Part shown: positions 1 to 64,000 of the stretch, piece by piece | How positions within the stretch are numbered: the stretch's first letter is position 1 | Layout: each line of letters opens with the position of its first letter | Assembly (NCBI GenBank): GCA_047495785.1 | Contig: JBLDXI010000003.1 | Coordinates: 1,178,001 to 1,242,000 of the forward strand | Length of the DNA stretch: 64,000 nt | Direction: 5' to 3' | Source: Lepidodermella squamata | Taxonomy: Eukaryota > Animalia > Gastrotricha | Translations under genes and position numbers: made by a program | Notes under the pieces: generated by a model | Database searches by the model: none | Told to the model about the DNA's origin: nothing | Seen by the model: only the letters and a program-made list of their open reading frames with translations

Positions 1-682
1 CTCATCATTTTCTAGCAAGAATATTATATATATCGAAACCATTATGACATAGGAGCAAGATACGCGAAGTAGCACTTTTAGAAAGTACGCAATATTTATA
101 CAATAATAATAATAATAATTATGTGTAAATAACCGATTTTTCAAGACACTTGTTCAGATCCACGTTAGAAAGGCGATAAATGAGAAGAGAAATTAGCGAA
201 AAGAAATGTAAACTGGTCACTACTGATCGAACAACATTGTTACTGATTTTCAGATCATTTTTGAATTCAGAAATGTTTAGCATCACAATTAATCAACCAC
301 AAATGAATATATTTTTCCTAATATGGATTGTAAAAATGGTGTTGTTTGACTACTGATTTTTTAGCATCTCACGATATTTTTACGAGGTTTTGATCGATAT
401 CAAAACAGGAAGAAAGAATTGGTTAACTTATCAACGAAAGAAATTTCTAGAGATGAAACAACTATGGGCTTCAACAACTCATGATCAAGACATTAAATTT
501 TATACTCGAAGAGAACGAAAGATTTGCGAGAATTTTTGTTCAATTTTTTCGAAAAATCGACTTTTTGTAGCTTTATCTCTTATAGTAGCTGAGGCATATC
601 TCCTAATTCAAAAGCGTTAAGGCAAATGTAGCATCAATATTATGACGTAGTTGCAAAAATTATGAAGCGCGTTAAATATGTA

Positions 683-3600
683 TCACTTCTGAGGCGTGGC
701 TTCCGGCGACGGGCTCAGCTCGCCCGAGTCTTCGTCCTCACTCTCCTCGTCGTCACTTTTACTCGGCGACTGCTCGGTATCAGCCTCGTGCAGGGCCTCA
801 GTCAACCCGCGGTAATTGCCGTGATTATCATAACCCTCACCACCGTTAGGTACTGAAAGCGATTTCATCGACATACGACCGAATAGCTTGACCTTCGGAC
901 TGGCTTGCACCACCTCGAGCTCAGATTTTGGCAGGTCGATAACAGCCGCCAACGGGTTGTAGCCCGCGTTATGGTCGACCGTAGCCTCGTGGGGCAGCAA
1001 GACCGGCGGGGCTTTGAAGAAGTAAGAGTACGGGTAGTGGAGCAGGTTCAACGATGAAACAGCGTACAAATCAGCGTAGCGTTGCACCTGATTCGCAAAG
1101 AACGTCTGCCGCCCGCCGCTACGAAACACCGAGCCTATCGGCCCGCCATATGCCATGTCCATCTCGCGGGACACGTGGCGACTAGCTTTTTTGATGAGCG
1201 CGATTTCGGCGTGCTGCGGCGTGTCGAGGGACGACGCGCTTGAATCGAGGTACTTGTAAGCGTCGGCTAGCAAAATGTCGAGCTGGCCCAGCCTTAAGAA
1301 AAAAAATACGGATTAATAGAATGCAAACGAAAAATTCAAAAAATTACAGACGAGATCCTAATATTTTTGAAAAATGCCAAAATTAAGGCTTCAAACAAAA
1401 TGAAGCGGTATGATTTTTCCAACGAAAGGATATTGGCATGCAAAATTGTCGAAAATGCCTAAAAGCTTTCATCGGATTTAATTGACAAAAAAAAATAAAA
1501 AATATACCGTATTGGTGCGTTGCTGTACCAAGTACGAATCATTTTCATTTCAAAATAAGAGACTAGAATTTTTATTCGAGATTAATTCCTCCACAAAAAT
1601 GAGCGTCTCGAATCAGCAGTTTCAGACATCAAGTTATTCAGAAATTTGCAGGTAAATTTAGAACTTAGCCGGTAAGCAGGAAAACCATTGATAAGACCGT
1701 TAGGAAAAATCGACGAAAACGCTGATTAATCCCGCTTACTCCAGCATTCAAAATTTCAGAAAAAACAAACAAACACTTTTTTCATTTTTCGACTAAATGA
1801 AATGATACATTCGGCCAATATTTTTATTGAAATTTCATTCTATTTTGGCAATTATGAGTCGACATTTTTTCATTTTATACTGAATAAATCCAATAATTCA
1901 TAATAAATATTCTCAAGTTTAAAAATTGTCAATATTGCCAAAATTCTTCGTTGAAAATAAATAATCGAGGCATACCTTTTGAATAACTCCCGTTTAGAAG
2001 TCCAGACCAATAGCTCCTGATGCAACTCAGGGACAACCAAGTACGTTCTCCACCCTCGCTTCTTCTTCGACTTCAAAATATCACCAAAAATGTGATCACC
2101 AACATAGAGAACATCGCGACCTTTCGCCCCGATCAAATCCGAAAAGGTATCGCAAGACCCGCCCGAATAAATCTGGCCCTCCCTCAGCGGCCCGGTGTGG
2201 CGACCGATAGCCAGCGATCCTGTAGTCATATCAACCTGCCTCAATAGCGTGCCTTCTTCGAAAAACACCGGTTTTCCAGCATCGACAACAATCACATCGA
2301 AATAATTCGTCCACTTCACGTCAGGCTTATCCGGCTCCTCGAGTAAGTACTTCATCACAGCATTTGTATAGGCATAGCCTGAATTGGTCAGAATGAACAC
2401 TTTCGCGTGTAAACGCAATCGCTGTAACATCATCGGCAGTCGTTGGTCTTTCGTCAAATACTTATTGATATCTTTCAACGTTTCAGATTGAAGTAGGCCT
2501 GATCCATGCACAAAATCAACAGCCTGCCTTACGTCGTTGTAGACTGACTTGTAAGAAATGAAAAGGTCGCCGTTCTTGACACCTGTTGATTCAATTTCGA
2601 AATTGCCGCACATGCTGAAGTAGTCGACAACGCATGCGAGTAAATACACGGTCGAGTAGTCGAACAGCGTGTTCAGAATGTAAATACGCCCCGGTTCATT
2701 CAGTACGAACTTGTTCGGGTACAATTCAAGGATTTTCGAATTGCGCATCGGTTTCAGGCCGTGGAAACCAATCAGGATCGAGCCAAATTGATCGACTTTC
2801 AGCAAATTACCTGAAAAAGAAATCGGTTTTAATTTACTGTAAAATTGATAATTATTTTATTAGGGTCTAACCAACTAATATAATCCAATTAACAGCGCAA
2901 CATAAAATTTGGTGAAAATTCTTAAGTTTCGCGCAGAATTACCCATTTCAAATCGCTTTTTTAAGCATTTTCTAAACCTCAATCCGGAAAAAATTTGCCC
3001 AATACTTTTTCGTTCAGTTCTTTCCCCACCGCATGAATGATCTAACAAAAAACGGTTTTAAAAATAGACCCTGAATATTAAAATCGCGCAATACCCCCAC
3101 TTTCATTCCGAGAAATCGGAAAAATTGACACCCACGGAATTTTTCTATACTTTCAAGTGAATTAGCTACATCTCACGAGATCTCTGTATTATCATGTTGA
3201 ATGATAATATATTACAAAAACACTATTTCAAGGCTCTATCCCGTAATTTATCTGCTTCTCTAGCAGTAATTCCCGTGCGAAATTGATTGACCTAATTTTT
3301 GCTTTAGTTTTTTTTTACAACGGCTGTAGAATAATTGGACTTAGCTTCAAAAATGTTTTCTAGTCACGAAACGGCAAAGGGTCCCTAAAAATGTCAGAAA
3401 AGCTTTCACCTGCAATTTTTTTTAAATTGATCACAAAAAATTGAGCCAAAACTATGAAAATGATATAATAAGCAGCAAAGTTTATGACAATAGCACTCAA
3501 TCAAATTGGCCAACTACTATACTAAAGATTGAGCATAAATAATCCAATACTTTAGCCCATCTTTAAAAAAATGAGCAAAACCAAAGCTTGTATTTATAAT

Positions 3601-4282
3601 TGTCAAGTCAACTGAATTTCAAGTACGGCATAATAGAAACTAGGTATAAATGTACCACTATTATGCGGCTTAAGCTCTTCCCTATCAAAGGCTTTGTAAC
3701 TTCAAAAATTCATTGATAGCCTAAATTTACCTTAAAAATATTCAAACGATCATATTTGTAAAATTTACCGTATAATTTGTCGAACCAAAGGCCTCGAATA
3801 GCGAATGAAGGATCGTAGCGATAATTCTCACGAATAGCCGCCGGGTAGCCCATTGCATCAATGAGCCGTTGGATACTCAAATTGAACTGCAGCGCCTCGT
3901 ATTCAGGCGAAATATACTCCGCCAGCGTGTAATCCATATCAAATCCGAAAAATTTGATTTTATCGAGTTGCAAGGCACGATTTACGAAAATTCGATGCGG
4001 AGTTTCGCGGCGAAACGGCGTTTTCAGCTGCCGAATCGCCACGATATCTGCCAAATTGTGAAGAAGCCATGAAACATCCGAGCCTTCGGACGACTCGTCC
4101 ACTAGGCCCTTCGCAATAGCGGATCGCAGCATGGAAGAAGTTTTGTTAATGCTGCTATTAAGTGGCGTTCTGAATTGCTGGCTCGTCGTATCCTCTGCAA
4201 TTTGAACGCTGCGTGTTGTAGTGGTAGTAGTAGCGTTAGAATTATTCGCATTCGGAATGCCCGTGAGAGCCGCTTCACTCAT
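683..4282 (-). CDS. NT5C2: Cytosolic purine 5'-nucleotidase (cN-II, HAD family), paralogue a; exons 4282-3769, 2810-1976, 1292-683 (~652 aa)
   Basis: HAD motifs [23 protein letters not shown] and YVGDHIFGDILKSKKKRGWRT; RYADLY motif; acidic C-terminal tail. GT-AG introns 3768-2811 and 1975-1293 join the ORFs in frame. Confidence 0.93.
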
Positions 4283-5464
4283 TATTATATTACAGATATT
4301 AGCAAATGGTACTATTGAGAAAAAAACGCATTAAACCCTAGATCAATGAAGCGGCTATGTGATATAAAAAACACCGGAAGTTTCTGCGTGTTTACTCTTC
4401 AAAAAATACAATATTTTTCTATCAAGGTGGATCGCGTAAAATATTGTTTATTCAATTTTTTAGCGTTGATAACATCTTGACGGATATTATCGAAAAACAC
4501 TGGAATCTGTATACATAATGACTGTTGTTATCTTCCAGTTTCCCTAACCGAATATAATAGACGGGGTAGAAAGAGAGAAAAAAAACCGCTATATTAACGA
4601 GTTCTTAGCCGCACGTATTGTATTACTGGTGGCTGCAATAAAAAAACTAGGCGCTTTAATAAAGAGCAATAAACAGGGGCGGGAGAACTACAAAAAACCG
4701 AGACGATAAGAGGCCACTTCTTCCCATATCGACTTGTTTGACAGGGTAGAAAAATACCGAGTACATTAGACGTAATCGATCCAGTAATATTATATAACAA
4801 ATCTAAAAATACAAAAAAAATCAATAATTAAATTTTAAGAAATCATCATTTATTTTTCGTAGAATCGAATCCAATTAGTAATAACAGGCCAAAAATATGC
4901 CACCTGAATATAACGCGAAAGCGCGAGTTATTTTCATTTTTTCAAGGTGGTTTAAAATTTAGATAAACATCGAAATTGTGCAGTCAATTAGCGGAGTTAT
5001 ATTAGAATATAATATTTTACGCTATTTAAACGAACCGGCTTGGACGGGGCAACAATAATAATAAATTCTTCATCAAAATAGTGTTAGTTTAATTTCTATA
5101 CCACCAGGTTGTGTTTGAAGACGTTGTTTTATCATAACAATATGCGAAGAGCAATGACAACAATTTAAAACGCTACGGCTATTATGACCATCATAATTTC
5201 TTGCATCGTGTAGTTTGTAGTAATAACAGGTGAAGTATTCAAGAATTTGGAAGCATGTATGGCTGTTTTTTCTCACATTTTTCAACAACAACAAGGCGAG
5301 CAATCAAGGCGTAATACTCGGGAGGTAATAGTCGCCGACTGAAAAAATCGACCGGAATGGCGTCGTCCGCAATTAATCATTCTTTAATAATATTATAGAC
5401 ACAACTCAAAAAATATTATTAGGATAAGCAGGTTTCAAGGTGAATAAACTATCGCGTTATTCTC

Positions 5465-7377
<1,913 letters not shown>

Positions 7378-9214
7378 CTATGACACACACACAAAATGAA
7401 ATACAAAATTTAATGATGCAGGATTGCGCGCAAGGTAAATTAGAAAACCTTTGTAAAAGCAGAATGATTCGTCCTGGGAAACAGACTGCAAAGCTTTTTT
7501 CGACTAATTTGAATTAAACGAAACGAGCGCGAGAAGGCTGCCGTTGTAAGAATGAATGGATTCTTTCAGACAATTTCCTGTTTACTCTAGATACTGGCAC
7601 CAGAAAAACGACGGTTAACAAAGTCATGTTGAATTCGACTCAGGACTTGAATGAAAAGGTTGAAATGATCAATCATTCATTACTTAGTGGGGAAAGGGAT
7701 TTACAACATAAAACATAAAACGTTAGGCTGACAGGGTTGCAAGCATACAGTGGCGGAGAGAAGGGGTAGCACGGGGCTTGCGGCATGCACGCTCAAAATT
7801 CGAAAAACACAGTTCGTGAGTAGTGAACCTATGCTCTCGGCAGAATGCTTAAACAAACTGTCCTCGAGATAAGTATCAATAATCAATAACATAGCTTTAA
7901 TAGAATTTTATCAACTGATTCACGTACAAAACAAAAGAATGTGTATAGGGCTGTTGAACATATAATTGTGACCCCTAGACTCGGACTATTTTGGGGCCCC
8001 GTCCTACCCTGGTTTTTCCAAGTTATCGCCACATCTAATGTAGTAGACTAATGGGTGGAAGCAGGAAGCTTTAGGCAAATAGCGAATAGAGGCCTTTAGA
8101 AACAGAAACCCAGTCGTCCCTTTCAGCATGCAGTGTGCAGTGCACAATGCACCGAACTTGTAACTAGCAGTTAACGGAGCTTTTGATGCCAAAACATTTA
8201 GTTCACCGCCGGCTTTTTTCATTTTTTGCGCTGAGAAAAGGTCAGAGACAACCTTTGTTCAAATCAAAGTTTTTTGCTTTTGACACATATAAAGTTTTAA
8301 AAGTTCCCAGTCAAATTAAATGAATAATTGAATCAATTTACCAATGTCTTGCTAAATAATTGTAAATAAATCGCAGATAAGTGGGGTGGCAATGAAATCG
8401 CGACGCCGGGAAACGGGAAGCTGACGATGAGTCTGTTTTGCACAAGAGTTTTTTTCGTTGTCTGACGACTGTCGGCTGCGATCCGCGACCTGCGACCTGC
8501 GACCGACTCTCCACAACTACAACGACAACTGAGCGGCGCATTTCTAGCCGCTAGACGCTCCAATGAGTTATTTTTTCTTCGTAGAGGCCCTCCAAATACC
8601 CAAACAGCTAGCTAAGTTTCCGTGCTTATCTCGTGACGAGCAGGTCATTTTTTTATTTCATATGCTGCATATTGCGTATTATCGCTCCTCTTTTGTGTTT
8701 CCTTTTTCTGTACGTCTTTGCTTTCCTTGTTTGGAAATGTTTGGAAATCTTGATCGAAATCTTGAATAGCCTTCTTGATAGCCATCACGCAACATTGGCG
8801 CGCTTTTGTCAGCAGTCAGTTGCTGTAACTGCGAACAGAAAACAATGTCAGTTTAGCGAACTGCGTTGACGTTATGTTGTGTGTCTTGCAGCAGTACTCA
8901 TCGATCATCGATTATTAATTACAGTTCGTATGAAAAAGCGCTATTTTAGCGATGTGATGCAGCAAGTCTCTTAATGATTCTTGAGTTGAATATGCCTGAC
9001 CGATTATGTGTAGCTTTTGACCATCCCAATAGCCGATAGTCCGCCATCATGTATTTTTGGTACAAAATATAAAATTTCCCGCATTAAACTAAGTACTAGT
9101 AATCAAAAAGTGGACGCTGTTGGAGTACAGATTACTTATTTCACGTATTCGTTCGGTCAATACTAAATACTTATTCATCTCACATATTTAAGTCTAAATA
9201 TCCGTCCTAGATCA

Positions 9215-10534
9215 ATGGAAGGCATGTTGCGTTTTTGTGTTGTTTTTTCTTTCGCCTTCAACGCTGCTCTGTGTGTTTCGTATTGCCAGCGAGACTTGAC
9301 AACATTGGAGCAAGTTATCGTTGTTTTTCGCCATGGGGATCGCAATCCTTCGAGCACATTTCCTACCGATATTTGGCAAGAAGATAAATGGCCTTTAGGG
9401 TTTGGTGAACTAATACCAAGGGGAGTCCGCCGCCATTATGAATACGGTCAGTGGATGCGCCAGTGTTTTGGCAACTTTTTTGGAGATTCTCTTACAACCA
9501 ATAATGTATACGTAAGAAGCACCGACAGTGATCGTGCGTTGATGAGCGCACAGGCTCATCTTGCTGGTATTTACCCCCCTAAAGGCAGTCAAAAGTGGGG
9601 ACAGCCAAATATCACTCTTGGTTCTTTGTGGCAGCCGTTCCCTGTTCACACCGTGAGCGTTTACGAAGATAATTTACTAGTAGCTAACCTAAACTGTGCG
9701 CGATACAACGAGGGTGTTGAAGATGCCTACAACCCTAGCCTCAACAAACTTGTGAAAAGCATCGAGGATGAAGATGCTGCGATTTTGAATTTTTTGGCAA
9801 CTAATGGCGGTATAAATTCATCGAGCTTGTTAGTTGTCACAGAGACCATGCCGGACCCTGTCATTGTGGAATTGGAACAGAACAAAACTCTCGTACCTTG
9901 GCTTGAAAATAACAAAACGTTGACTGACAAGTTGGTCGGCTACTTCGATGTGTGGTTTCAGCTTACTTGCGCCCCTGAACCTTTGGCTAAATTAGTCAGT
10001 GGGCCTTTGCTGCAAACTATTGTTGAAAATATGGTCAATCGGTCAATTGCAGGTACGGCGCATGCGCCGCCTTCATTCAAACATATAATTTATTCCGCTC
10101 ACGATACAAACGTTGCGGCTCTGGTCGGTTTGCTTGGCGAATTCAACAACATTGCCCCGCCTTACGCTGCGAGTGTTATATTTGAACTGCACAAGATCGA
10201 CGAGAAAAATCATGGCGTGCTTGTTTTCTACCGAAATTCATCTGACTCTGATCCATTTCCAGTTCTTGTAGCTAATTGCACTGGTTTCATGGATAGCGGC
10301 TGCACTCTGACTAATTTTATTCAAGCCGTTTCTAGTAAAGTAACACACTCCCATGCTACCGATTGCCTCTCTGGTCGCACGAAGCCTGCGGCTCCTCTCG
10401 ACTTGCAAACCATTCTTATCGTTGTTGGTGTGACTGCGGCTCTTATGGCCTCAACGATAGCAATTTCTTGCTTGCTGAAGTATTTGAGGAGGCGACCTGT
10501 TGATGATGAGCAGATCGAACCTATTGTTAATTGA
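9215..10534 (+). CDS. Histidine acid phosphatase, lysosomal/prostatic ACP2/ACP3-like type I membrane protein, single exon, 439 aa
   Basis: Signal peptide, catalytic RHGDR, RSTDSDRALMSA, YSAHD, PPYAA, C-terminal hydrophobic helix (ILIVVGVTAALMASTIAISCLL) and short basic/acidic tail. Confidence 0.9.
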   Translation: MEGMLRFCVVFSFAFNAALCVSYCQRDLTTLEQVIVVFRHGDRNPSSTFPTDIWQEDKWPLGFGELIPRGVRRHYEYGQWMRQCFGNFFGDSLTTNNVYVRSTDSDRALMSAQAHLAGIYPPKGSQKWGQPNITLGSLWQPFPVHTVSVYEDNLLVANLNCARYNEGVEDAYNPSLNKLVKSIEDEDAAILNFLATNGGINSSSLLVVTETMPDPVIVELEQNKTLVPWLENNKTLTDKLVGYFDVWFQLTCAPEPLAKLVSGPLLQTIVENMVNRSIAGTAHAPPSFKHIIYSAHDTNVAALVGLLGEFNNIAPPYAASVIFELHKIDEKNHGVLVFYRNSSDSDPFPVLVANCTGFMDSGCTLTNFIQAVSSKVTHSHATDCLSGRTKPAAPLDLQTILIVVGVTAALMASTIAISCLLKYLRRRPVDDEQIEPIVN

Positions 10535-10975
10535 TTTCATTTGTTTAAGCTCTCTCTAGTCTTTGTAATTCTTATTTATTTTTTGTCTCAAATCTTTCAG
10601 GCTTTGCAGAAACAATGACATATGATTTAATGAAGTTGTATTACGAGATTTAATTTATTTTCAGCTGATAAAAAGTGGTGCTGTCGAATCTCTCCTCGCG
10701 GAGAATTATGATATAAATGATGCAATGTATTTTCTTACGAATTTGATGCTTGCAATGATTTTTGTTATAATTTATATAGTAAATACCTAACATTGTGCCT
10801 CAAAAATAATAGAATTGGCTGGGATTGATCATACACCCTTTAAATCTACGCCTGCCCTTCGTCATTTCTTTATGCCTTATTTCCCCGAATTAGGTACCAC
10901 TTATCAGTGAGTTGTTTTGGGCCGATCACAAAAATTGCTTCCGTTCAAGCGCGACTGAACCTGATTCTGACTCGC

Positions 10976-11824
10976 ATGATGGGTGAACGTCTGGGTCTCG
11001 CACTTGCCTTGGAAAGACGGCCGACTGTCTTGCCTACTCCTCAGCATTTGCTCGGCGGAATGGCGCCCAGCAATCTGAGTCAGATGGACGCGATAGGCGG
11101 AGGCGTTTCCCTACCCCAATGGACGGACGAACTCCCGAAATACGCTCTCGATCGCCATCATCTCAACCGAATCGTGCTGAGCTATCTAATTTCCGAGGGC
11201 CACAAAGAAGCTGCGGAGCGTTTTATCCAAGAGACAGGCTTGATACCACCGATTTCGCTAGAAATTCTCGCTGACTGCGTGTCATTGCGGCAGTTGATTG
11301 TCGATGGCAAAATCTTGGACGCCATAGTTTTGCTCAATGATCTCAATCCGATGTTGCTCGAGGAAAATCGGTACCTTTTGTTCAAACTGCAACAGCAATA
11401 CGTCATCGAGTTGATTCGCGAAAAGCGACTCGACGAAGCGCTAGTCTACGCTCAGAATTTCCTGTCCGAGCGGGTCAACGAAGAAGCTCACATTCTACCC
11501 GAGCTCGAGAAAACGCTCACCCTTCTAGCTTTTGACGACCCCTGCATGTCGCCTTTTGCCGATCTAATGACAGTCGAACATCGCCAGGAAGTTGCGAGCG
11601 AGGCTGTTCAGGCCTTGCTATCAGCCCGAGGCTGGAGCTCGGCAATCGATTCGGGGGAGCCCACTATTGAAGGCATTCTCCGGCTGGCGTCGTGGTGCCA
11701 AGACGATTTGGCACGCTCTGGTCTTCGGACCCCGGTCATTTCCGAGGTCGAATCAGGAAAGCTTTCTATCACCGGCACGGAGCCGCTAAGTTTCGGCTCA
11801 ACTAGCCAGATTCAACACCAGTAA
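10976..11824 (+). CDS. GID8: GID8/TWA1-like subunit of the CTLH/GID E3 ligase (LisH-CTLH-CRA); start Met uncertain (10976, 10979 or 11060)
   Basis: LisH LNRIVLSYLISEGHKEAAERF; CTLH GKILDAIVLLNDLNPMLLEENRYLLFKLQQQYVIELIR; CRA ELEKTLTLLAFDDP..SPFADL..RQEVASE. Confidence 0.88.
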   Translation: MMGERLGLALALERRPTVLPTPQHLLGGMAPSNLSQMDAIGGGVSLPQWTDELPKYALDRHHLNRIVLSYLISEGHKEAAERFIQETGLIPPISLEILADCVSLRQLIVDGKILDAIVLLNDLNPMLLEENRYLLFKLQQQYVIELIREKRLDEALVYAQNFLSERVNEEAHILPELEKTLTLLAFDDPCMSPFADLMTVEHRQEVASEAVQALLSARGWSSAIDSGEPTIEGILRLASWCQDDLARSGLRTPVISEVESGKLSITGTEPLSFGSTSQIQHQ

Positions 11825-11927
11825 CAATTTTAAAATTTTGTTTGCATGCTATTGCCGTAAAGTGTAAATAAAATTACTGAATCTTTTATTTCGATTTTTA
11901 TAGATTTTTTAACGCGATTTAATTGAA

Positions 11928-14066
11928 ATGGTCCTCGAAAGCACTGTTGTCTGCGTCGATGGCAGCGACTACATGCGAAACGGCGATTTCGTGCCAACCC
12001 GCCTGCAGGCTCAACAAGACGCTATCAGCCTGGTTTGCCACGCGAAACTGCGCGCGAACCCGGAGAACAACGTCGCCCTTGTGGTTTGCCGCGATCGCGT
12101 TGAAGTTCTGTGCACGCTGACGACGGACATTGGTAAAATCCTGAGCAAGGCGCATCAAATCCAACCGAGTGGAAATTTCAACTTCACCACCGGAATTTGC
12201 GTCGCTCATCTTGCTTTGAAGCATCGAATTGGCAAGAATCACCGCATGCGTGTTGTCACCTTTGTCGGCTCGCCGATCAACGAGGACGAGAAGGATTTGG
12301 TGAAGCTGGCGAAGCGTCTCAAGAAGGAGAAGGTCAACGTGTCTGTGATCAATTTCGGCTCTGAGGGTGAGAATGAGGCGAAATTGACGGCGTTTGTCGA
12401 CGCGTTGAACGGCAAGGACGGCCAGCAGAGCCATATTGTCAACGTGCCGACTGGACCGATGTTGACTGAACCGCTGATGCAGAGCGCGATTATTCTCGGC
12501 GAGGACGGCGCTGCTCCGCCGGGGTTTTCGGCCGGTGGCGGGTTCGAGTTTGGCCTTGATCCGAACGAAGATCCTGAGCTGGTTATGGCCCTGCGTATCT
12601 CGCTGGAGGAACAGCGTCAACGACAGGAGCAGAGGCAGGGTGGCCAGGAGAGCGGGGCGACCGCAGCCCCCGAGGCCAGTGCTAGTTCGGCGGCTATGTC
12701 CGACGAAGATGCCATGTTGCAACGAGCTTTGGCTATGAGTGTTGAACCAGCTGGTGGCGCAGGTAAGCAAATTATAGATTAAAAATGCTCGAGAATTTTT
12801 GAAATCGAGAATAGGCCATAGATTTTGGAAAACTTGACCTTTCAAACTTGTAATTGGGACCATTAAAATATCAACACCTGACCCTTAACGAACCTTAGAT
12901 CAAAATTCTCACCAGGCTGCGATCCCTAGAATTTTTTCCATTATTTTTTAATCATTTTTCAGTCTGGGAAAAGATTCTCAAATTATGCGTCCGAGCTATA
13001 AAATATCCCTAAATTAACATCCATTTTTCTTCAACTTTTTCATGAACTGGGCTCTCAACCGCATTTTCAGCCAGTTTTCAGTCGAATAAAGTGGGCTTTG
13101 AGCGAAGTGAGCCTCAGCTAACGCTATTTTTAAAGAATTTCTCTGGAAACGTGACTTCAAATAAATCAAGTCTTTGTAAATTTCAAGTTCTTTGAAAATC
13201 ATCAGGCGACTCCCCGTTTGAGAAGCTCTGTTTTAATTACTGAATTACATTTATTTTTGTTCAATGCAAAATTTTCAAAACCGTTTTTCGAGTTCGAAAA
13301 ATGTCAACGCAATTTACCCGTTTTTTTCCTCAAAATTGAACCATTTCCCATCCATTTTCCGCGATTTCACTGAAAATTTGTAAACATGCCGCGCAAAGCT
13401 CGGAAAAAGCCGAAATTTACTGTTTCGTTAATTGTCGGTATTTCACCTGGCTGGACTGAATTTTTCAGGATTTTTCTGGTCAATTTTCATAGCAAATTCA
13501 GATATAATTGTTTCCTGACCATTAAACAAGAGATTTTCTACCATTTCAGTTTTTCTGGTTTTTTTCGATAAGCACTTTTGCAAAACTAATATCGTCCAAT
13601 TTTCAGGATTTTCTCTAATTTTCCGAATTAAAGAATCAACCAGAAACAAATCAGCGAATTTTGCGAAGTTGATTAACTAATTTCGATTTTTCTCTTGATT
13701 CTAGGTGCGAGCCAACCAGCTACGTCACAGTCTGCCCCGGCCGCCGCCATGCGCGCAGCTGTACCTGACCTGGCGGCCATGACCGAGGAGGAACAGCTGC
13801 AATACGCCCTTCAAATGTCGATGCAAGGCGAGGCCGGCGGTGCGTCGATGGACGTCGATTCGCAGTCTGCCCCGGCCACTCAGGCCACTCAGGCGGCGCC
13901 GGACGCTGACATGCTGTCCGACCCGGCCTATCTCGAAGAAATCCTGCGATCGCTGCCGGGCGTCAACCCGGACTCGGACGTGATTCGCAACGCCGTCTCC
14001 TCGCTTCACCCGCCGCCGAAAAAGGAGGAAAGCGACGACCCGGAGGCTAAGAAGAAGCGCAAGTGA
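11928..14066 (+). CDS. PSMD4: 26S proteasome ubiquitin receptor Rpn10/S5a; exons 11928-12762, 13705-14066 (~398 aa)
   Basis: [29 protein letters not shown] (vWA); UIMs [27 protein letters not shown] and [12 protein letters not shown]; C-terminal LRSLPGVNP; phase-1 GT-AG intron 12763-13704. Confidence 0.96.
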
Positions 14067-14502
14067 ACACCGCAGCGCGCCCATTCGCTTTTATTCCACC
14101 TTAACCGCTATTCAAACTTTGTGTTAATTCAAGCGTTAAATGAAGAAAAAATGTATTCGGATAGCTTTGCCGTCTCTCTCGTTTACTTGCTCTCATGTTA
14201 CAAAGAAAATGTGATGATCACTTGGCTACATAGTAGCAGGGCAAATTAGTCGAAAAACTCGTCGAAAATGCAATTTATTCAATATTTATTGATTTCTTGG
14301 AATTAGGAAAATTTGGGTATATTATGTGGGAATTTATTGAGTATTTCTAGATGTTTTTGCAATTTCGGCATGTTTTTTGATGAAATGTCTCTTGAACGGT
14401 CGCATTGACGAATCACAGACTAATAATGTTAAATAAAAAGTTTGAAAAACTTGAAATTAATTTTTTCCGAATTTTCTTAGAATTTAATAAAATTTTGAAA
14501 AC

Positions 14503-14886
14503 ATGTCGACCTTTTTCGACGACTACATCTGGCCGATTATTCCGGGCTTTATAAAGAACATCCCCATCCATATGGACTATAAGGGCCAGGAATTAGCCGA
14601 GCAGATGTTCAAAGTCATCCTAGTCGTGTGTGGCGCTATTGGTTTTGTCGTTGGCTACGTAACCCAGCAGTTGTCCTACACCGTTTATTGCCTGTTATTC
14701 GGCCTCGCAATTTCAAGCCTGCTCTGCCTGCCGCCGTGGCCGATGTTCCGGCGCCACCCGTTGCCGTGGCACGCAGCTGTTCCAACCGAGTCGAGCGAGG
14801 GCACTCAGACGCCGAACAACACGCCAAATGACACGCCTACAGCTGCAGCCAGCGCTTCTGCAAAGCCGAGCAAAAAACGCGCATAA
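14503..14886 (+). CDS. SPCS1: Signal peptidase complex subunit 1 (SPC12), 127 aa
   Basis: HMDYKGQELAE, two hydrophobic helices and LPPWPMFRRHPLPW, the SPC12 family signature. Confidence 0.93.
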   Translation: MSTFFDDYIWPIIPGFIKNIPIHMDYKGQELAEQMFKVILVVCGAIGFVVGYVTQQLSYTVYCLLFGLAISSLLCLPPWPMFRRHPLPWHAAVPTESSEGTQTPNNTPNDTPTAAASASAKPSKKRA

Positions 14887-15280
14887 ATTTTATTCGATAT
14901 AAAAAAACTGCCAGTGAAAAATCTGAAAAAATCCAATCTGAATGAGAAAAAATTGAATTCCAGTCTGTGACGAGAAGAAGATGTGCTGATAAAAATCGGT
15001 TGTATTTGGCTTTATTGTATTGTAATAATATTATTGTAATGCGTTGTCATTTAAAATAATTGTGCTCACCAAAAACGGTCGAAAAATAATTGAAGAAATT
15101 TTTTGAAAATTAGCCTTGAAAGTATTAAATATTTTGAAAATTTTCTCAAATTTTTTTCGATTGTTTTTGCTGATATCTGGTGGTTAACGGTGCAATTAAA
15201 ATTAAAAGCTCGTTGTGAAGGTCTCATAAATTAATTGCGTGTTTTATTGGAAATAATAAGGTTTTAACAAAACGTGAGAA

Positions 15281-18200
15281 ATGCCTGGTTTTGGTCAAGT
15301 TCGCACGCCCGGGCCGGCCGATAAGGTGTACAAAGACTACTGCCTGTACTCGTTCGACACGCCGCTGTCTGAAGACGGTCTCTACATATGCATGCGGTAC
15401 TTTTACGCGGTTTCGCGCCGCTTTCTCGCGCTGTACCACGAAAAAACCGGCGCATCAGCGTTTCTTCATTGGAAACAGGTGAAAACGCCGAAAGAGGCCG
15501 TGAATGGCTCAGCGGCGAATGGCTCGGCTAAGGTTAACGGGTCGAATGGTACGACGAATGGCGCGGCTAAGGGGCCGACCCGAATGGCTATCGGAGTTTC
15601 GGGCGGTTTCGACGTTGAAGAGTCGCATTTGTTTGAGATCACCAATTTTTACGAGGCTGTGCTCTACCCGGAAATGACGCGTTTCCCCCTCGAAGATTCA
15701 GCTGTGCCCGGCGAGGTTCGCGCCTCAGCCCAGGCGATTATTCAAGCCGCGTCGGCTCAGCACGTTGACAACAACGCGACCTCGATTTGGGACGGTGAGG
15801 TGCGTGAAATCAGCCGGCATTCGTTTGATCTGTTGCAGCTGCCGACGAATGGCAAAACGATCCCGCCGTCGGGTTGGAAATGCGAGCAGTGTGATAAAAC
15901 TAACAATTTGTGGCTGAATCTCACTGATGGTACGGTGCTGTGTGGGCGTAAAATGCATGACGGTTCGGGCGGCAATGGCCATGCCTTGGAGCACTACCAG
16001 CAGGTTGGCTATCCGTTGGCGGTGAAATTGGGCACGATCACGCCGAACGGCGGTGATGTGTACTCGTACACTGAGGATGACATGGTTCAGGATCCTAACC
16101 TCGCTCAACATTTGGTAAATTTATCATTATTACTATTATAACACCCTAGCGTAAAAATATGAATAGAGTCTAAACCACTGCAGTTCAGTTTTCTGGCCTT
16201 TGATTTGTCTGATTATTTCGAATATTTCGAGCAATATAAATCTGAGATTTCACGGCCTTTCACGGCCGAATTTTTATCTTTGGAAGAAGCAATATTTTTA
16301 GGAGTTTTCGAAGGCCCTGATCACTGTATTGAAACCCGCTTGTCTCCATCTATGACCGTTAAGACGAATTAGTGTGCGATAAGTGGTCTTTCCACTTATC
16401 GCACACTAATTCGTCTAAGCTGAATTCATCCTTTGCATTTGTTTCCTGCAATGCGCAGTATTATTATTATAATATCTTTATTTCGAAAAATATACTGTAA
16501 AAAATTCGTAAATTTTTTTCAAAGGGCACGGGCCGCTAACTTAGAACCAATTAGCGTAGTATAATTATGTTGAGTAGTGCGACAGAGAGAATGAAGTGTT
16601 AATAGATCGGAAATATGTTTAATAAAAATGAATTTCATAAAAATATCTGTACAAAAATGAAGTATTCGAACAAAAGTAATTATTAGACGGACAGCAATTA
16701 GAAAGATTGGCTGTGATCCAATTTAAAATGTCTTCATCAAGACCAATGAGAGACAATTTTTTGAGAAGCTTGGAAAGACATACAGAATCAAAGGCCTTGG
16801 CAAAATCAATATACATGATGTCAACAAATTCACCGCATTCAATAGCAAAGCACCAATCCAGGGAACATTCGAGCATCTGAGAGGCAGTGGACTTGCGAGA
16901 TAAAAAACCATGTTGCTTGGGTGTAAAATGAATTTTCGAGTAAGAAATCAAGAATATGCTAAGTATGCAAAAAAATAATACTATCTCGTCTTTATTTTCA
17001 ATCTTTGTAATTTCTCATTTTAATAATCAATCAATGTCACTTGGAACTCAACTGGCAGTGATTCGTCGATGGCCATTTAGCCCTGGAGAGCTCGTATAAT
17101 TTGTAACATGGTAACCTGAAACCTTGAGGTCTTTGACGACCTCGTTTCCGTTGTAGAACGATAATTTTATACCTGACCAGTTGCTTGGCAACTGCCAGAA
17201 GAAAGCTCGGCAGTCTTCGCGGTAAATTAGCCAGGCGTTGATCAAACAGACTGACAGCAGCCAGAAGTAAATACGCCGATACCATTTTCGCGACTTGTGA
17301 TCAACCCGATACTGCGCTTGAAGCATATCGTGAAGGTTGACGCCGCCCGTAGTAACTGTAAACTGCCCGCTGATAGTTACGCGTAGTGATGAGACTTTTG
17401 TTTCGGCTTGAATATAAAAAATTAAGACAAAAACTTAACGCGTAAGAACGCGTTGGAAACTCGAGTTTTAGTCCGTTTAGCGTTCGAATATCGTGAGTCG
17501 TTCCATTCGCCTGAGAATTCAAACAGTTGGATACTATAATGAGGTCAAAACTGAATGATTAAAGCAGGTACCTCAAAGAAATCAACCGGCGTCCCCGCGT
17601 CTTTACGCGGCGACTTGCTTGCCTTATTGCCATTCTCGTCTTCCTTCGTCTTTCGGCTCTCAGCGGAATTATTCGCGGCCGCGTCAGCATTGCCATGACC
17701 AATTTTTCGACCGCCGGGAATGTTGTGCAGCGTAACATATTTACGGACGTACTCGATGGTATTTTGCTGTTGTCGGCTTCCATCCTTGGAAGGTCTGCAG
17801 AAGGGAAAGTCAATTTTGAGAGAAAGTTGTTCTAAGTTCGCAGCAAAAGGATGGGCTGGCCGTGTTATTGTCCCTTTCAAACTGCAACGCAGAAAAAGAT
17901 TGAGCTTTGTATTTCAGTTGACACTAGTTTCACTAGGAAAATCAACCAGCTGCAACAGCTATAATTTCTTGGAGTTTGTTTTCACCAAGTCGACCAAAGT
18001 CACAGGGAAATTGTTGGGTAACAGCGCCCGCTCTTTCTGTTTTAAGTAGGCTACAATCGCCCTCTTGGAAATAATCGATCATTTCATTGTTTATTCCAAA
18101 ATTTTCAAATTTTTTTGAGATCAATTTTTTGGATGGATTTGTAAAATTGCAAATTAAAAGCTTAACCACGTTTGTTTTATTTAGGCTCACTGGGGTATCG

Positions 18201-21200
18201 ACATCAACAAAATTGAGAAAACCGACAAGACAATGGCGGAGCTTGAAATCGAGCTCAACAACCACCTGTGGGAGTACCGCCTGTTGGAGCAAGCCGACCA
18301 GAAAATGTCGCCAGTCTACGGCCCCGGCCTCACGCCGATCACAAATCTCGGCAACACGTGCTACTTCAACTCCGTGCTTCAAGTTCTCTTCTCCGTCAAC
18401 GATTTTGTCGAAAATTTCGCGAAAAAGTACGACGCCTTCGCCCGCCAACCGGCGCCGGGTGATTGCATCCGCGATTTGCGATTCCAGCTGGCGAAAATCG
18501 GCAATGCCCTCGTTTCGGGCGAGTACAGCCATCCGAAGAAATCGGAGAAGAGCGCCCTGCCAAACGGCATCGAACCTCACACTTTCAAGGCTTGCATTGG
18601 CTTTTTGAATTCTGAATACGGCTCAGGTCGCCAACAGGTAAGAATGCGTTGAAAATAATATTATAAAGCGAATTTAAATTTTGAGACGATTAAGAAATTC
18701 GATGTGGTGATTTTTATTGCCTGATCAGTTTTTCACCTGCGAATTAATTAAGACAGCCCAATGGTTTTACTATACTCAAAATCTTGAAAAAATCCATTGT
18801 AATATGAAAAATCGAATCAGAAATAATTTATTAAGGCAGTGAAAATTCGATTGGAATTGGATTGGAAATTCTAAAATAATTAAGACTTTTTTTACTATTC
18901 GCGCTTGAATGGGGTTTCAGTTACGAATAATTGCAAATTTTTCTGAACATTTAAAACTTGATAAGCCCTGGAATTTTTCTCGTTAAGATAACCGAGTCTT
19001 TCATGTCGAATTTTCTTTTTATTGTTGCTCATTTTCACCCAGTTCGATCTTTTTTTTAAATAAACTTTGGCGACCCTTGAACCTTCAAGCCTCTTATCAC
19101 TAAATTATATGTAATTCGAAACAACATTTATGAATAGCTAAAGAGGCCAAGGTTGACTTGATAGGGAAGGAACTTACAGCTCTCTTCGATATGCTTGAGG
19201 CCAAAAATTTTCGAGTGTCGAGGGACACCGTTTTCCCATCATCCGACGAAAAAATGACGTTTCGATAGATTTTTTTCAATTTTGAACGAAATTTGGTTTT
19301 TTTAATTTAGGTATTTTTTCAATAATTATTCTCATTATTTTAAGGATTTTTTACTATTTTTTCCTGTTTTTTTCTAACTTCAGGATGCGCACGAATTTAT
19401 GTTGTTCCTATTGCAACAAATCGACCAAGTCATCGGCACAGGCTCGCCAGCCAAGGCGTTCGAATTCGAAATGAAGCAAGCCATCGTCGCTCACCCATCA
19501 AACAGCGACCCGCTCGTTAAATTCATGTACACCCCCGAAACCGTGCTCTCCGTCAATTTGGACATCGAGCCTCTGAACGCGAAGGAATTCCTCGACTTCG
19601 AGAAGCACCGCCTTGAAGTCGAAGCTAAAGGCGAAAAAATCCCGCATGAACAGTATGTTCGCAAGCGTTACTCGATGGCATCGCTCATCGAATCTATCAG
19701 CCACCCTGTTGAGCTGGACGGCCTGCGTCTGAGTGCTAACGGGGCCGCCATCCCGGCGACATCTTTCGCCTCGATGGCAACGTACCCGGACGTTTTGGTG
19801 GTTCATGTCAAGAAATTCGGCCTGAAGCCCGACTGGTCGCCGTACAAAATGGACGTTGAAGTCGACGCGCCTGATGTGTTGAATGTCGAGGAGATTTTTG
19901 CGAAGAGCAAGCTGTTGAACGATGTTCAGTCGATGAAATTCTTGCCCGAACCGATCATTGAAAAGGCTGCTTTGGATTCTCTCGTTGAAATGGGTTTCAG
20001 GTAAAGTAGAAGCACTTTTTAGTGAATATACAGAGTAAAAATAAGGAAGCGCAATTTTCATCATTCGAAAATGTTCATAACACAAAGGTGAGCCACATCC
20101 ACAGGAACAGTAGGCAAAGATTTCCTCACCACAGGGGCAGCGGGAGTAGTTGACCTTGGTGACACGGTTTGAGGTGGTCAGCGTAGGCCTCGACTCGTTG
20201 CCGTGAACTTTCTTCTCAGGCTCGCTGGTGGCTTGCAGTAGGTCAGCTAGCTTCGACAACTTAAGGCGGCAATCTTCAGAACAGGTGAAGTCCTCTCGGG
20301 GACCATCAGCTTCCAAAGATTGCGATTGATATTACCGATAGCCAGGTAACCGGTCTTGCATACATTGATGCAGTTGTGATGGAAGGGGCATTTACAAACC
20401 AGGCACATAGGGCCGTTATTTTCGTATGTTTTCTTGCAAATGTTACAAGCCATTGAAAGCATGTGCTTCAAATAGCGAGCAAAACGACGTTTTTTTCAGA
20501 ATGGGAAAGCGAAAGTGAAGTTGTTATTGCTTCTGTATGAACTAATTGAGTAGGAAGCAGAACTTCCGGAATCGAAAGGTGTGGGATTCTCGGTTGCATT
20601 ATTTCTTCTCTTTGGTGGCCTTCCTCGCTTCCGTTTCGATGTATCTTCGCTGTTTGATTCGGTGGTACTATCTCGAGTTCAATCGATCATAGGTGGCTTT
20701 TTTGAGCTCGGAGATAGCTGTCTTTTCGTACAGCTTGAGTTCATCATTCGACTGTGATCTTAGCGGTCTGTATCAAGGATTTTTAGCATTACTATCAAAT
20801 ATTGCAAAGGCTCTATCCAGCTAAGGCCAAGCTTAATCTTTCAGATTCGGCCCGTCTCTGCCTGCCTTCATCGCCTGTTTGTTTTAATCCCGTTTCTTCG
20901 AATAGTTCGATATGCGTATAGTTTCCTTTCCTTGCTGTCTTCATATTTCGCTTTCAACACGGATTCAGGGTGATCGGCGGATTTTGTCATTGCGTTGGTC
21001 AGCTTGGCGTTGTAAAACGCCCAGAAGCGCTCAATAGGGTTGTATGCACTGTATCTTGCAGCATGGGACGTGAGCACCATTGTTTCGGCTTTAGTTTTTC
21101 GAAACAGCCGCCATTAGAGTACTCGATTCGCGATATGCTCCTGTGACTAATCAGGGCCGTTGTCAGTGATTGGAAAAATACAGGGCGTTCGCGTAATAAT

Positions 21201-22718
21201 ACTCTGGGTGAGCTAAAAATAGCTGCAAAAAGCTAAAATGAATGCAAAAATTTGCAAAGCTATTTTTAGCAGAGTATTATTATTGTATTTCGCCTCAAAT
21301 TTTCGGAAGCCATCGGAATGACATTTTTAATCAAGAGAGCTGAGAGAGAAATGTCTGGTTTTATTATTGTAGCAAGCGTGACAATCGGCGGAGGGCGGCG
21401 CCTGGAGCGGCAGCGGCTTGCGAAGGTTCGGATCTAAAGGCCGCCATGGCGTTTTTCAGTAAAAGCGGTTGCTTTGCTTGCAACTTCACGGAAAATTTGT
21501 TACCCGCGCCTAAATGAATGAAATAAATCGGCATCGTTTGCCCACGCCATTCAATGTTTCGAGCAAATCCCATCTTTTCACGAAGTTCACAGTAGGGACT
21601 AATGTCGTAGCGTCGAAACTTGTCTGCTTTGGGCTTTTTAAGTTTCTTTCTAGCAGCCACTACTAGAGCCGTAGTAGTGATTACTGCTTCAAGAATGGAA
21701 TGGAATCGACTTTAATGTAGAATAGCTCTAAGACGCGTATAAGAACCCGAATTAAGATAGAATTATTATGTTCTGACATTTTTTTGAAAGCTTCGTAATA
21801 ATTTGATTATTTTCTATAGTAAAAACGCTGCCACGAAGGCGTTGTATCACACTGGTGGCAACGGCCGGCGCAACTTGGACGCAGCCATCAACTGGGTAAT
21901 GGAGCACGGCGAAGACGCCGACATCGAACAACCGCTAGCCGACCCGGTTCAAATCGTGCAATCCCGCCCGACTGGCGGCGCCGGTGCTCTGGCCGCCCAA
22001 CGCGACATGCTGGGCGTGAAACGCCGTCGTATGTCTGGCGTCAGCGCAGATTTGATCGAACAAATCGTCGGAATGGGCTTCACCGAGTCGCAGGCTAAAA
22101 ACGCCCTCGTCAAGTCGAACTGCAACGTTGAACGCGCTATCGAATACATTTTCAACAACCCGGATGAGGTTTGTCAATTCCCCGAAAAATTTCGATTTTT
22201 CTGAAAAATGGGGAAAAACGCGACTTGTGTGTGCGAGTAATTTCTTAATTTTTGAGAAATTTTGGACCTGCGATATTGGTTCTCCGGAGCAAAAAATTCG
22301 TCTTCACGAGCGCGGTCCAAAATTTCTCAAAAATTACGAAAATACTCGCACACCAAGTCGCGCTTTTTCCCATTTTTTCCAGAAAAATGCTGCGAATTCT
22401 GAAAAAATCGAGAAAATTTTTGTATTTTTTTCGTAGGCTTTGATTGAGGAGAGTGACCAAATGGTCGATGATTCAGCCCCGTCTGGTTCAGGCTCTCAGT
22501 CGCAACTGCCGCAGGACCCGACGTACCGCAGCGGGCCGGGCAAGTACGAGCTGTTGGGCTTCATCTCGCACATGGGCGGTTCGCCGCACAGTGGCCACTA
22601 CGTGGCTCATTTGCGCAAAAACGGCCAGTGGGTGCTGTTCAATGACGACCACGTGACTGCGTGCAACGACCCGCCGCGTGCTTTCGGCTATCTCTACTTC
22701 TACAAGCGGACCAATTGA
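15281..22718 (+). CDS. USP5: Ubiquitin C-terminal hydrolase 5/13 (isopeptidase T); exons 15281-16114, 18185-18637, 19384-20000, 21820-22168, 22437-22718 (~844 aa)
   Basis: ZnF-UBP (CEQCDKTNNLWLNLTDG..CGR..GGNGHALEHY..LAVKLGTIT); Cys box NLGNTCYFNSVLQ; QQ|DAHEF; two UBA domains (LVEMGF, IVGMGF); His box HMGGSPHSGHYVAH..FNDDHV. Four GT-AG introns join in frame. Confidence 0.94.
16362..16416. repeat. Perfect 25-bp inverted repeat with 5-nt loop in USP5 intron 1
   Basis: agacgaattagtgtgcgataagtgg-tcttt-ccacttatcgcacactaattcgtct. Confidence 0.95.
16700..16940 (-). mobile_element. Decayed non-LTR retrotransposon (CR1/Jockey-type LINE) reverse transcriptase fragment
   Basis: QHGFLSRKST..VDIMYIDFAKAFDSV..LLKKL..G..ILNWI..L.N matches the LINE RT QHGF / D-x-x-KAFD motifs. 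Confidence 0.85.
17215..17355 (-). mobile_element. piggyBac-like transposase C-terminal fragment (decayed)
   Basis: GGVNLHDMLQAQYRVDHKSRKWYRRIYFWLLSVCLINAWLIY matches the PGBD GGVD..D....Y......KWY...F..L....NAW.LY motif; the catalytic D is changed to N. Confidence 0.8.
20060..21185 (-). mobile_element. Decayed DDE DNA transposon (Zator/TP36-like) with AT-hook and Cys-rich (PHD-like) C-terminal remnants, in USP5 intron 3
   Basis: ITDNGPD*SQEHIANRVL*WRLFRKTKAETMVLTSHAARYSAYNPIERFW with in-frame stops; downstream KRKRGRPPKRR, CNICKK..CLVCKCPFHHNC and CPCG..CSCGCG..CYEH. Confidence 0.62.
21194..21282. repeat. Short fold-back (MITE-like) element
   Basis: taataatactctg / cagagtattatta and gctaaaaatagct / agctatttttagc are nested reverse complements. 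Confidence 0.7.
22196..22387. mobile_element. MITE-like element with ~70-bp imperfect terminal inverted repeats, filling most of USP5 intron 4
   Basis: The left arm ...cgcgacttgtgtgtgcgagtaatttcttaatttttgagaaattttggacc (ends 22268) pairs with the right arm ggtccaaaatttctcaaaaattacgaaaatactcgcacaccaagtcgcg... (starts 22314). Confidence 0.75.
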
Positions 22719-24249
22719 TTACATTGCTCGCGACGATTTTGAACATTCCGTCATTTTTCTCAGCCGAATTTATATATATACAAATGTACGAATATGTAAT
22801 AACATTTCGCGTCGTTGTAACTTTGAGCCAAAAAATGCACAGTAACGTTATCCAAGTGATGTAAAAAAAAATAACTGGTTTAAACCGGTGGTAAATGCGT
22901 CTCATTTTCAGTATGATTACATTGACTTTCTTCTTTCAGCGCGAATCTTGTCGGAAAAAATATGTTGTGACACAAAAACATTGCGCTATATTGCTGGCAT
23001 GAATAATGGAATATGTATGGAACATACCCGAGAATAAAATTATTATTATTGTGACACCAAGTTACGTTTTGTGTGTATTTACCTGCGTTAGACTTTTAGG
23101 CATCATGCAACGGCACATGCCGTGAGATGGTGTGAGTGTTGACGTAACTTCTCAAATTTCAAAGTGTGAAGATTTTTGTACGTGAACAATTCGTGAACAA
23201 TTGAAATAGGATATATGATAACTTCATGAGTGGAGTGCCGCTAAAGGGCTCATACGGGGCAATTGACTAGTTGCGGACGAATCCTGTTTTTGAGACGCTG
23301 AATTCAATACCGGAAACATTTTCTGTGCCTACAGTAAATTGGTGTAACCCTGAACAGTGACTTGCCAAAATTAGGTGACTTTGATTTTCAATAATTGAAG
23401 GTGGTAAGGTTAACACCCGTTGGATAGCCTGAAAGACGGGCTTTTGGAAAATAGCATATGTTCAATTTATTTGAGGCGGATTCAGTTGAGCAGTTACGGA
23501 AGTTCTACCAAAAATAAATAATTTCGAACATTTTATCATGATTTTAAGTGTAATTTCACGGAATAGGTTGTATTGATGTGCACTGGCGTTTTCTTGGGCT
23601 ATCCAACGGTACCGCATTCATGGGGTCTTTACCGCAGCACCTTCGATTTTTGATATGCCGAAGTCATTCCAATTTACAATATTCAGCTTACGAATCACAT
23701 TTGCTAATTTCGCACGAGCCCAAGGCCACCAGGCTGCGTGCTGCATGCTGCCAGAAGTCACTGCTGTTCGTGCAAACTTAGGGTTCAAAGGCTGGTGAGT
23801 CACCAATGTCAGACTCCGTGATGATTTAACTTTAAAGCCCAGACACGCTAGTCACGCCTGAAGGCCCTGGATTTTTGCTATTACCTATAATCTATAATTA
23901 TCTACAGGCGTTGGGCCCTGGTCAGAATGCTTATAGCATGTTAACGCCAATTTGACGAGGCCATTGACACATCTGAGTGCGTGGGCGCCGTCTGAGTCAC
24001 AGAGCGACGTTAGCACGTTGAGTTGATTTAGAACAGGTGGCGTGGAGTAGTACTGAAGTGTTTCACCGATGACTAACCGTCTAGCGCTACTCGACTACCT
24101 GAACTCAACGACCGGGAGCAAATAAATCACTTGCTTACACATCCCACTCTACCACGCTTGCTGTTTATAAGCTGCAATTCAAGTGTCAAACGCCAGGATC
24201 CTAAAACGATCAAGTAACCAATAATCACCTTATTTACTTTAACAACAAA

Positions 24250-26258
24250 ATGTTTGTACGATACACAGTTCTACTCACTATTTTTGCTCAAAAATGCTTG
24301 TCTGCAAAAGAAGTAGACAATCGAGTGGCATGTCAGCCACCTCCTGCGATCATGAACGGCTATATAAGCGGCGGAAATCTCACTGCTCTTGCAGGAGATA
24401 TTCGTATGATCGTTTGTTACCCAAATTTCATCCGAACTGGTGACAGCTACGTCATATGCAGCAAATACGGAAATTGGATTATGGATACCGGCTCTTGCGT
24501 CCACGGAGATCACATTCATTGCGGAGATCCTCCACTTCTTCGATACGGTTTTATCGAGCCCGGAGGTGTGGAAACCGGTGCCATGAGGAAAATAATTTGC
24601 CTACCAGGTTACTCGATCCCAGATGACTCAAACTATGCGACCTGTCAAGAGGATGCGACGTGGCTTTTGCCGGCTCAATGTGCCAGGGACTGTTCAGATT
24701 CCCCGAAAATCGATAATGCCTTCATAACCCAGGGCAGCTACAAGGTTGGCACTGTTAGGACCTTCATCTGCCGAGAAGGTTACAAGCTCCAAGGCAGTAA
24801 CACTTCAGTCTGCGAAATTAGCGGTAACTGGAATAACCAAGGAAGTTGCGTTGAAGGTAAGATCAGTTTCCCTTTAATTTCTGTCAATAATGTAATGGGA
24901 TTTTTCAGATTCAAGTGCCGCTAAAGAGTGCCCAGTGTTGCCTTATGTGCCCAACGGAGCCGTGATCCCTGGCACCAACGAAGTCGGGGCCATTAGATTT
25001 GTGCTCTGCGATCCAGGTTACGAAATGACAAAAGATGCGGAAAATGCGATAGTTTGCAAGTCCAATGGCTTTTGGACTGAGCCAGGTGTTTGCGTCCTCA
25101 CTGGTAATATTTTTGAATAAAAAAATACATTTATCATCATTTCATGTTTGTATAGCTCGCGTTCTTCTAACTACAACACAACGAGCGAGAGCACCGGCGA
25201 CTAACCCCACTACTATTCCTAACTTTACTACAACGCGTCGAGCTGTAACTGGTGGCAGTGGGTCTGTAGCTACAACAAGGAGGAGTGTTACAGCTGCAAG
25301 TGCTAGAACAACAACTCGCCCTACCACTTCAACTACAACTACTACCACAACCTCGAGGCCGAGAGTATCAACCTCCCAAACCTTCCGAACCCGTGCGACC
25401 ACTAACAATGACCTTCAAGATGTGATTACGACTCGACCAACTGTTGTAACTACAACAAGCCAGGTTTTCCGCACTCAAGCCCCGACTTGCTGCGACGTGA
25501 AGCCGAAAACTCGGTCCTTGGCGCTGATCGAGGCCAGTAAGCAGGGCGATAGAGACCAAGTGCTACGTCTCCTTGACTCTGGGGCAGATCCTAACTCGGC
25601 CGATGTTAATGGGTGGACAGCCCTTATGTGGGCAGCTAATTCGATGAGTTTGAATCAAAGCGCCATTATCTATGACCTCATGTCATGCTGTGTTGATATC
25701 AATGCGAAGAATCAAGCTGGAATTACTGCTTTGATGGTCGCGTCACGGTCCGATCGAGTCGCACCTGTGAGACTCCTTTTGAGAAGAGGCGCGAATGTTA
25801 ACGCAGTCAACGATTTCGGATTCTCAGCTCTCATGTACTCTGCGCAAGACGGTTCTGCTTCCGTTGCTGAGGTTCTCCTTCAATCTGGGGCAGACATCAA
25901 AGTTCGAGATGTCAATGGGGATGATTCATTAATTTGGGCATCGAGATCTAACAAGTCCGAGACTGTTGATTTACTCCTTGCGAATGGAGCTGATGCTAAA
26001 TCGGCGAACAAGCGTGGAACTACGGCTTTGATGCATGCTTCTGAGAAGGGCTATATCCAGATTGTTACTAGCCTGTTGGCTAGAGGTGCTAATGCTACAG
26101 CTGTTGATGCGGACGGAAACACGGCGATGAGCTTGGCGAGGGAGAATGGTCAAAGCGCTGTTATCAACATTTTAGCGGCTAAGAGATACGCTGCTATGAC
26201 TCTCGATGGATCCATTGATATGTCAAAAGCTGTTCGAAACATGTTCAGCGATAACTAG
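24250..26258 (+). CDS. Array gene A: secreted 4x Sushi + Thr-rich linker + ankyrin module; exons 24250-24856, 24909-25103, 25156-26258 (~634 aa)
   Basis: Signal peptide MFVRYTVLLTIFAQKCLS; C..P.I.NG...C..GY...C...G.W...G.C modules; TCCDVK cap; GWTALMWAA and GADPN repeats; AATAAA at 26270. Confidence 0.88.
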
Positions 26259-26474
26259 TTCTTTTATTGAATAAATCCCGAGTGAAGCTGCATTTCAAGG
26301 GTTTAGTTTACACAACGGCAAAAACTGGTGCCGTGAATTTTTTTACCAGTGATACTCAAATTGCTGCTATTTCTGACACGAACCTGACACGTAGTAAAAT
26401 TTCGTGATATGTTCTGTCAATACGACACAATCCGCAAACGGTTAACACCATACTTGAAACTCGACGATACCTTA

Positions 26475-27741
26475 ATGTATTCAAGAATTTTCGTTCTCTT
26501 ACTATTCACACTTCGATTTACCGAGGCGCAGTTTTTCAATTTCCCAGGTCCACTTCAGCCATTTTTCAACAACAGACCGATTTTAAATCAGCAAAGTATT
26601 TTTCCAATACAATTTTCGAACCAGGGACCTATTAATGGAATCGGCTTTGATCTCTCCTTACGGCCAAATTTGTCTCCGATTACACCATTTCAAAATATAC
26701 TACCCCAAGGCTGCTCGCCGCCTATTTCAAACATTGAGAACGGAATGATAGAGATGAAACTCCAAAATCTATTCGCCCCTTTCATGCAGCAAGAATTTTT
26801 CAATCAGTTTTTCAAGAATTCAGCCCTCGTGAATCACTACAGCGTGGGTAAATTATTTACCGAACTTATTCTTTCACCTTTAATTCATGCGATATAAAGG
26901 AAGCCAATTGACAGTTCGCTGCAATCCTGGATTCGTGTTACAAGGTCCTGGGAGCACAACCTGTTTGTCGAACGGAGGCTGGTCTCTTGTAGGAAAATGT
27001 TTACCCGCACTTAAAGCAGCATCAGAAGGTGCTTGTGACTGCCCTTCGGATAGCAGCAGAACGCAATCCGTAGAACTTATTGAAAAAGCTCGATCTGGAA
27101 ATGCCTCTGCAGTGGCTCGTCTTCTTGCTAACTGCGCCGATCCAGACTCACAAGATCCGACCAACAAATGGACAGCATTGATGTGGGCCTCGAATAACGG
27201 TCATATCAGAGTAGCGGAAAAACTGCTAGATTGCGAGGCTGATCCTAATTTGCGAAACATAGCTAACTCAACAGCTCTTATGTTTGCGGCGAAAAATGGC
27301 AACTCATCCCTTGTCGACCTTCTTCTGGCAAATGGAGCTAACGTAAATGCATCCAACGACTTCAGATCAACAGCTTTAGCTTTTGCGGCTCAAAAAGGGC
27401 TTACAGATGTTGTGAAACAGCTGATACGTGCAAAGGCTGATATAGACGCTGTAGATCTTGACGGAAATACTGCCTTGCATTGGGCAACTCGGGGCAACCT
27501 CTCAGAAACTGCTGCTGCGCTGATTTCAGCCGGGGCTGATATCGACAAAGTTAACAAGAACAAGCAAACAGCCTTAATGATAGCGGCAAAAGGAGGATTT
27601 TTGCCGATTGTTAAGCTGCTGGTTGACGAAGGCGCTAATGGAAGCGCTGTTGATATCGAGGGCAACACAGCCGCTAGCCTGGCGGAAGAATACGGTCATC
27701 AAGCTATTGTTGACGTGTTGAGAGAGCGCGACACCAGATGA
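26475..27741 (+). CDS. Array gene B: secreted F/Q/N/P-rich N-terminus + 1 Sushi with loop insertion + ankyrin module; exons 26475-26847, 26900-27741 (~404 aa)
   Basis: Signal peptide MYSRIFVLLLFTLRFTEA; Sushi CSPPISNIENG..VRCNPGF..TCLSNGGWSLVGKC across a 52-nt intron; CDC cap; ankyrin repeats. Confidence 0.86.
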
Positions 27742-27896
27742 TGTATAGCGCGTGGTAATTACCTCACTAGCTTATTGTTTTATCATCACATGAAATTGAA
27801 ATAAATCACTGCGCATTTATGGTGTGTTTACCTCAACTTTGTTGTTATTCCTACTTAGTAACGATGACTAAAAGTGGCTAATTGAGATTGCGAGTC

Positions 27897-29258
27897 ATGA
27901 TTTTGCTCAACTTGATATCGCTATTAGTTTCAGTGGTCATATTTTTCGCAAAGCTTAACGACTCGGCAGTGATCGTTACAAATGGTAACTTTTTATGACT
28001 CATTTTATGCCTTGCAACTAGCCCACCTCACCTTAGGCTACTGCCCTGAGATTCCCGAGATCGAAAATGGGTACTTTGACAAGCCACATTATACCTTCCT
28101 AGGCCAAAAGGTCCGGATTCACTGTTTTCCCGGCTCTGTCCTAGTTGGCAAGACACACATGATTTGCGAAAGTTCTGGAAAATGGTCCGAACCAGGCACA
28201 TGCGTTTCGGGTAAATTAAACCCTGCAATTTATCCTCATATTCTGGATTAATAATTTCCCAACTAGAACATCCAAGATTTTGTAAAGACGAGCCTGAAAT
28301 ACCGCATGCCCTGCTATCCCATGGTCAAAACCATGTAGGAGCAGTTCGCCATTTTTACTGCCGCGAGCCTTACTGGCTGTTCGGCGTTGGGGCCGCTAAA
28401 TGCGAGGAAGGCGGTGTCTGGCGGCCAGTCGGGGAGTGTCGAAGCCCTGATGCCCCGATTTGGATGAACCTATCATCTCAAGCTGCCGCTGACCCCTTCG
28501 AAAGCTTGTTTTTAGGATCAGTTTGCTGCGGCGGGTCGACTGTTCATTCTAGCATTTTGGTCGACGCCGCGAGACAGGGGGATCTCGACCAAATAACTCG
28601 GATGTTATCAAGAGGCGCAGATCCTAACTCTGTAAACGACGACGGGTGGACCCCTTTGACCTGGGCAGCTAATAACGGCAAGGCAACCATCGTCGATAAG
28701 TTACTTGACTGTTGTGCCAGTCCTGACATTCCGAATGAGATGAGAAGTACTCCTCTTATGTTAGCCGCTAGGAGCGGGGTGTTAACATCAGTCGAGCTAC
28801 TATTAAGGAAGGGGGCAAATGTCAGCGCTGTTAACCTATTCGGCGAAACGGCGCTGACCTTCGCGGTAAAAGGAGGCCGAAATGTTCACAGAAGGATTGT
28901 AGAAACTTTACTTAAGCGCAACCCACCTCTTGAACTAAGGGATTTAACTGGACACAACGCTTTGCATTGGGCAGTTATTGGCCGAAATACGGAGATCGTT
29001 AAATTGCTTTTACGAGCTAAAGCTGACGTTAACGCCCGGAATGGCGACGGCCAAACGGGGTTAATGCTCGCCGCCATTACAGGCGATTACGAGCTGGTCG
29101 ATGTGCTGATTAACGCCAAAGCTGACGCTACGATCACAGATTACAACGGAATGACAGCCCTGACTCTAGCTATGGAGAATTCTTTTTCTGACATTGCATT
29201 TTCCCTCTCGAAATCGATGAGGAATTCTTCGATCATTGCTAAAAAAAGCCGGTTATGA
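27897..29258 (+). CDS. Array gene C: secreted 2x Sushi + ankyrin module; exons 27897-27984, 28037-28210, 28267-29258 (~417 aa)
   Basis: Signal peptide MILLNLISLLVSVVIFFA; YCPEIPEIENG and FCKDEPEIPHA modules; VCCGGS cap and DCCASP; ankyrin repeats. Confidence 0.86.
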
Positions 29259-29693
29259 ATGGTTGATGTTTGATGTTGCCAATTTTTTGCCACGTTGTTA
29301 TGAGACGTATTTTTATGTTTTAACAATAAAAAAGTCGCTTCACGATGCCTTTTTACATGAGGGTTAATTAGCGGCGCTTTAATCTCATCTATCTCGCGAG
29401 AAGAATGAAACATAGCGAGCGCGATTGCGTGTGTTTACCTACGCATTTATCCTCGACGAGAGACGGTTGATAATGCGCTTAAGCCGGTGTTAATGTAACG
29501 CGCGAGTTTTTTTCACGAGACTCAAGATCGAGGCGGAGAATAATTGAGATTAATCTCACTCTTATCTATATTCGCCATCAATTTGCACCTGATACCATAA
29601 CGGCCACGACTGATAGCTGAACCCACTACTAATTGCTCACTGCTTGATTCAATTATTCTAGTTGAAATTAATTGCTATCTCGTGCGCAAAGAC

Positions 29694-30244
29694 ATGCGGA
29701 TACTCATTATTGCAGCCCTTTATTTGGCAATCGCAGCCAGCAGTTCCCTCGCACAGACGTTTGGTAGGGCTTTAGTTTTCAGCCTTCAGCAATCATCCTT
29801 TTATTTAAGGCTATTGCGACAACTTCCCTACCATCGAAAATGGATTTGTCGAGCGTCCCACTTTCGTATGGATTGGCCAGGTGATCAAGGTGAACTGCAA
29901 CCCTGGTTACGTTGTTCAAGGTGCCAATCTCATCACTTGCACTACCTATGCCAAGTGGAGCCAGCCCGGTGTCTGTGTTCCAGGTAAACAATTTTGGAAA
30001 CCTTATTTTAAACCTCATTCAAGCCGTATTTACAGTTCGGCCCACCTCTTGCCCTGATGAGCCGAAAATGAATAATGGAGTTGTTCTATCTGGAGCAAAT
30101 CACGTTGGTGCAATTCGCCAATTTTACTGCCTGTCAAATCTCAAAGTCTCAGGGCCGGCTTCGATTGTTTGCGAAACCAATGGTTTATGGAAAAATTACG
30201 GCAAATGCATCCCTAACAGCCAGTTTGAAAACTACTCCTCATAA
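29694..30244 (+). CDS. Array gene D: small secreted 2x Sushi-only protein; exons 29694-29763, 29810-29983, 30036-30244 (~150 aa)
   Basis: Signal peptide MRILIIAALYLAIAASSSLA; YCDNFPTIENG and SCPDEPKMNNG modules paralogous to gene C; stop codon followed by AATAAA at ~30299. Confidence 0.85.
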
Positions 30245-30403
30245 CAACATCTTTACCACCCGCTTATGGTTTTTAGGCTAATTAACTGCGAGTGTGAAAA
30301 TAAAACTTTGTTAAACAAGATGGAGTGAAATAAACGTTTACTAAATACTACGCGGCTTTGGGTTGATTATAAGTGCGGCGGATGTATGTGCACTGTACGA
30401 AAA

Positions 30404-33400
30404 ATGCTTGATAAATTACTGTTAATTTTCGCCTTATGGCTAACAATAATCCACGCTCAGCGGTTAGTTCAAAAATCGTCTTTCGATTTCAACTGCGTAT
30501 CACCGCCTATCATTCCGAATGCCGAATACACTGAAGCTGTAGGCAGTAGAATTTTCTTCAAATGTATCACAGGCTTCACGTTATCAGGCCCTGATCATAC
30601 CCAATGCTCGGCTGGAGAATGGTCTATCCCCGGCTATTGCGCCCAACAATGGTGTCTTGAACAGCCCAGCCTAGATGGGGGCGTTGTTACTCCCGGCTCG
30701 AGTGAACAAGGCGCTGAGCGTTACGTAACCTGCACTCGTGAGCTTAAACGATTCAAAGCCATATGTCTGAGCACTCGTCGTTGGTATTACGAAGATACGT
30801 GTTCGGTCGTAGGTAAATAGGTCATGTTATCTCTAAAAAGCACTAATCTGAGGCGGTTTTGCTATAATAGGCCGTGAATGTGGCGATGATCCAAGAGTTC
30901 CTGGTGGTTTCGTAGAGCCTGGTCCGAACAAGCCCGGTTCCACCAGACGGGTAGGGTGCTTCAAGGGCTTCTTGGTCGAGTCAACTGGATACATCCGTTG
31001 TACAGAGACTGGGGAGTGGTCATACCCTGGATATTGCCAAGGTAAGGTGATTCATACTTCCGGGCTATACATTCACCTGAATTTACTTAGAATCACCTCC
31101 TGACCGATGCCGCCGTGTTCCGTCTATTGAAAATGGCTATATCTTCAATTATGGAAATTACACAAATGACGACCTAGTCGGCGTCACTCGTTACTTCGGC
31201 TGCAATGAGGGTTACTTCGTCGATGGGAAGAATCAGTTAGTTTGTGGTCCTGATGGAAGGTGGCAGTATCTTGGCTATTGTTTACGGGTTGATAATCCTA
31301 CCAGTTGCGGTGCACTGCCGGGTATGAACAATGGCTGGTATGAGGATGGTGGCTATGAAATAGGAGCTGTTCGTAAAATCGCGTGCTGGAATAACTACAG
31401 TGTTAAACTGGGAGAAAAATGGATTCTTTGCCTCGACAACGGACTGTGGAGCCAGCCTGGACTTTGCACTAGAGGTATGATGGAAAACCCAGGATAAATT
31501 CATCATTCGTTGCTTTGGCATTTTAGATCCTATTAAAGAGTGTCGACCTTTACCGGAGGTCGCAAATGGATATTTTCGTTCAGGGAACTTTGCGATAGGC
31601 TCAAAAAGGTATCTAATGTGCAATCGTGGTTACTCCCGCCAGGGAAACGACTGGATAAGTTGCATGCCGGATGGTTACTGGACATCGCCTGGCTCCTGCT
31701 TGTATTCTGGCGTTGAAGAAATAGCATCTCCAGTGTGCTCCAGGCCACCGAGAATCGCCAATGGCTACGTGAACGTCAATAATTTGATAGAATGCAATGA
31801 TGGCTTTGCCCTTGTTGGGAGAAGGAAAGTCACATGTGGGCCCAGAGGTTGGGCTGTTTCTGGTTACTGTTCTGATAGTAAGCTAAATATTTCTATATCA
31901 ATTTATCTTTATTCTATCAATTTCAGAGCTTGCAACTGATCCTCCAATCCCTCTTGCGACGTTTCCCCCAGAAATTGACGTGACAGTTGAATGGAACAGC
32001 GGGGAAGTTATTGGTTTGCTTTGAGAAAGTCGATTCCTTATCAAAGCTAAATGAATTTATTTCATAGACAAATGTGCAGCTTCGTTACCTGTCATTGAAA
32101 ACGGTTTTGTCCGAGATGGTCCAAGAACTCTAGGATCTAGACTCGAGGCGAGATGCTACAACGGCTATGAATTGAAAGGAAGGTCATTCATCGTCTGTAA
32201 CCGATGGGGCTGGTCAAGTCCTGGTTTCTGCGACCCAAGAGTAACTAGCCTGGGCCCTACTTCTGTTACAGCTAGTACGATCATCAGAGCAACTCCACCA
32301 CCGTCAAGATGTGAGTAAACTCAATGAGAATTCGATAAATTTGAAGACTTTTTCATGAATGCCAGCTTGTCTCGGCCCGATACCGACAATTGCTAATGGT
32401 TACTATGTCAAAATGGACGACGAGCTAATAAGAGTTGGCTCGAAACTATACATTCAATGTTTCGATGGCTATGTGATAGTTGGAAAAGGATCGGCTGAGT
32501 GTACTGAAAAGGGTTGGGATACGCCAGGAACTTGCGCTTCGGCCTCAAGTATTACCACTGCAAGAGTGCCTCTACTTTCGTCTTCTACCACTAGTCGACC
32601 AACGCCAGCAATCGGTGAAACTACTTTGGCTTCGACACAGCTCACAACTACTTTACCACCAACCTGCAATACTACTTTGCCACCTGTTCCATTCGGTTAT
32701 TCGGAGATAAGCACTAATTTCTCCGTAGGATCCTTCAGACGAATCGGTTGTTTCCCAGGGTACCAAATCGCGGGAAGCCCGATAATAAATTGTACTGTGC
32801 AGGGATGGACCCCACCTGGTGCATGTATTCCAATACCTCCTCTAGGGCCATGCGGGCCAGCTCCTAGTATCAATTCTGGTCGGGCAGTTCTCATCGAGAC
32901 AAGCAGAAGCGAGATTTATTGTTACGATGGCTATCAGTTGACCGGAGAACGCTTCATAACCTGCGGTAGTGATGGATGGTCAAAGAAAGGGGATTGTACT
33001 CTTGCTCCATCTTCTACCGTTGCTACAACCACATCAAAAGCGTCGAGCTCCAACTGTACCGGTCCCTTGCCAGTTGTTGAATTTGGTTTTGTTGACCCTT
33101 TTGGTGAAAATTCACTCGGCTCTTTGAGGAGAGTGGGCTGTTTCCCAGGTTTCGACCTGGTTGGGGAAAATTCCACGACTTGTCTAGTGCTTGGTTGGAC
33201 GAAACCCGGAATATGCGTTCGGCGATCGAACTCAACAACTGCGGCTGCGTTAACTACTTCACCCTCTCTATCAACCCGTGGAATTTCAACGACCCTGAGT
33301 GTGACAACAACGTTCCCAGCCACAACATTAACTACTACGTCGCCTTACTCTCCAACTACCGCAACCGTTAACTTCGCATCAGGTAAGAGAAGCATATAGC

Positions 33401-36400
33401 GAAGAGATCAATTTACGCTTCCGTTTTTATTCTAGGCCCATGCAATGGATCGCTTCCTTCAATTAACAACGGCATATTTCTCTCCGGCTCCAGTGATTTT
33501 GGATCTGTTCGGCGAATTCGGTGTAATGATGGCTTCATGATCTTGGGGAGAAACTATACCGTATGTGGAAGGAAAGGCTGGTCTCAACCCGGGGTTTGTG
33601 TGGCTAATTCACCTGTCTCCACCGGCTCAACCATAACTACAGCCTCGACAACATCTATTTCCACAACTGCCGCTACTACATCAACAAGGAGTGCTCCTAC
33701 GGTTTCAACTACCACTTTCCAATCTACTTCAACTACAACTGCTACTGCATCACCTTCTTCTTCAACTTCGCGAATATTTTCTACTTCAACTACTGCTAGT
33801 CCCTCAATTACTACATCCAAAAGACTCGATGAAACAACATACTTTGCCTCCGGTTAACAAATTGTTAATAATTTCTTACTCCTTTTTACATCGAAAATTT
33901 TATAGGTCCTTGTAATGGCTCTCTGCCATCCGTGGCAAATGGTTTCATTTTACCTGGGGAAAACGTATTTGGAGCTGTTAGAAGGATTCAGTGTAGTAAT
34001 GGATACGTCACTTTTGGGCGAAATTATACCGTCTGTGGTAGAAATGGGTGGTCCCAGCCCGGTCTTTGCGTCCCAATATCGACCTCTTCGGCTTCGACTC
34101 AGTCATCTCGAATCCCGAGTTCGACTCAAAGTTCTACAATGTCAACTACAAGACTGGTTACAACAGCCAGCGCCTCTTCGCCTTCAACCTCAACGTTTTC
34201 CCAAACTATGCGATCAACAATCTCCTCTACCACTGCTAAACTTCCCAGTTGTTGCGACAGACCAAAGAATGGTTCATCCCAGCAGTTGATAGCAGCAGTT
34301 CGAAACGGCAACGCATCTTTGGTAGATACACTTCTATCCTCTGGCGCAAACCCTGATTCAGTAGACTCAAGCATGTGGACGCCTCTGATGTACGCTGCTA
34401 ATATCGGCCGAAGCGACATTGTTAAACGCCTCCTTGATTGCTGCGCCAATCCTAACCTACTCAACAATGCTAACAGCACAGCTCTAATGTTTGGCGCGAA
34501 AAATGGCTCACTGCCTTCAGTTGACCTGCTGCTTAAGAGTGGAGCGAATGCGAACATTAAGAACATATTCGGGTCGTCCGCGCTGCTTTTTGCTGCTCAA
34601 AACGGCCATTCTGTTGTTGTTGATAGACTTCTGAAGGAGAGAATCGACTTGAATATTGCCGATGCAAGCGGGAACAGTGCCTTGATTTGGGCTGCCACCG
34701 GCAATCATTCTGAAGTTGTTCGCAATCTCATCAAGGCGAGAGTCGATGTTAATAAGGCCAATAACAACGGCCAAAATGCTCTGATGATCGCATCGAAGTC
34801 AGGATTCTACGACATTGTCGCTCAGCTGATAGACGCGGATGCGGTGTTGACTTCTGTTGATGCGGAGGGTAATACAGCATTATCCTTAGCTAAAGACTTC
34901 AAACGCGATGACATTGTCAAACTTTTGCTCGAAAGCGGGGCTTCGAGTTTGTCCTCCCCAAGGCCGCTAGCTATCATGATGACAACTACTTCGAGTCTGC
35001 AACAATGCTGCTCTGGAACGAAGATATTTTCTCAAAACCTACTCAACGCAGCTCGTGGAGGCGATTTAGCTACTTTGAGGCAGGAATTGGCGAGATCAGC
35101 CGATCCCAACTCAACAGACACGACTGGATGGACCCCGTTACTCATAGCGGCCGATCTTGGCTTTAAAGAAGGAGCTGCCCAACTGCTGTCTTGCTGTGCT
35201 AATCCGAATGCTAAAATTCAAGGGAACACTACGGCCTTGATGTTAGCCGTCAGAAGATCGTCCTTAGATCTCGTTGAAACTCTTATCCAGGGCGGAGCTG
35301 ATGCGAATGCAACCGATTTTACTGGAATGTCGGCATTGTTAATCGCTGTCTCAAGTAATCAGATCTCGATTGTTCGTCCCCTACTTGCTGCGAGGAGTGA
35401 TATTGAGAGAAGGGACAGTTCTGGTAACACTACTTTGTTAATAGCTACGAGGAACAACAATTCCGAAATCGTCGACTTACTCATCAAAGCCAAGGCGAAT
35501 CTCAATGCTATGAATAATGAGAACGAAACTGCTTTGATGGTCGCGTCGAAACTTGGATTCTTCCAAATTGTGCGCAATTTAGTTGATAATGATGCGCTGT
35601 TGAACTCGGTGGACTCAAGGGGAAAAACAGCTCTATCATTGGCGATTGGCAATGGGAAAAAGGAAGTTGCTGAATTTTTGCTCGAAAATGGAGCTCTTGC
35701 TTCAAGCCTTACAACAAATCGGCGGGTTCTTAGTCAGACTCCTGCTCCGACCTCTCAACTACAGACCTGTTGCAGGAATGGATCGAAGCCTAACTCGATT
35801 AGGTTAGTGCAGTCCGCGAAAAATGGCGATCTGATCGCTCTGAATGAGGAACTGAGTAGAGGCAGTGACCCTAATTCAGCCGACTCAGAATCATTCACTG
35901 CATTGATGCGAGCTGTGGAGATGGGCAATACCGATGTCATTAGGATTCTATCAACTTGTTGCGTTGATTTTGAGAGGATAAATCGGAACAATCAGACCGC
36001 CCTAATGATTGCAGTGCAAAATGGCTCGGTAGATGTTGTAGAAGGCCTACTCCGCTATGGAGCTAAGGCCAGCAGTGGATTGCTCGTAGCTGTTCAAAAT
36101 GGCCGAAAATCCATTGTACAAAAACTCATCCAATCAAAGGCTGATGTAAACATTAGAGATATTAGTGGAAATACTGCTCTGATATATGCGGCTATGAAAA
36201 ATTACACCGATCTTCTTGAAATTCTCATCTCAGCCAAAGCTGATATTAATGCTGTGAATAAGGATGGTCAAACAGCTCTCATGATTGCGGCTAAGCTGGG
36301 CTACCTAGAAATTGCGAAAATTCTTGTGGATAACGATGCTTTGATAAATCTTTTGGATTCAAAGGGTCAATCAGCTCTCACTTTGGCTGAGCAAAACGGC

Positions 36401-36472
36401 CGGAAAGATATTGTGACAATGCTATTGGAGAACGGAGCCTTTGTTCCTAAGACAACTTCGAAAAGACCTTGA
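30404..36472 (+). CDS. Array gene E: secreted ~14x Sushi + S/T-rich linkers + 3 ankyrin modules; exons 30404-30812, 30871-31041, 31091-31474, 31527-31877, 31927-32013, 32068-32310, 32366-33382, 33436-33852, 33906-36472 (~1881 aa)
   Basis: Signal peptide MLDKLLLIFALWLTIIHA. Eight phase-1 introns of 49-58 nt join all Sushi ORFs in frame. Caps SCCDRP, QCCSGT and TCCRNG are each followed by ankyrin repeats with CC in repeat 2. Confidence 0.82.
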
Positions 36473-36677
36473 ATCACATCAATTTGCTCTTTTTGTCTTA
36501 ATGAATAATTAATAAAAAACACGCGTTCATTTACTTATGCATTATCTTGAAAACAATTTCGCATGTTGTTTACACCACGTGCGTGTTTTTGTGAGACCAC
36601 GCGGTGCGACGGGATATTTTGCGCATACGCTACTCATACTTCCCGCCAGTGTGTATCTTATACACGGGCTAGTCAAC

Positions 36678-39600
36678 ATGCGTTTAGTTGTCTTATTACT
36701 CGCCACCACCTGTTGCGTGCTTCAAGTCAGCGGTCGGAAACACTACGGTATCAAATCTTTAAGCCAATACGAGATTTTGATCAATTTGTCAACTGACAGG
36801 GGTTCAATATCAGACAATACCTCCGCCATGTGGTGACCCTGGCTCCCCATCGAATGGCGCCCTGCTGGATACAGCTGTTCCGTTTCGTCTTCGTTACGTA
36901 AGATGCCAAATAGGGTTTGATCTCACCGGGCCGAATTTTATCATGTGTCTGAACAATGGTTCTTGGTCTCAAGCTGGGCGATGCTTTCCCAGCAGTAGGT
37001 TGTTGAAATCACTCCATACAAAATGCACTTAAACCTGTTTTTCAGGCTCTAGCTATGAATGCCGGCCTGTACCTATGGTTCTGAATGGAAAAGTTGAACC
37101 AGGAAGTAATTTGATTGGCAGTCGACGGAGGCTAACTTGCAACGACGGCTTTTCGCTGAATGGTCAAAATGAAGTTGTATGCGGTCAAAACTGTGAGTGG
37201 GGTTACCTCGGTGCCTGCGTTAGACAATGTGGAATGCCCCCGAAGATCCCAAACGGCCGCATTGGAGAGGGATCAAATGATTTTGGCAGCAAGCGAAAGG
37301 TGTATTGTTACAGCGGTGTTTTGAAAAACGGAACTGGCGAGATCGCTTGTGGTTTCAATGGACTGTGGTCTGATCCTGGTTTCTGCACAGTTGGTACGTC
37401 TTAATGCAATTGTTTTCAATATCACAGATATTAATTCCTCTTTATAGCTCTGGCCCCCAAAATTACCATGTGCTCAGATGTGCCTTCAATCGCCCACGGC
37501 TTTGTGGACGACGAAACCCTCATGGGGAATGGTATCGGAACTGTTTTGAAATTCATGTGCGTATCGGGCTATGAAGTCAGTGGTAAGAGCGAAATCATAT
37601 GTGAGAAATCCGGCAAATGGGAGCCTCAAGGGATGTGCCGTAGAGGTAACAAAATTCTCCGTTTTATCTGCTTATCCAACAATTCATCTCACTGTAGAAA
37701 TTCGAAGTTGCAAAACACTTCCCTTTATACCTTACGGTAGAGTCGAACCCGGCACAAATGAAATCGGGGCTATTCGCTACATTGCCTGTGACGACCCTGA
37801 GCAGTTACCGGAAGGAGCGGGAATTATTCAATGCTTGAGTACTGGTCGCTGGTCAAGAATTGGGATTTGCAGTCCAGGTTATCAATCCTATTAACCCATC
37901 TACCTTAATTCAAAACAATTTATTTTAGAAGGGACTACTTCAAGAAGAAGACCGACTACAACTACAAATCCATTTGTGGTTCCGTTCGAAACGTGCTGCC
38001 TTATCAAAAATAGATACAACTCCGAAAGTCTCATCGAAGCTGCTCGAGATAAGGATGCTAATGGTATCAACTCTGAACTGCTAGTTGGGGCCGATCCAAA
38101 TTCAAAGTCGTCTGAAGATGGCAAAAATCCCATGATGATTTCTGCCGAAAATGGCTGCCTAGCTTGCATTCAAGTCCTTTTAAGTTGTTGCCCTGACTTA
38201 AATGCGATGGATCGTGATAACGCAACAGCTTTAATTCTCGCTACAAGAGCTGGAAATGTTGACATAGTCCAGCTACTTCTTGGGGCTAAGGCGAATCCAA
38301 ACCTGCAGGATAAGGACGGTAGAACAGCTCTTTTATATGCTGCAGCCGACGGAGATGTGACAATTGTTGCTCTTCTCTTGAAATCGCTTGAAATCACGGT
38401 GAGCCTTACGCTTGGGGACAAAGTTGGAACTACTCCTTTGGCTGCTGCGATGGAAAATGGTCATAGTGAAGTTGCAATTTTGATAAGAGCTGCGATGAAA
38501 GTACAGTCTTCAACGCCTGTTGCAACCACTGCTCTTACAACGATCGAATCTGGAGAATGTTGTGATAAGGTGCCGAAATATCAGTCACTTGCTCTGGTGA
38601 ATGCTTCTTGTTATGGCGATCTACCCACTATGTTGTCTCTACTCAGTGATGGGGCTGACCCTGGCAGTGCTGACGATACAAACGAGAAAATCTCCTCCTT
38701 AATGTGTGCTGGGATCGGAAATTTCACTAAGGCTATGGCAGCGTTGCTGGATTGCTGCGTCCAAATCGACCAGAAGAACGAACTAGGCGAAACAGCTTTG
38801 ATTCTAGCATCTGAAGCAGGGTCCTACAATGCCGTGGAAATTCTGCTACAGAACAAGGCAGCGGTCAACCAAACTGACAAATCTGGTATTACAGCGCTGA
38901 TTTCAGCGGCTGCTAACGGCCATGCGAAGGTGATAGAACTTCTATTGAGTTACAAGGCCGATATCAATCATAAGAATGATGTTGGTAATTCGGCTTTATT
39001 CGCTGCGGCCACTGGAAATCACTTTGATGCGGCCAAAAAGCTGCTAGAGAACGGCGCCGATGTCAACTCTACTGATAATTTTGGCTTGAGCCCTTTTACC
39101 ATAGCCCAAGCCGGTGGTTTCCAAGAAATTGTAGATTTGCTCAAGCAGTATAAAGCTGGACCTGGAAAGATGGCTCAAAGTTTAAAGTTAGAGAGCCTAC
39201 CCGTTACCGATGTCATTTATGACTACTACGAAGACAGCAAAGTGTGGAATTTGGACAAGAAGCATTCGATGTGTTGCCAGGGCCTGAAAACGCGCTCAGT
39301 CGAACTGGTTAATGCTTCATGTGAAGGAGATGTCCTCAATGTGAAACGGCTGCTCCATGATAATGCTGAGTCTAACAGCTTCGACGATCAGGGCCGAAAT
39401 CCACTTCTCTGCGCCAGTTACAACAACTTCACCGAAATAGTTCGGGACTTGATCACATGCTGCGCTAATGTCGAAGTTAGGAATGAACTCGGAGAGACTC
39501 CCTTGGTCCTCGCTTCAAAACTGGGATCTTTGGAAATTGTGAAAATCCTAATTGAAAACAAAGCTACCGTAAATACGTCAGATGGGTCAAAGGTTACTCC

Positions 39601-42109
39601 CCTACATGCAGCGGCAAGTAACGGGCATTCAAGGATTGTCAGTCTTCTCATTAAGAATGGGGCTGAAATAGAAGCTCGAGACAATTTAGGGAAAACTGCC
39701 CTAATCGCCGCAGTTGCCGGGAATCACGTCGAGGCCGCCGGAGAATTGCTGAAGAGTGGGGCCAGCATCTTCACAGCGGACCATCAGGGTAACTCTGCTT
39801 GGACTATAGGATCGGTCAATATGTTCCCACCAATGATTGATTTATTTCGAGAATTTGGTATAGGAAAGATGTTGATTCCTCCGGTGACTACAACACCGGA
39901 AATTCTAACAACGGCAATAATCACTAGCGGGAAAGGTTGTTGTGATCACTCGGGGCGGGTGGACACCCTAATTTTGGTCCAAGCTGCTCACTATGGTATT
40001 CTGAAAACCGTAGAGAAAGAGCTGCACAAAGGACTTGCAAATCCTAACTCAGTCAACTCGACGAACGGATGGACGGCTTTGATGTATGCGGTGGATGGAA
40101 ATTATACGGCTATTTCTACCGAGCTGCTCAATTGTTGCGTTGACCTGGATCGACAAAACAAAGATGGTCAGACTGCTCTTCACATCGCAGCGAGGAAAGG
40201 TTACGACTATCTTGTTAATTTACTTCTGAAACACGGAGCTGATGGAAATGCAGCCGATAGCGATGGCTTTACGCCTTTGATAGTTGCCTCAATGATAGGC
40301 CACGTCAATGTGGTCGATAAACTGCTAGCGCATAAAGTCGTCGTGGATCAAGTTGACGTAGAAGGCAATTCAGCTTTCATCCATGCTGTTAAGCACGATC
40401 AGCTACGAATTGCTCAAATGTTACTGAAAGGAGGCGCGTCACCCCACCTCGAAAACAACGATGGTCAAAGCGCTATAGCCTTAGCAAGTTCGCCAGAAGC
40501 GAAGGCTCTTATACGTACCCTAACTCACATATCGCTGAAACGTGGTAAAATTTCTACGAAATCTCCACCTGTAACTAGCCTGCCTACAACCACTGAATTC
40601 TCGACCACCAGGGATTACTATGAAACTACGGATGGAGCTACCACAGTAGAAATTCGATCTTCATCAATCACTAGTAAAGGCGATTATTGCTGTGGATATG
40701 GTCCTAAAGTACAGTCGCAACACCTAATTGATGCTTCAAAGCTCGGAAACTTTACAGCTATCGAAAAGGCTTTGAATGCAGATGCTGATCCTGACTCAGC
40801 GGATCGAAACGATAACACTCCCTTACTCTACTCAACATTGAGTGGCTGCTCGAAATGCATAAAGAAACTCCTTGAATGCTGCGCCTCGATCAATGCGACA
40901 AACTCAGCCGGAGCAAATGCGGTAATGCTCGCCGTTAAAAGCAGCAATTATGAAATTTTAAAGCTGCTTCTCGAGAATGGCGGAAGTCCCTTTGTCAAAG
41001 ATCACAGCGGCTCAACTCCTCTGATAATCGCAGCTAAGAATCGGCTGCCAAAATCCATTGCTTTACTACTAACTTACTACCCTTTGATTGACGAGAGGGA
41101 CCGAGATGGCCACACTGCCTTGCATTGGGCGACGTTGAATAAGGACTTTGATTCAGCCGCCAAAATTATGGCAAGTGGGGCAGACGTGAATCTGTTGAGC
41201 AACAACGGCCGCTCGCCTCTTATGTTAGCTGCTGCGAAAGGAAGCTTGAGCCTGGTCAAGGAGCTGGTTCAAAAAGGCGCAAATGTTTTAGCTACCGACT
41301 CTGAGGGGCGAAATGCTTTGCGTTATGCTAAGGATGCGCTTAACATCGAAGTTGCGGACTTCCTCTCTACTTTCAACCCACCAACTCTGAGCCTTGCTAA
41401 ACCAGTTAAATCATGTTGTCTCAAGTCAAAGAAGCATCAATCGAGCTCACTTTTGTATGCGGTGAGCTATCGGAATCTATCTGCAGTCAAAGCTGAGCTA
41501 GAGATGGGCGCGGATCCTAATTCGGCTGAAAATGTTACCATGACTACAGCCCTAATGCTAGCAATCGAGGTCAATGATAAGGAAATAGCTGATGAGTTGC
41601 TAGGTTGCTGCCCTAATCTCGAGACTCGCAATTTTGCTGGCGAGACAGCGTTGATACTAGCGGCTAGGCATCATCAGCTGGAATTTGTCGAGCTGCTTCT
41701 CTCAAGGGGCGCCGATCCTAATGCAGTAGACTTGTTGAGCTCAACGTCCTTACTCTCTGCTGTAAGAAATGGCGAGACTAAAATGGTCATTGCTTTACTT
41801 CGAGGTAAGGCAAATGTTGATAAGGCTGATGGAAATGGCTACACTGCTCTCATGTGGGCGGTTATTGGCGGACAGAAAGATATTGTCATCCTGCTAAAAA
41901 CTGTAGGAAAAGCAAATTTGAACATGAAAAACGTCGACGGTCAAACAGCTCTGATGTTTGCGGTAGCGTCTGGAAGTGTTGAAATTTCTCGGTATTTACT
42001 TGAAAATGGTGCGGATCCATTGATCAGAGACCATTTCGGCGAAACTGCTAAAGATTTGGCCCGGAACCAAGAAAATCCTGCTATTACTGCATTATTCCAG
42101 AGAACTTGA
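36678..42109 (+). CDS. Array gene F: secreted 5x Sushi + 6 ankyrin modules; exons 36678-36747, 36800-36994, 37046-37393, 37448-37645, 37698-37877, 37929-42109 (~1723 aa)
   Basis: Signal peptide MRLVVLLLATTCCVLQVSG; five 51-54-nt phase-1 introns; caps TCCLIK, ECCDKV, MCCQGL, GCCDHS, YCCGYG and SCCLKS, mostly separated by Thr/Ser-rich spacers. Confidence 0.85.
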
Positions 42110-42409
42110 ATGTTACATTGCGCTTTTCATTGTAATACGCTGTGAAATAAAGGAACTGAGATTTTGATCATACAACGTCATTTCCGTGGTTTTAATTGTT
42201 ACGCAGCAGAATTATCCGTTTTTTTGCAAAGACAATGGACCCGGTTTCATGCGCCGTCCTTAACGTTAAAATTAATCTCTTGACCACGACCGCTGATAAT
42301 AAACTGAGGTGACGTTTTTGGCGCGAAGTGTGTGGTCACCTTTTAATTTGCAAACTACACCACTATTAAGCATTATTTTATGCATTTTTTTCACTCAGCA
42401 GGTTGAATA

Positions 42410-44149
42410 ATGTCTATCTTACTTGGAACCTTGTTTTTGTACTCGATCGCTAGCTACCTCATCTGCAATCATTTGACATCAGGATTTCTTATCGTCGGAG
42501 AGAGTAAGTCGAATTTCTGGGTCATTTTGAAGATTACCTCTATCTATTTTTAGTCATGGAGCGCCTGCATTGTGGCGAAGTGCCGTCCATTCCTAATGGT
42601 TACATTGAAACGCATCCGACTTATACTCTGAAGCAGATAAAATGCATAGCTGGTTACGAAATTTACGACGGAGATGGTACAGTCTGGTGTAACGGGAGTC
42701 CTGGTTCAGGCAATCGAGGTCAATGGATTGTTGGCGGGAAGTGTCGCAATGACTTGATTTCCCGGAAATGCGAGGGTCAACCTGAAATGCCGTACGGTCT
42801 AGTCGAGGCAGGGTCGAACCTCGAAGGAACCGTTAGGGAAGTTAGATGCATGGAAGGCTACGTTCCAGCTGGGAATTTGTCTGTGAAATGTGAATCTGAT
42901 GGTAAATGGCATACGTATGGCTCATGCCAGCTGGCCTGTGGCTATTTCTCTAATTTCCCGCTATTCAGTTACATGTTCAGTTCTTACTGCTCAAGTATGA
43001 ATTCTGATAATAAGAAATTGCATCCTTCATCCTTCATCCTCTGTAGCTATGACCTGCGGACCAATTCCTCGAATAGAAAACGGGTTCGTCAACTTCCATA
43101 CGCGGAGACTTCAATGCCATCCAGGTTACCGACTTCTGGGTACGGATGATGTCGCATGTGAGGCGGTAAGCGGAGTTTGGCTGATCAGAGGAGCGTGTTT
43201 TTTAGAGCCTACTCAACCAAAAGACTACCCCTCGGCCCCAACAAAAAAGTTTGGGTTGTCTCATCTTTTCTTGTCTTTAACGCATTTTTCCTTTAGATGG
43301 AGGCCAACGATGAGACCGACGAAAAACATTACAACTCCCACGACTACAGTGGCCACTACATCACAGCTACCTCAATCAACAACGATACAATGGACTACTG
43401 ACTTGATAACATCGGTCAAGGCTGGAGAACTTGCTGTTACGAGTTATTTGCTAGTGAATGGCCTAGCTAGCGCTAATATGGCAGACTCCGATGGCTGGAC
43501 TGCTTTGATGTGGGCTGCTAACTACAACCGATCATCAATGGTTTCGCTGCTCCTTCAATACGGCGCTTCAGCCTCAGCGAAAAACCCTTTGGGGTCGACA
43601 GCTTTAATGTTTTCGGCGAAAATTCCAGATTCTCAGGAAATAATTGAGCTATTAGTCAAAGGAGGCGGTTCAGTTAATGACGTAAATAATTTTGGAATAT
43701 CAGCGCTAGCCTTGGCAGCTCAGAGTAACCTAGTCTCTAACGTGAATATGCTGCTTAAATTTGGGGCGGCTGTTGATTTGAGGGACAGGGAAAAAGCTAC
43801 TCCCTTGATATGGGCAACTAGAGGTAACAGTTCTTCCTGTGTAAGTTCTCTTATCAGGGCAGGGGCTAATGTGAATGCGAGGAATGTTCAGGAGCAAACT
43901 GCTTTGATGATCGCGGCTAGGAGCGGGTATCTTGAGGTTGCAAGGTGTTTACTGGATTACAAGGCTGATTGGACTTTGTCGGATTTCGAGGGATACACCG
44001 CGACTAAACTAGCCCTCTACTACGGCCAGTTGGATATTTACGACTTAATTAACACTTACGCCCAGGCCTCACAAGGTCTCAGTACTTCTGTCAATGCTAC
44101 TACCGTAACAATGAATGCAACAATACCTGATCCGACAACAAAGATTTAA
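42410..44149 (+). CDS. Array gene G: secreted 3x Sushi + Thr-rich linker + ankyrin module lacking the Cys cap; exons 42410-42503, 42554-42994, 43047-44149 (possible in-frame intron 43249-43296)
   Basis: Hydrophobic N-terminus MSILLGTLFLYSIASYLIC; CGEVPSIPNG, CEGQPEMPYG and CGPIPRIENG modules; GWTALMWAA ankyrin repeats. Confidence 0.8.
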
Positions 44150-44284
44150 ATCTCAGTACACATTTTATGAATAAAAGAGTGTTTTTACACGAGTTGTTTA
44201 CGTGTTTTCCAGTGCTCATCTCTCCTCCCCTTTAACACTCACGAGCGTGTGCGGAAAATTCACACTTCTGCTCTGAGCTAAGAA

Positions 44285-45502
44285 ATGTTACTAGCTTTAC
44301 TAAACTTCCTAGGTTTTATCCCTCTAGTCTACAGCCAAGCTGCAGCAAGGAGATTCGAAAGTCGGAGTAAGTTATAGTGTTTACCAATTGAACACGGCTA
44401 TATTCAATAATGTTGCTTCAAGACACGTGCGGACCTGTACCTACTATACAATTCGGCTTCGTAGAAGATGCCTACCCCAACTCTCCCTATGGAACTGTTC
44501 GGCAAATAAGATGCATGAAGTCGAATATGATCGTTAATGGACCAGCTACGATAACCTGCGGAAGAAATGGGTGGTCTGTACCTGGTGTTTGTTTACAAGG
44601 TACGATTGCGATCACTATGATGATATCGAGTCTATTACTTTCCCTTTTAGACGTGCAACGTTGTCCGAAACTCGAAGCGCAAGCTGGTGTCTTCATACTG
44701 GAGCAAAGGATAGACGATAATTCCGGAAATCTCTACACCAAGTTTCAATGCACACCTAATTTCGAATTAGTTGGGGAAGGATTTGCAGTTTGCGAGCAAC
44801 AGCCTGGAGCTGATGATTTCGCCTGGAATTTCCAGGGTCGCTGCTACCCTATCGCAACTTTGCCTCCGCGACGCTTCTTCCAAACAACGCCATACCAGTT
44901 CAGAACACAAGCCAGACTTCCAGGTAAGGAAATCCATCAATAAGACCAAAATTGCATGGTTATAGTTTCAGTGTATGGCTTTACTCGTCCTCCATATTCT
45001 ACGGAGAGGATCGTCGTCTATATCCCCGATGAGCCTGATGCTATACCAATTCCAACATGGAGCCCATTGATTCAGCCCAAGACTACGACAAAGAAGCTCT
45101 CGTCACGTGAGTCTCTCATCTCCACTGAACCGCGGCTAATGCCAAGTAAATTTTCAGCTGGAGCAAAAACTATCGCGCCCGCGGATGATGACTATTACGA
45201 TGATGGTAATTTGTCAGCGAATACTTATGTATTAATGCTTACCATCTGACTTATTCCTGCAGATACAACGAAACCAAATCAGAAACCCAGTGAGGATTTT
45301 GGGCTTAGACCCACTAAGTTCTTTTGACATTTTTCATTACATAGCTCCCACAACTGTTAAGCCGAAAGCTCCGTCAGGTATTGCTAGAGGGCTATAATAT
45401 TTTAGTTCAATATGTTATAATCCTCGTCTGCTTTTAGTCACCCTGCCACCGAGACCAACAACAAAGCCGATGCCACTGCCTGACGTGGAATACTACGACT
45501 GA
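44285..45502 (+). CDS. Array gene H: secreted 2x Sushi + Pro/Thr-rich tail ending DVEYYD; exons 44285-44366, 44423-44599, 44651-44923, ~44966-45205, 45263-45289, 45345-45377, 45438-45502 (~298 aa)
   Basis: Signal peptide MLLALLNFLGFIPLVYS; CGPVPTIQFG and CPKLEAQAG modules; small phase-1 exons; no ankyrin. Confidence 0.72.
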
Positions 45503-45690
45503 AGAGCGCGCTAATCAGCGGGCAGTTTGTGGCGAGTTTTTTGCGGATTTGTGTCGCTGCAGATTTGTAACAGCCCGCTTTCTCCCTCCTGCATATACGC
45601 ATAATCCTCCGTAATGGAAATTTAATACATTCTCACAAGTGCATATTGATCGAATAGAAGCAGAGAATAAAGCAATCTTTTCTAATAACA

Positions 45691-47730
45691 ATGAGGCCAC
45701 TGGCCGTGATCTTTGGTCTTTTTTCCGCTGTTCAAGGACGTATGAGTGGCTTAATATCGTATCAAACTAGTGAATAACTCATTCATCTTTGTTCCAGAGT
45801 CATTTTGCACAGGGCCCTTGCCAATAGTGCCTAATGGTTACGTAACATCGGGCGGATCTTCCTACGGCGATCAGAGGATGATAGTTTGCAGCTCGATTTA
45901 CGAAATACAGGGTACAAACGTCATAACCTGTGCAGCAAATGGTTGGACAGTTCCCGGCCAGTGCGTTCGGAAAACAACTTCTCTCTACACTGGGCGATGC
46001 AAAAGTGGCGACCCATTGATTGATAATGGGTTTTTGCGGGCGGGTGGCAATGATCCTGGTACGATTCGGATTATGGTCTGCAAATCCGGCTATCAATTAG
46101 TTGGCCTTCCCTTTGCATTATGCACGCGGGAGAGCAAATGGATTGTACAAGGAGCCTGCGTCCTTCGTAAGCCATTTTGCCAATTCCAATCAATTTTTTC
46201 ATATTTCTGATTTAGTGAGCGGTTCGTTTTCCTTTCCCAACGAGTTCAGCTCTTCAAAGTGTTAAATTCTAGATTTATTGCTTGCGGCTGCTAGAGAAGC
46301 TCTTGGAGGTTAAAACTTCTCATTATTATGTTTCGGTTTTTCCAAAATTCTTTCTCCAGATGCTTTATGCAAGGCACCTGCTCCTACTGTTAGCAATGGT
46401 TATGTTGAAGACGAGAACACCGATGCTGTGATAGGAGAAAGCCGTGATGTAATATGCAATTCCGACTTATACGACATTCAAGGAGCTAAAAACGTCACTT
46501 GCAACGTCGATGGATGGAGCAAGCCGGGAACATGTGTTCGCAGGGTGTCTCAATCATTCGCTGGCCGATGCAGGAGCGGCGATCCAGTTGTTGAGAACGC
46601 CATTATCAGAGCAGGGCCTAGTGACCCTAACACTATGAGGGCCATTGTTTGTAGATCAGGCTTTCAATTGGTTGGCGTGGGAACCGTGCTGTGCAACAAC
46701 CAGGGCGTATGGGTAATTCAAGGTTACTGCGTACCAAGTAAGAGCTAACTTATGTTGGACCGAGATGCTATCAACTTTTTCCAATCTCTTAGACACACCT
46801 TTGCGTCCAGCTTCAAACCAAGCGATCGCGCAGAGTAACGCAGAAAGAAGTACGCAATTCATTATCATTTTAATTGCTAATTACCATTTCTCCTGGTTTT
46901 TTTTCGATCCCCGTTTTCATTTTTTGCCTAACAAAGCCGATCTTGGATTTTTTTATCGTATGAGCGGTTTCATTGTAGAATTTCATTGTAGATAGTTGTG
47001 TGCATTTTTTGTCTTCTCGCTTTTTTCTTACGCATACTATGTTGTTAATTTGACGGCAAATATATGACAATTGAATTTTTTTCTAAATTTTTTCTTTGCC
47101 CCCTTATTATAATTCAGATTCTATTAACTTCACGCGAGATTTTTTGTGATTTAATTTGAGCCATTTAGGTTCAATCATTTTCCCACGATTTTCCATTTCA
47201 AATCCTCAATGGTTTTAAACAAGGTCAAATCAAATTTGATTTCCCACCAAGAGAGTGAAATAACCCATGATTTGAGTAAAAAAGTGTTAGGCACTGAAAA
47301 TGGATATTTTATATAATAAATTGTTACGTGCAGCAATAGAGATGCCAATAAACATTTTTTATTATGCTACCCAGGCCAAGGTATGGGTCCCAGACCAACG
47401 ACTAGGCAAGATCTTCCACCCGCAATCATCATCAACCAGCTTCAAACCAGACCTACAAGTACATTATTTCAGCTCACAGATTGTTGCCTAAAATTTTGAT
47501 TTTCAGTTCCGACAATTCGCATCAATCAACCTGTGACAGCGCCTAGGCCTTCTCTAACTGCAGTGAAAGCTGTAACAATCGTGAGAACTACAACAACTCC
47601 AGTCTATGACTACTACGGGGAAGGTGAAGGTGAGCAGTTCAAGAAAGTTCTTAATTTTTTTGCAGACTCCTAATTGCATTTGCGTGGCTTTTAATTAGAC
47701 TTGCCGCAGCCACTGGATGGAAAGTCATGA
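45691..47730 (+). CDS. Array gene I: secreted 4x Sushi (duplicated pair) + Pro/Thr tail; exons 45691-45739, 45798-46166, 46216-46221, 46273-46308, 46360-46737, 46793-46849, 47375-47458, 47507-47629, last exon 47699-47730 or 47666-47673
   Basis: Signal peptide MRPLAVIFGLFSAVQG; two copies of a C..P.P.V.NGYV / GRC.SGDP..N pair; tail TTTPVYDYYGEGE. The 3' end and micro-exons are less certain. Confidence 0.68.
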
Positions 47731-48106
47731 GATGAGCGGTAAGATAGCGAGCCAGTTTTTTTGTAGCAGACCAGTCGTTTACAATCTCTATAATTTGCCG
47801 TTACACACAACAGGCGCCGCATGCGACACACATTTGTTGTTGTTGGCGATAATCAAGCAATTTATAGTGGTCAGCGCCGGCACGTTTCATCGGCCATCAT
47901 CACCGGTGCCATTACATTGTAACTTTAGCACCCCCACCGGCTTTTTTTAATATTATAATAATTTAATTATGCGCTTCTTATTCTATCACACTTATGTTCT
48001 GCGTGTCAAACGTCCACCCTAATAAAGCAAAATCCCATGTATAATAATATCATGCGTCGTGTTGTTGAATGAGCGTCTCTAAAGCTGCTTCATCGCAATT
48101 ACCATC

Positions 48107-49164
48107 ATGGCTAGGTTGGATAGCGTTATTGCTGCATTGTTTCTGGCTTTCTTACAGCTCGCTGTCGGCCAGCTGAAAGCCGTATCCTGGCTGGATGATT
48201 GTAAGCCGAGATTATAATTCTACGCAGTTTTTATATAATTCCCTCTTAAGTTCGATGTCATTTTATGCACAATCCTAGAATTACGAATGGCGAAATCGTG
48301 TTCTGGAACGGCGGCCCGGCGATTAAATGTGACCCAGGCTATTACTTAGAAGGCAGAGGAAATGCTATTTGCAACTACTACAGCGGTTGGACGGTTTTCG
48401 GTAGATGCCGGCCCTATCCAATGATCTCAAACGAGGAGGGCTGTGCGAAAGAGCCGATGGTACCATTTGGGACAGTGCAGGATGGCGATATTAGTACAGG
48501 CGCTATTCGAAAGGTGAAATGCTTCTCAGACGATAGAGCGCCCGTTTTTGTCGCATGCTTCCCCGATGGAGAATGGAAACTGATTGGTGGAGTTCGATGC
48601 CCGGTGATGGATATCGTCAAATGCCGGTATCAAGGATGGTTCGGTCCGTTCTGCATGGAGCCAGAAAGCCCTCCTGTCGCTATCCTTCCAACAACCAAAA
48701 AGCCGTTCACCACACCACCGCCTTACTTAGACAATACTTTGATAGGCTCGATAAGGGCGAATGATCTCGCAACCGTTAGGATTCGACTTAGAGGTAGGCA
48801 GGCGGATTTAGAGGAAATGGACGAGAATGGCTGGACGGCGCTGATGTGGGCTGCGTATCATAACTTGTTAGGGACTGTTCGAGCGTTGATCGAACGGGGA
48901 GTTGACGTGAACGCGCGAAGTCACAGGGGCCAAACAGCGCTGATGGTTGCGGCTTTTGCGGGCAACGCGGAGATTGTGCGCTGGCTGCTGGACAGCGGCG
49001 CGAATGCGAAGCTGCGCGACGATGAGGGCAACACGGCGGCGTTTTTTGCGTCGACCCGCGGTCACACGGCCATAAAAGACCTGCTAACACAAAGAACGCT
49101 CGCAAACGATGCAACTGACAGTGGTAGCCTTTATTTTTACGATGAAAAACCTACTAACAAGTAA
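48107..49164 (+). CDS. Array gene J: secreted 2x Sushi + short Cys motif + short ankyrin module without Cys cap; exons 48107-48200, 48251-49164 (~335 aa)
   Basis: Signal peptide MARLDSVIAALFLAFLQLAVG; CHFMHNPRITNG and CAKEPMVPFG modules; CRYQGWFGPFC; GWTALMWAA and GQTALMVAA repeats. Confidence 0.84.
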
Positions 49165-49252
49165 ACAAGTCCAATATAACGCATACATTAAAAGACCGGC
49201 GCATTTTTTGTAACCTGATTGTTTCTCATTTTTTAGTCTTAGGTAGGCATAG

Positions 49253-51506
49253 ATGAATAATCCGGTAATTACCACAATCTTGCTTGTCCTCATTGGACAA
49301 GAAGCCCTAGGACGTAAGTTTTCTACCTATGAAATCGGCATTAACTCAAGATCATCCCCGCAGAAACTCAGACACCTCAATACATTGGTCGATGCAAGTC
49401 TGCGGAGCCGTTTTTCAGGAACGGTATTGTTCGGCCTGGTTCCAATGACCCGGGAGCTGTGAGAATCGTTACATGCCGGTCTGGTTATCAGATGGTTGGT
49501 CTTTCGACGGTGATTTGCACGAACAACGGTTACTGGATGGTCCAAGGATCTTGCGAACCTTGTGAGTTGACCTATTTTTTCGACTGCATATAAAGTCGTC
49601 TATAAAATTGCACCAATTTAATTCCGCTTTTACTTTTTTTTAGATGTCGGTAGGTAAATTTAGTTAACCACATCAACCATGCAAAGCAGAGTTTCTTAAG
49701 GTAATGCTTTCGATAATGTTGCGAACGCCGTTCGCGTCGTTCAGCCGCCCGCGGTGCGCGTCGACGAAGCCGCCGCTGCTCAAAACCGCCAAGCCGGTCC
49801 TCAGATCAGATGCAAATCTGGCGAGCCGTTTGTCCGCGGGGGCTACGTTTCGCAGGGAGACAGCGAACCTGGCTCAATCCGAACTTTGACTTGCTCCTTT
49901 GGCAACTTGCTTATCGGATCATCAACTGTCATTTGCAGCCGGATTGGAGTCTGGGAGACGCAAGGCTATTGCGCCCCGCGTATGTTCACATTTCCGACTG
50001 AAATTCTCAAAATAATATGATTTCTTTAGTTGTTGGTAGGTCCTTTTATTAGGCTATATTACTTGGACGATTGAGAATTTTATTTGGAAGACCCTCAGAG
50101 CTCAGCGAACCCAGAGGCTCCGCAACCATCCCAGCGGAATATCGCTCAGGTGCCTCCTCAGATGTCTCAAACCGATAATGGCCAATGGCAGGCGATGCCC
50201 CAACCTCAACCGGCGCCTCAACCTATGCCAATGCCGATTCCTCAGCCTATGCCTATGCCTATGCCTCAGCCAATACCGCAACCGCAACCTCAGACGGTGC
50301 CTGAGCAGACGGCTCCAGCTGCGCCAAGGCCGCGTCGCATTCCGACAACTGCTCGCCCAACTACGCTACTCCCTGAGATTTTGGTCCAGAATCAGGAGCC
50401 AATGATCATGATCGAGCCTCCACCAACACCAGCAATGCCACGTAATATATTTTCTTTAAATTCCGATACAGTATGACCATTTTCTCAAAACAGAGCCTCA
50501 GCCTGCAGCTACAGCCCCGAGAAGGCGTAAGAATATTAACTTCACGTTTCATTCGAGTCACTAATTTTACATTTCAAGGACCAACAACAGCTAGACCGAC
50601 CACCCTGGCTATGCCAATTGTTGATTTGCCCGCCCCTATGTCGCCTGTCCAGCCGCAGCCAGTCCCGCCACAGCCAATCCAGCAACAGCCTGTCCAGCAA
50701 CAACCAGTCCAACCTCAAGGTAAATTTTCACGACAATGTTTTAAGGTCAACATCTGGTTTTTCTAAAGCTCCAGTTGCCGCTCCGAGTGCCTCAAAAGGT
50801 AAGTATAATTTCCTGAGTACCCTTAATGCGAAAAACAAATAAATTTCCAGGCCCGAGATATCGCACAACAACAGCGGCAAATGTTGCTCGATGCTGCCGT
50901 AATAAGGTAAACTCGCCTGATCTTATCAAAGCTATCAAAGAAAACGACATGGCCGCCTTCGTCGGACAACTTTTCGCCGGTGGCAACGCCGACGCTAACA
51001 CCGCAGATGCAGACACCACCCTACCCGCCCTGTTGGTCGCAGCTCAATACGACCGAAGCGAACTCATGATGTCTCTCATTGGCTGCTGCGCTGATGTCAA
51101 CGCCCGCGCCCCAGATGGTTCAACTGTTTTGATGCTTGCTGCGAAAAACAACGGTTCTATGCCGATTTTGCAACAGCTTGTCACGCTCGGTGTCGATGTT
51201 AACGCCCGCAACATGATGGGCCAAACCGCTTTGATGATCGCCGCTCAAAACGGTCTGCCTGCTAATATCGACGTCCTCCTCCAGGCCGGAGCTGATATGA
51301 AGCTTCGTGACGGCCAGGCAGGCAATACCGCGCTTTTCTACGCCGTTATGTCGAAAAAACTCGACGCTGTTCAAGTTTTGGTGGCCAGCGGCGCTAATAC
51401 CCAGGATACGAATGCTTCTGGTGACAAGCCGGTCGATGTTGCTTCTAAGCTCTCGGCTTTCGACATTGTTTCTTTCTTGCTCTCCCTCACTCCTGCGTCT
51501 TCGTGA
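49253..51506 (+). CDS. Array gene K: secreted 2x Sushi + Pro/Gln/Met-rich linker + ankyrin module; exons 49253-49313, 49364-49561, 49644-49649, 49701-49979, 50030-50035, 50091-50441, 50494-50526, 50579-50719, 50769-50798, 50851-51506 (~586 aa)
   Basis: Signal peptide MNNPVITTILLVLIGQEALG; RCKSAEP and RCKSGEP Sushi modules; PQPMPMP repeats; RCCRNK cap and GCCADV; all introns phase 1. Confidence 0.72.
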
Positions 51507-51842
51507 AACATTTCAGACATAGTTCAGAAGAGTTGGTACTCGTAGAAATAAAACCGCTATGTGTTTTGGCAATTCCTCATTTTTTTCGGTGCAATAGTTC
51601 CAGCAGTACTGTGTAATTTGAAATGGCGGACCCTTAATTACATATCCCGAAAATTTCGGGTTTGATCTCACCTATTTTCATTCATGAGGGCTGTCTAGCA
51701 CTTGGCGTAATAAGGAACGCTAATTTTGCGTGCAAAACAAAGCACTTGAACTAAATGGCCGTTTTTCGCGCTTTGAAGTGACAATTTTTTCGCCTTGTAC
51801 AATATACAACATCAGTTACAACTGTAAACAACACATCGAGTA

Positions 51843-53009
51843 ATGATCATCACATTGACCGAAATCTGCCTGGCTGTAATTCTTCCGGCGATTGTCCAGG
51901 CCCAGATGAGTAAGCATACAAATATTGGACCTTAGTGCCTTCGCAATGAAGTTTTTCAATTAGGATACTGTGGATTGGCGCCCTACATCGAAAATGGATT
52001 TGTGGTCGATCAAGTTTCACACTACTCCCCAGTTGGCTTCGCAAAATTTCTAGCATGTGATCCCAACTACACCTTGCAAGGACCGGTCGCAATTCGTTGC
52101 ACAGATCGCGGCTGGACAACACCCGGGAAGTGCGTTAAAAGTATTCGGGTGACTGATCCGAATGAAGACGTGCCTTGCAATTTCGTCCCATTCGTTGCTA
52201 ATTCTCGGTTTGTAAGCCATGGCCAAATACAAAACTATCTATGGCGGATGTTTCAATGCCTGCCTGGCTATGAATTGGACGGAGCGGCTTTCATCACGTG
52301 TGATCTCGCAAGGAACACGTGGGTCCGAAGGGGTGAATGTCGGAATCGTAAGTTATTAGATTTTTGCTTTGAACTCTAGAAACATTGGTCTTCCTAGCTA
52401 ACAAACTTGGTCAACTTTTCTGCGTTCGAGAGCCTCAATTGTCCAATGCTATTATCGAGCAAGGCCATTCTTATATTGGCGCCACGAGAACGTTTACCTG
52501 CAATATTGGATATAGCGTTTCTGGAAGAAATTTGGTAACTTGCCTCATGGATGGCAACTGGCGAGCAAATGGTACCTGCGTTCCAGGTATGAATTGCGGC
52601 AATATCAGGGTGATGTAGAGTCTTTTTGTGAATTCAGCTAGCTTATGCTTTGGCCCTCTCCCTGTTGTGAAAAACGGCAATATCAATGGCGGCGGTATCG
52701 GAGTAGGGGCTACGCGGTCAGTAGTCTGCGATCCAGATTATGAGCTCATTGGCGCTTCAAAGATCTTCTGCCATCAAGGTGGATGGACAATGCCGGGTAT
52801 TTGCAAACAAAAATGTAAGCTCCTTTTAAACAGCAGCAAGGTCTTGGACTTTTCCTCCATTTTTTTCAGGGCAAAAGCCAGTTGCACTACTGCCGCATAA
52901 GGTCTACAATCGCAAGCTCAATCTCGAACAGGAGAATTACTACGGCGAGTACAGCGAATCCTCAGAAGAAAATTCGAAGAAGGGACAATCCTATGAATAT
53001 TATGACTGA
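51843..53009 (+). CDS. Array gene L: secreted 4x Sushi + acidic Tyr-rich tail (..ENYYGEYSESSEE..SYEYYD*); exons 51843-51909, 51964-52347, 52398-52586, 52638-52814, 52870-53009 (~318 aa)
   Basis: Signal peptide MIITLTEICLAVILPAIVQA; four Sushi modules; stop at 53009, AATAAA at 53021; no ankyrin. Confidence 0.82.
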
Positions 53010-53184
53010 AAATTGCTAGCAATAAAACAGGCGCATTTTTATCAACAGTTTTGTCGGAGATTAGGGTCCCTCTGCGTGCGCACTTAGATGAAGATCATAA
53101 AATACCTGAGGCTCTTAAAAGCATGCCATACAATTTTGTATTCTTTTACTGGGTAAAGGCTTAAGAAGGAGCGCATTTGGCAAG

Positions 53185-55047
53185 ATGCCTGCGTTATCTT
53201 ATGGTGGTTTACTGTTTTTGCTTCAAATCGTCCGTCTAATTCTATGTCAAACATATTGTGACCAGCCGCCTGATGTCGAATACGGTTACATCGAGTTATC
53301 CAACCCGGTTCTCCTATCGCCTGTCGGTTCTAAAGGGCTTGTGAAGTGCGATTTTAAAGACTTCGTAGTAGACGGGCCTGAGTCAATTACGTGTCAAGGC
53401 AGCGGCGACTGGACTGTTCCAGGTCGTTGTGTCATACTGGGTATGAATTCTATTCAGGAACAATTTCTCCCATTAATTTTTATCAAATCAGGAGAGTCAT
53501 CACTGTGCAGACCTGTGCTACCGGATTTCGTACCCAATGCTGAGTTCGTTGACCTCGCTGCGGCGGGTGATTCATCAGTATGGCGACGCTTCAAATGCAA
53601 ACCGGGATACAAGTTGAAGGGCTCAGATTTCGTTCAATGCCTATTTGAAGAGAACAAGTGGGTTCCACAAGGCGAATGCATACCAGGTCGTTAATCTAAT
53701 ATGACTCTAATTATGTAACAATATAAACCAAAACAGAGAAAATTTCAAGGTGCATTGCCGAGCCACAAATTCGTAACGGAATCGCGTATTCTGGGAGCAA
53801 TTTAATTGGATCAACTCGAGTTATCGAATGTTTCATGGGATTTCGCGTATTTGGACTTAACAAAGTGACTTGTTTAGCAAATGGCACGTGGATTCAAAAC
53901 GGAACTTGCGTGCCAGGCTATCCTGACGATATAAATAACGAAAAATCTAGCGAAATTTCGACTTCCACCCCTTTGTATTGGGAACCCATGGCTTTTAACA
54001 TCTCTCAGCAATTCTCAGGCATGCCAGATTGGGCGATAAGCAGACCTAGTTCAAAGCCGCGTGATGAGGCTAGCTGTGAAGGTATCAACCCACCGAATAT
54101 TTTGAATGGTTGGTACAATAGCCTTGGAGCATCTAAATCAGTCAGCTGCGTTGATGGCTACGTAGTCAACGGTTCATCATTTATCACTTGCAACAACGGC
54201 GAATGGACAACGCCTGGGAATTGCATTCCAGGCGACAAAAGTGGGTAAACCTATTTTACACAATTGAATTTTGAAATGTTTCCTTGCAGACCAAACTGTT
54301 TGCCGTTGTGGTTACTACCCGAAAGTGCCGTCTCAGCAGCTGATCAGCCTCGTTAAAATCGGCTCCGAGGCATTCGTGGCGGCTTATATTCAAAGAAACG
54401 CAGATCCTAACTCTCGGGATCCAAGTAACGACTGGACAGCCCTTATGTTGGCTACGAATCGCGGAAATATCCCTGTTATGAGGACACTTTTACAATGTTG
54501 CGCCGATATTGGAGCGACTCGAAATGGAGACCAATTGACAGCTTTGCATCTTGCTGCTAGAAATAATGTTACGTCAGCCCCACTCCAGTTACTTTTGGCG
54601 CAAAAAGGGGTCGACGTCGGAGCGACTTCTAATTTCGGATCAACAGCTCTTCACCTGGCTGCTGAACGTTGCGCTACGAGAAACGTTGAGTTATTGATCA
54701 ACGCTAAGGCTGATTTGTCGGCTACAGATCGTAAAGGCATGACAGCCTTGCATTACGCTGCTGTAGCGAATTGTTCCGAGTCAACACGCATTCTTTTGGT
54801 AAACGGAGCGCAAGTTGATGCAGTGGATGATAGCGGTGTCACTGCCCTCATGATTGCGGCGAAAAATGGTGATAATGCGGTTGTTCGAGAGTTGCTTTCT
54901 AGGGGCGCGAATTCCAGTTTGAAAGATCGCGACGGCAAAACAGCGGTGGTCTTAGCTTTCGAAAACGGTCGCAGTGATGTTGTCAACATGATAACGAATT
55001 ACCTCGGAAATTTGTATGCTAAAAAATCACTCAAAACAGGAAAATAA
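53185..55047 (+). CDS. Array gene M: secreted 4x Sushi + ankyrin module; exons 53185-53440, 53492-53686, 53737-54240, 54290-55047 (~570 aa)
   Basis: Signal peptide MPALSYGGLLFLLQIVRLILC; CDQPPDVEYG and three further modules; CRCGYYPK cap and QCCADI. Confidence 0.85.
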
Positions 55048-55589
55048 ATAGCTCCTCAGCTTATTATTAAATTTTTTTGAAAAGGGTTTTTAAAAGCGCT
55101 ATAGAAACTCGCTTCGAAATATTCCCGGTTATAGTTATCTTAACGCTTTTATTCAAAGTAACCGAAACCTTCGAAGCAATTCTCAAGATCCAAATTAACC
55201 GCCGTAAATTCCAATGTGAAATTCCCAAGCAAAAGCTCCATTTAAGGAATTGTAATATGCATGGAAAAGATGGTAATTAATATTGTAAATTAGCCTCAAG
55301 TGGATAGTAATTAAAAAGTGGCCTCGAGTGTGACCGAATTATCTCGGCTCACTTTGCTCATTTTTTGCGGCGCATTTGAGTGTGCAAACAATATAAGACA
55401 AATGCGCATATCTCTTCGCTTGCTCTGATGAGCGTATTATGACAGCAACATACCTCCTATAACACACACTGTGTATCGCACGCACGTGCCGCTCACGCTC
55501 GGGTTATTTTTGAAAAGCTGCTCTTTAACTACGTGTCGACAGCAGCTAATCCATGGGCTTTGGTTGTCATAATAAAAAAGCATAACCAC

Positions 55590-57448
55590 ATGCAACTTTC
55601 GCCTCACGTCCTACTGTTTGTTGTTGTCGCCGGCTGTTATCGCACGCTCTCGCAAAGAACATGCGGCCCATCTCCTGATGTTGAGTATGGCTACGCTGAA
55701 TTTTCGGCCGCATTTTCAATATCCCCCATTGGAACAAAGCGTTTCTTAAAATGTTACTTCAAAGACTTCATTATTGATGGTCCAACAACAATTATCTGCC
55801 AGGATGATGGAAATTGGTCCATTCCTGGTCGCTGCATTAAGAGAGGTTACATTTGCATTCCAGTATCGGTTCACAAATTAATTCGCCTACGATTTTAGGA
55901 GCTCCAACGATATGCAGGCCAGTTTTACCCGATTTCATGCCCACTGCGGAGTTCGATGCGCAATCTGAGGTGGATGATTTCGCTGTTACTCGGCGTTTCA
56001 AATGCAAACCTGGCTATCGACTGAAAGACTCTGATTACATCACTTGCTACTTCGACGAAAACATATGGATCAAGGAAGGAGATTGTATTCCAGGTAAATA
56101 TTCAATTACTCCATCTGATAAACTCATAGTGTTGATTATAGATGAAATAAAGAGATGTATCCCTGAACCTCAAATTCCACATGGAATCGTATACTCTGGT
56201 AACAGTACGATTCGATCGATCAGAGTCATCGAATGCTTCTCTGGTTATCGAATCTATGGCCTTAATAAGATGACCTGTATGGCAGACGGTAATTGGTTCC
56301 AGAACGGATCTTGCGTTCCTGGTTACCCGGATGATTTTTTCAACCGTGGTAAGACTTCGACAACGACCACTCAAGTTACGCCAAGAAACAGGATTACCAC
56401 CATTCGACCATCCTCAACAACAACTGCGGAACCTGATGAGCCAGAGCCAATTGAGGAAATCCCGGAGTTACCCGACCCAATTTGTGATGGAAAGCTACCG
56501 GCTCTTCTGAATGGATGGTATATTGACTATGGATCGTACAAAGAGATTGCCTGTGTCAATGGCTTCATTATCAATGGGACGTCTTACATCCTTTGCACTG
56601 TTGCGGGTTGGTCACAACCTGGAAACTGCGCTTCAATCGATAGCGGTAAACTTATTTCGTTAATTTGTCACTTTGTTATTGAAAGCGTTTTTATTGTTCA
56701 AGTTTTCAAAGAATGTAAATGCGGAATCAGTCCGAAGGTCCAGTCGCAACAGCTGGTAGAGGCTGCAAAATTTGAAACCGAGGCAGTAGTCACGTCGCTT
56801 TTACAAGGCAACGCAGATCCCAACTCACGCGACCCAGGAGATGGCTGGACGCCGCTAATGTGGGCAGCGAACCGAGGAAATGTCCCTATGATGACACAGC
56901 TGCTGAAATGCTGCGCCAGCACGGAGGTGCGCAACGTCGCCCAATCGACCGCTCTGTTATTCGCAGCCAGAAATGAAACGACCAGCGGCCCGCTAGAGCT
57001 GTTGCTAGCCAACAAAGGTACCAACGTTAACACAGTCAATGTTTTCGGCTCAACGGCGCTTCATTTCGCCGCGCAGCGATGTGCGACTAAAAATGTTGAG
57101 CTGCTTATCAACGCCAAGGCTGACGTTGCGGCGAAAGATCGTGACGGAATGACAGCTCTTCATTATACGGCTCGAATTAACTGTGTCGAAGCTGCAAGGG
57201 TCTTGCTAGTTCGAGGTGCCCCGATCGATGCAGTTAATATCAACGGAACCACCCCTTTGATGATTGCTGCGAAATTCGGCAACGCTGCTATCGCAAGGGA
57301 GCTGATCATTAGAGGCTCGAATTTGGATGCTGTCGATATGAATGGAGATAACGCGTTGAAAATTGCGGCGGATTTCGGGAAAATTGATATTGTCAATCTG
57401 ATCACTGTAACACGACGCGTCTCATTACCGAGAAAAGCGAGGCCTTGA
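55590..57448 (+). CDS. Array gene N: close paralogue of M, 4x Sushi + ankyrin module; exons 55590-55845, 55899-56093, 56142-56645, 56703-57448 (~566 aa)
   Basis: Signal peptide MQLSPHVLLFVVVAGCYRTLS; first three exons have the same lengths as in gene M (256/195/504 nt); CKCGISPK cap and KCCAST. Confidence 0.85.
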
Positions 57449-57723
57449 ATTGTGAGAAATAAACTTGATTTTTGGAGAAAAGTCGTGCCATTTTTTAGAA
57501 TCATTTAAGCAAAAAGAAGTGCAGTTCATTGAGCGCACATTTTTCCTGGCGGGGAGAGCGTAGGCCTTATTACGCGCGGTCTCATCGCAATGCGTCGGAG
57601 TATGCACTTGCACTTTTGTGGCGCTTTGAGGCGGAAAAGAGGGCATGCACCCGGGCCTGTCCCAGCTGTTGCAACGAAGCAAGCTTTTTTATACCGTCCT
57701 TACAATAGCATTAAAGTACAACA

Positions 57724-59685
57724 ATGATTAGAGCCCATTTTCTACTTGCTTTCGCTGTGACATGCAGCTTCCTAGCCAAGTCGCGTGCAGAGGAAATGAC
57801 CTATTACTACTTCTTTGACGAAAACGGGCGAAATATTTCGACTAGGCTCCATCCACCAGGGCAGAAGCCTAGCATAGCCTCTTCACCAAAATCAGCAAAG
57901 GAGGCAATGAAAGAGTCTGTTGACGTCCCAGCTCCTATAGAATACGATTTACCACCGACTTTGCCACCAGCCTTGTTCGAAAAAACGCCAGTTAGCGCTC
58001 AGAAGGACGAAGAAATGTACACGCCAATTACATACCCGACTCAACAAGTTTTCACACTACCAGATACCCCGGCACAACCGGCTGTCACTCCGCCTCGCTC
58101 ATCAGCAGGATTTTTCGGAGGTTGGAGAGTCGGGCCACCTCTACCATCTGAACCGCAAGCCGAGGAGCCTGCTACAAGTCCTAGTTCTCCTGCGCCTGTT
58201 TCACCGTCAAGATTCGGAAAGTTGATTCGAGGGTCAAATCGGGATAATGCAATTGATGTCAACCTGCCGATTGATTCAACGCCAACAAGTTCGACTACCA
58301 CCACAACCACTTCCGCGATCACTTCGACTATTCCTACCACCACAACTACCAGGTTTTCAACGGCAGAAACATTGACCCCGGCGGTATCTTCCGTTGGCAA
58401 AGCTGGTGGAAAGTTAATCAAGGGTTGGATGATGAGCCAGCCTTCGACAGCGGCTTCTGTTTCGACTTCTACGACTACTACTCAGGCAACAACGCAAGCT
58501 AGGACCATTCCTTTAACTGTAGCGACTACTACTACTCAGGCAGCAACGCAAGCTAAGACCATTCCTTCAACTGTAAAGACAACTACGTCAGCCGCCACTA
58601 CTCCAATCACTTTGCCAACGCCTGCTAGAGGACGAAGCAGATCGACTTCAACAACTACTCAAGCTTCAAGACTTGCTACTGCTTTGATTTTCACCAGACC
58701 AAAAATGCCTCCTCAAATTTCGACCAGCTCCACCCCAAAACCTACTACAACCCAATTTATAAGCAAAGTTGCCATGAAAGATGATGATGATCTGCCGCCA
58801 CCCATCGACGGAGATGAACTACCGCCACCTTTACCTGATCAACCTGTGTTCGTGGCGAAAAATTCGATGTCAAACAAGGAGGATGACTTGCCACCACCTA
58901 TGGTTGAAATCGAGGTACCTCGAGTCACGTCGACGACTTCAAGACCAGTTATCGTTCAGTATAGGACTAAACCCGTTTGCTGCGGATTGTACCCAAAACG
59001 GCAATCAGAAGCTTTTGTGGCCTTAGTCCAGAATGGAAACGAAACAGCGGCGATTAATTTGCTGAAAGGTCGTGTGGATCCTTACTCGGCTGATGCGGTA
59101 GGATGGACTGGTATAATGCGAGCTGCTAGTTTGGGCAGGGTCGAGGTCATGAAGTTCCTTGTTGCAAATTGTTGTGTCGACATCGATTTTCGAGATGTTG
59201 ATAACACAACAGCTCTCATCTCTGCAAGTCAATACAATCGAACTAGAATGGTTGAGCTACTCCTGGCAAACAAGGCGAACCCGGATCTAAGAGATCTGAA
59301 TAACATGACAGCATTAATGTGGGCTGCAAATAATGGATTAGGCGAAATGGTCAGGATTTTGTTGAGGAGTGGCGCGAAGCCTGATTTGCGGGATAAGGAT
59401 GGAAATTCAGCTCTAATGTATGCCGCTATGTCCAATTGCAGCTCTTGCGCTCGATTTTTGCTGAACAAGGATGCGAGTATCAACCAGCAGAACAAAAAAG
59501 GCCTGACTGCTCTGATGATTGCTGCAAGGGCTCGTTTCGATGGTCTTATGCTTGATCTGTTGAAGGAAGGCGCCGACACTCAAATTCGGGACGCAAACGG
59601 CATGCGGGCTCTGCAGGGTATCCAATTTCCACAGGAACTTTCGCAAGACATCTGGTTTGCCATCAATAACAGGATCATTGCTTGA
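57724..59685 (+). CDS. Array gene O: secreted mucin-like (Pro/Thr/Ser) + ankyrin module, no Sushi, single exon, 653 aa
   Basis: Signal peptide MIRAHFLLAFAVTCSFLAKSRA; ~400-aa P/T/S region; VCCGLYPK cap and NCCVDI; ankyrin repeats. Confidence 0.86.
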   Translation: MIRAHFLLAFAVTCSFLAKSRAEEMTYYYFFDENGRNISTRLHPPGQKPSIASSPKSAKEAMKESVDVPAPIEYDLPPTLPPALFEKTPVSAQKDEEMYTPITYPTQQVFTLPDTPAQPAVTPPRSSAGFFGGWRVGPPLPSEPQAEEPATSPSSPAPVSPSRFGKLIRGSNRDNAIDVNLPIDSTPTSSTTTTTTSAITSTIPTTTTTRFSTAETLTPAVSSVGKAGGKLIKGWMMSQPSTAASVSTSTTTTQATTQARTIPLTVATTTTQAATQAKTIPSTVKTTTSAATTPITLPTPARGRSRSTSTTTQASRLATALIFTRPKMPPQISTSSTPKPTTTQFISKVAMKDDDDLPPPIDGDELPPPLPDQPVFVAKNSMSNKEDDLPPPMVEIEVPRVTSTTSRPVIVQYRTKPVCCGLYPKRQSEAFVALVQNGNETAAINLLKGRVDPYSADAVGWTGIMRAASLGRVEVMKFLVANCCVDIDFRDVDNTTALISASQYNRTRMVELLLANKANPDLRDLNNMTALMWAANNGLGEMVRILLRSGAKPDLRDKDGNSALMYAAMSNCSSCARFLLNKDASINQQNKKGLTALMIAARARFDGLMLDLLKEGADTQIRDANGMRALQGIQFPQELSQDIWFAINNRIIA

Positions 59686-60428
59686 TTTCCGTCAATCCTT
59701 AATATGGTTGAATTATCCGATAGCAGCAATTATTTATCACCAATGCAAGCTAGGTTGAGGTATACGCAAATCATAATCATTTTGCTGAATAAAAACAAAG
59801 TAACGAGTGTAATTCCGGTTGTTTTTGTATATTCGGATACGTGTTGATCTCGAAAAAATGAACAAGATCCTGCAAAGTTAAGCCAATGCTAAGCCAAAAC
59901 CAAGCCTTCGTATCTCGAAAGACACTGTCCCTCGTTTGCAGCGATTTCATGATCATTCGCCATGAAAATCTCCGTTTCAGGCGTTTGTCGATGAGACAAT
60001 TTTGCCTAATAGCCTCTCACAGGATGAGTTAATCATTTGTTTACTTTGAACAGGTACCATGTGAAGTACTTCCTTTTAACTTTTTGCATGTTTTGCTCGC
60101 ATTTACCCGGATAAGCTGATTGCTCTCAAAATTTGATGTTTAGCAACACCATTCATCACATCATCGAAAATTTTAATGCAACTGTATGAAATTGCACCCC
60201 TCTTACCGTTTACCTCTCTAATGAAGCGGCCGCGTGCTAATGAACTGGTGAATAAAAGGCGCGCGGGTAAAAAAGCCGCTTGCACTGGTTGGCCTACAGC
60301 TACAACTGCCAACAGGTCAATAACAATGATCCTCTCATAACACTTTAATTAGTTGATACTGATACGCGGCATACGACGATACAAACACATACACAAATAT
60401 ACGAACATTAACTAAGGGCAGGTGACAG

Positions 60429-62223
60429 ATGGCCACGATACTGCGACACGTCTCGGCTTTGATCTTCGCCGTTGCCGCCCTTCTCCAGGTTCCGGCGGCC
60501 TCAGCGCAGGAATGCCTCCGCCTCCCTAAAATAGAAAACGGAAAATTGGATCTTCTCAACGCTGTAGAGGTAAAAGTTGGAACTACGCTCAACATTGTTT
60601 GCTTCGAAGGTTATACCATCACTGGATCCAAAAATGTCACCTGCTCAGAGAATGGATGGACGCAACCTGGAGATTGCGTTGAAAGAAGTAAGATATTGAA
60701 ATAGTAGCTTCTCGTTAAATAATCATTTGTTCCAGTTACGCTTGGTTGCCCGAGATCGGATGACATTCTTGATGTTCTAATTCCTCATGCTCGCTTTACA
60801 ACACCTGAAATTTTCGAGGATGGATTCGTTATGCGGCGGTATTTTCGGTGTAAAGCTGGCTACAACTTACAGGGGATGGACTTCATCGAATGCGACGATC
60901 CATTTAACACTGAAATGACAGATTGGTCAGCTCTTGGAACTTGCAAAAGAGGTTAGAAGTAATTTCAGAGTTCCAGATTCTCATCTTTTATTCTTCCTTC
61001 AAGACAATTCAATCTGCCCTATGACTCCGGTACCAAATGGAAAGTTCTCTGAGCAAATGTCTGAGGTAGATGGTGGTAATTTAAGACTCATGTTCCGATG
61101 CGACCCTGGTTTCGTACTTCGCGGATCAAATGTCATGTACTGCAATCCTCGTGAAAAGCGTCCTGATTACGCCGGATGGCGAGCATTCGGCCAGTGCCTG
61201 AGACCCGAAACTGAATTCGAATTAATCGACTGCGGACCTCCTCTTGTTGTTGAAAACGCAATTATCGAGTCTGCAGACCCTCGTTTCCGCTCTCGGAGTA
61301 AATTCAGCTGTGCTAGTGATTTCGAATTAGTCGGGAAGAACGAAATTTACTGCGGAGCTTACTCGCAATGGTTCGTCGCTGGAAATTGTGTTCCCATTTC
61401 GGGAAAGTCTAAAATTCAAGAAATGGTCACTGCTGCAATTCGGCGAAGGACTACAACACCGCCGAGAACTACTATTGTACCTGACTCTCCACCCAAATGC
61501 CTATGCGGGACAGCAAGTTCTTACAAATTAATGGATGCTGTCCTGGCTGGAAATATCACAGGGGCTGAGTACCTCCTAACAACAGGACAGGCGAATTACA
61601 ATTCTAGAGATGCGAAGCAATCAGCTTTCATCCTAGCATCTAGAAAAGGCGATGAAGCAATGGTTCGGCTGTTCCTCAAGTGCTCAGAGTGTTTGGAAGT
61701 CGACGCCACTAGCAGTGAAGGATCGAGTGCTTTATTTTTCATAGCTAGAATGGAGAACTCTACAGAATTACTTGGCCAGCTGATTAAAGCTGGAGCGATG
61801 ATTGATTTCCGTAATCGATACTTCTCAACGCCACTTCACTACGCGGCGGCTCATGGCCGAAAGGAGAATATAGAGATGTTATTGAAAGCTGGAGCTTATG
61901 TCAACTCGCAAGATGCTGATGGCTATTCCGCCTTAATCTGGGCAGTTCATGGGAACCATTCAGATTGCGTAGCGCTGTTACTCGAGAATGGAGCGAATGC
62001 CAACGTTCAAAACAGGGCTGGTCTTTCTCCATTAATGATTGCGGCGAGATATGGTTACCTTGAAATTTTAGAGATGCTCCTTCAAGTTAGAAGTATCAAC
62101 CTAGCGGCCAAGGATACCTATGGCTTCACAGCTACAGACTTTGCGTTTCAGTTCAAAAACTACGAAGCAGCCGGTCTTTTGACGATGTTTGAGGTCAGAA
62201 ATTCGGCGAAGAAGGACGCGTGA
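60429..62223 (+). CDS. Array gene P: secreted 4x Sushi + ankyrin module; exons 60429-60687, 60736-60951, 61004-62223 (~564 aa)
   Basis: Signal peptide MATILRHVSALIFAVAALLQVPAASA; CLRLPKIENG and three further modules; KCLCGT cap and KCSECL; STPLHYAAAHG. Confidence 0.85.
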
Positions 62224-62514
62224 GCTGATTACTGATAATTATCTTTAAAACTCGTTGTATTTTTTTGTAAATCTTTCGTCGTCGCTCATTCTGCTCGCTG
62301 ATATGAAGAAAAAAAATAAAAGGCACGTCGAGCAAGTTGACCAACACTAGTAGTTGAATACTTTTAACAAGTTAGTTTATGGTCACGTATGAAGGTTCTG
62401 CTGCTACTGCTGGCCAGGCTCTTGGATTAATAGCATTACGCATAGGCACCTGTGATATCACGATGTAGTTTCTCGCTAGCCTAGAGAATTATTTACACGA
62501 CCGACGTGTTTATC

Positions 62515-64000
62515 ATGATGCTTGTCGTCCTAACCACAATTTTACTATTTGCACTATCAAATGCCGTTGAATTTTGCCCGCGGCAAATCAACATCTTCAA
62601 CGGCAATGTCGATTTCAGTGACGGCCGACCTAATCCTGTCGGAATTCGGCGACCTCTACTATGCTCGAAAGGTTTTATATCCCTTGGCCAACCTTACGTC
62701 GAATGCACATCTGACGGCTGGTTCGTACCAGGAAATTGCATAAATCGAAGTAAGATTTTAAAAACCTCACAGGACGACTTTATCGTGATTTTCTTTTAGC
62801 TTCATTTAGATGCCGGAGATCTGACGGATCATTACCTAAAATCGCATTTTGGGACAGCCCAGAATGGGTTGATGATTATTGGTTCGTAAGGCGTTCTTTC
62901 AACTGTGTTGCTAATTACACCCTGAAAGGATTAAGCTATTACGAATGTGACGAAAATCAGAGAGCTCAATGGAAGGCAAGGGGATTCTGCGAGCTTACCG
63001 AAAATCAACTGACAGTCAAAAAAATCGTGCCAATGTGTTCCGATCTGGCGATGAATTTCCTTCCAAACGCGAATTTCACGGGAAATGCGATTCTAGCTCC
63101 GGCTGGGTATTACACAAGATTTTTCCGCTGTAATCCCGACTATTACCTATTTGGAAGCTCCCCGACTGCGTTGTGCAATCCAAATGAGAAGAGAAGTGAA
63201 TACTCTGGTTGGAAAATTCTTGGATCATGTCGACAAGGTTTGATTTATAATCCATCAATTTTTGGCTTAATTTTCTTGTTTTCAGATCCGATGAATTTCC
63301 CAACATGCCCCGAACCTATAATCGAAAATGGGCAAGTTCGAGTAGGAGCGAACACATTCTCCTCCCGCCGCTTCTTCCGCTGCGCTGCTGGCTATGAATT
63401 GCTTGGCGTCAACCACATTATTTGCACTCTAAATGGAACTTGGTTCACCGCAGGAGGCTGTGTACCAGTTGGACAGACAACTATGTTCCCAGCTACAACA
63501 ATTGCCGCCACTACCACGATAAATTATCCTTCTATTTTCGAGTTCGTGTCATTTCGCTCCCGTGCGCTGTCTAATACTAGTTCGCAGCTACCGTATTTTC
63601 GAAACAGCACTACAACTATGCAACCTAGCGTTGCCAGGATAACTATTCAACTAAAGACGACACTCAGGCCGAGAACAACAATGGGAGATTCTCCATTTCA
63701 AGCAATCACTCGGCGCAGGTCAACAACAGTTGCCCCCACTCAAGGAATCCCCCAAGGAATCATGAGATCAACTCAGGGGCAACTAAACACATGTATTTGT
63801 GGAGAAATCAACTCGCCAGACCTGGTCGCAGCAGCGAAATATGGAAACATTCAAACAGTTCAGTATCTCTTATCAAACGGGGCAAGTTACAATTCCGTTG
63901 ACGAAGCAAATCAAACGGCGCTACATGCTGCAATTCGAAATAACCAACAGCGAGTTGTTGAGATTTTCATGTCATGCGTTGAATGCATCAACCTCGAGGC
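62515..64000 (+). CDS. Array gene Q (3' truncated by window edge): secreted 4x Sushi + Thr-rich linker + ankyrin module, paralogue of P; exons 62515-62749, 62800-63237, 63286->64000
   Basis: Signal peptide MMLVVLTTILLFALSNA; manual translation gives four Sushi modules, a TCICGE cap, QTALHAA and MSCVEC. Confidence 0.82.

What the first reader, a model, noticed from the sequence alone, without database searches (positions are those of the whole stretch)
25480..64000. Co-varying cysteine pairs imply a disulfide-stapled ankyrin fold
Seen: 18 of 20 ANK modules begin with a two-Cys cap (CC or CxC) about 10 residues before repeat 1, and each of these has two more Cys in the first two repeats. These are usually CC replacing the G-A of the canonical 'GAD' in repeat 2 (MSCCVD, LDCCAN, LKCCAS). 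The variants track together: gene B has CDC with ANCAD + LDCEAD, and genes P/Q have CLC/CIC with CSEC/CVEC. Genes G and J lack both the cap and the repeat-2 cysteines. Extra Cys also come in pairs: NASCYG/LMCAG and NASCEG/LLCAS in gene F; AERC/ANCS and AQRC/INCV in M/N; CxxC in GCLAC, GCSKC and NCSSC. Inference: two disulfides clamp an N-cap onto the repeat stack, which makes sense only in an oxidising compartment and would be an unusual ankyrin adaptation.
Basis: partly seen in the sequence, partly recalled or inferred. Interest (0 to 1): 0.85.

Follow-up and report, generated by a model that had tools for sequence, protein, structure and literature searches.

The report
Cysteine-stapled secreted ankyrin repeat modules
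A small invertebrate carries a tandem array of secreted Sushi-mucin proteins whose ankyrin-repeat modules almost all keep four cysteines, placed so that they most likely tie an N-terminal cap peptide to repeats 1 and 2 by two disulfide bonds; this would adapt a normally intracellular fold to life outside the cell.

Summary
The window holds 20 ankyrin (ANK) modules between 25479 and 64000. Eighteen have a two-Cys cap (CC or CxC) and two anchor Cys at the end of helix 2 of repeat 2, or of repeats 1 and 2. G1 and J1 lack all four.

- CC replaces positions 26-27 (x-G of 'xGAD'), not G-A.
- M1 and N1 combine a CxC cap with plain CC anchors.
- P1 has one unpaired extra Cys.

Evidence for the secretory pathway:
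- Sushi domains and ANK modules share single ORFs.
- Gene O is signal peptide + mucin + ANK in one ORF.
- No membrane-spanning segment lies between Sushi and cap.
- An RNA run shows a spliced phase-1 Sushi intron in gene D.
- N-glycosylation sequons are 2.7 times as frequent as in generic ANK proteins.

In 22 capped modules at 30-49% identity, the only invariant columns are three of the four staple Cys. A syntenic relative in metagenomes has four more modules with the gene-B arrangement. CC at positions 26/27 occurs 0 times in 2721 generic ANK repeats.

AlphaFold2 gives canonical 7-repeat stacks (pLDDT about 97; cap about 72). The tools expose no coordinates, so SG-SG distances were not measured and the pairing stays inferred.

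I found no described equivalent. Other first-stage notes flag similar secreted ANK clusters elsewhere in this genome.

The parts
24250..64000 (+). Tandem array of + strand genes, each signal peptide + Sushi/CCP exons + Thr/Ser(Pro)-rich linker + 1-6 ANK modules
   Evidence: ORF lists. Pfam Sushi and Ank hits within the same ORFs. Signal-peptide-like starts at 24250, 26475, 29694, 30386, 36678, 49253, 53185, 55590, 57724, 60429 and 62515.
25479..26255 (+). Module A1: cap CC (codons at 25488, 25491); anchors CC (25686, 25689)
27025..27738 (+). Module B1, type II: cap CDC (27034, 27040); anchors at repeat 1 position 27 (27133) and repeat 2 position 26 (27232)
   Evidence: AlphaFold2 model pLDDT 96.9. 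Same ORF holds a Sushi domain.
28515..29255 (+). Module C1: cap CC (28524, 28527); anchors CC (28710, 28713)
33853..33905 (+). 53-nt GT-AG phase-1 intron. It joins a Sushi exon to the exon encoding Sushi + linker + modules D1-D3.
   Evidence: Loose ends of RNA-run contigs at 33854 and 33905 match the other side of the intron. Sequence read.
34241..36469 (+). Modules D1, D2, D3 (starts 34241, 34997, 35759). Each has cap CC + repeat-2 CC, 4 Cys per module. All three lie in one 846-aa ORF with a Sushi domain and a Ser/Thr linker.
   Evidence: AlphaFold2 model of D1: pLDDT 96.5, seven repeats. Foldseek rmsd 1.0-1.2 A to DARPins. RNA contigs cover 33500-36400 only. An allele has a synonymous TGC>TGT change at anchor codon 34439-34441.
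37985..42106 (+). Modules EF1-EF6 (starts 37985, 38549, 39263, 39929, 40679, 41405) in one 1377-aa ORF. All have cap CC + repeat-2 CC. EF1 and EF5 add CxxC at positions 16/19. EF2 and EF3 add repeat 1 position 13 + repeat 2 position 10.
43379..44146 (+). Module G1: no cap and no anchors. It has its own Cys pair at 43838 and 43946.
48715..49161 (+). Module J1: short module with no Cys at all
50883..51503 (+). Module K1: cap CC (50892, 50895); anchors CC (51084, 51087)
54292..55044 (+). Module M1: cap CRC; anchors CC; extra pair at 54670 and 54772. The cap follows the last Sushi Cys by about 10 residues, after a phase-1 intron (about 54241-54289).
56646..56711 (+). Inferred 66-nt phase-1 intron of gene N (GTAAAC...AAAG). 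It removes the hydrophobic stretch that the raw ORF shows between Sushi and cap.
   Evidence: Sequence; analogy with gene M. Inferred from splice signals and reading frame; not confirmed by RNA.
56705..57445 (+). Module N1: cap CKC; anchors CC; extra pair at 57080 and 57182
57724..59685 (+). Gene O: one 653-aa ORF with signal peptide, Thr/Ser/Pro-rich linker and module O1 (58969-59682). O1 has cap CC, anchors CC, and an extra CxxC at 59437 and 59446.
61489..62220 (+). Module P1, type III: cap CLC; anchors C-S-E-C (61681, 61690); one unpaired Cys at 61966. Two Sushi domains lie in the same ORF.
63783..63998 (+). Module Q1, cut by the window end, type III: cap CIC; anchors C-V-E-C

Best explanation
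The ANK modules are lumenal or extracellular domains of secreted Sushi-mucin glycoproteins.

Each module starts with a short cap peptide (C-C or C-x(1-3)-C, then 7-11 residues) ahead of an N-capping repeat. The two cap cysteines most likely form two disulfides with two anchor cysteines. The anchors sit in one surface patch at the C-terminal ends of the outer helices (helix 2). They occupy either positions 26+27 of repeat 2 (type I), or position 27 of repeat 1 plus position 26 of repeat 2 (type II), or a C-x-E-C loop in repeat 2 (type III).

The staple would pin the N-terminal cap repeat onto the stack. The terminal repeats are the ones prone to fraying in ANK stacks (general knowledge). This would stabilise the modules outside the cell.

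The extra Cys come in pairs: CxxC at the start of helix 2, and pairs on neighbouring repeats. These would be additional local disulfides.

Shown: the pattern, its conservation, the secretory context and the canonical ANK fold. Inferred: that the Cys are oxidised, and which Cys pairs with which.
For: 1. Same polypeptide as disulfide-dependent extracellular domains. Sushi + ANK lie in one ORF in genes B, D, N, P and Q. Gene O is signal peptide + mucin + ANK in one ORF. A signal-peptide-like start precedes each gene. In M and N the cap follows the last Sushi Cys by about 10 residues, with no membrane-spanning segment.
2. RNA contigs cover the D exon and show the spliced phase-1 intron 33853-33905.
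3. In 22 capped modules at 30-49% identity, the only invariant columns are both cap Cys and repeat 2 position 26. The median terminal branch is 1.17 changes per site.
4. All four Cys are absent together in G1, J1 and the relative's P0010.
5. Four modules of a syntenic metagenomic relative have exactly 4 Cys each, in the type II arrangement.
6. A CC cap is found only with adjacent anchors (13 against 0). Separated anchors always have spaced caps (7 of 7). P1 and Q1 combine the shortest tether with a 2-residue anchor insertion.
7. Cys counts are even in 23 of 24 complete modules.
8. CC at positions 26/27 occurs 0 times in 2721 generic ANK repeats.
9. N-x-S/T sequons run at 1.33 per 100 aa against 0.49 in generic ANK, and 60 observed against 45.9 +/- 6.2 after shuffling.
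10. AlphaFold2 gives canonical stacks. Cap residues score about 72-73, and only 2-3 residues fall below 70, so the cap is not modelled as a floppy tail.
11. The allele seen in the read runs has a synonymous change in an anchor Cys codon.
Against: - No SG-SG distance or any other coordinate-based measure could be obtained. The connectivity is unproven.
- The covariation rests on few independent events. Type II is one clade; M1/N1 and P1/Q1 are each one event; the three Cys-free modules may or may not be independent losses.
- M1 and N1 changed the cap spacing without changing the anchors.
- Two adjacent Cys each bonding to two adjacent Cys is an uncommon geometry.
- P1 has an odd Cys count.
- There is no protein-level evidence.
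Confidence: 0.7

Rival explanations
1. The Cys are oxidised but paired differently. The cap forms its own local disulfide (vicinal, or a CxnC loop), and the anchors bond to each other (vicinal in type I, inter-repeat in type II). There would then be no cap-to-stack staple.
For: In type II the cap is CxC, CxxC or CxxxC, which can close on itself. Repeat 1 position 27 and repeat 2 position 26 lie on neighbouring repeats. Cap spacing varies within type II while the anchors stay constant.
Against: For the 13 CC/CC modules this needs two vicinal disulfides per module, which are rare and strained (general knowledge). It does not explain why cap and anchors are always gained and lost together. It does not explain why a CC cap never accompanies separated anchors.
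Confidence: 0.1
2. The four Cys form a structural metal site (such as Zn-Cys4) rather than disulfides.
For: There are four conserved Cys that must come together. The CxxC-type caps of type II resemble zinc knuckles.
Against: The modules share a polypeptide with Sushi domains and mucin linkers in the secretory pathway, where Cys4 zinc sites are unusual. Adjacent CC pairs are poor zinc ligand geometry (general knowledge). The extra Cys also come in pairs.
Confidence: 0.07
3. The Cys make intermolecular disulfides that polymerise the mucin-like proteins.
For: Mucins commonly polymerise through Cys-rich domains (general knowledge). The cap is near the surface, with pLDDT about 72.
Against: The strict four-Cys set per module, the position-specific anchors at helix ends, and the coupling of cap and anchor arrangements fit intramodule pairing better. 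Multi-module proteins repeat the set in every module.
Confidence: 0.05
4. The ANK part is cytosolic and the cap CC is a palmitoylation site next to a membrane anchor; or the pattern is only inherited, without function.
For: ANK repeats of eukaryotes are overwhelmingly cytosolic, and juxtamembrane CC motifs are often palmitoylated (general knowledge).
Against: There is no hydrophobic segment between the Sushi or mucin part and the cap. The only candidate, in the N ORF, is an intron. The cap recurs inside multi-module chains (D2, D3, EF2-6). The Cys are invariant at 30-49% module identity and across species.
Confidence: 0.03

Closest known systems
Canonical ankyrin-repeat domains and designed ankyrin repeat proteins (DARPins) with N-capping repeats
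   Same: 33-residue repeats and 5-7 repeats per module. Repeat 1 resembles an N-capping repeat. The AlphaFold2 models superpose on DARPins at 1.0-1.2 A rmsd. There are strong Pfam Ank hits.
   Different: Known ANK domains are cytosolic or nuclear and free of disulfides. None of the PDB matches aligns to the cap (profile positions 1-8). CC at positions 26/27 is absent from 2721 generic repeats.
Toxoplasma RON9 and its coccidian and Cryptosporidium orthologues (PMC3299665)
   Same: A secretory-pathway protein with a signal peptide that combines ankyrin repeats and a Sushi domain.
   Different: [quoted passage not shown] The passages I searched for 'ankyrin' and 'sushi' describe no Cys staple on the ankyrin repeats. 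I did not test homology with the present family. Here the host is a protostome animal, with many Sushi domains before the ANK modules and large tandem expansion.
Latrotoxins (widow-spider venom)
   Same: ANK-repeat proteins that act outside the producing cell. They appear among the PDB sequence matches.
   Different: They have a different architecture (N-terminal helical domains + about 20 ANK repeats), no Sushi or mucin part, and no cap/anchor Cys pattern at the aligned positions (only the generic repeat region matched).
Secreted ANK effectors of plasmodiophorids (PMC12503489) and oomycetes (PMC11139960)
   Same: Signal-peptide ANK proteins expanded in a genome.
   Different: At least the plasmodiophorid ones are studied as host-targeted effectors (PMC12503489). 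No disulfide is mentioned for the ANK fold in the passages shown from that paper. I did not read the oomycete paper; it appears only in the search hit list.

Membership tests
Ankyrin repeat (Pfam PF00023 / PF12796) | Significant match to the Ank profiles above the curated cut-off | tested here: met
   Ank_2 E-values 1e-38 to 1e-48 in all ANK-bearing ORFs tested
Ankyrin repeat (Pfam PF00023 / PF12796) | Stack of helix-turn-helix repeats with a 33-residue period | tested here: met
   AlphaFold2 gives 14 helices in 7 repeats, pLDDT 96.5 and 96.9. Foldseek TM 0.9 to DARPins. Repeat spacing is 33.
Sushi/CCP-domain extracellular proteins (PF00084) | Sushi domains on the same polypeptide as the ANK modules | tested here: met
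   Sushi and Ank hits occur in the same ORF for B and P. The D, N and Q ORFs read directly. A spliced phase-1 intron is seen in RNA.
Secretory-pathway protein | N-terminal signal peptide and no membrane-spanning segment before the ANK part | tested here: met
   Hydrophobic N-termini lie at each gene start (a simple hydropathy scan, not SignalP). Gene O is in one ORF. The hydrophobic stretch in N is intronic.
   Structure prediction returns no coordinates, and no structure files reach the scripting machine
   Only invariant columns. 23 of 24 complete modules have an even count. G1, J1 and P0010 lack all four. A second species keeps 4 per module.
Apicomplexan RON9 family | Orthology to TgRON9 (C-terminal ANK x5-6 + one Sushi + transmembrane segment) | not tested
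Only the architecture was compared, from PMC3299665.

The most novel reading that the evidence does not exclude
This animal, and at least one relative, has built a large extracellular recognition or adhesion repertoire on disulfide-stapled ankyrin modules. These would be natural DARPin-like binders displayed on Sushi/mucin stalks and diversified in tandem arrays, comparable in logic to LRR-based variable lymphocyte receptors. The Cys staple would be the innovation that let the ANK fold work outside the cell.
Probability: 0.3. Interest if true: 0.85.

Novelty: new variant of a known kind. Interest (0 to 1): 0.62.

Why it matters
In eukaryotes, ankyrin repeats are textbook intracellular modules without disulfides. 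A naturally stapled extracellular version would show how a repeat fold is adapted to the secretory pathway. It would give a natural template for cap-stabilised designed repeat binders. It would also mark a whole, so far undescribed, class of secreted animal proteins. Other first-stage notes report many such clusters in this genome. The claim can be tested directly with one recombinant module.

Tried and rejected
1. Measuring SG-SG distances. Neither AlphaFold2 job exposes coordinates, and the scripting machine holds no structure files.
2. Sequence searches for further family members.
   - The word-indexed searches were dominated by generic ANK proteins. They gave only P0010, P0241 and P0242.
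   - The exhaustive profile search returned 150 giant ANK proteins and no family member.
   - The ESM Atlas search gave only generic ANK clusters.
3. A degenerate DNA pattern for the W-T-x-L-M ... L-L-x-C-C signature. It hit 4 modules in the window. In the metagenome collection it gave 50 matches, none ANK-like, about what chance predicts.
4. Exact-protein look-up of gene O. It is not on record, so the genome's own gene calls are not in the collection.
5. Species identification. The NT5C2 search shows a protostome animal. The best named hits are only 47-59% identical (springtails, molluscs), and the species was not determined.
6. Literature. Three full-text searches gave no paper describing a disulfide-stapled ANK domain. 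The library is incomplete, so this does not prove absence.
7. Palmitoylated juxtamembrane CC. Rejected because no membrane-spanning segment exists between Sushi and cap.
Full report
**Setting**

Bases 1-23000 of the window carry ordinary animal housekeeping genes: two tandem NT5C2-type 5'-nucleotidases, an acid phosphatase, a LisH/CTLH protein, proteasome subunit Rpn10, SPCS1 and USP5. The 5'-nucleotidase matches protostome proteins best, at only 47-59% identity to named species. The host is therefore a protostome without a closely related annotated genome in that collection. The species stayed unknown.

From 24250 to the window end, all large ORFs lie on the + strand. They encode Sushi/CCP domains, Thr/Ser-rich low-complexity linkers and ankyrin repeats (Pfam).

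**The observation**

I cut out 20 ANK modules and aligned them.

- Eighteen begin with two cap cysteines: CC in 13 and CxC in 5. The last cap Cys lies 7-11 residues before the conserved Leu of the first helix.
- All 18 also have two anchor cysteines. I mapped every Cys onto the 33-residue repeat.
- In 15 modules the anchors are at positions 26 and 27 of repeat 2.
  - In B1 they are at position 27 of repeat 1 and position 26 of repeat 2.
  - In P1 and Q1 they form C26-x-E-C with a two-residue insertion.
- G1 and J1 have neither cap nor anchors.
In repeat coordinates they are 16/19 (CxxC at the start of helix 2; EF1, EF5, O1), repeat 1:13 + repeat 2:10 (EF2, EF3), and position 15 of one repeat + 16 of the next (M1, N1).

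**Is it more than chance or mere inheritance?**

- In 237 generic ANK proteins returned by the database searches (2721 repeats), Cys occurs 20 times at position 26, 4 times at position 27 and never at both.
- The modules are old paralogues: 30-49% identical, with a median terminal branch of 1.17 changes per site and a star-like tree.
- In the alignment of 22 capped modules, the only invariant columns are the two cap Cys and the repeat-2 position-26 Cys.
- Cys counts are even in 23 of 24 complete modules. Shared ancestry inflates such counts, so I give the Fisher and binomial values only as descriptions.

**A second species**

The best 5'-nucleotidase hit led to metagenomic contigs that are syntenic with the window: NT5C2 x2, CTLH, Rpn10, SPCS1, USP5, then Sushi genes. 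At the contig end sits a Sushi + ANK gene with two modules. Two further Sushi x3 + ANK proteins, P0241 and P0242, came from the same samples.

All four modules have exactly four Cys. All are of the B1 kind: cap CxC, CxxC or CxxxC, plus repeat 1 position 27 and repeat 2 position 26. On the tree they form one clade with B1 (support 88/86). A further Sushi + ANK protein of that organism (P0010) has no Cys in its ANK part, like G1 and J1.

Three arrangements therefore exist:
- Adjacent anchors go with CC caps (13) or CxC caps (2).
- Separated anchors always go with spaced caps (7 of 7).
- Loss removes all four Cys at once.
- P1 and Q1 combine the shortest cap tether with the two-residue anchor insertion.

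This fits cap-to-anchor bonding. It rests on only about four to six independent events.

**Compartment**

- Sushi domains and ANK modules lie in the same uninterrupted ORF in B, D, N, P and Q.
- Gene O (57724-59685) is signal peptide, mucin-like linker and ANK module in one ORF.
- Hydrophobic signal-peptide-like starts precede each gene.
- In M and N the cap follows the last Sushi Cys by about ten residues.
- The one hydrophobic stretch between Sushi and cap, in the N ORF, is bounded by GT...AG in phase 1. It matches the intron position of gene M, so it is intronic.
- In multi-module genes the cap recurs after each short Thr/Ser linker (D2, D3, EF2-6). This excludes an N-terminal lipidation signal.
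- Contigs of a public RNA run cover only 33500-36400 of the 6 kb laid, which is the D exons. Their loose ends define a spliced 53-nt phase-1 intron (33853-33905) that completes a Sushi domain in frame.
- N-x-S/T sequons are 2.7 times as frequent as in generic ANK proteins and exceed composition-matched shuffles.
- A DNA run shows about 1.7% allelic differences. One is a synonymous TGC>TGT change in an anchor Cys codon, and one is an in-frame 12-nt deletion in the linker.

**Fold**

AlphaFold2 models of D1 (type I) and B1 (type II), built from the family alignments, are canonical seven-repeat stacks. Their pLDDT values are 96.5 and 96.9. They superpose on DARPins at 1.0-1.2 A.

The first ten residues average pLDDT 72-73, and only two or three residues fall below 70. 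The cap is therefore not modelled as a disordered tail. In B1 the residue just before helix 1 forms a beta-bridge with the residue after the repeat-1 anchor Cys.

The tools give no coordinates, so the decisive SG-SG measurement could not be made.

From general knowledge of the fold, positions 26/27 of repeats 1 and 2 form one surface patch at the C-terminal ends of the outer helices. By my estimate this patch lies about 15 A from the start of helix 1 of repeat 1. A 7-11 residue tether reaches that far easily. This is reasoning, not a test.

**Interpretation**

The best reading (confidence about 0.7) is that these are secreted glycoproteins whose ANK modules are stapled by two disulfides. The disulfides would run from an N-terminal cap peptide to the ends of helix 2 of repeats 1 and 2, with further local disulfides in some modules.

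The rivals are a different pairing (cap-cap and anchor-anchor), a Cys4 metal site, intermolecular cross-links, and a cytosolic lipidated protein. Each is argued against in its own section of this report.

**Comparison and novelty**

The domain is a member of the ankyrin-repeat family by every test run here.

The nearest described architecture is apicomplexan RON9: signal peptide, ANK repeats and one Sushi domain (PMC3299665). No ANK cysteine staple is described in the passages I read from that paper. I did not test homology.

Secreted ANK effectors of plasmodiophorids and the latrotoxins are looser parallels. No PDB sequence match reaches the cap. Three literature searches found no disulfide-stapled ANK domain.

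I class this as a new variant of a known kind.

Other first-stage notes report further clusters of secreted Sushi/ANK genes in this genome. I did not check them. They suggest that the stapled module belongs to a large extracellular ANK repertoire.

Noticed in passing
window 683-7371 (- strand); L003 9299-13684: Two tandem NT5C2-type 5'-nucleotidase genes. The gene order NT5C2 x2 - CTLH - Rpn10 - SPCS1 - USP5 - Sushi/ANK array is conserved in a metagenomic relative. That relative lacks the acid phosphatase gene which sits at 9215-10534 in the window.
   Followed up: partly
window 34147 and 32300-38299: A public DNA run differs from the window at about 100 places in 6 kb. One difference is an in-frame 12-nt deletion in the Ser/Thr-rich linker of gene D, so the linker length is polymorphic.
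   Followed up: no
window 49253-51506: Gene K uses a Pro/Gln-rich low-complexity exon (50084-50476) instead of a Thr/Ser mucin linker between its signal peptide and the capped ANK module. No Sushi ORF was seen for this gene.
   Followed up: no
window 38156/38165, 40847/40856, 59437/59446: A CxxC motif at positions 16/19 (the N-terminus of helix 2) recurs in three diverged modules (EF1, EF5, O1). This is the placement of thioredoxin-type CxxC motifs. It may be a local disulfide or something redox-active.
   Followed up: no
L001 2723-4144 (- strand): The relative also encodes a signal-peptide ANK protein (473 aa) without Sushi domains and without the cap/anchor Cys set. It lies next to the Cys-free Sushi+ANK gene P0010.
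   Followed up: no
window 24250-64000: Introns are very short (53-66 nt). The three Sushi-exon junctions I examined are phase 1, as in classical animal Sushi genes. Long antisense ORFs inside the ANK exons (such as 34126-34566 -) look like by-products of the repeat composition.
   Followed up: partly

What the first reader, a model, noticed from the sequence alone, without database searches (positions are those of the whole stretch)
24250..64000. Tandem array of at least 17 genes encoding secreted Sushi/CCP-mucin-ankyrin proteins: a candidate undescribed extracellular ankyrin system
Seen: over 40 kb every gene is on the + strand, starts with a hydrophobic signal-peptide-like segment and has no visible TM or GPI anchor. 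All are built from one kit: 0-14 Sushi modules, a Thr/Ser/Pro linker and 0-6 ankyrin modules of up to ~6 repeats (12 Sushi+ANK, 4 Sushi-only, 1 mucin+ANK; about 20 ANK modules in total). Established: Sushi/CCP is an extracellular disulfide module (complement regulators, adhesion). Animal ankyrin repeats are almost always cytosolic or nuclear; secreted exceptions are few, e.g. spider latrotoxins. I do not know of a characterised family fusing the two in one soluble secreted chain. Inference: a lineage-specific, diversifying repertoire of secreted binders (natural DARPin-like heads on Sushi/mucin stalks). Plausible roles are innate recognition or symbiont control, adhesive/mucus/cuticle matrix, or gland/venom effectors.
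Basis: partly seen in the sequence, partly recalled or inferred. Interest (0 to 1): 0.95.

Follow-up and report, generated by a model that had tools for sequence, protein, structure and literature searches.

The report
Secreted Sushi-ankyrin gene array
A small invertebrate genome carries a 52-kb row of about 22 expressed genes for exported proteins in which ankyrin repeats, a binding module that normally works inside cells, sit behind extracellular Sushi modules and carry conserved cysteines that probably form disulfide bridges, so they seem adapted to work outside the cell.

Summary
From 24250 to the window end, every long ORF is on the + strand. I model 17 genes: 12 Sushi+ankyrin, 4 Sushi-only and 1 mucin+ankyrin, with 20 ankyrin cassettes. 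All have a hydrophobic N-terminus and none has a membrane span. Several single ORFs hold Sushi and ANK together. Spliced public contigs join the Sushi exon of gene 1 to its linker+ANK exon.

New here:
- The array runs about 12 kb past the window.
- Eighteen of 20 cassettes carry four conserved cysteines. Over 41 cassettes, the number of N-tail cysteines matches the number just after helix 2 of repeats 1-2.
- A related animal in metagenomes has a Sushi+ANK gene at the same syntenic place.
- Strain differences are 34 synonymous to 5 non-synonymous.

Extracellular, probably disulfide-stapled ankyrin cassettes are well supported, though no bond was measured. "Diversifying" is not supported: the paralogues are old and constrained. 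"No precedent" is wrong: Toxoplasma RON9 joins a signal peptide, ANK and Sushi. No related family turned up in the protein or paper searches. This scan had already noted the same family on other pieces of this genome. Function is only inferred: secreted multivalent binders.

The parts
24250..26258 (+). G1: signal peptide, 4 Sushi, Thr-rich linker, 1 ANK cassette. Exons 24250-24856, 24909-25103, 25156-26258.
   Evidence: Pfam. Both introns are skipped in RNA contigs of runs X1 and X3. 27 of 32 listed differences are synonymous.
26475..27741 (+). G2: signal peptide, Gln/Phe/Pro-rich segment, 1 Sushi split by an intron, 1 ANK cassette with the CxC + Cys(repeat 1) + Cys(repeat 2) pattern. Exons 26475-26847, 26900-27741.
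   Evidence: Sushi and ANK lie in one ORF. The intron 26848-26899 is skipped in X1. Cysteine table.
27897..29258 (+). G3: signal peptide, 2 Sushi, 1 ANK cassette. Exons 27897-27984, 28037-28210, 28267-29258.
   Evidence: Pfam. Intron 28211-28266 is skipped in X1. Model.
29694..30244 (+). G4: signal peptide and 2 Sushi only. Exons 29694-29763, 29810-29983, 30036-30244.
   Evidence: Both introns are skipped in one X1 contig with 136 and 68 letters on the shorter side. Model.
30404..36472 (+). G5: signal peptide, 14 Sushi with Thr/Ser-rich linkers, 3 ANK cassettes (34229-34975, 34976-35737, 35738-36469) in the last exon.
   Evidence: Pfam. Model with phase-1 introns of about 52 nt. The 28-aa exon 31927-32013 is doubtful. 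No RNA check.
34250..34255 (+). N-tail Cys-Cys of cassette G5a (residues 8-9 of the folded cassette).
   Evidence: Conserved in 18 of 20 cassettes. The AlphaFold tail has pLDDT 62-77 and a one-turn helix over residues 7-10.
34439..34444 (+). Cys-Cys directly after helix 2 of repeat 2 of cassette G5a (residues 71-72), the proposed partners of the N-tail pair.
   Evidence: Invariant or nearly invariant columns C71 and C72. The position follows helix 62-70. Covariation with the N-tail Cys.
36678..42109 (+). G6: signal peptide, about 5 Sushi, short Thr linker, 6 ANK cassettes in one 4.2-kb exon (37929-42109).
   Evidence: Pfam: 13 Ank_2 stretches. Six cassette envelopes. Model.
42410..44149 (+). 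G7: signal peptide, 3 Sushi, linker, 1 ANK cassette that lacks both cysteine pairs.
   Evidence: The 5' exon is less certain.
44285..45249 (+). G8: signal peptide, 2 Sushi, Pro/Thr-rich acidic tail; no ANK.
   Evidence: The in-frame intron 44600-44650 explains the hydrophobic stretch.
45691..46748 (+). G9: signal peptide exon and 4 Sushi (ORFs 45770-46210 and 46428-46748); no ANK. Boundaries are approximate.
   Evidence: Pfam on 45770-46210. Frame listing.
48107..49164 (+). G10: signal peptide, 2-3 Sushi, short linker, short ANK array (3-4 repeats) with no cysteines.
49253..51506 (+). G11: signal peptide, 2 Sushi, Pro/Gln-rich and Thr-rich linkers, 1 ANK cassette (CC + CC). The middle exons are uncertain (introns of over 90 nt are likely).
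51843..52900 (+). G12: signal peptide and 4 Sushi only.
53185..55047 (+). G13: signal peptide, 4 Sushi, 1 ANK cassette (CxC + CC, plus an extra Cys pair).
   Evidence: Pfam. Model. In-frame intron 53441-53491.
55590..57448 (+). G14: paralogue of G13 (cassettes 58 % identical). Signal peptide, 4 Sushi, Thr linker, 1 ANK cassette.
   Evidence: Sushi and ANK lie in one ORF. Identity. In-frame introns at 56094-56141 and 56646-56702/56711.
57724..59685 (+). G15: single-exon gene with a signal peptide, about 400 aa of Pro/Thr/Ser-rich mucin-like region and 1 ANK cassette; no Sushi.
60429..62223 (+). G16: signal peptide, 4 Sushi, Thr linker, 1 ANK cassette (CxC + CxxC).
   Evidence: Sushi and ANK lie in one ORF. 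Model.
62515..64000 (+). G17: signal peptide, 4-5 Sushi, linker, ANK cassette cut by the window end. It is completed in L005:27-1517.

Best explanation
This is an old, expressed tandem array of about 22 genes, 17 of them in the window. The genes encode soluble secreted glycoproteins built as: signal peptide, then 0-14 Sushi modules, then a Thr/Ser/Pro-rich stalk, then 0-6 copies of a seven-repeat ankyrin cassette.

The cassette is a distinct extracellular form of the ankyrin domain. A short N-terminal tail carries one or two cysteines. These are most likely disulfide-bonded to cysteines placed directly after helix 2 of repeat 1 and/or repeat 2. The result would be a covalent N-cap, comparable in logic to the cysteine-rich caps of extracellular leucine-rich-repeat domains.

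The proteins most likely act outside the cell as mono- or multivalent binders. The variable groove face of each cassette would hold a protein ligand. The Sushi rod and glycosylated stalk would give reach and further binding sites.

Shown here: domain content, one-chain fusion, splicing, transcription, purifying selection, the cysteine covariation, and conservation in a related species.

Inferred: secretion, the disulfide bonds, and binding.

My preferred role is conserved, housekeeping-type extracellular binding (surface coat, matrix or mucus assembly, or cofactors of extracellular proteases) rather than an arms-race immune repertoire. That preference is the weakest step.
For: - Sushi and ANK lie in single ORFs.
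- Spliced contigs of two runs join the Sushi exon to the linker+ANK exon of G1.
- All 17 N-termini are hydrophobic. There is no true membrane span, no KDEL and no hydrophobic C-terminus.
- 18 of 20 cassettes carry CC or CxC in the N-tail plus CC or CxxC after helix 2 of repeat 2. The two cassettes without one pair lack the other.
- The cysteine count is even in 18 of 19 complete cassettes. CC dipeptides occur at 6.1 per 1000 aa, against 0.23 in 120 generic ANK proteins.
- Over 41 cassettes from this genome and a relative, the N-tail cysteine number equals the loop cysteine number in 34 automatically. It is 38 after removing cysteines of the preceding Sushi. Five balanced states occur: 2|0+2, 2|1+1, 1|0+1, 1|1+0 and 0|0.
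- The AlphaFold model has pLDDT 93.5 and seven repeats, with the tail ordered at pLDDT 62-77. It matches DARPins at TM 0.85-0.87.
- N-glycosylation sequons occur at 1.27 per 100 aa, against 0.54 in generic ANK proteins. The last gene of the array has a mucin ORF with 21 sequons in 302 aa.
- Canonical binding-face positions are more variable than the rest (2.62 vs 1.77 bits, p about 1e-5).
- 34 synonymous against 5 non-synonymous differences.
- A related animal has a signal peptide, Sushi modules and one ORF with Sushi plus 2 ANK cassettes right after its USP5 gene, as here.
Against: - No disulfide was measured, and the tools give no coordinates, so the bond geometry is untested.
- In the model, the N-tail pair and the repeat-2 pair are separated by repeat 1. 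The tail must therefore cross it.
- Signal peptides were judged by hydropathy only.
- RNA support covers only G1-G4 and comes from assembled contigs, not reads. Strand, level and tissue are unknown.
- The models of G9 and G11 and the 5' ends of G7 and G10 are uncertain.
- Sequon enrichment over shuffles is modest (z = 1.9).
- G16 has an odd cysteine count.
- Higher variability on the binding face is typical of all ankyrin families and shows nothing specific.
- Nothing identifies a ligand, a tissue or the organism.
Confidence: 0.6

Rival explanations
1. This is a humoral immune or symbiont-recognition repertoire. The ANK heads would be diversified pattern-recognition modules. They might work with the protease-Sushi-ANK fusions that earlier notes report elsewhere in this genome, as a complement-like system.
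For: - Sushi strings and protease-Sushi layouts are typical of complement and clotting factors (established knowledge).
- Both domain types are hugely expanded here: 1734 Sushi and 3582 ANK-cassette first-look candidates.
- The binding-face positions differ between paralogues.
- Earlier notes s1-393950 and s1-373998 report protease-Sushi-ANK genes. I did not test them.
Against: - There is no sign of rapid turnover. The nearest paralogues are 30-58 % identical.
- 34 of 39 differences are synonymous.
- Position and cysteine pattern are kept in a species whose NT5C2 is only 67-71 % identical.
- No induction or tissue data exist.
Confidence: 0.2
2. These are exported effectors or toxins whose ankyrin part acts inside or on cells of another organism (prey, host or competitor). 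Precedents are latrotoxins, oomycete secreted ANK effectors and the apicomplexan RON9.
For: - Secreted ANK proteins with such roles are known: P. sojae ANK effectors (PMC11139960), TgRON9 (PMC3299665) and alpha-latrotoxin (my own knowledge).
- G1 is well represented in RNA contigs.
Against: - Structural disulfides and heavy glycosylation suit an extracellular working place, not a reducing cytosol.
- There is no translocation or pore-forming domain. Pfam finds only Sushi and Ank.
- Venom and effector genes usually evolve fast, unlike these.
- The related species occurs in environmental metagenomes, which hints at a free-living animal.
Confidence: 0.1
3. The ankyrin parts are in fact cytosolic. 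Either the N-terminal segments are not cleaved signals, or internal promoters or processing give ANK-only intracellular proteins, and the cysteines bind metal or are redox sensors.
For: - Ankyrin repeats in animals are almost always cytosolic (established knowledge).
- Signal peptides were not tested with a trained predictor.
- Vicinal cysteines can bind metals.
Against: - Sushi modules need the oxidising secretory pathway, and they lie in the same ORF as ANK with no membrane span between them.
- The G1 junction contigs have depths like those of the ANK exon.
- Cysteine-free ANK proteins of the same genome lack both the tail and the loop cysteines together.
- Thr/Ser-rich and sequon-rich linkers sit directly before the cassettes.
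Confidence: 0.05

Closest known systems
Toxoplasma gondii RON9 and its Neospora, Eimeria and Cryptosporidium orthologues (PMC3299665)
   Same: One secretory-pathway chain with a signal peptide, ankyrin repeats (6) and a Sushi/CCP module. It shows that ANK can travel through the secretory route next to Sushi.
   Different: - It is a single gene, not an expanded array.
- The order is ANK then Sushi, with one Sushi.
- It has PEST repeats and a predicted C-terminal membrane span.
- It is a rhoptry-neck protein of a protist parasite.
- The paper describes no cysteine-stapled N-tail.
- Sequence relatedness beyond the shared domains was not tested here.
Designed ankyrin repeat proteins (DARPins), e.g. 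PDB 6moi, 6mol
   Same: The fold is almost identical (TM 0.85-0.87, rmsd 1.0-1.1 A, about 35 % identity). The variable positions fall on the same groove face. DARPins are used as extracellular binders.
   Different: DARPins are artificial and free of disulfides, with helical N- and C-caps. The cassette here has seven repeats, four conserved cysteines and N-glycosylation sequons.
Alpha-latrotoxin family of widow spiders
   Same: A secreted animal protein with a long ankyrin array that works outside the producing cell.
   Different: Latrotoxins have an N-terminal wing/body domain and about 20 repeats, form pores, and have no Sushi or mucin part. None of these features was found here.
Secreted ANK effector family of oomycetes (Phytophthora sojae; PMC11139960)
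   Same: A signal peptide plus ankyrin repeats, expanded as a family.
   Different: They are plant-pathogen effectors with no Sushi modules, from a different kingdom, and are thought to act in or on host cells.
Regulators of complement activation and other CCP-string proteins (factor H, C4BP, DAF)
   Same: Strings of Sushi modules, each largely in its own phase-1 exon, in clustered tandem genes. The four Sushi-only genes (G4, G8, G9, G12) have just this layout.
   Different: No complement regulator carries ankyrin repeats. No complement function or partner is shown here.
Cysteine-capped extracellular leucine-rich-repeat domains (LRRNT/LRRCT; e.g. lamprey VLRs, Slit, Toll)
   Same: The logic is the same. 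A solenoid that also exists in the cytosol gains a disulfide-bonded terminal cap when used outside the cell, and it can form families of binders.
   Different: The fold is different (LRR, not ANK) and the cap modules are different. This is an analogy only.

Membership tests
Sushi/CCP/SCR module (PF00084) | Match to the family profile above the curated cut-off (20.7 bits) | tested here: met
   Scores of 26.9-87.2 bits in 12 window ORFs. Also met in L005 and in the relative's L088.
Sushi/CCP/SCR module (PF00084) | About 60 residues with four cysteines and a conserved Trp before the last Cys | tested here: met
   Visible in the translations, e.g. ...C..G(F/Y)...G....C...G.W....P.C.
Ankyrin repeat domain (PF12796/PF00023) | Profile match above the cut-off and a helix-turn-helix solenoid fold | tested here: met
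   Ank_2 scores of 98-551 bits. AlphaFold pLDDT is 93.5 with 14 paired helices. Foldseek gives TM 0.85-0.87 to ankyrin structures.
Classically secreted soluble protein | N-terminal signal peptide | tested here: inconclusive
   All 17 N-termini have a hydrophobic core (KD 1.6-3.2) followed by small residues. No trained predictor was available.
Classically secreted soluble protein | No membrane span, GPI signal or ER-retention motif | tested here: met
   The best later 19-residue hydropathy windows are introns or ANK helices. The C-termini are hydrophilic and none ends in KDEL or HDEL.
Classically secreted soluble protein | Protein found outside the cell | not testable with these tools
   Needs proteomics or tagging.
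Disulfide-stapled ankyrin cassette (proposed here and by earlier notes of this scan) | Conserved, even-numbered cysteines at fixed positions that covary | tested here: met
Disulfide-stapled ankyrin cassette (proposed here and by earlier notes of this scan) | The cysteines are within bonding distance and oxidised | not testable with these tools
   The structure tool returns no coordinates and there are no experimental data.
RON9 family (Apicomplexa) | Signal peptide, repeats, 6 ANK, then 1 Sushi and a C-terminal membrane span | tested here: not met
   Here Sushi precedes ANK, there is no C-terminal span, and the copy numbers differ.
Latrotoxin family | Latrotoxin N-terminal domain followed by about 20 ANK | tested here: not met
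   Pfam reports only Sushi and Ank families.
Regulators of complement activation | CCP-only chains that bind C3b/C4b | not tested
   The layout is shared by G4, G8, G9 and G12. I did not look for C3-like genes in this genome.

The most novel reading that the evidence does not exclude
The cysteine-stapled ankyrin cassette could be the recognition head of a humoral, complement-like system of this animal lineage. Soluble Sushi-ANK proteins and protease-Sushi-ANK fusions would bind targets with ankyrin grooves. That would make ankyrin a third solenoid or domain type, after immunoglobulin and leucine-rich repeats, recruited for extracellular recognition on a genomic scale.
Probability: 0.15. Interest if true: 0.95.

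Novelty: new variant of a known kind. Interest (0 to 1): 0.72.

Why it matters
Ankyrin repeats are the textbook intracellular binding scaffold. Engineers had to design DARPins to use them outside cells.

Here an animal seems to have done this itself on a large scale. It has a fixed seven-repeat cassette, a probable disulfide N-cap and glycosylation sites, mounted on Sushi rods and mucin stalks. The layout is kept under purifying selection and shared with at least one related species.

If the bonds and the secretion are confirmed, three things follow:
- It defines a new extracellular domain type.
- It gives natural templates for stabilised ankyrin binders.
- It opens the question of what a whole class of extracellular ankyrin proteins binds in a little-studied invertebrate lineage.

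Tried and rejected
1. An exhaustive profile search of 1.84 billion representatives with the cassette alignment gave over 1 million hits. The 150 listed were giant generic ankyrin proteins, useless for finding relatives.

2. Word-indexed searches with a Sushi+ANK ORF and with the alignment gave only generic ANK proteins. Identity was at most 43 % and covered the ANK part alone. None of the listed hits had PF00084. None of the 390 fetched proteins has the cysteine signature in context. The length window and the exclusion of near genomes limit what this says.

3. The ESM Atlas returned only generic ANK clusters.

4. A JGI metagenome scan with the G1 cassette gave 80 loci at 31-44 % identity. None had Sushi, and one had a chance signature in a GC-rich bacterial-type contig.

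5. Exact look-ups of two window proteins found nothing.

6. My first two exon-chaining runs read through stop codons and merged genes. The models reported are hand-curated from them.

7. A loose Sushi regular expression merged modules and was not used for the counts.

8. One paper search was swamped by the word 'disulfide'.

9. The organism could not be named. NT5C2 is 53-59 % identical to arthropod, mollusc, brachiopod and nemertean proteins, and no named close relative appeared.

10. Rejected: assembly artefact, because independent DNA contigs are collinear. Rejected: pseudogenes, because the ORFs are intact, spliced and constrained. Rejected: bacterial contamination, because the genes have spliceosomal introns and Sushi modules.

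Full report
**What is there**

The window has about 45 % G+C throughout. Its first 24 kb hold ordinary eukaryotic genes on both strands:
- two tandem NT5C2-like 5'-nucleotidases
- a histidine acid phosphatase
- GID8
- PSMD4
- SPCS1
- USP5

From 24250 onward, all 18 ORFs of 150 aa or more lie on the + strand. Pfam finds only two kinds of domain in them, Sushi (PF00084) and ankyrin (PF12796, PF00023 and relatives). All score far above the curated cut-offs.

The ORFs 26887-27741, 55853-57448 and 60934-62223 contain both domain types without interruption. The same holds for L005:27-1517, which completes the last gene of the window. The fusion is therefore a fact of the DNA and not of a gene model.

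**Transcription and splicing**

I laid them on 24200-30100.

Two of them come from different studies and carry different organism labels. They behave as RNA: their contigs leave out six stretches of 46-56 nt. All six begin G|GTAA or G|GTAG, end in AG and are phase 1. They also leave the spaces between genes uncovered.

The third run behaves as DNA. Its depth is flat, it shows no joints, and its contigs cross the G1-G2, G2-G3 and G3-G4 boundaries.

The joint 25102>25155 was seen in both RNA runs. It links a Sushi exon of gene 1 to the exon that holds its Thr-rich linker and ankyrin cassette.

These are assembled contigs, so they say nothing on strand, level or tissue. Only G1-G4 were covered.

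**Gene models**

I used the confirmed intron type in an exon-chaining script and then curated by hand. This gives 17 genes:
- G1, 2, 3, 5, 6, 7, 10, 11, 13, 14, 16 and 17: Sushi plus ankyrin
- G4, 8, 9 and 12: Sushi only
- G15: mucin plus ankyrin

G5 has 14 Sushi modules and three cassettes. G6 has about five Sushi modules and six cassettes in one 4.2-kb exon. A profile search finds 20 cassettes.

The models of G9 and G11 and the 5' exons of G7 and G10 are less sure.

All 17 N-termini have a hydrophobic core followed by small residues. Hydrophobic stretches further in occur in G8, G13 and G14. They are short introns that happen to be in frame and free of stops, with proper GT..AG ends. The rest are ankyrin helices. 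No C-terminus is hydrophobic and none ends in KDEL or HDEL.

**The array is longer than the window**

The window is G000:C3:1178001-1242000 of a 121-Mb assembly. Cassette matches on the + strand continue to C3:1254371. The fetched loci L005 and L006 show about five more genes of the same build. The last has a Thr/Ser-rich ORF with 21 N-glycosylation sequons in 302 residues, placed before its cassette. After that, the genes are different.

The array is thus about 52 kb with some 22 genes.

Genome-wide, the first look found 3582 candidate stretches for the cassette profile and 1734 for Sushi. All 150 scored Sushi candidates were above the cut-off. Both modules are hugely expanded in this genome.

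**The cassette**

An alignment of the 20 cassettes shows a unit of about 230-250 residues that is homologous over its whole length. AlphaFold2 with this alignment gives pLDDT 93.5 and seven helix pairs. Foldseek places the model next to designed ankyrin proteins (TM 0.85-0.87, rmsd about 1 A, 35 % identity).

Eighteen cassettes carry four conserved cysteines:
- CC or CxC about eight residues before the first helix
- CC or CxxC directly after helix 2 of repeat 2

The cassettes of G7 and G10 lack both pairs. G2 has CxC in the tail, with one cysteine after helix 2 of repeat 1 and one after helix 2 of repeat 2.

Cysteine counts are even in 18 of 19 complete cassettes. By my own binomial calculation, the chance of 18 or more even counts is about 4e-5 if parity were random. 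CC dipeptides are 27 times more frequent than in 120 generic ankyrin proteins.

I then added cassettes from the rest of the array, from 18 other loci of the genome and from a related species. Over these 41 cassettes, the number of tail cysteines equals the number of cysteines after helix 2 of repeats 1 and 2 in 34 by automatic count. It is 38 once cysteines of the preceding Sushi module are set aside. Five balanced states occur: 2|0+2, 2|1+1, 1|0+1, 1|1+0 and 0|0.

This is what one expects if each tail cysteine is bonded to one loop cysteine. It is hard to explain otherwise.

The tail is predicted as ordered (pLDDT 62-77, a helical turn and a bridge to the loop after repeat 1). The tool gives no coordinates, so the bond geometry remains untested.

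Sequons are 2.3 times denser than in generic ankyrin proteins. They are only mildly enriched over shuffles (z = 1.9). One sequon sits at the same place in repeat 5 in about half of the cassettes (read by eye).

**Evolution**

The nearest paralogous cassettes are 30-58 % identical, so nothing in the array is young. The canonical groove positions are more variable than the framework (2.62 vs 1.77 bits, p about 1e-5). This is usual for ankyrin families.

Of the 39 best-supported differences between the window and the public runs that fall in coding exons of G1, G2 and G4, 34 are synonymous. That gives a rough omega near 0.05 by my own estimate.

A 5'-nucleotidase of the window has unnamed relatives at 67-71 % identity in ENA metagenome assemblies. 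Its best named relatives are protostomes at 53-59 %. The metagenome contigs are syntenic: two NT5C2 genes, GID8, PSMD4, SPCS1 and USP5. Directly after USP5 comes a gene with a signal peptide and Sushi modules.

I fetched the contig end (L088). It shows one ORF with a Sushi module (25.3 bits), a Thr-rich linker and two ankyrin cassettes. Their cysteines follow the 2|1+1 pattern. The second cassette is 49 % identical to that of G2, which has the same pattern.

The family, its location and its cysteine logic therefore predate the split of two clearly diverged species. This argues against a fast-diversifying, lineage-private repertoire.

**How it most likely works**

Sushi modules fold only in the oxidising secretory pathway. 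No membrane span separates them from the cassettes. The linkers look like O- and N-glycosylated stalks, and the cassettes carry covarying cysteines and sequons.

I therefore read the products as soluble secreted proteins. Their ankyrin cassettes would be held by a disulfide-stapled N-terminal cap and would bind protein ligands with the groove face, singly or up to six per chain.

The strong constraint, old paralogues and conserved synteny fit fixed endogenous ligands better than an arms race. Candidate roles are surface coat, matrix, mucus, or cofactors of extracellular proteases. No data bear directly on the role.

**Comparison with what is known**

The paper library holds only eight papers that use 'secreted ankyrin', 'extracellular ankyrin' or the like.

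Two precedents matter. Toxoplasma RON9 has a signal peptide, six ANK and one Sushi, plus a predicted C-terminal span, and sits in the rhoptry neck. It shows that the combination is not unheard of, but it fails the layout test for membership. Secreted ANK effectors are an expanded family in oomycetes. Latrotoxins are the animal example of secreted ankyrin arrays (my own knowledge).

None of these has Sushi strings, mucin stalks or the cysteine staple.

Protein, atlas and metagenome searches found no member of this family outside the genome, apart from its syntenic relative. These searches are limited by hit-list length, by length windows and by the exclusion of near genomes.

Earlier notes of this scan describe the same family on other pieces of this genome, including protease-Sushi-ANK fusions and the cysteine covariation. 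I reached the cysteine reading from the translations before that look-up. I tested it here on independent cassettes.

**Verdict**

The reading 'extracellular ankyrin system' is well supported as architecture and probable topology. 'Diversifying' and 'without precedent' are not supported. Function is open.

It is a new variant of known kinds (CCP mosaic proteins and ankyrin binders), with a probably new extracellular form of the ankyrin domain.

Noticed in passing
window 683-4282 and 5465-7371 (- strand); L001 6920-11305: Two tandem NT5C2-like cytosolic 5'-nucleotidase genes. The same tandem pair stands in the syntenic metagenome contig of the related animal, so the duplication is old.
   Followed up: partly
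window 9215-10534 (+): A histidine acid phosphatase gene with a signal peptide and a C-terminal membrane span lies between the nucleotidases and GID8. It is absent from that place in the relative's syntenic contigs (L001, L088).
   Followed up: no
window 16619-16951 (-): A reverse-transcriptase fragment of a LINE-like element sits in the region spanned by the USP5-like exons (15281-22718), probably inside an unusually long intron of a genome whose introns are otherwise about 52 nt.
   Followed up: no
window 44600-44650, 53441-53491, 56094-56141, 56646-56702: Short introns whose length is a multiple of three and which have no stop codon. If they are left in, they add hydrophobic peptides that mimic membrane spans. 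This is a trap for gene callers and a possible source of intron-retention isoforms.
   Followed up: partly
L001 11850-21291: The related animal's contig carries at least seven tandem GNAT acetyltransferase genes (PF00583/FR47) next to the nucleotidases. I did not check whether this genome has the same array upstream of the window.
   Followed up: no
L006 1326-2234 (G000:C3:1252326-1253234): A Thr/Ser-rich ORF (34 % Ser+Thr) has 21 N-x-S/T sequons in 302 residues, just upstream of the last ankyrin cassette of the array. It is probably a heavily N-glycosylated stalk.
   Followed up: partly
window 26530-26800 (G2) and 50084-50766 (G11): Unusual low-complexity linkers stand in place of the Thr-rich stalk: a Gln/Phe/Pro/Asn-rich segment in G2, and Pro-Gln and Pro-Met repeats in G11.
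   Followed up: no
G000:C3:1350300-1358500 (L092, L094, L095) and C3:1084200-1085700 (L093): A second group of cassettes lies on the same contig, all with the CxC + Cys(repeat 1) + Cys(repeat 2) pattern and seven cysteines in three of the four. They seem to be a separate subfamily.
   Followed up: partly
whole genome G000: The first look found 1734 Sushi and 3582 ankyrin-cassette candidates in 121 Mb. Dense Sushi clusters lie on C15 near 5.0 Mb, C19 near 2.47-2.52 Mb, C33 near 1.16 Mb, C13 near 2.79 Mb and C3 near 2.85-3.19 Mb.
   Followed up: no
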